Translations under genes and position numbers: made by a program
The notes under the pieces: generated by a model
What the model was told of the DNA's origin: nothing
What the model saw: the letters and a program-made list of their open reading frames with translations, nothing else
Databases searched by the model: none
Shown here: piece by piece, positions 1 to 45,186 of the stretch
Numbering within the stretch: position 1 is the stretch's first letter
Layout of the letters: each line of letters opens with the position of its first letter
Sequence record: SRR20825010_1457
Direction: 5' to 3' (one strand)
DNA: 45,186 nt

Positions 1-239
1 AACACTATATGAAAATGAAAAAATTACTTTTTTATTATTACAATGTAAATGTACCTTATGGCCCTGCGTTGTAAAAAATATTGTTGTCAAGTGCATTGAT
101 TTTGAGGTGTCCACATTAAATTTTGATGTTTGACCCATAATTCCTCCTTCAAATCTAAAAATATACCGATATTTAATGTTTGAAATTCGTGTTCCTAAAT
201 TATAGGGAGCATGATTATGTAGAATGTAATTATAGACGT

Positions 240-2786
240 ATGCTTCAATCAGAGAGATTAGACGAATTTAAAAAATCGGTCCAGAACAAGTTCAATATTT
301 ATAATAGCTTGTTTCTTAATTTGCCGTACCAGAATATTGAAAATGTTGGGATGTTGATTCCTTTGTTACTGCATCAGGCAGAAACAGGATTGAAATCAGG
401 TAAAAATCCCCAAGAGATATTGGATGCTTTTTTTCAAAATTATGCAAATATTGATTCGGAAAGGGACAGGATAGATTTTATGTTCCGGATAATACAGTAT
501 GTGGAAAGACAGGTGGTGTTGTATGATAGTGTTGAAGATGCTGCTTTTCCGAAGCTTCAGAAGCACAGTAGTTCCCTGACCATTGGGGATTATTTTCAAT
601 TGGTAGACAAAAACAAAAGTTGGGACCAGATATCTGAAAAACTGTCGACCTTTAGTGCGCGTATCGTTTTAACGGCACACCCTACGCAGTTTTATACTCC
701 TGCAGTCTTGGATATCATAGGTAATTTACGGAGTCTTATTTTGGAAAACAAAATCAATGATATTGATCTGGTGCTTCAGCAATTGGGACTAACTTCCTTG
801 ATAAATGCCAAAAAGCCTACACCCTTGGATGAGGCAAAAAACATAATTTATATTCTAAGAAATGTATATTATGATGCCGTAGGGGAACTCTATGCTTACA
901 TCAAGGACAATATTGGTGACATGGATTTCAACAATCACAATATCATGAAATTGGGGTTTTGGCCCGGAGGGGATAGGGATGGGAATCCTTTTGTAACATC
1001 CAATATCACTAAAGATGTCGCCGATGAGTTGCGTATTACTTTAATGAAATGCTATTATCATGATATAAAAAAGTTACAGCAAAAACTGACCTTTAGGGAT
1101 CTTCAGGATATAATTTCCAATTTAAGGGGTCGTTTATACAATACCATGTTCGATACCAGCAAGGTTATGCGCTATGATGAAATTATTGAACCCCTTCTAG
1201 AAATAAGGTCGGTGCTAATTGAAAAATACCATAAGCTATACCTAAAGGATTTGGATTATCTTATAGATAAAGTGAAGATTTTTAAGACACATTTTGCCAC
1301 CTTGGATATTAGGCAGGACCATAGCGTTCATACCCAGGTTGTAGAAGCCATTCTTAAAACTAATGGATTAATTTTCGAGAATATCGGGGAATTGAATAAG
1401 CAGGAATTAATAGATATTTTAATCCATAAGGATATTGATCTTCAAGTGCAGAATTACGAAGAGGATATTGTTAAAGAAACAATACAAAATATTCTACAAT
1501 TAAGGGGGATTCAGGAGAAAAATGGCGAGGAGGGTTGTAATCGATATGTTATAAGTAATTCCGAGAGTGTTTTTTCGGTACTATTTGTATATGGGCTTTT
1601 TAGATGGTGCGGTTGGGAGTCGGATAAGATTACCTTCGATATTATTCCGTTGTTTGAAACCATGAAAGGCATGGAAAGTTCTGAAAATACAATGAATGAA
1701 TTGTTTGATCTTCCAGAGTATAAAAAACATTTGGCCCAACGCCATAATAAGCAGACTATAATGCTCGGGTTTTCCGATGGCACCAAGGATGGTGGATATG
1801 TGAAAGCAAATTGGGAAATTTTCAAAACAAAGGAAAAATTGTCTGCCGTTTGTGATAGGAACGATATAAAGGCCATATTTTTTGACGGGCGCGGTGGTCC
1901 ACCGGCCAGAGGAGGAGGAAAGACCCATAGATTTTATGCCGCTCAGACCAAGGACATTGCCAATAATGAAATTCAATTAACCATTCAGGGGCAGACCATT
2001 ACCAGTACCTATGGCACAAAGGAGCAGTTTATTCATAATTCTGAACAATTATTAACGGCTGGACTATCGAATAACTTTTTTGGCAAGGAAAATGTTATTT
2101 CCAAGGAATCAAGACAATTGTTGGAGGAGTTGTCCGATCTGAGTTTTGAGAAATACGATGCCTTAAAGAATCATGATAAGTTTATTGCTTATTTGGAAAA
2201 CAAGAGTACTTTGAAATACTACCAAAAAGCAAATATAGGGAGTAGGCCAGGTAAAAGAGGCCATAAGAAAAAACTTGAACTCACAGATTTGAGGGCCATT
2301 TCCTTTGTAGGTTCCTGGAGTCAGCTTAAACAGAATGTACCAGGTTATTTTGGAATCGGAACGGCTATTAAGATTTTAAAGGACCAAGGAAAATTGGAGG
2401 ATCTGAAAAAATTATTCAAAGAAGTTCCGTTATTTAAGGCATTGATGCTCAATAGTATGATGTCCTTGGCCAAATGTTATTTTGAACTTACCAGTTATAT
2501 GAAGGATGATGAGGAATACGGTGAATTTTGGAACATCCTGTATGAGGAGTATTTGCTTTCCAAAGAAATGCTGTTACTTATTTCTGAATCCAAGATTTTA
2601 ATGGAAAAAGAATCGGTTTCACGTGAATCGGTTAAAATTCGTGAAAATATAGTGTTGCCTCTATTGGTAATCCAACAATTTGCCCTTCAGCAAATGAGCA
2701 AGGAAACAGAATATAAAGAATTGTATGAGAAAATAGTTATTAGGTCTCTGTACGGTAACATTAACGCAAGTAGGAATTCCGCCTAA
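240..2786 (+). CDS. ppc: Phosphoenolpyruvate carboxylase
   Basis: Motifs LTAHPTQ, WPGGDRDGNP, MLGFSDGTKDGG, GRGGPPARGGG, LRAISFVGSWSQ, C-terminal RNSA. ATG at 240 (MLQSERL) preferred over the TTG at 180. Confidence 0.96.
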   Translation: MLQSERLDEFKKSVQNKFNIYNSLFLNLPYQNIENVGMLIPLLLHQAETGLKSGKNPQEILDAFFQNYANIDSERDRIDFMFRIIQYVERQVVLYDSVEDAAFPKLQKHSSSLTIGDYFQLVDKNKSWDQISEKLSTFSARIVLTAHPTQFYTPAVLDIIGNLRSLILENKINDIDLVLQQLGLTSLINAKKPTPLDEAKNIIYILRNVYYDAVGELYAYIKDNIGDMDFNNHNIMKLGFWPGGDRDGNPFVTSNITKDVADELRITLMKCYYHDIKKLQQKLTFRDLQDIISNLRGRLYNTMFDTSKVMRYDEIIEPLLEIRSVLIEKYHKLYLKDLDYLIDKVKIFKTHFATLDIRQDHSVHTQVVEAILKTNGLIFENIGELNKQELIDILIHKDIDLQVQNYEEDIVKETIQNILQLRGIQEKNGEEGCNRYVISNSESVFSVLFVYGLFRWCGWESDKITFDIIPLFETMKGMESSENTMNELFDLPEYKKHLAQRHNKQTIMLGFSDGTKDGGYVKANWEIFKTKEKLSAVCDRNDIKAIFFDGRGGPPARGGGKTHRFYAAQTKDIANNEIQLTIQGQTITSTYGTKEQFIHNSEQLLTAGLSNNFFGKENVISKESRQLLEELSDLSFEKYDALKNHDKFIAYLENKSTLKYYQKANIGSRPGKRGHKKKLELTDLRAISFVGSWSQLKQNVPGYFGIGTAIKILKDQGKLEDLKKLFKEVPLFKALMLNSMMSLAKCYFELTSYMKDDEEYGEFWNILYEEYLLSKEMLLLISESKILMEKESVSRESVKIRENIVLPLLVIQQFALQQMSKETEYKELYEKIVIRSLYGNINASRNSA

Positions 2787-2854
2787 GAGTAAATAATACA
2801 TCAAGGAATGCGCACGGGCCAAGGCTAAATAAGTGGGAAATTCCTAGATATAAT

Positions 2855-2884
2855 GCCTTTCCGTTGTTTCTTAAACGGAAAGGC
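2855..2884 (+). terminator. Stem-loop downstream of ppc
   Basis: GCCTTTCCGTT-N8-AACGGAAAGGC perfect 11-bp stem; no strong U-tract, so terminator role uncertain. Confidence 0.5.
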
Positions 2885-3095
2885 CATTCATACGTAACTT
2901 CTTATTGCTAGGCTATCCCATCATGTATTCCTGGTTCTTCTGCCTGCACAATTCCTAGGGAATTTATGTGATTGGGTTATGTTCCTAATTTTTATTGTTC
3001 TAGGGATGTCGATATTTTTGGATATAAATTCTTTTGTAAAATGGCAGGTATTCCTATTGTTGGCCAAAATCTCATGTAGCATGTAATTTGTTCGT

Positions 3096-3128
3096 TTTGC
3101 AATCGTTAAGGTACTAACGTTAACTTTG
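3096..3128 (+). promoter_or_regulatory. Candidate Bacteroidota primary-sigma promoter for the kinase gene
   Basis: TTTG (3096-3099), 21-nt spacer, TAACTTTG (3121-3128) matches -33 TTTG / -7 TAnnTTTG; second TATCTTTG at 3131-3138. Confidence 0.45.
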
Positions 3129-3367
3129 CTTATCTTTGACCATAATTGGTTAAGGCGGAATAATAGTATTTTGCCAATGCAATAGGGAATCTGTTACGAC
3201 TACAAGGTACTCCCCCCTCTCCTTTCAAGTAGTAATTTAATGTCGCTAAAAATGTACCCAACAAGGCTATGCATTGTTAGCTATAGTGTGGATTATAATA
3301 ATTCATTGGGTTTCTGCGCAATATATAAATTGAAATTCCATCTCTCTTGTAATGGTTAGGGAATTTT

Positions 3368-6300
3368 ATGTATTATTTTAAGGAATATTTTATGCCAAAA
3401 AACAACAGCACTGCACTAGAACAAACATTTAATGATCTATTAAAAAAGGAAAATGATTTTTTCAATTTTGCGGGAGAAAGTTTAATGGACGGCCTATGGT
3501 GCTGGAATTCGGTACATCCTGAAAGTGGATATATTAATGGTAAGTTTGCGCAATTGCTCGGTTATTCTCCGCACCCAAATACCTCCGTACAGATAGATTT
3601 TTTATCCTTGGTTCATACAGAGGATTTAGAGGGGATCCAAAGTGCTTTTCAAGGCCTATTATCCAATTCCCCTAATAATCCATTGAACATTGATGTGCGC
3701 ATAAGCCATACGGAGGGACATTATATTTGGCTCAACCTCAGGGGCAACTTGGTTGCTGACGGATCACAAGATTGCCAAGGGCTTATTGGTACAGCGCTAT
3801 GTATAGATAGGTACATGGAAAGTGAAAGGCAATTACAGATCAACAAGGATTATTACGAAAATGTAATCAAAGGCGCCAATATCGGGGTCTGGGAGGGTAA
3901 CCTTGTGACTGGGAAGGTTATTTGTAATGAAAGATGGGCAGATATGATCGGATATACCTTGGCCGAATTGGAACCTTTAACCTATGATGCCTTTTTAAAT
4001 CTGGTTCATCCAGAGGATGTTGAGAGGATAGATGTTTCCTTGGAAAATCATGTAAAAGAAAGTGGTATTTACGAGGTAGAATTTAGAATGCTTCATAAAA
4101 TGGGGCATTGGGTTTGGGTCTTAAGCCGTGGAGAGGTTACCAAATTCGGTACAGACGGTCTTCCAGAAATCGTATCGGGCATTCATTACGATATTACCGG
4201 TCGTAAAGCCAACGAAATATTGTTGAAAAAGTACAAGAATCTTTTTGAGCGTTCCAGTGAAGCAGCAAAAATTGGCTATTGGGAAGTTGATCAAGAGGAA
4301 GGAACTATATTTTGGAGTAAGGTTGCGAGGCAAATTCATGGGGTGTCGGAAGATTTTAGTCCAACACTGGAAAAAGGATTGGATTCTTATTTGGAAGGCG
4401 AGCATCGGGATCGTTTAAAGTGGATTGTGGATAATGCTCTTGTAGAACCCATGGAGTTTGATGAGCAGTTACAATTAAAAACTCAAAACGGACATTTAAA
4501 ATGGGTCAGGGTAATAGGTGCTTCCGAATACAGGGGAAATAAGTCTTTAAGGTTGTACGGGCTAATTCAGGATATTGATGAAATTAAAAAGGTACAGCTG
4601 GAAATTAAGTTTAGAGAGGAGCAATTTAGGCAAACCTTTAACCACTCTGCCATGGGAATGGCCTTAATTAACATTGAAAATAAACTATTAAAGGCAAATA
4701 AAAGTTTATGCCATATTTTGGGTTATACCGAGGAAGAGTTGCAGAAGATAGACCTTGCTGAAATGGCGCATCCCGAGGACTTAAAAGTGAACAGAAAGTA
4801 TATAGAAGAATTATTCCAAGGGAAGCATCAAAATATAAAACTAGAACATCGGTTTATCCATAAGAATGGTTCTGTTATTTGGGCCAACATATCAATGTCT
4901 GCTATTCATAACGACCTGGGGCAGGTAATACACTATGTTTCCCAGGTTCAAGATATAACGGAGCGTAAGCACAATGAATTGTTGCTGGCCCATAATGCCC
5001 AGGTAATGCAGCGCATCAACGATGCCGTAAGTATTGGGATTTGGGAGCTGGATTTGGGTACAAATACTGTTTATTGGAGTCCTACCATAAAAAAAATGGT
5101 AGAGGTGCCAGAGGATTATAAACCTACTTTAGAGGAGGTTTATCCTTTTTTCCAGGAAGGGGAGCATAGGGAAACCCTAATAGATGCCTTAGGACGGGCC
5201 GTTGACAAGGGGGAGGGATTTGATCTAGAACTAAAAGTGGTTACAACTACCCAAAGGATATTTTGGTCAAGAACCATAGGAATTCCGGAAATGGTGGATG
5301 GGGTCTGTACCAGATTATATGGTTTTTTTCAGGATATTGATGAAAAGACAAGGGCCACAAAGGATTTAGCGGTCAAGGAAGAGGAGATGAGGCAGACCTT
5401 TGAACATGCCGCCATAGGTATGATAGTCGTCGATTTGAATGGAAGATTGCGAAAGGCCAATCCAAAAATCTGTGAGATATTGGGTTATGGTGAAAAAGAA
5501 ATTCTTGAAAAAACGGTATTCGACTTTGTTCACCCAGAAGATGTGGAATCCGCTAAGGTAGAGTTTGAAGGGGCTATAGCTGTTCAGGGAGGGTTTAAAA
5601 CAGAGAAACGTTGTAGGCATAAGGACGGAAGCTATATTTGGATTTATGAGGCAGTAGCCTCAGTGAAGAATGATAGGGGAGAGCTCATGCATTTCGTGGC
5701 CCAAATCCAAGATATTTCTGACAAAAAACAAATGACCGAAAATCTAACCGAGCATAACAACCGACTCACCAATTTTGCGCATATCGTTTCGCATAACTTA
5801 AGATCGCATACCAGCAATATTTCCATGCTCTTGGATCTGGCAGTGCAAGATGATCCAAAAGTACTTGAAAATGAATACTACCGCAATGTTAAGGTGGTTT
5901 CGGATAATATGAACGAAACTATTCGCCAGTTAAGCGAGATTGTGGAGATCAATTCACAAGTGAGCTCCACCTTAACTTCTCAAAATTTATTAAAAAGAGT
6001 CCATAAGGCCATGAAGACTGTTGATCCAGTGGTCAAGAAAAACAAAGCTACTATTCTTGCCGAGGTGGATGCCAATATTAATGTACTGGCAGTACATGCC
6101 TATTTGGAGAGTATTATTCTAAATCTAATTACCAATGCTATAAAATATAGATCTCCAGAGCGACTTCCAGAATTGAAAATTACCAGTGGAACAAAAGGGG
6201 AATATGCCTTTTTGAGTTTTGAGGATAATGGACTTGGAATCGATTTGGACCGGCATGGTTCCAAGCTTTTTGGGATGTACAAAACATTTCATAGTCACCC

Positions 6301-6427
6301 TGAAGCACGTGGTATCGGACTTTTTATCAGTAAGAATCAGATAGAGGCCATGGGAGGTAAGATAGAGGTAGAAAGTGAGTTGAATAAGGGTACTAAGTTC
6401 ACCGCATATTTTCGAATTGCTTTGTAA
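3368..6427 (+). CDS. Cytoplasmic multi-PAS sensor histidine kinase
   Basis: About six PAS/PAC repeats (GVWE/GYWE/GIWE, VHPED); H-box FAHIVSHNLRSH, N-box NLITNAIKY, G1 DNGLG, G2 GIGL; no obvious TM helix. Start may be ATG 3392. Confidence 0.93.
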   Translation: MYYFKEYFMPKNNSTALEQTFNDLLKKENDFFNFAGESLMDGLWCWNSVHPESGYINGKFAQLLGYSPHPNTSVQIDFLSLVHTEDLEGIQSAFQGLLSNSPNNPLNIDVRISHTEGHYIWLNLRGNLVADGSQDCQGLIGTALCIDRYMESERQLQINKDYYENVIKGANIGVWEGNLVTGKVICNERWADMIGYTLAELEPLTYDAFLNLVHPEDVERIDVSLENHVKESGIYEVEFRMLHKMGHWVWVLSRGEVTKFGTDGLPEIVSGIHYDITGRKANEILLKKYKNLFERSSEAAKIGYWEVDQEEGTIFWSKVARQIHGVSEDFSPTLEKGLDSYLEGEHRDRLKWIVDNALVEPMEFDEQLQLKTQNGHLKWVRVIGASEYRGNKSLRLYGLIQDIDEIKKVQLEIKFREEQFRQTFNHSAMGMALINIENKLLKANKSLCHILGYTEEELQKIDLAEMAHPEDLKVNRKYIEELFQGKHQNIKLEHRFIHKNGSVIWANISMSAIHNDLGQVIHYVSQVQDITERKHNELLLAHNAQVMQRINDAVSIGIWELDLGTNTVYWSPTIKKMVEVPEDYKPTLEEVYPFFQEGEHRETLIDALGRAVDKGEGFDLELKVVTTTQRIFWSRTIGIPEMVDGVCTRLYGFFQDIDEKTRATKDLAVKEEEMRQTFEHAAIGMIVVDLNGRLRKANPKICEILGYGEKEILEKTVFDFVHPEDVESAKVEFEGAIAVQGGFKTEKRCRHKDGSYIWIYEAVASVKNDRGELMHFVAQIQDISDKKQMTENLTEHNNRLTNFAHIVSHNLRSHTSNISMLLDLAVQDDPKVLENEYYRNVKVVSDNMNETIRQLSEIVEINSQVSSTLTSQNLLKRVHKAMKTVDPVVKKNKATILAEVDANINVLAVHAYLESIILNLITNAIKYRSPERLPELKITSGTKGEYAFLSFEDNGLGIDLDRHGSKLFGMYKTFHSHPEARGIGLFISKNQIEAMGGKIEVESELNKGTKFTAYFRIAL

Positions 6428-6622
6428 AATATAACCAATTTCAATATTTGCGGATAGTGATGGTAATGAGGCATAAAAGCTGTTTTGTAAACTTTATAAC
6501 AATTTGTTAATAAACATTAGAGGTCCTATTTGGCGAAAATAAATTATATTAGTAACGAACAAATTCTATAGGATAACAAGAAATGCATTTTTTAAATGCA
6601 TTAGTAAACAATATTTACAAGA

Positions 6623-7018
6623 ATGACGATTAATACCATATGCATAATTGATGATGATCCTATATTTGTTTTTGGCTCCAAGATTCTTTTAAGGAACAAC
6701 AGTTTCGCTTCGGATTATCTGGTCTGTCAAAATGGGAAAGAAGCTTTGGATGTAATAACTCCTTTAATAGAATCTGAAGAGAGCTTGCCGGAGGTTATTT
6801 TTTTGGACTTGAACATGCCCATTATGGATGGGTGGGAGTTCTTGGACGAGTTTGGTAAATTATCCGAGGAAAATAATATTAGGATATATATTTTAAGTTC
6901 TTCTGTAGATTCTAGGGATATAGCGCGCGCCAAGAATTATGGTATGGTCAATGGTTTTATAGCCAAGCCACTGACAGATGCCAAAATTAAGGAATTGGCT
7001 CAGGAAATTGCAGGGTAA
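6623..7018 (+). CDS. Single-domain response regulator (CheY-like receiver)
   Basis: IIDDD, FLDLNMP (phospho-Asp), SSS, AKPL; follows the kinase. Confidence 0.94.
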   Translation: MTINTICIIDDDPIFVFGSKILLRNNSFASDYLVCQNGKEALDVITPLIESEESLPEVIFLDLNMPIMDGWEFLDEFGKLSEENNIRIYILSSSVDSRDIARAKNYGMVNGFIAKPLTDAKIKELAQEIAG

Positions 7019-7253
7019 CGATTCTTATTGACTTCTAGTTTTGCTGCACTATAACGGCATGGCTCATTTTGCGTGGTCTTAACTTTTGGCCTGTTCCTGT
7101 TGTCGTTAATGCTGGAATATCCTCCAAATACATAAAGTACTGTTATGTTGGTCTGTTTTTTGCCAAATAAATATTAATCCATTAGTATTTTAAATACCTC
7201 TGTATTAATTTAGTGGCCTTGTCAAAATTTCAGAATACAAACCATCAATATTA

Positions 7254-9494
7254 ATGAGATTATCATTTTCTTTTTTCTTTTCTCTTTCGCTTATCGTTTT
7301 TTCATGTAAACCGTCTTTCAATGAACCCCAGATTTCACTGGAGGATTATAAGGTAGAAGAAGGTTTTGAATTGGAGATGGTGGCCTCCGAACCCCTTTTG
7401 ACGGCTCCGGTAGCTATAGATTTCGATACTAAAGGACGCATATGGGTCGCTGAAATGGCGGGATTTATGGTTAATTTGGAAGGTGATGATGAGGATTTGC
7501 CCAGCGGGTCCATTAAAATTCTGGAAGATATTGATAATGATGGTATTATGGACCATTCCAAGACATTTTTGGATAGTTTGGTAATGCCAAGGGCTTTAGC
7601 GCTCGTTTATGGCGGGTTGCTTTACGCAGAATCCCCTAATCTCTATTTTGTCGAGATTAAGGATGATAAACCGGTAAATAGGGTGTTGGTAGATTCTCTT
7701 TATGCTACTGTGGGCAACCCTGAACATCAACCCAATGGCTTAATGATGAATTTGGATAATTGGATCTATAATGCCAAATCCAATTTCAGATACCAACGTA
7801 AAGACGGAGTGTGGAAAAAGGAACCTACAACCAACAGAGGGCAGTGGGGTATTTCCCATGATAATTTTGGAAGGCTTTATTACAACAATAATTCTACCCA
7901 ACTTTTGGGCGATCATATACTTCCCAATAGATTGGTCCGCAATAAATATTTTATTCCCAGAAAAGGGGTCGATGAAACCTTGACCAAGGATAATCGGGTT
8001 TATCCCTTGCATGCGGCATCTGTGAATCGAGGATATGAAGAGGGGGTTTTAAACCAGGACAGTCTCTTGGTCAATGTTACGGCGGCCTGTGGGCCATTGG
8101 TCTACAGGGGAGGAATGTTCCCGGCCGATTATGATCAAAATGTCTTTGTTTGTGTTCCTGAGGCCAATCTGATAAAAAGAAATATCCTATCCTTTTATGG
8201 AGATCGTGTTGAGGCCAAACAAGCCTGGCAGGGAAAAGAATTTTTGGCATCCACGGATGAAGGTTTCCGGCCTGTGAATTTGTCCAACGGGCCCGATGGT
8301 AATATGTATGTGGTAGATATGCACAGAGGTGTAATTCAACATTATGCATTTTTGAGCCCTTATTTAAAGAAGATATCGGCAGAGAAGAAATTGGATACTA
8401 TTCTAGATTATGGAAGGATATTACGGGTTCGGTCTAAGGACAAGCTGGCAAGGGAAATTCCTGACCTGGAGACTTTACCTGCACCCCGATTGTTGGATTT
8501 TTTGAAGGATTCCAATGGTTGGATACGGGATAGGGCCCAACAATATCTAATCCATAAAAATGATAAAGGCGTTTTGCCCGGACTCAAAGAAATGGCTTTG
8601 GACAACAAAAGCCCTTTGGCACAATTACACGCGCTTTATGTCTTAAAAGGCCTTAATGTACTATCTTTCGACTTCCTGCAGCAATTGGCCATAAGTGGTG
8701 GTCCCGAAGCTACAGCGCATGCTTTGGTCCTAATGGAGGATTATGCCTTTGAAAAAAATGTTCCCAAAGCAAAAGATCTTTTTGCCGAACTGTTGAACAG
8801 GAATGAACCCATGTTGGATCTATATCTGTCCACAACGTTGGGCATCTGGGCCAAATATGATCAAGAAGTGTTTTTTTCTTTTATTTATGATCTGTCCGCT
8901 AAATATAAAGATAATGTTATAGTTCAAGAAGCTATACTCAGTGGTTCCGAAGGAGTTATGTCGGCTTTGAAGTTAAAGTTGGAGGAGAAGGACAATTTGA
9001 AGAATACGGACCTTGATGTATTGGCGGCGGCAAGTTTGGAAAGGCAAGAAAATAATAGACCTAATTATATTTATTCAACCCAGATTGCAAGGGCAGATTC
9101 TAGAACCAATGGAGCCATACTTTTTCGACAAATATGTGCCTCCTGCCATTCCAGTAGTGGTGAAGGTATCCGTGGATTGGCACCGCCATTGGTTGGGTCC
9201 GAGTATATTTCCAACCATTTGGAACAATTAGGGCTTATTATTCTTCACGGATTAAAGGGGCCATTGCTCATCAATGGGGAGGTATATGATAACAACCATC
9301 AAATGCCAGGCCTGAAGTACAATAAAAGTCTTTCGGATAAGGATATTTCGGATATAATATCCTATGTGACCAATGCATTTTCGGTTAACCCAAAAGGATT
9401 GAAGCCGGAAAAAATAAAGGAATTAAGGGGTGTTTCCTCTAAAGATGGTATGGAATATACCGAAAAGGAATTGTTCGAACAGATTGGAAAATAA
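7254..9494 (+). CDS. Lipoprotein, PVC-type/membrane-bound dehydrogenase-like beta-propeller with C-terminal cytochrome c domain
   Basis: Lipobox VFSC; GFELEMVASEP...PVAIDFD..GRIWV, FRPVNLSNGPDG.MYVVDMHRG; HEAT-like middle; haem motif CASCH with distal MP. Confidence 0.8.
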   Translation: MRLSFSFFFSLSLIVFSCKPSFNEPQISLEDYKVEEGFELEMVASEPLLTAPVAIDFDTKGRIWVAEMAGFMVNLEGDDEDLPSGSIKILEDIDNDGIMDHSKTFLDSLVMPRALALVYGGLLYAESPNLYFVEIKDDKPVNRVLVDSLYATVGNPEHQPNGLMMNLDNWIYNAKSNFRYQRKDGVWKKEPTTNRGQWGISHDNFGRLYYNNNSTQLLGDHILPNRLVRNKYFIPRKGVDETLTKDNRVYPLHAASVNRGYEEGVLNQDSLLVNVTAACGPLVYRGGMFPADYDQNVFVCVPEANLIKRNILSFYGDRVEAKQAWQGKEFLASTDEGFRPVNLSNGPDGNMYVVDMHRGVIQHYAFLSPYLKKISAEKKLDTILDYGRILRVRSKDKLAREIPDLETLPAPRLLDFLKDSNGWIRDRAQQYLIHKNDKGVLPGLKEMALDNKSPLAQLHALYVLKGLNVLSFDFLQQLAISGGPEATAHALVLMEDYAFEKNVPKAKDLFAELLNRNEPMLDLYLSTTLGIWAKYDQEVFFSFIYDLSAKYKDNVIVQEAILSGSEGVMSALKLKLEEKDNLKNTDLDVLAAASLERQENNRPNYIYSTQIARADSRTNGAILFRQICASCHSSSGEGIRGLAPPLVGSEYISNHLEQLGLIILHGLKGPLLINGEVYDNNHQMPGLKYNKSLSDKDISDIISYVTNAFSVNPKGLKPEKIKELRGVSSKDGMEYTEKELFEQIGK

Positions 9495-9571
9495 CCTAAG
9501 GGATTTTATCTGTTTTCTTGAGCAATGAAAGTTTAGGATAAAATAAAATTAAAATTAAATTCGGTAGTAAG

Positions 9572-10981
9572 ATGAAGACTTTTATTAATGATGATTTTCT
9601 ATTGCAGAGCGACTTTGCCAAAACCTTGTATCACAATTATGCAAAGGAATTGCCCATAATTGATTATCACAATCACTTGCCGCCCCAAGAGATTGATGGG
9701 AACCGGGTTTTTGAAAACATAAGTCAAGCTTGGTTGGCAGGGGATCATTATAAATGGAGGGCCATGCGGGCTTTTGGGATAGATGAACATTATATAACCG
9801 GCAATGCCACGGACAAAGAGAAGTTCCTTAAATGGGCCCACACGGTACCCTATACAGTAAGAAACCCTTTATATCATTGGACGCATTTGGAGCTGCAGCG
9901 TTATTTTGGGGTACAGGAGTTGTTGGGGCCTGGGAATGCCGAGGAAATATATGATCGTACTTCGGCAATGCTACAGCAAAGTTCCCACAATACCGTGGGA
10001 TTATTGCAACAGCAAAAAGTAGAATCCCTGTGTACTACAGATGAATCTATAGATTCCCTTCAATTTCATAAAAACATTAAGCAAAAAGGGATTTCACCAA
10101 AAGTTTTTCCAACCTTCCGCCCAGATAAGACCTTTGCCATAGAACAGGGAGGGACCTATGTTGCCTATTTGCAGAAATTGGGAGCGGCGTCCAACATAAA
10201 TATAGAGTCCTATAACGACTTATTGGCCGCCTTGGAAAATCGGATAAACTATTTTCATGAACAGGGTGGTAGGCTTGCGGATCATGGATTGGAACAACTC
10301 TATTATTTTAAGGAAGGAACCTATAATGCCGAAAGTTTGTTTAAAAAAGCTTTGGATGGTAAAACTCTTGTTGTGGAAGAAGTCCAATATTTCAAGGCAC
10401 AGGTGTTGCTATTTTTAGGAAGATGCTATCACAAAAAAGGTTGGGTGCAGCAATTCCATATTGGGGCTATCCGTGATAATAACAAAAGGCTATTGTCCAA
10501 ATTGGGCCCGGATACCGGTTTCGATTCTATAGGCGATTTTTCACAGGCTCGTGCATTGAGCGGTTTCTTAAACGAACTGGACGGGACGGATCAATTGGCA
10601 AAAACCATAATCTATAACCTTAATCCTGCCGATAATGAAGTAATAGCTTCTATGGTAGGTAATTTTAATGACGGAACCGTTAAGGGAAAGGTGCAGTTCG
10701 GTTCAGGTTGGTGGTTTCTAGATCAGAAAGACGGAATGGAAAAACAAATGAATGCCCTATCCAATATGGGCCTTTTAAGCTGTTTTGTGGGAATGCTGAC
10801 CGATTCCAGGAGCTTTTTATCCTTTCCAAGACACGAATATTTTAGAAGGATCTTATGCAATCTAATTGGCAATGATGTTGTAAATGGCGAGTTGCCGACA
10901 GATGAAAAGTTATTGGGTAAAATTGTGTCCGATATATCCTATTACAACGCCAAGAACTACTTCGATTTTAATAAGCCGTAA
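9572..10981 (+). CDS. uxaC: Uronate (glucuronate) isomerase
   Basis: PIIDYHNHL, GDHYKWRAMR, NPLYHWTHLEL, GPDTGFDS, GSGWWFLD, GMLTDSRSFLSFPRHEYFRR. Confidence 0.97.
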   Translation: MKTFINDDFLLQSDFAKTLYHNYAKELPIIDYHNHLPPQEIDGNRVFENISQAWLAGDHYKWRAMRAFGIDEHYITGNATDKEKFLKWAHTVPYTVRNPLYHWTHLELQRYFGVQELLGPGNAEEIYDRTSAMLQQSSHNTVGLLQQQKVESLCTTDESIDSLQFHKNIKQKGISPKVFPTFRPDKTFAIEQGGTYVAYLQKLGAASNINIESYNDLLAALENRINYFHEQGGRLADHGLEQLYYFKEGTYNAESLFKKALDGKTLVVEEVQYFKAQVLLFLGRCYHKKGWVQQFHIGAIRDNNKRLLSKLGPDTGFDSIGDFSQARALSGFLNELDGTDQLAKTIIYNLNPADNEVIASMVGNFNDGTVKGKVQFGSGWWFLDQKDGMEKQMNALSNMGLLSCFVGMLTDSRSFLSFPRHEYFRRILCNLIGNDVVNGELPTDEKLLGKIVSDISYYNAKNYFDFNKP

Positions 10982-10985
10982 GCAA

Positions 10986-11090
10986 TAGATGTTAGATGCT
11001 AGATATTAGAATTGAGATGCTAGATGCTGGATTCTAGAAGTTAGATATTAGATTCTTGACGTTAGACTTTAGATACTAGAATTTAGCATT
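10986..11090. repeat. Degenerate 7-bp tandem repeat (consensus TAGATNY), 15 units
   Basis: TAGATGT TAGATGC TAGATAT TAGAATT GAGATGC TAGATGC TGGATTC TAGAAGT TAGATAT TAGATTC TTGACGT TAGACTT TAGATAC TAGAATT TAGCATT, in register with no indels. Confidence 0.92.
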
Positions 11091-11246
11091 AAACTCACTT
11101 TAAACTTTATGACTTTCAACATTAAACCTGAAACTTTTTCCCTGCCAACTGCCACTGCCTACTGAATACTCTTCAATCTCAATACTCAATACTATGTACT
11201 CAATACTAAGCTGAACTTTCAACATTATAACTTTCAACTTTTAACT
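11091..11246. repeat. Mosaic of other ~7-bp C-rich repeat tracts
   Basis: AACTTTN-type units (about 11097-11138 and 11214-11246), CTGCCNA-type (11142-11170), AATACTC/AATACTA (11181-11208). Confidence 0.75.
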
Positions 11247-11258
11247 AGTTCCTGCCCA

Positions 11259-12176
11259 CTAATTTACCCCGATTGGGCTATCATCACATTTAAGGTCCCC
11301 CACAACGTATTGCATGCCATCCAAGAAGAACTGAAGCAATTCCGGATTGTCCATACTTTGGGCATTGTGGGATGGAGAGGTGTAAAATACCCTGCCTTTA
11401 CCATGCCTCTTGATCCAGGAAACATATATGGTATTGTCACTGACTGCCTTCTTAACCCCTTCTAGTTTGTCCGCTTCAATGTACAGTAGCGGTCTAAAAT
11501 TATAATCGGAATAAGCATTGTTGAAGAAATAGGGCTCGTCCACATGGGTAAATCCATTTCCCTTAAAGGCCTGTACCATAGGGTGGTTTGGATTAACCTC
11601 TTTTAAGTGCATTTCCTGTTGCTTGGGGTGGTAGTCAAAGCTGCCCCCTGTCATTTTGCTAAACTCCTTGGAGTTGTTCTGTACGGTAATGGCACCATGT
11701 AGGATCATTAGACCACCTCCCTTGGCCACATAATCCATCAAATTATTTTCGTATTCTGCGGCCTTTATGGCAATGGAATTGTCGTCCAGGCTACTATTCT
11801 TCTTTAACAAATCCCAGAACAGGTCCCTTTTTGGCCCTGCCGGATTTGAGTTGTTCAAGATTATGGCATCGTATTGCTTTAAGTTCTTCTTCTCAAAGCT
11901 GTCAATGTCCCTTGCAATGGTAACCTCAAAGGCCCCGGATTTTGTAGCTAAAATTTTCAGCATTTCGTCATTGTGGGGAATGGTCCAATGGTAAAATCCT
12001 GTATGCTGCGAAAAAACCATTATTTTTTTTACATCGGCCTTGACCCTCGGCGCGGACGGTGCCAAAGATTCTATTTTGGCAAGCCATTGATCGGTTATTG
12101 GAAATTCTTCTAGTCCTTGGGCGAAAATTGTGCCAACATAAAGAAAAGTTAGTAAGGTGTAAACTGCTTTGTTCAT
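11259..12176 (-). CDS. ThuA-like domain protein, exported
   Basis: Signal peptide (TIFA-Q); GFYHWTI, YVAKGGGLMILHGA, GGSFDYHP, DEPY, VSWIKRHGKGRVFYTSPSH typical of the ThuA fold. Confidence 0.82.
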   Translation of the reverse strand: MNKAVYTLLTFLYVGTIFAQGLEEFPITDQWLAKIESLAPSAPRVKADVKKIMVFSQHTGFYHWTIPHNDEMLKILATKSGAFEVTIARDIDSFEKKNLKQYDAIILNNSNPAGPKRDLFWDLLKKNSSLDDNSIAIKAAEYENNLMDYVAKGGGLMILHGAITVQNNSKEFSKMTGGSFDYHPKQQEMHLKEVNPNHPMVQAFKGNGFTHVDEPYFFNNAYSDYNFRPLLYIEADKLEGVKKAVSDNTIYVSWIKRHGKGRVFYTSPSHNAQSMDNPELLQFFLDGMQYVVGDLKCDDSPIGVN

Positions 12177-12185
12177 TGTAAATAA

Positions 12186-13202
12186 TTAATTAAATGTGGA
12201 TTCTCTCTTTATTAATTTATGTCTAAGGGTAATGGAATTAGCGGGCTGCAAGTTGATACTGCCGTTCAACTGACTTATTACACTTTGTCCCGCCAAAATT
12301 CCCATTTCGTATCCAGGGTAATTTACGGTGGTTAAAGTAGGGGTAACCAAATCCGATATAGGGTCATTGTTAAAACCGACTATTTTTATGTCCTGTGGAA
12401 TTTTATAATTCTCTCTTTTTAATGCTTTGATGATATGGGCGGCAAAATTATCACTGGACACAAAAAGTCCGTCTACCGCATTTTTCATACTTTTTATATA
12501 ATGAATCACGGAATCCACGTCATCAGGACTTAGATCGGTTTCCAAGAAATGGGACTGGTCAAAATCCAGTTGGTGTTTCGCAATAGCGTCCTTAAACCCT
12601 TCCAGCCTGTCCAAATATACGTTACGTTTTATATTTCCGCCAACGTAAAGTAAGTTTTTGCAGCCTAATGATATTAAATGTTCCGTAGCTTCAAATCCGG
12701 CTAGTCTGTTATTGATGATTATCGTGGAGCAATTGGGTAAATTGTGTACCCTATCAATAAATATAAGAGGGATTTTATTGCGGATGTAATGCGCAAAATG
12801 GTCAAAATTGGAAGTGTCGTAGGCCAAAGATACCAAGAGAGCGTCCACTCCGCTATCGTAGAGCGTTTTTGCATTTAGTTTTTCCTTTTCCATGGATTCC
12901 AAAGACTGACTGATAATCAAATTGTAGCCGGCGTCATTGACTATTTTTTCGATGCCTGCCAACACGGTGGACATAAATATGGAATTTAATTTAGGAACGA
13001 TGACCCCTATGGTATTGGATTTCTGTTTGCTGAGGTTTACTGCAAATTTATTGGTCTTATAGCCCAGCTCATTGGCCATTGAGATAACCCTTTCCTTGGT
13101 TTTCATACTTATGGATGGATGGTCGTTAAGACTTCGACTTACCGTTCCGGCCGAAACACCTAGCGTTTTGGCCAGATCGTATATGGTTATTTTCTTGCTC
13201 AT
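12186..13202 (-). CDS. LacI family transcriptional regulator
   Basis: HTH TIYDLAKTLGVSAGTVSRSLN followed by a sugar-binding domain; divergent from susC. Confidence 0.96.
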   Translation of the reverse strand: MSKKITIYDLAKTLGVSAGTVSRSLNDHPSISMKTKERVISMANELGYKTNKFAVNLSKQKSNTIGVIVPKLNSIFMSTVLAGIEKIVNDAGYNLIISQSLESMEKEKLNAKTLYDSGVDALLVSLAYDTSNFDHFAHYIRNKIPLIFIDRVHNLPNCSTIIINNRLAGFEATEHLISLGCKNLLYVGGNIKRNVYLDRLEGFKDAIAKHQLDFDQSHFLETDLSPDDVDSVIHYIKSMKNAVDGLFVSSDNFAAHIIKALKRENYKIPQDIKIVGFNNDPISDLVTPTLTTVNYPGYEMGILAGQSVISQLNGSINLQPANSITLRHKLIKRESTFN

Positions 13203-13364
13203 GGGTTCATCCCTGAAAATTGTTGCACGGGTTTCGAAACAATATTACATAATAAAATGTATTAATTAAAACAACAACGATAATTTTGTAGAAAAATATA
13301 GAATAAGTAATATATGTAGGTAAAAATTACACATTTTTAAGGTTAGTTGTGAAATAAAGTAATA

Positions 13365-13392
13365 TTTATTACGCAATCGGTTGCGTAATAAA
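13365..13392. promoter_or_regulatory. LacI-type operator
   Basis: TTTATTACGCAA-TCGG-TTGCGTAATAAA: perfect 12-bp arms, central CG typical of LacI-family sites, between lacI and susC. Confidence 0.85.
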
Positions 13393-13411
13393 ATGCAATT
13401 AATTAGATTTG
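13380..13411 (+). promoter_or_regulatory. susC promoter (-33/-7)
   Basis: GTTG (13380-13383), 20-nt spacer, TAGATTTG (13404-13411) matching TAnnTTTG. Confidence 0.65.
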
Positions 13412-13487
13412 TTCGCAATGAAGCTGTGATTGCGACTCATCACGGTGCGACTTAAATTCAATAACTACCAACTTTAAAAAATTATGT

Positions 13488-16400
13488 ATGAGAAATTTAT
13501 TTAAAAAAGTTAGGTGCAGCGCTCTAATACTTATGATGCTGTTGTGCACCTTATTTTCGGCTTCTGTCTATGGACAAGATGGCTTCATGGTTTCGGGAAC
13601 CGTGATTGATGATCTGGGCCTTCCCTTGCCTGGTGCATCCATTGTTGAAAAGGGAACGACCAACGGCGTAGTTTCCGATTTTGATGGAAACTTTAGCTTT
13701 GAGGTGGCCAATCCGAATGCCACATTGACCATTAGTTATGTTGGCTTCGAAACTCAGGAACTGCCCATAAATGGTAATTCTGTATTAAATGTCACAATGC
13801 AAGCCACGGCTTCTACCTTGGACGAGGTGGTTTTGGTGGGTTACGGTGCGGTGAAAAAGAAAGATCTTACCGGAGCAATTTCACAAGTGGATGCCGATGC
13901 GCTTTCAGATCAATCTACGAACTCGGTTACCGATGTGTTGAGAGGTAATGTAGCTGGTCTTAGTATCGGACTTTCTGCCTCTCCAAAAGGCACTAGTCAA
14001 ATTAGGATTCGTGGTAACAATAGTCTTAGTGCCGGCTCCAGTCCTTTGATAGTTGTGGACGGAATGATATATAATGGGGACTTGTCCGATATAGCTCCCT
14101 CAGATATTGATAAACTGGATGTTATGAAAGATGCCAGTTCTGCTGCCGTTTATGGGGCCAGAGGAGCCAGCGGTGTAATTTTGGTCACCACCAAAAGAGG
14201 TACTAGCGATAAGCCAACTATTAATATTAATACCAGTGTTGGGATAGCAACGGATGCCTATAAGGAAAGACCTTATGATGCCCAGGGTTACGCAGACTGG
14301 AGAACAGATGTATTTAAAAGTATTAACCCGCAGAACACCATTGACGATCCAGGTAGATATGATAACCCCAATAACTTACCGGCCGGGGTAACCTTGGATC
14401 AATGGCTGGCCTATGATGGGTCTGCCGGAGACCCTACAAGGGCTTGGCTGAACAGGATAGGATTTCAGGATGTGGAAATAGAAAACTATTTGGCCGGCAA
14501 CAACATTAACTGGTACGACCGAATTATGCAGACTGGATTTCGTAACGATATAAACACTAGTATCTCCGGACGAAATGGAGGGTTGAACTACTATTGGTCC
14601 ATTGGCCGTACTTCCAACGAGGGTATAGTAAACGGTGAAAAGTTTGAGGCTCTACGTTCGCGCTTAAATTTGGATGCTAAAATTACGGATTGGTTAACCG
14701 TAGGTATGAATACCCAATTTGCCAAGCGTAATGAAGGTTTTATTGCGGCAGATAGAGGTCAAATTGAAAGATCTTCACCTTGGGGTTCTGAATTTGACGA
14801 TGAGGGAAATATCCGTCTAAGCCCTCAGGACGACAATGGGGCAGGGGCGGTTAACGCATTTTTGGCTCAAAAATTTAATGATCGTATAGACTTGGATCAT
14901 ACATTTAATTCAAGGGTGTATGCCAAGATTAAGTTGCCATTGGGCTTTTCATATGAAGTGGGGTATACCAACCGCTTGGAATTTCAAGAATATTACAACC
15001 ATGCCATGGCAGCTAGTCCACAAAACGTAGTTGGTTCGGCAGAGAGACAAGTGACCAAGATCAATGAATGGCAATTGGACAACATTTTGCGTTGGGACAA
15101 GACCATTGATAAGCATTCTTTTAATTTGATGTTTTTGGTGTACGGCGAAAAATATCAAAGTTATTTCACCCGGGCCAGGGCAAACACCTTTGAGCCCAGT
15201 GATGCCCTGGGTTATAGTGCCTTGGAATTGGGTACGGTGCAGACAGTGGACAGCGAAGATGAAACAAGTACTGGCGATGCGGTAATGACTCGTTTGAATT
15301 ACAATTACGATTCCCGTTATCTTCTTACCCTGACAATGCGTAGGGATGGTTATTCCGCCTTTGGAGAAACCAATAAGCGGGCATATTTTCCATCAGTAGC
15401 CGGGGCTTGGACCATTTCCAATGAATCTTTTTTTAATTCGGAATTTGTTAATTTCCTTAAACTTAGATTGTCTTACGGGGAGAATGGGAACCGTGATATT
15501 GGTAGGTTTACAGCCTTATCTAGGTTAAATGCCAATAAATATCTAAATGTTGATGCCGGTGGAAATGTTATAACCGTACCAACTTTTGATAACGGAACCC
15601 AAGAAAATACCGAGTTAAGATGGGAACGTACCAAGGCGACCAATTTAGGATTGGACTTTAGTTTGGCCAACGGAATTGTTGAAGGTTCCATTGAGGCCTA
15701 CCAGAATATCACCAACGATCTTATTGTTACTAGGCAGTTGCCGAATATTATAGGTTTTAATAATGTGACCACGAATTTAGGTGAGATAGAAAACAAAGGG
15801 TTGGAGTTTACCCTGGCCTCGCAAAATATCAATAGGGAGAACTTTCAATGGAATACCAGTTTTAATTTCTCATTGAACAGGAATAAGATCAGGAAATTGT
15901 ACGGTGATCTGGACGAAAATGGGGAGGAACTGGATGATATTACAAACCAACGCTTTATAGGGCAGGCCACAGACGTTATATGGGGTCAGGAAGCCATAGG
16001 TATCTGGCAGACAAATGAGGCTGCTGAAGCCGCCGAATATGGTGTTTTCCCGGGGGATTGGAAAATAAATGATGTGGATAATAGTGGGGACTTCACCGTG
16101 GAGGATAATGTTTTTCAGGGTCATAGATCACCGCGATTCAGTTGGGCCATGTCCAACAGGTTTACCATGTTGAAGAATTTCGATTTTTCCTTTGAGGTGT
16201 ATTCCAATTGGGGGCAAAAGAGGGTATTTAATGAGGCAAAAAACAGAAACGGTTTTATCGATAGGACCAATTCCATACAAACACCTTACTGGACGCCTGA
16301 AAACCCTATAAATGATTATGCCAGATTGTTTTCCAGTGATGGTAGTTCCAATTTTTCGATTTGGAGGGATGCTTCATTTATTCGATTAAGTAATATTACT

Positions 16401-16616
16401 ATCGCGTATAGATTTCCAAAACCCTTTCTTGAAAAGCTGTCTTTACAAAGTCTTAGGTTATATGCCAACGCTAGAAATGTTGCGGTTTATGCGCCTCATT
16501 GGGATTTTTACGATCCAGAACCGACTAATATTGATGGAAGAAATTCTAACGGTACCAACGATTCAAGTTTGCCGACACCCAGGTTTTTCACCTTTGGAAT
16601 TGATTTAAGCCTTTAA
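13488..16616 (+). CDS. susC: SusC/RagA TonB-dependent transporter
   Basis: PLPGASIVEKGTTNGVVSDFDGNF, LDEVVLVGYG, KDASSAAVYGARGASGVILVTTKRG, C-terminal PRFFTFGIDLSL. Confidence 0.97.
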   Translation: MRNLFKKVRCSALILMMLLCTLFSASVYGQDGFMVSGTVIDDLGLPLPGASIVEKGTTNGVVSDFDGNFSFEVANPNATLTISYVGFETQELPINGNSVLNVTMQATASTLDEVVLVGYGAVKKKDLTGAISQVDADALSDQSTNSVTDVLRGNVAGLSIGLSASPKGTSQIRIRGNNSLSAGSSPLIVVDGMIYNGDLSDIAPSDIDKLDVMKDASSAAVYGARGASGVILVTTKRGTSDKPTININTSVGIATDAYKERPYDAQGYADWRTDVFKSINPQNTIDDPGRYDNPNNLPAGVTLDQWLAYDGSAGDPTRAWLNRIGFQDVEIENYLAGNNINWYDRIMQTGFRNDINTSISGRNGGLNYYWSIGRTSNEGIVNGEKFEALRSRLNLDAKITDWLTVGMNTQFAKRNEGFIAADRGQIERSSPWGSEFDDEGNIRLSPQDDNGAGAVNAFLAQKFNDRIDLDHTFNSRVYAKIKLPLGFSYEVGYTNRLEFQEYYNHAMAASPQNVVGSAERQVTKINEWQLDNILRWDKTIDKHSFNLMFLVYGEKYQSYFTRARANTFEPSDALGYSALELGTVQTVDSEDETSTGDAVMTRLNYNYDSRYLLTLTMRRDGYSAFGETNKRAYFPSVAGAWTISNESFFNSEFVNFLKLRLSYGENGNRDIGRFTALSRLNANKYLNVDAGGNVITVPTFDNGTQENTELRWERTKATNLGLDFSLANGIVEGSIEAYQNITNDLIVTRQLPNIIGFNNVTTNLGEIENKGLEFTLASQNINRENFQWNTSFNFSLNRNKIRKLYGDLDENGEELDDITNQRFIGQATDVIWGQEAIGIWQTNEAAEAAEYGVFPGDWKINDVDNSGDFTVEDNVFQGHRSPRFSWAMSNRFTMLKNFDFSFEVYSNWGQKRVFNEAKNRNGFIDRTNSIQTPYWTPENPINDYARLFSSDGSSNFSIWRDASFIRLSNITIAYRFPKPFLEKLSLQSLRLYANARNVAVYAPHWDFYDPEPTNIDGRNSNGTNDSSLPTPRFFTFGIDLSL

Positions 16617-16632
16617 TAAAAAAATAATAGCA

Positions 16633-18480
16633 ATGAGAAATATAATATACAACTATCGAAAAGCCTTTTTAAGCTTTACCCTAATTGTTGCCATAACCTT
16701 CACGGGTTGTGAGGAAGAATTTTTGGATGCCGATCCGCAATCGTTCTTTACACCAAGTAATGCCTTGGATACACCAGAAGGATTAAATAGTCTTTTGTCC
16801 CAAGCCATGAGGAATTTAAGGGCAGAGTACTATGGAGATGGGGCTCCAATGATTACTGAGAATATCTTTTCCGAAGTATCGGTAGAAGGTACAACGGATA
16901 AATCAGGTCCGGCGCAGGATTTAAATCTTTTAATACTACCTGATGCCAATCTAAACTCTGCCAATTTTAATCGAATTGGATGGTTTTGGGAGGAATTCTA
17001 CAAAGGCATAAAGTATGCCAATACCGTAATAGGAAGATTGGACGATGCTACCTTTGAAAGTGATGCTCAAAAGAATGATATTTTAGGTCGTGCCCTTTTT
17101 CATAGAGCTTACCGATACTATAGATTGACCCAGCAGTTTGGGGATATTCCTTTGATATTGGAGGAGATTACCTCGGCTAGGTTAGACTTTGTTACTACGG
17201 CCAGGGAGACCATCCTAATAAAAATGCAGGAAGATCTTAATATAGCCGTCCCCTTGGTAAATGAAGTAGCCAACAATGGGGATATTAATAGGGATGCAGT
17301 TTTACATTTGTTGACCAAGGTTAATCTTGCGTTGGGCGATTTTGATGCTGCAATAGCATCTTCTTCCCAGATAATCAATGGCAGCACCCATACTTTAACT
17401 ACGGATCGCTTTGGGATAGATGCCGGTAACGCATCAAAGGATGTTACTTGGGATTTGCACCGTGTGGAAAACAAAAGTATCCCTGGAAATACTGAAGGAA
17501 TATTGTTGGTTATAGACAGGTTGGGATATGAGGATAATGGTGATTATGCTGGTGGTACAAGTATCCAAAGACAAGCGGTGCCCCTTTGGTGGCGCTTTAT
17601 CAACACACCAGATGGTCAGAACGGAATGTCCGATGCCCCTGGAATAGATATAGATCAGGTGACTGCCATTGGCAGGGGAATAGGTAGAAATAGAGGTACG
17701 CATTACAGCACCAAAGAGATATGGAAAAATTCCAATAACGATCAACGTCACAAATTGGGCAATTGGTATGATATGGAGGATTTGGTTTATAATGCACCTA
17801 GCTTACAAAATTCCGGAAATTCCTATTATGGGAAAAATCTGGAGCTTTATTTGCCCAATGGGACTCCGCTATGTTCGGATACTATAAGAAACTGGTATGG
17901 TTTTCCACATTACAAATTTTTTGTTCCGGATCCCCTGAATGTAAAACCGGCCGGAGGGCATGGCGATTGGTATGTGTACCGTATAGCTGAAACCTATCTG
18001 TTAAGGGCTGAGGCATACTTTTGGAAAGGAAATTTAGGGCTTGCCGCTGAGGACATTAATGTGGTTAGAAGAAGGGCAGAGGCCGATGAGATTACGGCTG
18101 CGGATGTGGATATAGACTACATTTTGGACGAACGTGCACGGGAATTGTATTATGAGGAGAATAGGAAAACAGAACTGACGCGTATTGCTTACATTTTTGC
18201 AAAGACTGGTAAAACAGCCTATAATGGTAAGACCTACAGTCTGGCTAATTTTTCTACGGATAATTTTTGGTACGATCGGATAATGGAGGTTACGGACTTT
18301 TATAACCTAGGCGTTAAGACAATTCATGGGGATGAATATACCATGAGTCCATATCACGTGCTATGGCCAATTCCTGCCTCAGCGATCAATGCCAATACCC
18401 AGGGAATAATAAATCAGAATGAAGGGTACCCGGGAGCAGAGAATAATATCCCGCCATTGACGACCATACCCGAAGAATAA
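16633..18480 (+). CDS. susD: SusD/RagB nutrient-binding lipoprotein
   Basis: Lipobox FTGC; RAYRYYRL..FGDIP, RIAETYLLRAEA, ILDERARELYYE, WPIP, QNEGY. Confidence 0.96.
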   Translation: MRNIIYNYRKAFLSFTLIVAITFTGCEEEFLDADPQSFFTPSNALDTPEGLNSLLSQAMRNLRAEYYGDGAPMITENIFSEVSVEGTTDKSGPAQDLNLLILPDANLNSANFNRIGWFWEEFYKGIKYANTVIGRLDDATFESDAQKNDILGRALFHRAYRYYRLTQQFGDIPLILEEITSARLDFVTTARETILIKMQEDLNIAVPLVNEVANNGDINRDAVLHLLTKVNLALGDFDAAIASSSQIINGSTHTLTTDRFGIDAGNASKDVTWDLHRVENKSIPGNTEGILLVIDRLGYEDNGDYAGGTSIQRQAVPLWWRFINTPDGQNGMSDAPGIDIDQVTAIGRGIGRNRGTHYSTKEIWKNSNNDQRHKLGNWYDMEDLVYNAPSLQNSGNSYYGKNLELYLPNGTPLCSDTIRNWYGFPHYKFFVPDPLNVKPAGGHGDWYVYRIAETYLLRAEAYFWKGNLGLAAEDINVVRRRAEADEITAADVDIDYILDERARELYYEENRKTELTRIAYIFAKTGKTAYNGKTYSLANFSTDNFWYDRIMEVTDFYNLGVKTIHGDEYTMSPYHVLWPIPASAINANTQGIINQNEGYPGAENNIPPLTTIPEE

Positions 18481-18535
18481 TAGTTGTATTGAGTTAATTA
18501 GTTTTTTGTAAATTTCATCATCCAAACCTATTTTA

Positions 18536-19762
18536 ATGAGACATATTCTCCTCGCTTGTTTTTTAGTTTTCCTATTATCATGTAATGATAACGAGAAGTA
18601 TAGTTTCAAAATAGTGGAGGATGATGGAATTTTTCAATCTTCGCCAATTTCATTAAAAGTGGAAGCCATAGGGCTCGAAGATACGAACGGCCAAGATAAT
18701 TTGGCGTTGACCTCTAACGGGGAACAAATTCCATTTCAATTTGACAAGGATAAAAAACACATATGGTTTGTTCATGATTCAGGCAACAAAGGTTCTTATG
18801 AAATAGTAAGGAAAGTGAGTGTCAACGAGGGCTCGGGTGGCATAAAAATGGAAAAGAACAATGGGGATCTACAATTGATCAAAGGTTCTATACCCTTACT
18901 TACATATAGATATGGAATGACCTATCCTCCAGAAGGGGTGGATTCCATTTTCAAAAAATCCGGGTATATTCACCCTTTACTTTCTCCTTCCGGTGATACC
19001 ATTAGCCGTATTCAACCCCCTGATCATTATCATCATTATGGTATTTGGGGACCATGGACACATACCCAGATAGAAGGTGAAAGGGTAGATTTTTGGAATT
19101 TGGTGGAGGGACAGGGAACGGTCCTTTTTAAGGATTTTAACGACACTAATTCTGGAGCTGTATATGGGGGCTATAGTACGCGCCAAGAGCATATCAACCT
19201 AAAAGCTTCAGCGGATAAGCGCATAGCGTTGAACGAGGACTTGGAGGTGAAGGTGTGGGACCTGGGCCGCCCAGATAGGTATATGGTAGATTATACATCC
19301 AATTTTAATTCGCCACTGGAAAACGGTATTCTTTTTGAAGCGTATCGATATGGAGGTGGTCTTGGGATGCGGTTTACCGAACGTTGGCACAAGGATAATT
19401 GTACAGTGCTTACCTCCGAGGGCAACGATCGCCTTACTGCCGATGGGACCAACGCCCGTTGGTGTATGGTTACCGGGGAATCGGCCGACGGCAAGGGAAC
19501 CAATGGTGTTTTGTTTTTAAGTTACCCGGAGAATAGAGCTCATCCGGAACCAATGCGTGTTTGGCCTATTGATGGCAACGGAGGAAGGGGAGATATGTTT
19601 TTCGAGTTTTGCCCAATTCGGCATGAGGAATGGAAAATAGAGCCTAATAAGGATTATCGTTTAAAATATAGGATGGTGGTATTCGACGGCAAACTAACTG
19701 CCGAGGAAGCTGAATCTTATTGGAAGAGTTTTGCAGAAATGCCTAGAATTGTAATAGAATAA
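18536..19762 (+). CDS. DUF6807 / 'PmoA family'-like lipoprotein of unknown function
   Basis: Lipobox LLSC; SGYIHPLLSPSG...PPDHYHHYGIW, VDFW, YRYGGGLGMR, NRAHPEPMRVW motifs recalled for this family. Not a methane monooxygenase (soluble, no TM helices). Confidence 0.65.
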   Translation: MRHILLACFLVFLLSCNDNEKYSFKIVEDDGIFQSSPISLKVEAIGLEDTNGQDNLALTSNGEQIPFQFDKDKKHIWFVHDSGNKGSYEIVRKVSVNEGSGGIKMEKNNGDLQLIKGSIPLLTYRYGMTYPPEGVDSIFKKSGYIHPLLSPSGDTISRIQPPDHYHHYGIWGPWTHTQIEGERVDFWNLVEGQGTVLFKDFNDTNSGAVYGGYSTRQEHINLKASADKRIALNEDLEVKVWDLGRPDRYMVDYTSNFNSPLENGILFEAYRYGGGLGMRFTERWHKDNCTVLTSEGNDRLTADGTNARWCMVTGESADGKGTNGVLFLSYPENRAHPEPMRVWPIDGNGGRGDMFFEFCPIRHEEWKIEPNKDYRLKYRMVVFDGKLTAEEAESYWKSFAEMPRIVIE

Positions 19763-19827
19763 ACCCGAGGACAAGGGTTAATACCCATGTTTTCAGCCAA
19801 ATAATTTGTAAATTAAAATCAAAAAAG

Positions 19828-21204
19828 ATGCAAAGAAGAAAGTTTATCAACAACTCCTTATTGACTACTGCAGCTGTTGTTGGATTTCCAACTATAGTAC
19901 CGGCAAGCGTATTTGGGAAAAATGCACCGAGCAATAAGATCAATATCGGGCAAATTGGTTGCGGAAGAATAGCCCGTGATCATGATATTCACGATACCAT
20001 TAGATTTGACCAATCCCGTTATGTTGCAGTATGTGATCTGGATTCCAATAGGGCTGCCGATGCAAAGGTATTGGTAGACAAGTTCTATAAGGAGAAGACA
20101 GGGAAGGATAAATATATGGACACCAAAATCTACGACGACTATCGCGAAATGTTACTTAATAAGGACATTGATGCGGTGGTTATTAGTACCCCGGACCACT
20201 GGCATTCACAACCAGCTATGGAAGCTGCCTTGGCCGGAAAGGATATATACCTTCAGAAGCCAACCTCCCTTACGGTAAGGGAAGGCCAGCAGTTACGTGA
20301 TGCGGTTCAGAAAACGGGCGTTATTCTGCAGGTAGGAACCCAACAAAGGGCTATGCCCCAGTTTAGAGTAGCTGCGGAGTTGGTCAGAAATGGCCGTATA
20401 GGTAAAATCCATACGGTGAAAATTGGGCTTCCAGGGGATCCGGCAGGACCTGAAGCACCAGCAATGCCGGTTCCTAAAAATTTAAACTTTGACATGTGGT
20501 TGGGATCAACACCAGAAGTTCCCTATACCGAAATAGGTGTTCATCCGCAGCAGGGCTATAGTAGGCCGGGCTGGCTTCGTCTTAGAAGCTATGGAGCAGG
20601 TATGATAACAGGTTGGGGACAGCACCATTATGATTCCGCAGCATGGGGAATGGATACTGAATTAACAGGGCCAAAATCCGTAGAGGCTTTGGCAGAGTTT
20701 CCAAAGTCGGGTCTGTGGAACGTGCATGGTGATTTCTTTGTGAAACACGAATACGACAACGGAATTACAGTTTATACCAGTGGAGGTTATACCAACGGAA
20801 TACGTTATGAGGGTACGGACGGATGGATTTTTGTGTCCCGAGGGGCCTATCAAGCTTCAGCCTCAGATCCTGTGGATCAGGAAAAGAGTGCCAAAGCCCT
20901 TAATGCCTCTGATCCCAAAATATTGGAATCGGTAATCGGTGATAACGAGACCCATTTGGAGAAGATCGATGATCAACACGGTAACTGGTTGGATTGTATT
21001 AAAACAAGGAAAGCTCCGATTTCACCCATTGAAAAAGGACACAAGGCCTGCGTAACTTGTTTGATCAGTGATATCGCCATGCAATTTGATAGAAAATTGG
21101 AGTGGGACAATGATAAGGAAATGTTTATTAACGATGATGAGGCCAACGCCATGTTGCACAGGGAACAAAGAAAGCCTTATGGTACCGACTTTGTGAAAGT
21201 TTAG
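19828..21204 (+). CDS. Gfo/Idh/MocA family oxidoreductase, Tat-exported
   Basis: MQRRKFI twin-arginine leader; IGCGRIA, DAVVISTPDHWH, IYLQKP, VGTQQR, FDMWLG, WGQHHYD. Confidence 0.92.
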   Translation: MQRRKFINNSLLTTAAVVGFPTIVPASVFGKNAPSNKINIGQIGCGRIARDHDIHDTIRFDQSRYVAVCDLDSNRAADAKVLVDKFYKEKTGKDKYMDTKIYDDYREMLLNKDIDAVVISTPDHWHSQPAMEAALAGKDIYLQKPTSLTVREGQQLRDAVQKTGVILQVGTQQRAMPQFRVAAELVRNGRIGKIHTVKIGLPGDPAGPEAPAMPVPKNLNFDMWLGSTPEVPYTEIGVHPQQGYSRPGWLRLRSYGAGMITGWGQHHYDSAAWGMDTELTGPKSVEALAEFPKSGLWNVHGDFFVKHEYDNGITVYTSGGYTNGIRYEGTDGWIFVSRGAYQASASDPVDQEKSAKALNASDPKILESVIGDNETHLEKIDDQHGNWLDCIKTRKAPISPIEKGHKACVTCLISDIAMQFDRKLEWDNDKEMFINDDEANAMLHREQRKPYGTDFVKV

Positions 21205-21234
21205 TAAACATGTTATATATTTAACAATGTAAAA

Positions 21235-21283
21235 AATAATCCCTCCTTTGGTCAAAAACAGGTTGAACAATGGAGGGCTTATT
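21235..21283 (+). other. Intergenic imperfect hairpin
   Basis: AATAATCCCTCCTTTGGTCAA...TTGAACAATGGAGGGCTTATT between the two oxidoreductase genes. Confidence 0.5.
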
Positions 21284-21306
21284 GTTATCCGTAATAAATC
21301 CGATAA

Positions 21307-22683
21307 ATGAAGTATAATGTTTTAGCCCTATTGGTAATCTTATGTCTAGGTTGCGGGGAAAGTAAAAAAGAAGTGAAACCCACTATGGACGATAATCCTG
21401 GGCAAGTTAGACTAATGACCTTGGACCCAGGACATTTTCATGCTGCTCTGGTTCAAAAAACGATGTATGAGGGGGTAGATTCCACCATCTATGTTTTTGC
21501 ACCCGAAGGACCGGAAGTAAACGATTTTTTAAACAAAATCAAGTCCTACAATACAAGGACTGAAAACCCCACACATTGGAAGGTAGACAGTTATTTTGGA
21601 AACGATTATTTAGAAAAAATGATTTCCCAAAAACCGGGCAATGTCATGGTTGTGGCAGGGAAAAACTCCAAAAAAATAGACTATATTTTGGCGGCTGTAA
21701 AGGCCGGGTTGAACGTTTATGCGGATAAACCGTTGGTGATCAACCCAGAGGGATTCCAGAAATTGGAGGAGGCCTTCAAAATAGCAAATGAAAAAGGGGT
21801 CATGATCTATGATATTATGACAGAGCGTTTTGAGGTTACTACCGGAATGCAAAGGCAGTTTTCCATGTTGCCGGAGGTCTTTGGGCAAGTATTGGAGGGA
21901 AGCAAGGAAGAACCGGCCATCATAAAGGAAAGTGTGCATCATTTCTTCAAGTATGTTTCAGGACAGCCATTGGTTAGACCAGCGTGGTTCTTTGATGTTA
22001 ATGAAGAGGGTGAGGGTATTGTAGATGTAACCACCCACTTGGTAGATTTAGTGCAATGGGAACTTTTTCCGGACGAAATTATTAACCGTACGGATATTGA
22101 AATGGTGGAGGCAAAGCGTTGGCCAACAATCTTGACATTGGAGGAATTTAAAAGGGTTACCGGCTTGGAGAATTATCCGGATTACCTGCAGAAAGACTTA
22201 GAGGGCGATAAACTTAAGGTGTTCTGCAATGGGGAAATGTTGTATAAAATTAAAGGAAAATATGCCAAGGTTTCTGTGATATGGAATTATGAAGCTCCTG
22301 AAGGCACAGGGGATACCCATTATAGTATTATGAGGGGTACTAAAAGTGACCTTATCATTAAACAGGGAGCGGAAGAAAATTATAAGCCTACCTTATATAT
22401 CAAATCCAAGGGAGGGGAAAATTTTGATAATGTCATAGCTGAGGCAATAGAACAGCATATAAATTCCAAATTTGCAGGAACTAAAGCGGAAAAAGTATCA
22501 GAAGACATGTGGAAGATCAATATTCCAGATGAATTTAAAATTGGTCATGAGGCACATTTTGGCCAAGTGACGCAGAATTATCTGCGTTATCTGGAAAATG
22601 GTAAATTGCCCAACTGGGAGGTACCCAATATGATTACCAAGTATTACACGACCATTGAAGCATATAAAATGGCCAAAGAATAA
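21307..22683 (+). CDS. Divergent Gfo/Idh/MocA-like oxidoreductase lipoprotein
   Basis: Lipobox CLGC; LDPGHFHAALVQK, GLNVYADKP (EKP-like), DIMTERFE, DVTTHLVD, GHEAHF. Confidence 0.75.
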   Translation: MKYNVLALLVILCLGCGESKKEVKPTMDDNPGQVRLMTLDPGHFHAALVQKTMYEGVDSTIYVFAPEGPEVNDFLNKIKSYNTRTENPTHWKVDSYFGNDYLEKMISQKPGNVMVVAGKNSKKIDYILAAVKAGLNVYADKPLVINPEGFQKLEEAFKIANEKGVMIYDIMTERFEVTTGMQRQFSMLPEVFGQVLEGSKEEPAIIKESVHHFFKYVSGQPLVRPAWFFDVNEEGEGIVDVTTHLVDLVQWELFPDEIINRTDIEMVEAKRWPTILTLEEFKRVTGLENYPDYLQKDLEGDKLKVFCNGEMLYKIKGKYAKVSVIWNYEAPEGTGDTHYSIMRGTKSDLIIKQGAEENYKPTLYIKSKGGENFDNVIAEAIEQHINSKFAGTKAEKVSEDMWKINIPDEFKIGHEAHFGQVTQNYLRYLENGKLPNWEVPNMITKYYTTIEAYKMAKE

Positions 22684-22837
22684 GGTTATATATTTTACAT
22701 AGAGACTTAGGGGGGACTTTTTGAACTATGAAAACCTTTGGTAATTGGCCTAGGGTAAATATTGGATATTATGTTAAATATTGTGCCCTTGTGTTATATT
22801 TGGGTTTTTTTAAAATAGAATTATAAAAACAAAATTG

Positions 22838-23656
22838 ATGAGTAAACTTTTTTCGATTGAAAATAAAATTTATGCCTTATCCGGTGCAACTGGTACTTTA
22901 GGAGGGTCAATTGCCAAGTATCTTGTAGAAAACGGAGCCAAGGTATTGCTCTTGGGCAGGTCCTTGGATAAACTGGAGGAAAAGTGCAAGGAATTGGATG
23001 CAATTGCTCCCAACAGTGCACATTTGTTCGTTTTGGATGTGATGGATGAAAAGCAATTAACCGAGTTGAAGAATACTATAACAACCAAGTTTAAGAGATT
23101 GGACGGACTAGTAAATTTGGCTGGAGGAAACATCCCTGGGGCTACTTTAAAACCGGACCAGACAATTTATGATATTGAGTTGGCCGATACTCAAAAAGTA
23201 GTGGACATAAATTTGTTCGGCACCGTAATTCCAACCATTGTACTAAGTGAAATTATGGCAAAACAAGGCTTTGGATCCATAGTGAATATATCTTCAATGG
23301 CAGCCAAACAGACCATTTCACGAGTGTTGGGCTATTCCATGGCCAAGGCAGGAGTGGATATCTTCACTAAGTGGATGGCCAATGAACTGGCTTCTAAGTT
23401 TAGTGATAAGATAAGGGTGAATGCCATTGCACCAGGTTTTTTCATAGGAAATCAGAATAGAAGGCTATTGACCAATGAAGACGGTTCCTTTACGGACAGG
23501 GGTGAAAAAATTATTACCAATACTCCAATGGGCCGTTTTGGGGATGCCTCAGAACTTAACGGAATGGTACATTATCTGCTAAGTGATGCTTCCTCTTTTG
23601 TGACAGGGACCATTTATGATATCGACGGAGGTTTTAGTTCCTTCTCTGGAGTATAA
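22838..23656 (+). CDS. uxuB: SDR oxidoreductase, probable D-mannonate oxidoreductase (fructuronate reductase)
   Basis: GATGTLG, NLAGGN, NISSM, YSMAK, RVNAIAPGFFIGNQNRRLL, TPMGRFG; directly upstream of uxuA. Symbol inferred from family and context. Confidence 0.8.
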   Translation: MSKLFSIENKIYALSGATGTLGGSIAKYLVENGAKVLLLGRSLDKLEEKCKELDAIAPNSAHLFVLDVMDEKQLTELKNTITTKFKRLDGLVNLAGGNIPGATLKPDQTIYDIELADTQKVVDINLFGTVIPTIVLSEIMAKQGFGSIVNISSMAAKQTISRVLGYSMAKAGVDIFTKWMANELASKFSDKIRVNAIAPGFFIGNQNRRLLTNEDGSFTDRGEKIITNTPMGRFGDASELNGMVHYLLSDASSFVTGTIYDIDGGFSSFSGV

Positions 23657-23706
23657 TTTTTGCAAGTTAAATAACACAACACTATATAATTCGAAGGGAG
23701 ATCAAA

Positions 23707-23776
23707 TTCCCCTCTTAATAGAGTCGGTCCCGCTTTTTAGCGGGAGGGTAGCCTGCATGCCGGCAGGGGGCTGTGT
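23707..23776. repeat. GC-rich palindromic REP-like element(s)
   Basis: TCCCGCT-TTTT-AGCGGGA (23728-23745) and CCTGC-ATGCCG-GCAGG (23752-23767) inside a TTCCCCTCTT...GGGGGCTGTGT frame. Confidence 0.5.
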
Positions 23777-23889
23777 ATTCGCAGATGTAGGGATGGCCAT
23801 GAGTTTTGTGTGTTATGTTAAGTGTATTGCAAATACTGTCCGCAAGTCCTTATTATTTCAAAGTAGTAACATTTTAATAGCGCATATTT

Positions 23890-25092
23890 TTGAAAAATTT
23901 AAAAAAAACCCTGAGGTGGTTCGGTCCCAGTTTTGGAGTGTCTCTAAAGGATATCAGGGAATTGGGAGTGGATGGTGTGGTCACGGCATGCCACCAGGTC
24001 CCCATTGGAGAAATTTGGTCTTCTGAAGTTATAAGGGCGGTCCAAAAGGAAATAGAGTCCAATGGCTTGGAATGGTCCGTAGTGGAAAGTGTTAATATAC
24101 ACAAAGCCATTAAATATGGTCTTCCGGAAAGGGACTTTTATATCCGGAACTATATTGAGACTCTCCGTAATTTGGCAGAAAACAACATTAAGGTGGTCTG
24201 CTATAATTTTATGCAATTGATAGATTGGACCCGTACCAATTTAAATTACGTACTTCCAACAGGGGCTATAAGTTTATTGTACGACCCTGTGGCAATTGCT
24301 GCTTTTGATTTGTATATCCTGCAAAGAGATGGGGCAGATGAGGTCTATAGTAATGAAATAATCCATAAGGCCGAAAATTATTATAATGCCTTGGACCAGC
24401 AGGGACGTGAGCTGCTAAAAAGTGCTATATTGGCTGGGATGCCTGGCTCCAAGGATGCCATTCCCCTTTCCGATTTTAGGGACACACTCGAGGAAGTCAG
24501 TAAGATTGAAAAATCGGTCCTTAGGGAAAATCTGGCATATTTTTTAAAAGCGATTATTCCGGAGGCCGAAAAGCTGGGTATAAAAATGGCCCTGCATCCG
24601 GATGATCCACCATTTCCCGTTTTTGGAATTCCCCGTATAGCCTCTACCTACGAGGATTTGGAATTTATTTTGGATTGCGTTCCTTCATCCAGCAATGGAT
24701 TAACCTTTTGCTCTGGTTCCTTGGGAGCGGTAGACTCCAATGACCTTCTTAAAATTATTCGGGATTTTGGGCCACAAATTCATTTTTTACACCTAAGAAA
24801 TGTATCTAGGGAAGAAGACGGTAGATTCTATGAAGCCGCCCATTTGGATGGATCCATTCCCATGTCCAAGATAATGCTGGAAATTGTTAAGGAGCAATTA
24901 AGAAGACATGATAGTGGATATGGGGAGGTGGCAATACCCATCAGGCCGGATCACGGACATGTTTTGTTGGATGATAAAAAAAGAAAAGACGAATTCTATT
25001 CGGGGTATTCGCTAATAGGGAGGGCTATTGGTATGGCAGAGCTCTATGGCCTGGAAAAGGGCATTAGGGAAATGTTGTTCAAACCAGATTAG
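23890..25092 (+). CDS. uxuA: Mannonate dehydratase
   Basis: RWFGP, WSVVES, VVCYNFM..DWTRT, ALHPDDPP, GLTFCSGSLG, HLRNV, PIRPDHG, GYSLIGR; TTG start. Confidence 0.96.
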   Translation: MKNLKKTLRWFGPSFGVSLKDIRELGVDGVVTACHQVPIGEIWSSEVIRAVQKEIESNGLEWSVVESVNIHKAIKYGLPERDFYIRNYIETLRNLAENNIKVVCYNFMQLIDWTRTNLNYVLPTGAISLLYDPVAIAAFDLYILQRDGADEVYSNEIIHKAENYYNALDQQGRELLKSAILAGMPGSKDAIPLSDFRDTLEEVSKIEKSVLRENLAYFLKAIIPEAEKLGIKMALHPDDPPFPVFGIPRIASTYEDLEFILDCVPSSSNGLTFCSGSLGAVDSNDLLKIIRDFGPQIHFLHLRNVSREEDGRFYEAAHLDGSIPMSKIMLEIVKEQLRRHDSGYGEVAIPIRPDHGHVLLDDKKRKDEFYSGYSLIGRAIGMAELYGLEKGIREMLFKPD

Positions 25093-25222
25093 TAAATATG
25101 TAAAACAGAGGTGTTATTATTGATGAAGATGCAACTAAATTGCTATTATTGTAATGAATTGTTGTTGAATTTTAAAAAAAGAGTATTTTTAAGGTTTGGA
25201 ATTAAAATATAAAAGTCAATTG

Positions 25223-25236
25223 CGTTAACGTTAACG
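25223..25236. promoter_or_regulatory. Perfect 14-bp palindrome, candidate operator for the TRAP genes
   Basis: CGTTAACGTTAACG with central CG, just upstream of dctP. Confidence 0.55.
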
Positions 25237-25249
25237 TCCAATTTAAAAA

Positions 25250-26251
25250 ATGTCTATGCAAGTTTATAAATCCCTAATGAGAAAATTAGTTGTTACAATT
25301 GGTGTTTTGGTATGTTTAGGCTTGTATTCTTGTTCAGATATTACGGATCACAAAACCTTGTTCTTTGCACACTCCCTACCAATAACCCATCCAGTCCATA
25401 AAGGTATACTGGCCATGAAAGAAGCCCTTAATGAAAAATCGGGCGGAAAATTGCAGATTAAGGTTTTTCCTGATGGCCAGTTGGGTACAGAAAGGGAGGT
25501 CTTGGAATTATTGCAGATAGGGAGCGTGGCCATGACCAAGGTAAGTGCTGCCGCCATGTCTAGTTTTGCGCCGGAATATAGGGTTCTGGGAGTACCTTAT
25601 TTGTTTAGGGACAGCGAACATATGTTCAATGTCCTGGAGGGTAAAGTAGGGCAGGAGCTTCTGGAAGGAGGCAGCGAATATTTGCTACGCGGCCTCTGTT
25701 TTTACGATGCCGGGAGTAGAAGCTTCTATACCTTGGACGGATTTATAAAGACACCGGAGGATTTAAGGGGCAAAAAAATCAGGGTAATGAACGACCAAAT
25801 GGCGGTTAATATGGTAAACGACCTAGGTGGTTCTGCTACCCCTATGGCCTATGGTGAGCTTTATACTGCTCTTCAACAGCGAGTAGTGGATGGTGCAGAA
25901 AACAATGTTCCTTCCTTTGTAACCTCCAATCACTACGAGGTGTGCAAATTTTATACCTTGGACGAACATAGTATGGTACCGGATGTAGTGGTGGTAGGCA
26001 CCAAATTTTGGGATACCCTGAGCGATACTGAAAAAGGATGGTTGCAGGATGCGGCAGTTGAAAGCGTGAAAAAACAAAAAGTATATTGGAAGGAAAATGT
26101 AGAGGAGGGTATGAAAGTCCTTAAAGAGGCAAATGTGGAAATCTATTATCCGGATAAGACTCCCTTTGTTGAAAAGACCAAGCCGATTTTGGAGGAATTG
26201 ATCAAGGATCCAAAGATGAAAAAAATAATCGACCAAATTAACAATCAATAA
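25250..26251 (+). CDS. dctP: TRAP transporter substrate-binding protein (DctP family), lipoprotein
   Basis: FPDGQLG.ERE, DAGSRSFY, DLRGKKIRVM, ELYTALQQRVVDGAENN; lipobox LYSC; true start may be ATG 25277. Confidence 0.94.
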   Translation: MSMQVYKSLMRKLVVTIGVLVCLGLYSCSDITDHKTLFFAHSLPITHPVHKGILAMKEALNEKSGGKLQIKVFPDGQLGTEREVLELLQIGSVAMTKVSAAAMSSFAPEYRVLGVPYLFRDSEHMFNVLEGKVGQELLEGGSEYLLRGLCFYDAGSRSFYTLDGFIKTPEDLRGKKIRVMNDQMAVNMVNDLGGSATPMAYGELYTALQQRVVDGAENNVPSFVTSNHYEVCKFYTLDEHSMVPDVVVVGTKFWDTLSDTEKGWLQDAAVESVKKQKVYWKENVEEGMKVLKEANVEIYYPDKTPFVEKTKPILEELIKDPKMKKIIDQINNQ

Positions 26252-26739
26252 TGCAAACGACGTACAGAATATTGAATAAGGCCATTGAAGGGTTGTTGGT
26301 AATAATATTTAGTTTATTGGTGCTGGATGTGGTGTGGCAGGTAGTCTCCCGATATGTGGTGGGACAATCCAGCTCCTTTACCGAGGAATTCGCCAGATTT
26401 GCGTTGATCTGGCTAACCGTTTTGGGTGCCGCTTATATCAACGGACAAAAGGAAGGACATCTGTCCATGGATTTTTTATTATCCAAACTTCCAGTAGACA
26501 AACAAAAAAGGAGACATAGAATAATCCAGGTAGTGATGGCTGTTTTCGCCTTGGTCATTATGGTTATTGGTGGAGGTAATTTAGTTTACACTACTTTGAA
26601 GTTGGGGCAATTGTCCCCTGCTTTATTGGTGCCACTTGGCTATGTGTACGCTATTGTGCCTATTAGTGGGCTAATGATCATTTTCTTTTCCGTTTATCAT
26701 ATAAAAATAACCTTTAACGCCAACAACAATGAGTATTGA
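26251..26739 (+). CDS. dctQ: TRAP transporter small permease
   Basis: QVVSRY, TEEFAR..LIWL..LGAAY, HLSMD; four TM helices; TAATG overlap with dctP. Confidence 0.93.
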   Translation: MQTTYRILNKAIEGLLVIIFSLLVLDVVWQVVSRYVVGQSSSFTEEFARFALIWLTVLGAAYINGQKEGHLSMDFLLSKLPVDKQKRRHRIIQVVMAVFALVIMVIGGGNLVYTTLKLGQLSPALLVPLGYVYAIVPISGLMIIFFSVYHIKITFNANNNEY

Positions 26740-28039
26740 AACCATAAGTATCCTAGTATTGTTTATTAGTTTTATGGGTTTGTTGGCCTACGGAGTACCA
26801 GTGGCTTATGCCATTGGGATTTCAACAACGATAACATTATTGATCAATATAGCATTCATGCCTTCCATCACAACGGTAAGTCAAAGGATGACGACAGGTA
26901 TCGATAATTTTGCCTTATTGGCCATTCCCTTCTTTATTTTGGCAGGGGAAATTATGAATCGGGGAGGTATTGCGAATCGTTTGATAGACTTTGCAAAATC
27001 GCTTATCGGTAGTTTGCCCGGTGGATTGGCATATGTTAATATAATTTCCGCCATGTTGTTTGGGGCCATATCAGGATCGGCCATTGCAGCTGCATCGGCC
27101 ATTGGAAGTACTTTGACGGAAAAGATGGCTAAAGACGGTTATCCAAGGGAATTTAGTGCAGCTGTTAATATTAGTGCATCAACAACAGGACTATTGATCC
27201 CGCCTAGTAACGTTTTAATAATTTTTGCGTTGGCCAGTGGAGGAACCGCATCGGTAGCCGCTCTGTTTATTGCTGGGTATATACCCGGTATTTTGGTAGG
27301 TCTGGCCATTATGATGATGGTGTATTTTTATGCTAGAAAAAAAGGCTTGCCCAAGGAAGAAAGGGTGGGTTTTAAAAAGCTGTTCCGCGATTTTAGGAAT
27401 GCTTTTTTAAGTTTAACCTTATTGGTTATAGTCGTGGGAGGTATTGTAGTCGGTATTTTTACCGCTACGGAAGCAGCGGCTATTGCTGTAGTCTATGCTA
27501 TGTTACTTGGTTTTGTAAATAGGGAACTTAAGTTTGCCGATTTTAGGCCTATCCTTCTTCGAAGCGCCAAAACTACTGCAATAGTGATGTTCTTAATTGC
27601 TACTTCCATGGCCATGTCCTGGTTATTCTCTTTTGAGTCCATTCCGCAGTCATTAACGGGCTTCCTTTTGGAATCGGTTAAAAACCCCTTATTGGTATTG
27701 CTTTTTATAAATATCACCTTACTGGTAGTAGGTACATTTATGGATATGACCCCGGCAGTACTTATTTTTACACCTATATTTTTGCCAGTAGTTATGGCCT
27801 TAGGGATGCACCCGGTGCAATTTGGGATGGTAATCGTTCTCAATTTGTGTATTGGGGTATGTACCCCTCCAGTAGGTACGCTGCTGTTTGTGGGTAGTGG
27901 TGTTGCCAAGGTGCCTGTTACAAAAGTGATAAAACCGTTACTGCCCCTATTGGCTGCAATGACTGCCGTATTGTTGATATTGACTTATGTTCCAGAACTT
28001 TCCTTGTGGCTGCCCAGAGCTTTTGGGTTGATAGATTAA
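26729..28039 (+). CDS. dctM: TRAP transporter large permease
   Basis: LLAIPFFILAGEIM, SGSAIA, LIPPS, FTATEA, PVQFG, TPPVG. Confidence 0.95.
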   Translation: MSIETISILVLFISFMGLLAYGVPVAYAIGISTTITLLINIAFMPSITTVSQRMTTGIDNFALLAIPFFILAGEIMNRGGIANRLIDFAKSLIGSLPGGLAYVNIISAMLFGAISGSAIAAASAIGSTLTEKMAKDGYPREFSAAVNISASTTGLLIPPSNVLIIFALASGGTASVAALFIAGYIPGILVGLAIMMMVYFYARKKGLPKEERVGFKKLFRDFRNAFLSLTLLVIVVGGIVVGIFTATEAAAIAVVYAMLLGFVNRELKFADFRPILLRSAKTTAIVMFLIATSMAMSWLFSFESIPQSLTGFLLESVKNPLLVLLFINITLLVVGTFMDMTPAVLIFTPIFLPVVMALGMHPVQFGMVIVLNLCIGVCTPPVGTLLFVGSGVAKVPVTKVIKPLLPLLAAMTAVLLILTYVPELSLWLPRAFGLID

Positions 28040-28064
28040 TAATTTTACAACTACAAAATTTTGT

Positions 28065-28098
28065 AAGTCCCTATTTCTTAAATGAGATAGGGATTTTT
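28065..28098 (+). terminator. Intrinsic terminator ending the uronate/TRAP transcript
   Basis: AAGTCCCTATTTC-TTAAAT-GAGATAGGGATTTTT stem (G-U pairs) followed by a T run. Confidence 0.75.
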
Positions 28099-28310
28099 GT
28101 TTGGACCTTGTTGGTCCATGGCTTCCATATTTTTATTTATAAAAAAAGCTCATTCTATATAATTAATTTAGTGTTGAGCTAACGATATAATAATCTGAAA
28201 TCAACTGTTTTACTTCATATTAGGTTGATTTTTGTAGGACAATTATAATCCTTCCTTCCCTAGATATATAGCATTTATTTTTTGTGACTAAAATTATCCT
28301 ATTAGTAAAT

Positions 28311-28332
28311 ATTTTGTACTTTAGTGCAAAAT
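28311..28332. promoter_or_regulatory. Inverted repeat upstream of phnA, candidate operator
   Basis: ATTTTGTACT-TT-AGTGCAAAAT (10-bp arms, one mismatch) containing a -7-like TACTTTAG. Confidence 0.4.
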
Positions 28333-28361
28333 TAATGAGAAACTCAAAGACTTTTTAAAAC

Positions 28362-29579
28362 ATGAATATTAACGACAGAAATTACCCTAAGCAAAAGCAG
28401 ACCATTATTGGAATATGTATGGATGGAACCTCTTATCCCTATTATGAAGGGGCCAAGGAGGTAATGCCCAATTTGCAAAGGTTTATTAAGGAAGGTTCCA
28501 TGGGAATGGTAAAAAGTGTTATTCCATCCTTTACCAATCCGAACAATATGGCGATTGTTACAGGGGTTACACCCAAGGTGAACGGAATTTGTGGGAATTT
28601 TTATTGGGATACCGACCTTCAGGAAGAGGTAATGATGAACGACCCTAAGTATCTTAAGGTGCCAACCATTTTATCAGAGTTAAGTAAAAACGGTAGAAAA
28701 GTGGCTGTGGTTACCGCCAAGGATAAGTTGCGAAAAATGCTTGCCCACAATTTGGATGGTATCTGCTTTTCGGCAGAATTTGCCAATCAGGCAACTATGG
28801 AGGAAAACGGTATTGAAAACGTAGAGCAAGGATTAATGGGCAAGGAAAGACCAGGTATCTATGATCCATATATTTCCGTGTATTGTATAGAGGCCGGTGC
28901 CAAATTGTTAAAGCGCGAACATTTTGATGTTATGTATTTAACAACAACCGATTTTGTGCAGCATAAATATGCTCCCGGAAGTCCGGATGCAAACGATTTC
29001 TTATCAAAAATAGACCTTTGGCTGGGGGAACTGGACAAGTTGGGAGCCATTATTGGAGTAACCGCCGATCATGGTATGCAGGCCAAGACCAATGCGGATG
29101 GAAGTCCAAAAGTGCAGTTTATAGAACAACTTTTGGATGCCCAAAATATTAAATCGAGGGTAATATTGCCTATCACGGATCCCTATGTTGTGCATCACGG
29201 GGCCTTGGGAGGTTATGGTACCTTGTATTTGGAAGATAAATCCCAGTTACAGGCGGCCAAGGACTATTTGTTGTCCCTGGACGGAATAGAAAAGGTACTT
29301 ACCAATGCCGAGGCGGTTGAGGAATATGAACTTCCCGGTGATAGAATTGGGGACTTGGTGGTATTGGCAGATTCGGCCACTACCATTGGTAGAACCCCTG
29401 ATTGGCACGAATTGGACAAGGTTAAGGAAGGCTTGCGTTCACATGGGGGAGAACACTGTCAAGTGGTGCCCATGATATTTAACAAGAAATTGAACGCCGA
29501 ATACAGTGAAAAATTGGCGTCCGGGGCTAGTAGGAACTTCGACTTGTTCCATTTTTTGAGCAACGGATTCGCTAACTAA
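28362..29579 (+). CDS. phnA: Phosphonoacetate hydrolase
   Basis: ICMDG, SVIPSFTNPNN (Thr nucleophile), AVVTAKDKLR, YLTTTDFVQHKYAPG, TADHGM, LPITDPYVVHHGALG, LRSHGG. Confidence 0.95.
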   Translation: MNINDRNYPKQKQTIIGICMDGTSYPYYEGAKEVMPNLQRFIKEGSMGMVKSVIPSFTNPNNMAIVTGVTPKVNGICGNFYWDTDLQEEVMMNDPKYLKVPTILSELSKNGRKVAVVTAKDKLRKMLAHNLDGICFSAEFANQATMEENGIENVEQGLMGKERPGIYDPYISVYCIEAGAKLLKREHFDVMYLTTTDFVQHKYAPGSPDANDFLSKIDLWLGELDKLGAIIGVTADHGMQAKTNADGSPKVQFIEQLLDAQNIKSRVILPITDPYVVHHGALGGYGTLYLEDKSQLQAAKDYLLSLDGIEKVLTNAEAVEEYELPGDRIGDLVVLADSATTIGRTPDWHELDKVKEGLRSHGGEHCQVVPMIFNKKLNAEYSEKLASGASRNFDLFHFLSNGFAN

Positions 29580-29597
29580 ACCATTTAAAACAATACT

Positions 29598-31025
29598 ATG
29601 ATCGAGTTTGGAAGTATAATTAATGGAAAGCAGGTTACAAGTGGGGAATGGATAGATATTTATAACCCATACACCAAAAAGCAGGTGGGCAGGGTAGCTT
29701 CCTTGGATACAAAAACCTTGGATAAGGTGTTGACTGATACCAAGAACACTAAAATTAACCTTACCCGTTATGAACGGTACGATATACTGAATAAAATTGC
29801 AAATGCTTTGGAAGAGCGGGTTGATGAGGTAAGTAAAATGATTACCGATGAGACCGGACTTTGTTTAAAGGATACCCGTTATGAAGCCAGTAGAGTTTCG
29901 GATGTGCTGCGATTTTCTGCCATGAAGGCTTTGGATGATGACTCCCAGGTATTTCCCTGTGATGTTTCAAAAAATGGTAAACCAAGAAGGATATACACCA
30001 CTCGTGTTCCCTTGGGACTCATTAGTTGTATAACGCCTTTCAACCATCCTATGAACCAAGTGGTTCACAAAATAGCCCCGGCAATTGCCACCAACAATAC
30101 TGTGGTCTTGAAACCATCTGAGAAAACTCCCTTATCGGCTTATTATTTTGCACAATTGGCCTTGGACTGTGGTCTGCCACCCAATATGTTGAACGTAATA
30201 AATGGTGCAGATGTGCAGGCTACGGCAGAGATGATGACCATACATCCAGAAATTACCATGGTATCCTTTACAGGGGGTAGTAAGGTTGGGAAAATAATAG
30301 CCTCCAAAGCAGGATATAAAAAATTGGTTTTGGAGTTGGGAGGTAGTTCCGCATTGTTGGTGCTTGAAGATGCCGATATAGATGAGGCGGTGGAGGTTAC
30401 CATGTCCGGAACCTTCAAAAATTCCGCCCAGCGTTGTACCGCTATTAGAAGAATTTTGGTGCATGAGAGTATAGCGGATGATTATGCCTCTAAATTAACT
30501 GCTCGGGTTGAAGCTTTAAAATATGGGGATCCATATGATGCTGAAAATGATATGGGTACTGTTATTACCGAGGAATCCGCCAAGGAAATGGAATTGCGTG
30601 TCCAAGATGCCATAGACAATGGGGCGGTGCTCTTGGCAGGACATAAGCGTGATGGAGCCCTGTATGCCCCTACCGTTTTGGACCATGTGCAAAATGCCCA
30701 TGAAGTTGTGGCCAAGGAGACCTTTGGGCCTGTTGCGCCAATAATCCGCTTTAAAACTTTGGACGAGGCCATCGATATTGCCAACGACACCCCTTACGGC
30801 CTGTCTGGCGGAGTAGTAAGTAATCACTGGCCATCCATTCAAAGGGTTATTACCGAATTGGATACCGGTACCGTAAACGTAAACGAAGCACCAAGTTACC
30901 GATTGGAATGGACACCCTTTGGAGGGGTGAAAGATTCAGGCTTGGGGTACAAGGAAGGGGTTATCGAGACCATGAAAGGGTATACCTATGTCAAGACCTA
31001 TTCCCTGCCGTGGGATATAGCCTAA
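29598..31025 (+). CDS. phnY: Phosphonoacetaldehyde dehydrogenase
   Basis: ALDH motifs ITPFNHP.NQV.HKIAPAIATNN, LELGG, KNSAQRCTA, ETFGP, KDSGLGYKEGV, YSLPW; between phnA and phnW. Confidence 0.92.
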   Translation: MIEFGSIINGKQVTSGEWIDIYNPYTKKQVGRVASLDTKTLDKVLTDTKNTKINLTRYERYDILNKIANALEERVDEVSKMITDETGLCLKDTRYEASRVSDVLRFSAMKALDDDSQVFPCDVSKNGKPRRIYTTRVPLGLISCITPFNHPMNQVVHKIAPAIATNNTVVLKPSEKTPLSAYYFAQLALDCGLPPNMLNVINGADVQATAEMMTIHPEITMVSFTGGSKVGKIIASKAGYKKLVLELGGSSALLVLEDADIDEAVEVTMSGTFKNSAQRCTAIRRILVHESIADDYASKLTARVEALKYGDPYDAENDMGTVITEESAKEMELRVQDAIDNGAVLLAGHKRDGALYAPTVLDHVQNAHEVVAKETFGPVAPIIRFKTLDEAIDIANDTPYGLSGGVVSNHWPSIQRVITELDTGTVNVNEAPSYRLEWTPFGGVKDSGLGYKEGVIETMKGYTYVKTYSLPWDIA

Positions 31026-31088
31026 TGTAAGTATCTATAATTTTTAATAAAATTTAAGTAATTCAAAAATCTTAATCGAAAATACGAA

Positions 31089-32201
31089 ATGCAAATAAAA
31101 AGAAATGTGTTGCTCAATCCTGGTCCGGCAACTACCACTGATTCCGTAAAATTGGCACAAGTCGTTACCGATATTTGTCCAAGGGAAAAGGAATTTGGAG
31201 ACCTAATGGAATACTGTGCCACTGAGATTACCAAATTTGTGGGAGACCCTAAGGAATATGCCACTGTTTTGTTCGGGGGTTCAGGAACGGCCACCGTAGA
31301 GGCTATCTTGAGTTCCGTTGTACCCGAAAACGGACGCATTCTTATAATAGATAATGGTGCTTATGGCAAGCGCATGTGCCAGATAACCAAAATTTATAAA
31401 TTGGATACGGTAGTTTTTGAATCGTCGTCCATAGAGCCAATTGATCTAAAAGCTCTTGAAGAGGTAATAAAAGGAGAAAAGGGATTAACGCACTTGGCCA
31501 TGATACATCATGAAACCACTACAGGTTTGTTAAATGATATTTCTGCCGTAGGGAAATTATGTGCCAACTATGATATCAGTTTTATAGTGGACTCCATGAG
31601 CGGTTTTGCTGCTATTCCAGTAGATATGAAGACCATGAATATTGATTATTTGGCAGCCAGTTCCAATAAAAACATTCAAGGAATGGCGGGAATTGGTTTT
31701 GCCATATGTAATAAGAAAGCATTGTTGGCAACAGAATCCATTCCCATGCGGAACCTCTATTTAAACTTATATGCACAGTATGCCTATTTTGAAAAAACAC
31801 ATCAAACCAGGTTTACTCCCCCAGTACAAACCTTCTATGCATTAAAGCAGGCCATTATAGAGACCAAAGAAGAAACCATTGTAAAGCGTTATGACAGATA
31901 TGCCAAGTCATGGGAAACATTACTAAGCGGGATAGAGGAAATGGGATTGGAATATTTAATAGATAGGGAACATCACTCTAAAATTATAACCTCTATCATT
32001 GAGCCCAAGAATGATAAATATGATTTTGATGAAATGCACGATTATTTCTTTGAAAGAGGGTTTACCATATACCCGGGGAAGGTAAATAACTATGATACGT
32101 TCAGGATTTCTAATATTGGACAGATCGATTATAAGGATATGGAAGACTTTCTAAAAGTATTGAAGGAATACCTTGTTCAAATAGGGTTTTTGGAAGATTG
32201 A
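31089..32201 (+). CDS. phnW: 2-aminoethylphosphonate--pyruvate transaminase
   Basis: LLNPGPATT, GSGT, NGAYGKRM, HHETTTGLLN, VDSMS, SSNKNIQG (PLP Lys), RFTPPVQ, IYPGK, FRISNIG. Confidence 0.93.
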   Translation: MQIKRNVLLNPGPATTTDSVKLAQVVTDICPREKEFGDLMEYCATEITKFVGDPKEYATVLFGGSGTATVEAILSSVVPENGRILIIDNGAYGKRMCQITKIYKLDTVVFESSSIEPIDLKALEEVIKGEKGLTHLAMIHHETTTGLLNDISAVGKLCANYDISFIVDSMSGFAAIPVDMKTMNIDYLAASSNKNIQGMAGIGFAICNKKALLATESIPMRNLYLNLYAQYAYFEKTHQTRFTPPVQTFYALKQAIIETKEETIVKRYDRYAKSWETLLSGIEEMGLEYLIDREHHSKIITSIIEPKNDKYDFDEMHDYFFERGFTIYPGKVNNYDTFRISNIGQIDYKDMEDFLKVLKEYLVQIGFLED

Positions 32202-32306
32202 TTTGTAGCGAACAGCAGACAAGGCCCTAATAGCGAAAGTTGCTTTTTGTTTTTAATCTAAATGCAGTGGTAACTGAATAAATGTTCCACAATATCAATT
32301 AAATGC

Positions 32307-32334
32307 CGCCACCTGTTCAGAATTACAGGTGGTG
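32307..32334 (+). terminator. Stem-loop between phnW and the first MFS gene
   Basis: CGCCACCTGT-N8-ACAGGTGGTG, short T run shortly after. Confidence 0.5.
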
Positions 32335-32404
32335 CGCACTTTCTAACCATTTTTTTAGTCATGTAATCTCAAATTTTAAGTAATATAAATAACCAATACC
32401 AAAC

Positions 32405-33667
32405 ATGAGTTTAACCGTAGATCAAAAATATTGGAGGAAGAGAATATTTGTTCTTACTTGGCTCGCCTATGCGGGCTTTTATTTTGGAAGGAAGAACTTA
32501 TCGGTTACATGGAGTTCCATGGAGCAGGATTTGGGACTCGACAATTCTGACTACGCTTCCATCATTTTTGTATATAGTTTGATATATACCATTGGGCAAT
32601 TTGTTAATGGGTACCTGTCCGATACTTTTGGACCCAGAAAGGTGGTTACGGTTGGGTTGTTACTAGCCGCAATTGGAAACTTATTTCTTGGAATGACATT
32701 TTCAGCTGGCGTAATTGTTTTTCTTATAGCGGTTAATGGCTATGGGCAATCTACGGGTTGGAGCGGATTAATTAAGAATATGACCCCTTGGTTCAGAAGA
32801 ACGGAGCGAGGTATAGTTATGTCATGGTGGTCTACCTGTTACGTTACCGGGGGCTTTCTGGCTACCATATTTGCTACCTATGCGGCTTTTGATATGGAGT
32901 TCCTTTCAGAGCTTGGTTGGAAAAGGGGTTTCATATTTCCGTCGGCGATTCTTTTTGTTATTGCCATCTTATACCTTCTGTTTACCAGAAACAATCCTGA
33001 AGATGTTGGCCTGCCCAAAATCGTTGAAAACAAGTACGAATTTGAAGGAGGGGCCAAGGCAGAGAAGCTTAAAATATTGGGTCTGTTACTGAGGAATAGT
33101 TCCCTATGGATCTATTCCAGCTGCTATATGATCCTAAAGATGACCAGATATGCCTTTCTTTTTTGGTTGCCTGTCTATTTGGAGAAAGCGCTGCACTATG
33201 ATGTCAGCGATGCAGGTTATATGTCTTCGGTATATGAGCTTATAGGTTTTTTTGGTGTCATCCTAGCGGGTTACAGTTCGGATAAGATCTTTAAATCCAA
33301 TCGATTTAGCACCGTTGCCATAATGATGATCGGATTGGGTCTTGCCTGCCTAGCCCACCCCTATATGGTTCCTTATGGAAAAATAGCTACAATAATCAGT
33401 ATAGCCCTTATAGGGATAGCCACTTATGGGCCGGATTCACTTATCTGTACAGCCGGCTCCATGGATGTTGGGGGTACCAAGGGAGCGGCAATGGCTGCTG
33501 GCATTATTAATGGGATGGGGTCTATTGGGCAAATGTTTTCAGGTTTTATTGTAGTAGCCATCAATGAGTATTACGGCTGGGACAATCTATTTTACTTTTT
33601 TGTTGTCATGTCGTTCATTGGAGGAGGATTAGCGGCCATAAAGTGGAACCTTCAAAGTACGGATTAA
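32405..33667 (+). CDS. MFS transporter, organophosphate:Pi antiporter (GlpT/UhpT-like), copy A
   Basis: FYFGRKN (GlpT R45/K46-like), GYLSD.FGPRK, QSTGW, ERG, KMTRY (R269-like), YGPDS. Confidence 0.9.
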   Translation: MSLTVDQKYWRKRIFVLTWLAYAGFYFGRKNLSVTWSSMEQDLGLDNSDYASIIFVYSLIYTIGQFVNGYLSDTFGPRKVVTVGLLLAAIGNLFLGMTFSAGVIVFLIAVNGYGQSTGWSGLIKNMTPWFRRTERGIVMSWWSTCYVTGGFLATIFATYAAFDMEFLSELGWKRGFIFPSAILFVIAILYLLFTRNNPEDVGLPKIVENKYEFEGGAKAEKLKILGLLLRNSSLWIYSSCYMILKMTRYAFLFWLPVYLEKALHYDVSDAGYMSSVYELIGFFGVILAGYSSDKIFKSNRFSTVAIMMIGLGLACLAHPYMVPYGKIATIISIALIGIATYGPDSLICTAGSMDVGGTKGAAMAAGIINGMGSIGQMFSGFIVVAINEYYGWDNLFYFFVVMSFIGGGLAAIKWNLQSTD

Positions 33668-33770
33668 CCGTTGTAAGTTGTTAAATGGAACCAGAAGAAT
33701 TGCCTTTTTAAACGAGTTATATCTAAAGCGTCGATTTTATGTGTTTGAATCTTATTCTTTATCAAATTCA

Positions 33771-34022
33771 ATGACTGGAGAGAACTACATTCAGGCTAGG
33801 TTCCCGGTTTTTAAGGATACTTGGAAATTTTTTATGTTTATAGAAAAGGATTTTTCTTTAGGCTTAAATGCTGGCCAAGTACTGGCCGTGATATTATCAT
33901 CCATAATTAGAGTGTTTGGCAACCTTGCGGGGCAGTTTTTTAATTTTTGGAATCCTGCGGAGTTGGGGTCTGAGCCTAAAAATCACATTGCGTTCAGGGT
34001 CTCATTAAATTTTCAAAACTAA
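33771..34022 (+). pseudogene. Internally deleted remnant of the Zn alcohol dehydrogenase at 35608-36687
   Basis: First 46 aa align ungapped to the ADH N-terminus (17/46 identical, hand count), last 35 aa to the ADH C-terminus (12/35); both end TAA immediately followed by an MFS ATG. Confidence 0.85.
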
Positions 34023-35267
34023 ATGGATTCCGGGACCAACTATAGTTCGCAATTTCGAAAATACCAATGGAAAATGCTCTTTGCGGCAATGTTCTGTTAC
34101 CTCTTCTATTACACGGGTAGACAGAATTTTGGATGGGCCATTCAAGGTATGGCACTCGAATTCAATGTTACCAAACAGCAAATAGGTTGGGCCGGTGCGG
34201 CATTGCTTTGGGCCTATGGAATAGGACAGTTTATCAATGGCAATTTGGCCGATAAGTATGGTGCACGGAGGATGATGGCAATTGGTGGCCTGTTTTCCGT
34301 TTTCTTGAACTGGGGGATAAGTTTTGCAACCGCCTATTGGATGATTGTGATTTTTTGGGCTTTTAACGGTTTTGCCCAATCTCTGGGCTGGGCACCTGGG
34401 AGCCGCTTAATTGCTAACTGGTGGGGAGTTAAGGAAAGAGGCAAGGCTTTTGGATTTTATGTTTTTGCCGCTGGATGTTCTTCGATCCTAATTTATCTAT
34501 TGTCCATAATTATCCTACATGTATATGAACTGGATTGGCAATGGCTTTTTAGATTACCGGTATTATTACTTCTTTTAGGCTGTATCATTTTCTATTTTGT
34601 AGCCAGGGATAAACCGGAGGACGCAGGATTCGATCCCTTAAAGGAGGATACTGAATCCGTTGGTCCCCAAGTCATGGAAAGATCTATAGATCGCTACAAA
34701 AATGTTTTGAGGAACAAGAAGTTTATTTTGGCATGTATCTCCATTGGTTTTCAAAATATGGCCCGTTATGGACTTCTCGTGTGGGTGCCGCTGTATTATT
34801 TGGGCAGCAAATTACAGGATTCCTCAAGTTTGTGGATTGCCTTAGCGCTGCCGGTGGGAATGGCCTTGGGGGCGATTTTCTTTGGGCAACTATCCGATAG
34901 GGTCTTTAGATCAAATCGATCAAAACCTATAGCTTTATCTATGGGTTTGGCAGGCCTGGTGATTTTAATACTATATCTGGTTCCAAAGGAAAATATACTG
35001 GGTGGATTGATTCTATTGTTTGCAGCAGGATTTTTGGTGTACGGTCCGCGATCCTGTTTTTGGCCCTTAAGCCCGGATTTATTGGGTGTTAAAAGGTCTG
35101 GCACAGGAGTAGGGGTTATGAACGCTTTTGCCTCGGTTTTTGCAGGTGCAGGGGAGCCATTTATAGGGTATATGGTAGACGCAACTAGCCAACAAAATAT
35201 AGTTTTTGTGGTAATTGCGGTGATGTGTTTTTGTAGCGCTATGATAATATTATTTGTGAGGCATTGA
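34023..35267 (+). CDS. MFS transporter, GlpT/UhpT-like, copy B
   Basis: YYTGRQNF, GNLADKYGARR, NMARYG, YGPRS; about 80% identical (hand count) to 36688-37932. Confidence 0.9.
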   Translation: MDSGTNYSSQFRKYQWKMLFAAMFCYLFYYTGRQNFGWAIQGMALEFNVTKQQIGWAGAALLWAYGIGQFINGNLADKYGARRMMAIGGLFSVFLNWGISFATAYWMIVIFWAFNGFAQSLGWAPGSRLIANWWGVKERGKAFGFYVFAAGCSSILIYLLSIIILHVYELDWQWLFRLPVLLLLLGCIIFYFVARDKPEDAGFDPLKEDTESVGPQVMERSIDRYKNVLRNKKFILACISIGFQNMARYGLLVWVPLYYLGSKLQDSSSLWIALALPVGMALGAIFFGQLSDRVFRSNRSKPIALSMGLAGLVILILYLVPKENILGGLILLFAAGFLVYGPRSCFWPLSPDLLGVKRSGTGVGVMNAFASVFAGAGEPFIGYMVDATSQQNIVFVVIAVMCFCSAMIILFVRH

Positions 35268-35527
35268 ATCTAATTTTGGGTCAAGAGCTTTTGGATTTTT
35301 TGATGATAGTCAATGAGTTTTAATTTCAAAAAGGAAATATAGTACAATGGAAAAGGACAGATTTGTATTGGTGACATAATGTAATTTAAGCGACTGGAAA
35401 ATCTAAGCTCTCAATAATTCAATGGTTTATTTTTTTACCATTTAATAATATATGGGATTAGGCCAATACTGGGCAATTGGCTTTATTGTGTTCCTAATAA
35501 CGAGAATGTTTGAAATTGATAATTGAC

Positions 35528-35589
35528 AAAATGATCATTTTAAAAATTTATAATAACAACATTGCTGACGCATATGATAATATCATATG
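35528..35589. promoter_or_regulatory. Two perfect palindromes upstream of the alcohol dehydrogenase
   Basis: AAAATGATCATTTT (35528-35541) and CATATGATA-A-TATCATATG (35571-35589). Confidence 0.45.
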
Positions 35590-35607
35590 TAAAAATTGAT
35601 TCATCCA

Positions 35608-36687
35608 ATGCAGGAAGATAAGCTAATAAAAACTGAATTTCAGATTTTTGAGGAGGCCGGGAAGTCCTTTAAATACGAAGAAAAAGAAATCGAACTAAAC
35701 CTCAATTCCGGTGAAGTTTTGGTCAAGGTGCTTTTATCTACCATATGCGGCTCCGACCTACATACAATTGAAGGGAAAAGAAAAGAGGATGTACCGTGTA
35801 TTCTCGGTCATGAGGCAGTTGGTGAAATAATCCGGGTTAATGACAGGAAAGGTTTTGAAATTGGTGATAGAGTAACCTGGACCATTGCGGATAGTTGCGG
35901 TAAATGTGCTGCATGTACTGATTATGGACTGCCGGAAAAATGCCATGAACTTTTTAAGTATGGCCACGCTTCCATCAACAAGGGAAGTGGATTAAATGGC
36001 TGTTATTCCAACATCATCCATATTAGAGAGGGTACACATTTGGTGAAGGTTCCAGAGGTCGTCAGCAACCCTATGGCCGCACCCGCCAATTGCGCCCTTG
36101 CAACAATGGTAAATGCTGTGTCCCATTTAAAAAAAGTGCCCAAAAAAGTAGTAGTGCAGGGAGGGGGGCTTCTTGGGGTCTATGCCTGTGCACTTTTAAA
36201 GGAAAAGGGCGTTGACGAGATATATTGTTTGGATATCAATTTGGGTCGATTTGAGATTATAGGAAAATTTGGAGCAGTACCTGTCGATGGCCGGGATATG
36301 CAAAAGGCAACTTCATTTTTATTGGACAGGCTTGGAGATGGGGCGGATGCCATTTTTGAGGTTGCAGGAGTTAAGGAATTGATTCCTCAAGGAATATGTT
36401 TGTTAAGACCAGGTGGGGAATATATCTTGGTAGGGTTGGTACATCCAGATTCCGAATTGAAGGTCACGGCCGAACAAATTATTAGAAAATGTCTCGCCGT
36501 AAAGGGTGTTCACAATTATGCCCCTTGGCATTTGGAAGAAGCTATTGACTTTTTGGAACGAAACCATAGCAACTTTCCTTTTGATGAACTTGTGAGTCCG
36601 CCCTTTAACTTGGAAAATATGGAAGAGGCCGTAATGGAGGCAAAAAAACAACATTGGTTTAGGGTCTCGGTTAAACCAAAATCATAA
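35608..36687 (+). CDS. Zinc-dependent (MDR) alcohol dehydrogenase, phosphonate catabolism-associated
   Basis: ICGSDLH, GHE, structural Zn C..C..C.......C (CGKCAAC...EKC), NCALAT, GGGLLG, KGVHNY; ATG 35608 supported by alignment with the remnant copy. Confidence 0.9.
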   Translation: MQEDKLIKTEFQIFEEAGKSFKYEEKEIELNLNSGEVLVKVLLSTICGSDLHTIEGKRKEDVPCILGHEAVGEIIRVNDRKGFEIGDRVTWTIADSCGKCAACTDYGLPEKCHELFKYGHASINKGSGLNGCYSNIIHIREGTHLVKVPEVVSNPMAAPANCALATMVNAVSHLKKVPKKVVVQGGGLLGVYACALLKEKGVDEIYCLDINLGRFEIIGKFGAVPVDGRDMQKATSFLLDRLGDGADAIFEVAGVKELIPQGICLLRPGGEYILVGLVHPDSELKVTAEQIIRKCLAVKGVHNYAPWHLEEAIDFLERNHSNFPFDELVSPPFNLENMEEAVMEAKKQHWFRVSVKPKS

Positions 36688-37932
36688 ATGAATCCTATAG
36701 AAAATACAAATCAAAATTTTCGAAGGTACCAATGGAAAATGTTGTTTGCAGTTATGTTCTGCTACCTATTTTACTATACCGGCAGACAGAATTTCGGTTG
36801 GGCAATTCAAGGTATAGCCCTAGAATTTAATGTAGCAAAACAATATATTGGCTGGGCCGGTGCCGCCATGCTTTGGGCTTATGGAATAGGACAATTTATT
36901 AACGGTAATTTGGCGGATAAGTTTGGCGCACGCCGGATGATGGTGATTGGAGGCGTTCTTTCGGTACTTATGAACTGGGCTACAAGTTTTGCAACCGCCT
37001 ATTGGATGATCGTAGTATTCTGGGCCTTGAATGGCTTTTCACAATCATTGGGCTGGGCTCCAGGGAGCCGCATGGTAGCCAATTGGTGGGGTGGGAAGGA
37101 GAGAGGAAAAGCTTTTGGTTTTTACGTGTTTGCAGCTGGGTGCTCCTCGGTACTCATTTATTTGTTGTCCATAATAATGTTGGACATTTATGAAGTGGAT
37201 TGGCGGTGGCTTTTTAGATTGCCTGTATTGTTACTTCTTTTGGGCTGCGGTGTTTTTTATTTCTTGGTTAGGGATAAACCGGAAGATGTTGGCTTTAAAC
37301 CCGTTAAGGATGACATGGCGTTTGTTTTGCCCAAAGAAAATGAAAGCTCTTTGGAACGGTACAAAAAGGTTTTTTGTAACAAAAAATTCATATTTGCATG
37401 TATCTCAATTGGCTTTCAAAATATGGCAAGATATGGGCTTCTGGTTTGGGTGCCTCTTTATTATTTGGGAACAAAATTAAATGAAAACACCAATTTGTGG
37501 ATTGCTTTGGCCCTTCCAGTGGGGATGGCCTTGGGGACCATTTTTTTTGGACAATTATCGGATAGAGTCTTTAATTCCAATAGGTCCAAACCTATAGCGC
37601 TTTCAATGGGTTTGGCAGGTTTGGTCATTTTAATGGTTTATCTGGTGCCCAAAGAAAATTTACTTGGGGGCCTTGTGCTAATGTTTGCTGCCGGGTTTTT
37701 AGTATATGGCCCACAATCCTGTTATTGGCCCCTGAGTCCGGATTTGTTGGGAGTTAAAAGGTCGGGAACAGGAGTAGGGGTTATGAACACCTTTGCTTAT
37801 GCCTTTGCAGGGGCAGGTGAACCCTTTATAGGATATATGATAGATGTTACCGGAGAACAAAATATAGTTTTTGTGGTAACTGCGGTGATGTGTTTTTTTA
37901 GTGCTCTGATAATATTATTTGTGAGGCGCTGA
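36688..37932 (+). CDS. MFS transporter, GlpT/UhpT-like, copy C
   Basis: YYTGRQNF, NMARYG, YGPQS; abuts the ADH stop (TAAATG). Confidence 0.9.
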   Translation: MNPIENTNQNFRRYQWKMLFAVMFCYLFYYTGRQNFGWAIQGIALEFNVAKQYIGWAGAAMLWAYGIGQFINGNLADKFGARRMMVIGGVLSVLMNWATSFATAYWMIVVFWALNGFSQSLGWAPGSRMVANWWGGKERGKAFGFYVFAAGCSSVLIYLLSIIMLDIYEVDWRWLFRLPVLLLLLGCGVFYFLVRDKPEDVGFKPVKDDMAFVLPKENESSLERYKKVFCNKKFIFACISIGFQNMARYGLLVWVPLYYLGTKLNENTNLWIALALPVGMALGTIFFGQLSDRVFNSNRSKPIALSMGLAGLVILMVYLVPKENLLGGLVLMFAAGFLVYGPQSCYWPLSPDLLGVKRSGTGVGVMNTFAYAFAGAGEPFIGYMIDVTGEQNIVFVVTAVMCFFSALIILFVRR

Positions 37933-38004
37933 TACTAAAATTGTAATCTCCTATATCCATGTAGTCAATGAATAAATATCATTTTAGATTAAATAATATA
38001 GAAT

Positions 38005-38949
38005 ATGATTAGGAAGCGTAATTTGATCGTTTGTTGGAGTTTTATTTGGTTGTTGGGTAGTTGTAGTACTGCCAAAGAAGCCCCGGAAAATAGGGTTCAT
38101 ACGAAACGCGTTGTTGCTATTGGCTTGGACGGTATAAGTGTGGATGGCTATAAAACGGCAAAACACCCAAATATGGATTCGCTTATGGCAGACGGGGTGC
38201 TGTCCTTGACCACCAGAAATGTTATGCCCTCGGTGACCCTGCCCAATTGGACTTCCCACCTTACAGGAAGTGGTCCAGAACAGCATGGTGTATTAAGTAA
38301 TGGGTGGACAAAAGAAAGAGTGATTTTACCAAGTGTTGATAATGATGATGACGGGTATTATCCTTCCATTTTTAAAATATTGAAAGAAGCTATTCCAAAA
38401 GTTAAGACAGCCTTCTATTACAATTGGGCCGAATTGATCAATTCGTTCAACCCTCGCTATATCGATGAGGTAAGTTTTGAAGGGAATGATGAATACCAAA
38501 ATAATTATGGAAAGGCTTTCGATTTTATCGTTAATAACAAGTCGGATCCTACCATGGTATTTCTTTATTCGGTTCATACAGATCATGCTGGACACAATCA
38601 TGGTTGGATGTCCCCGGAATATATTGCGTCTATTGAAGAGGTAGATGTGCATATTGGGCAGTTTATAAGGAAACTTAAGGATGAAGGTCTTTACGAGGAT
38701 ACACATTTTATGTTCTTTACGGACCATGGCGGTGTACCCGAAAAAGGTCATGGGGGTATAACCCCTCAGGAATTGGAAGTGCCATGGGCCATAACTGGCC
38801 CTGGAATAAGAAAGGGGGAAATGCTAACGGAACCTAATAATTCTGTTAATACGGCTATGACCATAGCTTACCTTTTTGAGTGTGGGAATGTTCCGCTTTC
38901 ATGGACCGGGGAAGTGCCCATATCCATATTTGAAAGCCAGGCACCCTAG
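38005..38949 (+). CDS. Alkaline phosphatase superfamily (NPP/phosphodiesterase-like) lipoprotein
   Basis: Lipobox LGSC; IGLDG, PSVTLPNW (Thr nucleophile), DHAGH, TDHGG, HGG. Confidence 0.85.
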   Translation: MIRKRNLIVCWSFIWLLGSCSTAKEAPENRVHTKRVVAIGLDGISVDGYKTAKHPNMDSLMADGVLSLTTRNVMPSVTLPNWTSHLTGSGPEQHGVLSNGWTKERVILPSVDNDDDGYYPSIFKILKEAIPKVKTAFYYNWAELINSFNPRYIDEVSFEGNDEYQNNYGKAFDFIVNNKSDPTMVFLYSVHTDHAGHNHGWMSPEYIASIEEVDVHIGQFIRKLKDEGLYEDTHFMFFTDHGGVPEKGHGGITPQELEVPWAITGPGIRKGEMLTEPNNSVNTAMTIAYLFECGNVPLSWTGEVPISIFESQAP

Positions 38950-39033
38950 GCAAATCCATAAGAACAGTGTAATATTTTAAAGTGGGGTGCATTTAATTCA
39001 AGGCATAAAATAATTTAGAAAAAGAGATATTAA

Positions 39034-40269
39034 ATGATGGGCAAGTCCGATGAAAAAATGGATCTAGTCATAATTGGAGGCGGCATATTTGGTTGTGCCA
39101 TTGCCTATTATTTCAGTAAAAACAATCCAGGAAAACAGCTAATGCTCTTGGAGCGTAACGAGCTTAATAATGCTGCCACAAGTAGGGCAGCGGCCCTTAT
39201 GACCATGGTAAGATCCAAGCGCTCCTATATTTCGCTGACCATTGAGACTTTTAAAGTCGCCAAGGAAATGGAGGAGGAACTAGGAGAAACTTTGGACTTT
39301 AAGGTGGTGGGTATGATGCATGTAGCAGCAAGCGAAGCCAAGGTAAGGGATCTGGAAGTGTTAATGGGCATTGCCAGGGAATACGATCAGGAAGCATATT
39401 ACATTAGCAAGGAAGAGGCCAAGGAAAAAGCACCTTGGCTAAAGGTGGACGAGGCGTTGAAAATAGGATTTGTTCCCAATGAAGCCTATTGTGACCCCTA
39501 TATGTTGGGGACTTTTTTTGCCAGATGTGCCAAAAACCGGGGAGCTAAAATTCGCCAAGGGGTAGAGGTAGTGGGTTTAATACATGAGGCCGGTACGGTG
39601 AAGGGCGTAAAGACAACTGAAGGGGACATCCTTGCAGAGACCGTTGTGGATGCGGCTGGTGTTTGGGCACCTCTGTTGGCCGAGGAGGTGGGGGCAGGCC
39701 TTCCAATGGCCCCAGTGCGAAGTCAGTATTGGATAACGGAACGCTCCGATCTGTTTCCCACTAATTCGCCCATGGTCCTTTTACCGGATGCCCAAGCCTA
39801 TGCCCGACCCGAAGGGGGAGGCCTGTTGTTTGGGATTCGCGAGGGAAAATCGTTGGTCGCTTCCCCAAAAGATGTGCCCAAGGATATTACCGATTTCGTT
39901 TTTAGTGCCGATGGAGGGATGGACGATCTTTTTGAGAATGGGGAGCGACTTGCCCGTTTTTTTCCTGCTTTTTACGATATGGGAATCAAATATTATGTGG
40001 CCGGATTTTCGGGCTATACGCCAGACTCCCAATTGGTAGTAGGAGAGGTACCGGGCGTAAAAGGATTCCTTGTGGCCTCGGGGTGTTGTGGTGCAGGGAT
40101 TTCCGTTGCAGGCGGGGTAGGGCTCGGCATTGCTGAAATGGCAGCTGGAAGGCCAAACCCCCTCGATTTTTCGGAATTTCAAATTTCTAGATTTGGCAAA
40201 ATAGATCCTTTTGGGGAAGAATGGCTGAACAAGTGTGCCGCCGCCAGATCCAATAAGGTAAGTGGTTAA
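39034..40269 (+). CDS. FAD-dependent amine oxidoreductase (DAO/sarcosine oxidase beta-like)
   Basis: IIGGGIFG, LLER, ATSRAAA, DAAGVWA, YARPEGGG, YTPD, SGCCGAGIS. Confidence 0.88.
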   Translation: MMGKSDEKMDLVIIGGGIFGCAIAYYFSKNNPGKQLMLLERNELNNAATSRAAALMTMVRSKRSYISLTIETFKVAKEMEEELGETLDFKVVGMMHVAASEAKVRDLEVLMGIAREYDQEAYYISKEEAKEKAPWLKVDEALKIGFVPNEAYCDPYMLGTFFARCAKNRGAKIRQGVEVVGLIHEAGTVKGVKTTEGDILAETVVDAAGVWAPLLAEEVGAGLPMAPVRSQYWITERSDLFPTNSPMVLLPDAQAYARPEGGGLLFGIREGKSLVASPKDVPKDITDFVFSADGGMDDLFENGERLARFFPAFYDMGIKYYVAGFSGYTPDSQLVVGEVPGVKGFLVASGCCGAGISVAGGVGLGIAEMAAGRPNPLDFSEFQISRFGKIDPFGEEWLNKCAAARSNKVSG

Positions 40270-40288
40270 ACAATTAAGAAAGTACATC

Positions 40289-41293
40289 ATGCAAAATCAA
40301 GAAAAAGGACGTCGTAAGTTCATGGCCAAAATGGGATTGGGAACTTTGGCAATAGGAATGGGCAATGTTGGGGCTTACGCCTTTGCACCTAAAAATGAAA
40401 TCACTAAAAAGGACAAGGTAAATATTGGTTTTATTACCGATGTCCATCAAGGCTTTTGTGCAGACGGGCTTGAGCGTTTGCAGGTATTTATAAAGGAGGC
40501 ATCTTCCCGAAAATTGGATTTTATTATCCAAGGTGGCGATTTTTGCTTTGCAACGGAAGAAGCCCGGGAATGTATGGATCTTTGGAACACCTACAAGGGT
40601 GAAAAGTATCATGTGCTGGGGAACCATGATATGGACAAGGTTACCAAGAAGGAAGCCATGGATTTTTTCGGGATGGAGAGTAATTATTATTCCTTTGATA
40701 AGGGCGACTTTCATTTTGTGGTAATGGATGGAAATTATATACTGAAAGATGGGAAATATGAAGATTATGGCAATGCCAATTTTTATATTGATCAACAGAA
40801 TAGAAGTTTGGTAAACCCGGAACAAATTGAATGGCTAAGGGAGGATTTGGAAAAAACGGATAAGCAGACTATTATTATTTCCCATCAGGCCTTTGACGAA
40901 ATTTGGGACGGTTGGTCCTCTCCCAGTAGGTTTGAGGTTAGAAAAGTTATTGATGATGCCAACAATAGAACGGATTATCAAAAGGTTATTGCCTGTTTCT
41001 GTGGCCACCATCATGTAGACGATCACAGTTATATAAACAATGTGCACTATTTCCAGATGAACAGCGCCTCTTATTTTTATGTTGGAGAAGGCTATGGCTC
41101 CGATGGCAGTAGGGCCATGTACGAGGATTCCATTTTTGCCTTTTTAACCCTGGATCCCTCTGGTAAAATTTCAATTGAAGGACGCAAAAGTCAATTCGTA
41201 CGTCCAACCCCTATGGAAAAAGGCCACCCCGATGCGCCAAGACTTTCCGCATCCATTAGTGATAGGAGTGTTGGCTTTAGGAAGAAAGTATAA
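40289..41293 (+). CDS. Calcineurin-like metallophosphoesterase, Tat-exported
   Basis: GRRKFM leader; DVH, GGD, GNHD, SH, GHHH metal motifs; ATG 40289 chosen over GTG 40262. Confidence 0.9.
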   Translation: MQNQEKGRRKFMAKMGLGTLAIGMGNVGAYAFAPKNEITKKDKVNIGFITDVHQGFCADGLERLQVFIKEASSRKLDFIIQGGDFCFATEEARECMDLWNTYKGEKYHVLGNHDMDKVTKKEAMDFFGMESNYYSFDKGDFHFVVMDGNYILKDGKYEDYGNANFYIDQQNRSLVNPEQIEWLREDLEKTDKQTIIISHQAFDEIWDGWSSPSRFEVRKVIDDANNRTDYQKVIACFCGHHHVDDHSYINNVHYFQMNSASYFYVGEGYGSDGSRAMYEDSIFAFLTLDPSGKISIEGRKSQFVRPTPMEKGHPDAPRLSASISDRSVGFRKKV

Positions 41294-41433
41294 AATGAGA
41301 TCTAATTGTAAAATCAGCACTGTAAATGAATCAAGTTTTTTGTAAGTCGTTCCAAAGTAGAGAGATACTACTGTTTAATTATAAATTAAGGCCATTGACA
41401 CACGGCCTAAGAGTGCTATTTAGTAGAATTGTT

Positions 41434-43020
41434 ATGTTCGCTCCCATTCTGATCATTTTGCTGATCTGCCAATTGGCAATATCGCAACAAGCTGTTTTTC
41501 AAATGGATTTTGATGACAATAGCTTCGAGGAAAATATCATTTCTAAAGACCATGCTATTTATATGGTAGATCTTCAGCAGTCCCAACTTGCAGAGGGGTT
41601 GTCCGGTTATGCTCTTGATCTTTCAGCAAACGCCTCATTGAGGAGACCAGTAAAATTAAATAAAGGCAGCTTTCCTGTTCTTACCGAACAATCGTCTTTT
41701 AGCGTTCAAATCTGGGTAAAAACCTTGGCCAATGCCAAAATGGGGGGCGTTATTGCCGGAAATAAAAATACCGATGAGCTTTCTAACATTGGGTGGCAAA
41801 TATATACCCAGGAGAATGGAGCTTGGGCATTAAATCTCGGCGATGGGAAGAATAGATATGACTATAGGCCCACTGCGGAAAGACAAGCAGTTAACGATGG
41901 ACGATGGCATCAGATTTTATTAAGTATCGATCGTGATAAAGATGAACTTTGGGTGTATTTTGATGGCAAGAGCGTGGCCATATACAATATACCGGAGTTA
42001 AAAGGCTTGGAATCCGAATTGGCCACAGTTATAGGAGGTTCCGATGAAAAATGGGAATATGGGTCCTATGGGCAATGGAATGCCTTTAATGGCTTTTTGG
42101 ATGAAATAAAGGTATGGGATTCGGCTATTGATGCCGGAACCGTTGAGAAGTTGTACTCCCAATATTACCCAATTTCGGAAAATAATCCATTAGTATTGGA
42201 CGCCCGACATTTAAAGGTGTTGACCTGGAACATTTGGCATGGAGGAAATAGATATGGCAAAGAGGTAGGAGTACAACGGGTCATCGAAACCATTAAGGCT
42301 ACCAATGCGGATATTGTTGGACTTATAGAAACTTATGGCTCGGGGGAAATAATTGCTGATTCCTTGGGCTATTACTTTTATCTGATAAGTTCCAATTTGT
42401 CTATAATGAGTCGTTATCCGATTACTGAAACCATTAAAATTTTTAAGCCATTTAATTTTGGTGGGGTTAAATTAAATATGGGCCCTTCCAAAGAATTAAT
42501 CTTTTTTGATACCTGGCTGCATTATTTGCCGGATTATAGCAAGAGCATCATAACAGAGAATAAAAGTCCAAAAGCCTTGATAGCGGATGAGGAAAATACA
42601 CGCCAGGGGGAAATAAAGGAAATTTTAAAAGGCATAACACCGTATCTAAAAAATACAGATGAAACCCCTGTAATTATGGTGGGCGATTTTAATATGGGGT
42701 CACATCTTGATTGGACAAAGGAAACCAAGGATATCCATTACGGAAAAATAGTGGAATGGCCAGAGAGTAAGGAAATGTACCTTGCCGGATTTATAGACAG
42801 TTATCGTGAATTGCACATTGATCCTTTGTTGGATCCCGGGTTTACATGGACTCCAAGAGCCGCTACCTCTTCGGACAAATACGGACTCAGGGACAGAATC
42901 GACTATATCTATTATAAAGGAAAAAGTTTGAATGTTTTGGAATCCAAAGTAATCGATTACCACCCTATTATGTTCCCTTCGGATCACGCAGCTGTTTTTA
43001 GTGTTTTTCAATTGAATTAA
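41434..43020 (+). CDS. Exported LamG-like domain + endonuclease/exonuclease/phosphatase (EEP) fusion
   Basis: Signal peptide from ATG 41434 (ORF extends to 41326); LamG: FSVQIWVK, DGRWHQI, VYFDG, FNGFLDEIKVW; EEP: TWNIWHG, IETYG, GDFN, RIDYIY, SDH. Confidence 0.85.
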   Translation: MFAPILIILLICQLAISQQAVFQMDFDDNSFEENIISKDHAIYMVDLQQSQLAEGLSGYALDLSANASLRRPVKLNKGSFPVLTEQSSFSVQIWVKTLANAKMGGVIAGNKNTDELSNIGWQIYTQENGAWALNLGDGKNRYDYRPTAERQAVNDGRWHQILLSIDRDKDELWVYFDGKSVAIYNIPELKGLESELATVIGGSDEKWEYGSYGQWNAFNGFLDEIKVWDSAIDAGTVEKLYSQYYPISENNPLVLDARHLKVLTWNIWHGGNRYGKEVGVQRVIETIKATNADIVGLIETYGSGEIIADSLGYYFYLISSNLSIMSRYPITETIKIFKPFNFGGVKLNMGPSKELIFFDTWLHYLPDYSKSIITENKSPKALIADEENTRQGEIKEILKGITPYLKNTDETPVIMVGDFNMGSHLDWTKETKDIHYGKIVEWPESKEMYLAGFIDSYRELHIDPLLDPGFTWTPRAATSSDKYGLRDRIDYIYYKGKSLNVLESKVIDYHPIMFPSDHAAVFSVFQLN

Positions 43021-43089
43021 TTGTCTATTTTTGCTATATTAAATGTCATTGTGGCAAATTCATGCCTGCAAATGACCAATAGTAGCTAA

Positions 43090-43647
43090 ATGGATGACAT
43101 TCTAATAAACATAGGTAGGCAATTAAAATTGGCCCGCCAGAAGAGGGATTTGACCTTGCAACAGGTGGCAAAAAGAACTGGTGTTAGCGCCGGACTTATT
43201 TCTAAGATTGAAAATTTAAGAACCACGCCATCTTTACCAGTGCTATTAAAAATAATGCAGACGCTTAGTATAGATCTGTCAGAATTGGACCTGTCATCCA
43301 GTGTTACGGGAGATTATATCGTTATCAAAAATGGAACGGGGACCAAAGAAGAACGGGAAGATTCCGTAAACCTGGAATATACGCACCTTTTGTCCAGTCC
43401 TTCTTCGGATAGTAGTATAAGGGTGTATATTGTTAGTGTTGCTGCTGGAGCATATCGAAAGCCAATCTCAACCAATGCCAATGAACTAATTTATGTGCTT
43501 GGAGGAAAGGTAAATTATTTGCTTAAAAAGGACAAGGTGCTATTGGAAAAAGGAGATCTGCTTTATTTTGATGGCTCTATTCCACATGGCGTTTCCAATG
43601 AGTTCAATGAACAGGCAACCATGTTGAAAATTTACTTTTTACATTAA
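43090..43647 (+). CDS. XRE-family HTH regulator with cupin domain
   Basis: IGRQLKLARQKRDLTLQQVAKRTGVSAGLISKIEN..TPS; cupin ELIYVLGG...LEKGDLLYFDGSIPH; TATTTTTG (-7-like) at 43026-43033. Confidence 0.93.
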   Translation: MDDILINIGRQLKLARQKRDLTLQQVAKRTGVSAGLISKIENLRTTPSLPVLLKIMQTLSIDLSELDLSSSVTGDYIVIKNGTGTKEEREDSVNLEYTHLLSSPSSDSSIRVYIVSVAAGAYRKPISTNANELIYVLGGKVNYLLKKDKVLLEKGDLLYFDGSIPHGVSNEFNEQATMLKIYFLH

Positions 43648-44049
43648 GGAAGGGTAAATTTATATCCTTAATTTATTACCTCCCGACAGTTTTTCTATAA
43701 CCGGATAGGACTGATTTATTTCCGTAACCCATATAAGGGTCATTTTCCTGCAATTGTTATTATTGATAAGGGTGGAATGCCATGCTTATTATTTGCCAAT
43801 TCTTACAGGTATACACCATTTTTGTCAGGTTTTGCAATTATATTTTCTACGCTAGAAGGCCTTGAAACAAAAATTTTCGAATCTTGTTTAAAAATCGAAT
43901 TGCGCTAATAGTAAAGGCTAAGGGCGATGTATAGGTTTTATCTATGGTAAAATCATATCAACAGTTAAACTCTATATGGAATAATGGGGTATCGCATGGT
44001 TATTGTGCAAATAGGGTTGTAAATTAACGTATTAACATAAAAACAATAC

Positions 44050-44856
44050 ATGAAAGTATTAGTAATTGGGGCAGGGAATATGGGATTGACCTACGCGGAA
44101 TCCATGTCAAAATCAAAACTGTTAAAGAAAAGAAATTTAATGATTTTGGACAGTTCCCAAGAAAAGACCTTGTCCTTAAAAAAGATTTTACATTTTGAAG
44201 TACATGAAAATTTGGAGGATTGTGTGCCCAAGGCAGATTTAATCTTTATTGCGGTAAAACCTTTCCATAGCGAGGATTTATTTAAGAAGATGAAAGACCT
44301 GGTTAAAGAGGGACAGATTGTTATATCAATTATGGCAGGAGTGACTATAAAGTCCATGCAAGATCAATTGGGACTTCAGAAAATTGTCCGTGCCATGCCA
44401 AATTTACCTGCCCAAATTGGGAAAGGGGTAACTTCATATACGGCTTCTAAGGAAGTCTCAAGAATAGAATTGTTGACCATAGAAAATTTATTGGATACTA
44501 CAGGGAAGTCTATTTTGGTAAGCTCCGAGAAGTTTATAGATGCCTCCACAGGTATTTCTGGGAGTGGTCCGGCCTACGTTTTCTATTTTATGCAGAGCAT
44601 GATGGAAGCTGCTTTAAAAATGGGCTTTTCGGGCAATGACAGTAAGATGTTGGTTAGTCACACCTTTGAAGGCGCCGTAGAGTTGTTTAATCAATCCGAT
44701 CTTTCTCCCAATTCTTGGATGGAAAGGGTAGCCTCCAAAGGGGGCACTACCAGGGCGGCATTGGATTCCATGGAAGACAATAATGTAAAGGAGCTTATTA
44801 AAGAGGCTGCTTACTCCGCTTTTAATCGCGCTGTAGAACTAGGACAAGATAAATAG
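44050..44856 (+). CDS. proC: Pyrroline-5-carboxylate reductase
   Basis: IGAGNMG, AVKP, ISIMAG, VRAMPN, SGSGPAY, VASKGGTT. Confidence 0.97.
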   Translation: MKVLVIGAGNMGLTYAESMSKSKLLKKRNLMILDSSQEKTLSLKKILHFEVHENLEDCVPKADLIFIAVKPFHSEDLFKKMKDLVKEGQIVISIMAGVTIKSMQDQLGLQKIVRAMPNLPAQIGKGVTSYTASKEVSRIELLTIENLLDTTGKSILVSSEKFIDASTGISGSGPAYVFYFMQSMMEAALKMGFSGNDSKMLVSHTFEGAVELFNQSDLSPNSWMERVASKGGTTRAALDSMEDNNVKELIKEAAYSAFNRAVELGQDK

Positions 44857-44859
44857 GAT

Positions 44860-45186
44860 ATGTATAAACAGAGAGTAGTTATAAAAGTAGGTACCAATGT
44901 AATGACCAATAAGGATAACAGGATAGTAAAACCTGTCCTTGATCATTTGGTACAACAGATAGCAGAATTGTACGAACGCAATATCATGTCGGTTTTGGTT
45001 TCTTCGGGATCGGTTATAGCGGGCATGGAGGTAATGGGGGAGAGTCAGATTACGGACAAGGCCACAAGGCGACAAGTGTATTCGGCCATTGGACAACCAA
45101 GGATGATGCGCCATTACTATAATATATTTCAAGATTATGGAATGAAGTGTGCCCAGGTATTGGCCACAAAAAGGGATTTTAACCCT
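44860..45186 (+). CDS. proB: Glutamate 5-kinase, 5' part (runs off window)
   Basis: Manual translation from ATG 44860: MYKQRVVIKVGTNVMT...VLVSSGSVIAG...RQVYSAIGQ...AQVLATKRDF; not in the supplied ORF track. Confidence 0.93.
   Translation, partial: MYKQRVVIKVGTNVMTNKDNRIVKPVLDHLVQQIAELYERNIMSVLVSSGSVIAGMEVMGESQITDKATRRQVYSAIGQPRMMRHYYNIFQDYGMKCAQVLATKRDFNP

Follow-up and report, generated by a model that had tools for sequence, protein, structure and literature searches.

A locus of an Arenibacter-like marine flavobacterium combines a SusCD pair with genes of glucuronate catabolism and a set of exported redox proteins, raising the question how its substrate could be cleaved or converted when classical carbohydrate-cleaving enzymes are not recognisable among its genes. 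The locus occupies positions 7254-28039 of the window, i.e. the whole stretch of 45,186 nucleotides analysed.

Gene content, export signals and regulation

The genes named in the initial annotation were all found where claimed, as judged by ORFs, Pfam and NCBIfam. On the + strand, a lipoprotein combining DUF7133 ('PVC-type heme-binding CxxCH') with cytochrome c (7254-9494), here called cytochrome protein, is followed by the cytoplasmic glucuronate isomerase UxaC (9572-10981; PF02614, 695.8 bits; NF002794, 602.4 bits, cut-off 387). The - strand encodes an exported ThuA-domain protein (11259-12176; PF06283, 122.8 bits) and a LacI-family repressor (12186-13202; PF00356 and Peripla_BP_3; below all NCBIfam equivalog cut-offs), the two genes being separated by 9 bp and probably co-transcribed. 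A further row on the + strand starts with a SusC-type TonB-dependent outer-membrane transporter (13488-16616; TIGR04056, 741.4 bits, cut-off 368) and a SusD-family lipoprotein (16633-18480; PF07980, 193.1 bits; PF14322, 69 bits), continues with the DUF6807 ('PmoA family') lipoprotein (18536-19762; PF14100, 223.3 bits), the Tat-exported Gfo/Idh/MocA NAD(P) dehydrogenase Gfo1 (19828-21204; PF01408, PF19051) and the lipoprotein Gfo2 with a Gfo-like N-terminus and an Oxidoreduct_C domain (21307-22683; PF16490, 438.2 bits), and reaches an SDR-type D-mannonate oxidoreductase of UxuB function (22835-23656; NF006132, 315.7 bits, cut-off 281), the mannonate dehydratase UxuA (23890-25092; TIGR00695, 448.6 bits, cut-off 199.55) and the TRAP components DctP (solute-binding lipoprotein, 25250-26251; PF03480, 264 bits), DctQ (small permease, 26251-26739; PF04290, 91.3 bits) and DctM (large permease, 26729-28039; TIGR00786, 455.3 bits, cut-off 268). 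A terminator-like hairpin on the same strand with a 13-pair stem and a T-rich tail (28065-28096) closes the row from susC to dctM.

UxaC, the SDR-type UxuB and UxuA exceed their cut-offs, supporting the assignment of the cytoplasmic part to the glucuronate branch; the window lacks KdgK and KdgA. The best PDB matches of DctP are 4n8y, 4x8r, 4ovr, 4n91, 4p1l and 4mhf (E 9e-72 to 1.5e-57), and four of its best PDB relatives were found with bound galacturonate or glucuronate (PMC11668362, PMC7660916), which by sequence places DctP in the clade of hexuronate binders.

Export signals were assigned by visual inspection of the translations, and the corresponding features of orthologues were scored with a crude script. 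Gfo1 carries the Tat motif RRKFI, with RRx[FL] present in 76 of 77 orthologues. The cytochrome protein (leader ending in ...LIVFSC), DUF6807, Gfo2 and DctP show a hydrophobic stretch followed by Cys, a feature shared by their orthologues (29/29, 80/80, 72/73 and 37/37, respectively). ThuA has a Sec-like leader, as do 54 of 74 orthologues by a strict rule. The prediction of five exported proteins, i.e. the two Gfo proteins, DUF6807, ThuA and the cytochrome protein, is thereby supported.

Searches for GH, PL and sulfatase Pfam families gave no match within 7254-28039 at E<=0.001 and none in the five exported proteins even at E<=1, and the intergenic gaps, none longer than 285 bp, leave no room for a hidden gene of these types. 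For the classical families, this agrees with the claim that no GH, PL or sulfatase is recognisable. The label 'hydrolase-free' attached to the locus is partly a matter of wording, since dbCAN3 puts Tat-exported Gfo proteins of the Gfo1 kind in GH177/GH109, as in the published table for the syntenic Gfo1-like protein of Maribacter (PMC11036162). GH177 and GH109 are NAD-dependent GH families cleaving glycosides by the same oxidation-elimination logic considered below.

Between the divergent lacI-thuA pair and susC, 96 bp upstream of the latter, lies a perfect 12+4+12 palindrome (13365-13392; TTTATTACGCAA-TCGG-TTGCGTAATAAA, CG at its centre). The 20-nt core of this palindrome has a single copy in the window versus 0 expected from 100 shuffles, and is conserved with at most five mismatches in 51 of 52 LacI-bearing loci (consensus TTAyGCAATCGGTTGCrTAA), the exception L047 having six; in LacI-less loci the best match has at least six mismatches. 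The operator is positioned before susC or, where SusCD is missing, before DUF6807, always ahead of the gene that opens the DUF6807 row, with lacI-thuA diverging from it. This fits the proposed control of the susC row by LacI. With a single operator in the whole window and none before uxaC and the cytochrome gene, co-regulation of these two is not supported.

Conservation of the module across Flavobacteriaceae

We compared 80 related loci, 51 of them with full flanks and from other species of the Flavobacteriaceae. The constant unit consists of ThuA (51/51 full-flank loci), DUF6807, Gfo1 (51/51) and Gfo2 (50/51), and its retention across these species shows that the arrangement is not due to chance; Gfo1 is 79-99% identical across 77 loci. 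SusCD, LacI and the hexuronate genes are frequent additions to this module and not fixed parts of it, SusCD being present in 34 and missing in 17 full-flank loci, LacI being present in 43, and at least one of UxuA, UxuB, TRAP or UxaC in 41, with none in the other 10. The designation 'uronate PUL' of the initial annotation thus describes one frequent configuration rather than the system itself.

This variability, with 19 arrangements in 51 loci and SusCD exchanged in four loci for pairs only 30-35% identical, could also mean that the neighbours share no pathway, the hexuronate genes and SusCD having merely gathered at a recombination-prone spot while the redox module would have a periplasmic substrate unrelated to theirs and classical GH/PL enzymes encoded elsewhere depolymerise the glycan. 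The gaps of 151-233 bp preceding uxuB, uxuA and dctP could house own promoters. Maribacter sp. MAR_2009_72 expresses the same gene row (PMC11036162, supplementary table 1), which there sits in a 58-gene 'PUL 8' with GH43, GH51 and GH105 enzymes, and its module enzymes are nearly constitutive, changing 2-3 fold on growth sugars that included no glucuronide (PMC11036162), both being in line with such a loose neighbourhood. We nevertheless regard it as improbable, as the hexuronate linkage outlasts many rearrangements, the + strand gaps among Gfo2, UxuB, UxuA and DctP contain no terminator-like site in a stretch that ends with the strong one after DctM, the adjacency of the cytochrome gene and uxaC is kept in two positions (in the window; in L024 and L037), and no classical CAZyme recurs beside the module in the 80 loci.

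The sole expression data, those from Maribacter, indicate that SusCD is induced by arabinogalactan and arabinose. Neither SusC nor SusD was detected on glucose or galactose; both were present when arabinogalactan or arabinose was supplied, the response of SusCD and the TRAP binding protein to L-arabinose at least equalling that to arabinogalactan; larch arabinogalactan contains some glucuronic acid (PMC11036162). The Maribacter pair is probably of the divergent 30-35% type, judged by a gene order matching L031 and L048 and not by sequence.

Families and folds of the exported proteins

The top NCBIfam model for Gfo1 is the BT_2158_fam glycoside 3-dehydrogenase (E 1.9e-36), the score of 125.7 bits being far under the equivalog cut-off of 750. 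Its best PDB matches, 8tdf and 8tdh (profile E 1.9e-23 and 7.2e-22), align with Gfo1 from the start of the mature protein up to residue 236, and the C-terminal, substrate-binding half of Gfo1 gave no alignment with 8tdf; 8tdi, a neighbouring entry, is named 'P2B11 Glucuronide-3-dehydrogenase'. The Tat-exported AL3/BT2158 enzymes contain tightly bound NAD and start glycoside cleavage by oxidation at C3, and a glucuronide-cleaving variant of this route exists (10.1101/2024.03.25.586180). We propose Gfo1 to be a putative glycoside or uronate secondary-alcohol dehydrogenase. In the Bacteroides/Alistipes pathway, elimination and hydration are carried out by a TIM-barrel lyase and DUF1080, whereas Pfam detects neither in the window. 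Gfo2 has a degenerate Gfo-type N-terminal domain with a weak Rossmann match (PF01408, 25 bits) and matches the 'hypothetical protein' 4oo3 in the PDB (578 bits); due to its Sec/lipoprotein leader it cannot carry a cofactor out of the cytoplasm. ThuA gave no match in a PDB sequence search at E<=0.01.

The cytochrome protein (PF23500, 289.7 bits; PF00034, 31.5 bits; TIGR02604, 181.6 bits versus a cut-off of 122.2) joins DUF7133, a domain of the PVC-type membrane-bound-dehydrogenase-like kind, through a helical segment to a cytochrome c ('CytC') at the C-terminus that matches PDB cytochrome c domains. We propose it as electron outlet to the respiratory chain. This leads to a second reading, possible but unlikely in our view, according to which ThuA, Gfo1 and cytochrome c form a respiratory periplasmic sugar dehydrogenase performing net oxidation of a neutral sugar or polyol, free or bound, with no glycosidic cleavage. 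Electrons would pass via cytochrome c to oxygen, the product (keto-sugar, aldonate or uronate) would feed TRAP and UxaC/UxuB/UxuA, and DUF6807 and Gfo2 would possibly be isomerase or lactonase-like helpers. The cytochrome protein accompanies the core in 29 of the 51 full-flank loci and, as an edge-cut fragment, in seven further loci, including seven of the ten lacking hexuronate genes, and L058 encodes a fusion of ThuA, GSDH propeller and cytochrome c. ThuAB and LacABC are described as cytochrome c-dependent periplasmic 3-ketoglycoside dehydrogenases (PMC8121099). The absence of SusCD from a third of the full-flank loci fits a small substrate. Induction of the Maribacter SusCD and TRAP binding protein by L-arabinose, a monosaccharide, also favours this reading. 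Against it, DctP clusters with proteins that bind glucuronate and galacturonate in unmodified form, a sulfatase gene inserted directly 5' of DUF6807 in three loci argues for a decorated glycan as substrate, and the DUF6807 fusions to DUF1080 and the TIM-barrel domain indicate lyase/hydratase steps of glycoside cleavage. Moreover, we know of no route from a free hexose to glucuronate without protection of C1.

Among the 13 long DUF6807 proteins scanned, fusions to ThuA (three), DUF1080 (two) and a xylose-isomerase-like TIM barrel (one) were found. The AF2 model of DUF6807 (pLDDT 94, pTM 0.92) is all-beta and galactose-mutarotase-like. A structure search of this model with Foldseek put the PL26 lyase 5xqg on top (E 4.6e-8, TMq 0.56-0.59), followed by mutarotase-like domains (galactose-mutarotase-like sugar-binding); a sequence search of the PDB gave no match. 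Across 81 sequences, conservation is complete or at least 90% at His146, His164, His166, Asp185, Glu234 and Asp252. We propose that DUF6807 may be a sugar-transforming enzyme acting on an oxidised intermediate. Together, the Gfo1 relatives, the ThuA domain and the fusions and mutarotase/PL26-like fold of DUF6807 corroborate the link to 3-keto-glycoside chemistry drawn initially.

The same fold with its conserved His, Asp and Glu would suit a mutarotase-like helper in a redox-neutral epimerase or isomerase system, in which Gfo1 would use its bound cofactor to oxidise a single carbon of an unusual uronate or uronoside and then reduce it again, converting for example L-iduronate, D-mannuronate, L-guluronate or galacturonate units to D-glucuronate or D-fructuronate, which the standard pathway can use. 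The host genera are associated with algae, rich in unusual uronates, and only the glucuronate branch (UxuB, UxuA), never UxaB or UxaA, is attached in the loci examined. A Tat-exported, cofactor-bound Gfo enzyme suits such chemistry (PMC8121099). We hold this to be rather doubtful, as it leaves the cytochrome c protein without a role and the DUF6807 fusion partners are of lyase/hydratase and not of epimerase type. We also know of no expression link of the module to alginate or ulvan.

A possible periplasmic oxidation-elimination route

We tentatively favour, short of considering it probable, a model in which the locus encodes a LacI-controlled periplasmic oxidation-elimination route acting on a glucuronic-acid-bearing glycoside or oligosaccharide instead of classical hydrolysis. 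More generally, the exported redox set probably cleaves or converts sugars by oxidation and elimination. The score of Gfo1 under its cut-off and the missing alignment of its C-terminal half, the leader and weak Rossmann match of Gfo2, the lone operator, the nearly constitutive Maribacter enzymes, the L-arabinose response and probably divergent SusCD of that strain, the lack of KdgK and KdgA in the window and the variable absence of SusCD and hexuronate genes speak against the oxidation-elimination model. The oxidised position, the assignment of proteins to steps, glucuronides as substrate and the electron path are what we infer; as the window contains neither TIM-barrel lyase nor DUF1080, the cleavage steps are assigned to putative roles of uncharacterised proteins.

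According to this model, SusCD, where present, would import the substrate into the periplasm, to which Gfo1 would be exported folded via Tat with its nicotinamide cofactor bound. Gfo1 and the ThuA-domain protein, as a ThuAB-like pair, would oxidise a ring hydroxyl, most likely that at C3, to the ketone, and DUF6807 and/or Gfo2 may catalyse elimination and hydration with release of the sugar. The cofactor could be recycled either by reduction of the keto-sugar product or by electron transfer via the DUF7133-cytochrome c lipoprotein to the respiratory chain. The TRAP transporter would then bring free D-glucuronate into the cell, where UxaC, the SDR-type UxuB and UxuA would turn it into 2-keto-3-deoxygluconate.

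Gene content of the locus and its proposed route

ORF calling together with Pfam and NCBIfam searches bore out the gene row named in the initial annotation. The row begins with a DUF7133/'PVC-type heme-binding' protein carrying a C-terminal cytochrome c domain (7254-9494 (+); Pfam, NCBIfam; the cytochrome protein in the following) and UxaC (9572-10981 (+); NCBIfam). ThuA (11259-12176 (-); PF06283, 122.8 bits versus a cut-off of 33.4) and LacI (12186-13202 (-); Pfam) lie on the opposite strand, and SusC, SusD, the DUF6807 protein, the Gfo/Idh/MocA dehydrogenase Gfo1 (19828-21204), the Oxidoreduct_C (PF16490) lipoprotein Gfo2 (21307-22683), an SDR-type D-mannonate oxidoreductase (UxuB), UxuA and the TRAP transporter DctPQM follow in that order on the plus strand (13488-28039). 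Curated NCBIfam cut-offs were exceeded by UxaC, the SDR, UxuA, SusC and DctM, and susC and susD are adjacent with a gap of 16 bp (TIGR04056, 741 bits; PF07980, 193 bits). The G+C content of the window is about 40%, and its DUF6807 protein is 94% identical to that of Arenibacter sp. F20364, which places the DNA in an Arenibacter-like member of the Flavobacteriaceae.

By visual inspection, Gfo1 carries a twin-arginine signal at its N-terminus (MQRRKFI), hydrophobic leaders that close with a Cys are seen in the cytochrome protein, DUF6807, Gfo2 and DctP, and the leader of ThuA is Sec-like; in a crude script-based comparison these export features recurred in nearly all orthologues. No classical CAZyme had been recognised in the initial annotation, and at the level of Pfam this was borne out: no GH, PL or sulfatase family was matched in 7254-28039 at E<=0.001, nor in the five exported proteins even at E<=1, and the intergenic gaps leave no room for a hidden gene of this kind. 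TIM-barrel lyases of the AP_endonuc_2 type and DUF1080 (PF06439) were likewise absent from the Pfam matches of the window's exported proteins, the lone AP_endonuc_2 match in the window being a weak, secondary one within UxuA (25.9 bits, below cut-off). KDG kinase and KDPG aldolase were not found among window ORFs of at least 100 aa and may be encoded elsewhere in the genome.

The best-supported reading of this row, which we hold tentatively and at somewhat less than an even chance, is a predicted LacI-controlled periplasmic oxidation-elimination route with free glucuronate as its product. Gfo1 and ThuA would form a ThuAB-like dehydrogenase, DUF6807 and/or Gfo2 would replace the TIM-barrel and DUF1080 lyase/hydratase of known 3-keto-glycoside routes, the cytochrome protein would be an optional electron outlet, and the glucuronate would be taken up by the TRAP transporter and degraded by UxaC, UxuB and UxuA.

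A conserved four-gene core in related loci

A DUF6807 alignment search of species-representative genomes returned 238 relatives, of which the best 80 loci were kept; all belong to Flavobacteriaceae (Arenibacter, Maribacter, Zobellia, Kriegella, Ulvibacterium, Pricia, Muriicola and others). Presence was counted in the 51 loci with full 10-kb flanks, counts that are not independent events, given a sample of narrow phylogenetic breadth that includes about 20 Arenibacter loci. ThuA and Gfo1 occur together in 51/51 and Gfo2 in 50/51, followed by LacI (43/51), SusCD (34/51), UxuB (33/51), UxuA and TRAP (32/51 each), the cytochrome protein (29/51) and UxaC (23/51), with at least one hexuronate gene in 41/51; an edge-cut fragment of the cytochrome protein was seen in 7 additional loci, counted without restriction to the 51. 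These counts and the neighbour survey described below show ThuA-DUF6807-Gfo1-Gfo2 to be the fixed unit, and the cytochrome protein, LacI, SusCD and the hexuronate genes to be frequent, optional additions. The gene set occurs in 19 different combinations among the 51 loci. That the genes are unrelated and merely co-located is a reading to which we give little probability.

Judged by the definition of a PUL as having SusCD as an integral, conserved part, the pair was found to be absent from 17 of the 51 loci and replaced in four. SusC and SusD at L031, L033, L048 and L054 are 30-35% identical to the window pair while the flanking genes reach 57-90%, by which sequence comparison indicates that the uptake pair has been swapped for a non-orthologous one. 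The identity of Gfo1 to the window protein is 79-99% in 77 loci (90% in Zobellia galactanivorans) versus 54-94% for DUF6807 and 51-94% for neighbouring proteins, pointing to a constraint on Gfo1 that is unusually strong for a periplasmic enzyme.

For the neighbour survey, 415 other ORFs were grouped into 166 clusters and 97 representatives were scanned, i.e. all 48 clusters present in at least two loci and 49 of the 118 singletons. Housekeeping functions account for the recurrent neighbours among these representatives (ZIP transporter, RlmL, DUF6048, DUF6452 and others). Near the core, classical CAZymes turn up only sporadically: GH3 on the opposite strand in 3 loci and, in one locus each, GH51 in L026, GH30 with weak GH17-like similarity in L064 and a weak match to GH2 in L050. 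A sulfatase (PF00884 and SGSH_C) is inserted directly upstream of DUF6807 in L070, L071 and L075, which hints at a sulfated substrate in these species.

Several neighbours are recorded here in their own right. Five loci (L055, L056, L060, L063, L066) have two further genes upstream of the cytochrome gene, coding for a 640-residue protein with DUF1080, the 3-keto-disaccharide hydrolase domain, and for one of 677 residues that gives a cupredoxin-like (SoxE) match; between this pair and the cytochrome gene stands a haemolysin-III-like gene. DUF1501 and DUF1553/Planctomycete-cytochrome genes, another set of PVC-type haem proteins with no assigned function, are located upstream of ThuA in L021, L024, L034, L035, L039, L040, L045 and others; at this position DUF1501 was counted in 11 loci and an NHL-repeat gene in 9. 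A histidine kinase with five PAS domains and a stand-alone receiver protein (window 3368-7018) immediately precede the cytochrome gene, as they also do in three Arenibacter loci (L006, L008, L020).

Candidate enzymes and their relation to known systems

The best NCBIfam model of Gfo1 is BT_2158 glycoside 3-dehydrogenase (NF058561, E 1.9e-36); the match remains below the equivalog cut-off (125.7 bits versus 750) and covers profile positions 1-263 of 487. Behind the twin-arginine signal, Gfo1 has the Gfo/Idh/MocA Rossmann domain PF01408 (68.1 bits), and its best PDB relatives, 8tdf and 8tdh, cover it from the start of the mature protein to residue 236 of 458, the C-terminal half giving no alignment with either. 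We infer that these two are the AL3/BT3 enzymes of the work reported in a preprint (10.1101/2024.03.25.586180), the accessible text of which gives no PDB codes. The accession following 8tdh, 8tdi, is titled 'P2B11 Glucuronide-3-dehydrogenase' and matches Gfo1 over its Rossmann part alone (E 9e-9), P2B11 being a fosmid name in the available part of the same preprint. The AlphaFold model of Gfo1 built from 31 close orthologues was too poor (pLDDT 59.9).

According to the accessible text of that preprint, AL3 is a Tat-exported enzyme with tightly bound NAD that oxidises the C3 position of glycosides; a TIM-barrel protein and DUF1080 act thereafter as 1,2-lyases and hydratase, and the cofactor is recycled by reduction of 3-ketoglucose or possibly via cytochromes. 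The window resembles the 3-keto-glycoside pathway of Alistipes (AL1-AL5) and Bacteroides thetaiotaomicron (BT2156-BT2160), as far as described in the accessible parts of the sources (10.1101/2024.03.25.586180; PMC8121099), in its predicted Tat-exported, cofactor-bound Gfo/Idh/MocA dehydrogenase, Sec-exported protein and lipoprotein, in lacking a classical glycosidase while having a dedicated regulator, and in that the best PDB and NCBIfam relatives of Gfo1 belong to that system. It differs in having DUF6807, ThuA and Oxidoreduct_C instead of the TIM-barrel 1,2-lyase and the DUF1080 hydratase, in adding the cytochrome c fusion protein, SusCD, TRAP and hexuronate genes, and in its LacI regulator, in contrast to SusR/DUF6377 there. 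The proposed oxidation-elimination route is weakened by Gfo1 missing the equivalog cut-off and by the absence of the known lyase/hydratase families. The substrate class proposed here is shared with the P2B11 cluster of a Gram-positive gut bacterium, which, in the available text (10.1101/2024.03.25.586180), performs the same chemistry on alpha- and beta-glucuronides; unlike the window, that cluster consists of two oxidoreductases and two sugar-phosphate-isomerase-like proteins and has no export.

ThuAB of rhizobia and Agrobacterium, which generates 3-ketodisaccharides from trehalose, maltitol and sucrose isomers, likewise pairs a ThuA-domain protein with a Gfo/Idh/MocA partner, and the accessible part of one paper describes both ThuAB and LacABC as periplasmic dehydrogenases that form 3-ketoglycosides and depend on cytochrome c (PMC8121099). 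In contrast to ThuAB, both window partners carry export signals, the dehydrogenase that of the Tat pathway, their genes lie in divergent operons, and the linkage is to uronate genes rather than to a trehalose ABC transporter. To our knowledge, ThuA itself is without a known mechanism. Gfo/Idh/MocA fold and frequent Tat signals are also common to GH109, GH177 and GH179, described in the available text as NAD-dependent, poorly characterised families cleaving via transient oxidation, with 31 Fervidibacter members of NAD-dependent GH families being inactive on expression (PMC11535203, PMC11701701). Gfo1 itself matches the GH109 structure 2ixa over the Rossmann part alone (residues 34-194, E 3e-10); a dbCAN3 label of GH177/GH109 is on record for its syntenic Maribacter counterpart.

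For DUF6807 no PDB sequence match was obtained at E<=1, and the model built from 81 diverse sequences was confident (pLDDT 94, pTM 0.92). Its best structural match is the PL26 exo-rhamnogalacturonan lyase (E 4.6e-8, TMq 0.56-0.59, 9-10% identity), the next matches being domains of the galactose-mutarotase type that belong to mutarotases and to GH38, GH2 and GH36 enzymes. The structure search against lyases proposed in the initial annotation thus returned a PL26-like fold, as predicted by the model, and no PL26 membership by sequence. In the 81 sequences a number of His, Asp, Glu and Arg positions show little or no variation. The identity implied by the old name PmoA, a methane monooxygenase subunit, was rejected, the protein being a lipoprotein that is soluble, all-beta and of a fold that binds sugars. 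The best named lead from the ESM Atlas was DUF4861 (0.77, below the 0.9 mark). The literature searched gives DUF6807 no function, a review naming only its number, with most subscription journals outside the search; a PF14100 (DUF6807) gene from soil metagenomic DNA, standing in an operon with an unconventional beta-galactosidase gene on either side, is, in the accessible part of its description, suggestive and uninformative on function.

Among 13 long DUF6807 proteins from the representative-genome search, fusions were found to ThuA (3), DUF1080 (2), a xylose-isomerase-like TIM barrel (1) and, in one protein each, DUF3500, cupin, SASA esterase, NlpE/META and a beta-propeller; two of the 13 had no recognisable extra domain. 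A few genes from the core, one locus encodes a 1179-residue fusion of ThuA, a glucose/sorbosone-dehydrogenase (GSDH) propeller, PKD and cytochrome c (L058:17536-21072 (-)). Taken together, the fusions connect DUF6807 with ThuA and link the two to the lyase/hydratase families known from the 3-keto pathway and to cytochrome c. The link to cytochrome c also bears on a respiratory sugar dehydrogenase, in which an oxidised sugar would be made without cleavage of a glycoside; we consider this unlikely, the fusions extending to lyase/hydratase families.

Gfo2 is very close to PDB 4oo3 (578 bits), which was deposited as a hypothetical protein. The best PDB relatives of DctP (E 9e-72 to 1.5e-57) include 4n8y and 4x8r, reported in the accessible text as bound to galacturonate and glucuronate, respectively (PMC11668362), and 4n91 and 4mhf, described in the available part of another source as specific for glucuronate and as accepting glucuronate and galacturonate, respectively (PMC7660916). 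DctP, DctQ and DctM are all present, and sequence similarity places DctP in the putative glucuronate/galacturonate-binding clade, as in the hexuronate TRAP systems STM3169, Apre_1383 and Bpro_3107, where a DctP of this clade also stands beside uxu genes; unlike these, the window couples TRAP and uxu to SusCD and exported redox proteins in one row. A further reading, which appears improbable to us, is that the module epimerises or isomerises unusual uronates in a redox-neutral way.

Regulation, a Maribacter counterpart and implications

The region separating lacI-thuA from the divergent susC contains a perfect palindrome, TTTATTACGCAA-TCGG-TTGCGTAATAAA (13365-13392), whose central CG is characteristic of LacI operators. 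The window has a single copy of the 20-nt core of this palindrome, with no copy expected by chance; of the 52 related loci that bear LacI, 51 carry the core with no more than 5 mismatches, and no LacI-less locus does. The core always precedes the first gene of the row, which is susC or, where SusCD is absent, DUF6807. A matrix built from these 51 sites gave no second operator in the window and none (score >=8) upstream of the cytochrome gene, uxaC, uxuB, uxuA or dctP, leaving LacI control of uxaC and the cytochrome gene without operator support. On the plus strand no terminator-like hairpin was detected between Gfo2 and DctM and a strong one follows 3' of DctM (28065-28096), which fits one long susC-to-dctM unit set apart from the downstream phosphonate genes; promoters could lie in the 151-233 bp gaps before uxuB, uxuA and dctP. 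In the LacI-less loci L041, L061 and L069 a different palindrome, TTTCGTTAACGTTAACGAAA, is located about 140-150 bp upstream of DUF6807, and L042 has it at the same place in shifted, partial form; it is probably the site of another regulator. The oxidation-elimination route is further weakened by the Sec export of Gfo2, by SusCD and the hexuronate genes being optional and by the single operator in the window.

In view of the terminator-like hairpin after dctM, the idea that the phosphonate genes belong here was rejected. They form a separate 2-aminoethylphosphonate and phosphonoacetate catabolism cluster (window 28362-41293) with the phosphonoacetate hydrolase PhnA (464 bits versus a cut-off of 407.55), a phosphonoacetaldehyde dehydrogenase-like protein (629 bits, just below 635.65), a PhnW-type transaminase, three MFS transporters, an HpnZ-like alcohol dehydrogenase, an FAD oxidoreductase and phosphoesterases. 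This linkage is not general, PhnA following DctM in 8 of 80 loci, all Arenibacter.

A row with the same order and product names from UxaC through TRAP is present in Maribacter sp. MAR_2009_72 (JM81_RS16570-16625, 'PUL 8'; PMC11036162), orthology being judged by gene order and product names alone. As given in the accessible supplementary table 1, it comprises glucuronate isomerase (JM81_RS16570), ThuA (16575), LacI (16580), SusC (16585), SusD (16590), a PmoA family protein (16595), the syntenic Gfo/Idh/MocA protein with the dbCAN3 label 'GH177/GH109' (16600), an oxidoreductase C-terminal domain protein (16605), an SDR (16610), mannonate dehydratase (16615) and the TRAP binding protein (16620). 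Unlike in the window, arabinose and GH43/GH51/GH105 genes adjoin; in the accessible text the authors made no unit of the row, assigned the genes to a 58-gene arabinose-glycan PUL and stated the function of the 'GH109' to be unknown (PMC11036162). The proteome data available there report zero intensity for SusC and SusD in glucose- and galactose-grown cells, a signal for both on arabinogalactan that arabinose equals or exceeds, the TRAP binding protein in 3/3 arabinose and 1/3 arabinogalactan replicates, Gfo1 about 2.6-fold and ThuA 2-3-fold up on arabinogalactan versus glucose, and Gfo2, SDR and UxaC as nearly constitutive (PMC11036162). This response of SusCD to arabinose weakens the reading of a glucuronate-yielding route; the inducer may not transfer to the window, since the Maribacter gene order is that of L031/L048, where SusCD are 31-35% identical to the window's.

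Non-Koshland cleavage via 3-keto intermediates and the hexuronate pathway are already known; the four-gene module was not found described as a unit in the literature searched, most subscription journals lying outside the search. A further-reaching and more doubtful proposal is that ThuA, DUF6807, the Oxidoreduct_C lipoprotein and the Tat-exported Gfo constitute a third, non-homologous non-Koshland set, specialised on glucuronosyl linkages and wired by the DUF7133-cytochrome c protein to aerobic respiration. If true, energy would be gained from the bond-breaking step itself, three widespread families of unknown function would receive a first function, and a class of CAZyme-poor PULs in marine Bacteroidota would be explained. 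Many Gfo/DUF6807/ThuA/cytochrome gene sets exist in Planctomycetota and Verrucomicrobiota, and by extension these would be explained too.

The module is directly testable since its proteins are soluble, exported and conserved, and since Zobellia, with its 90% identical Gfo1 in Z. galactanivorans, is genetically tractable. Standard prediction of the glycan diet of marine Bacteroidota rests on CAZyme annotation, for which a conserved, expressed uptake locus without a detectable classical CAZyme is a blind spot. If uronic-acid glycosides are cleaved or converted here by oxidation-elimination, this alternative chemistry would reach from gut anaerobes to aerobic marine bacteria and be linked to respiration, and DUF6807, the ThuA domain, PF16490 and the DUF7133-cytochrome proteins would gain a testable function.
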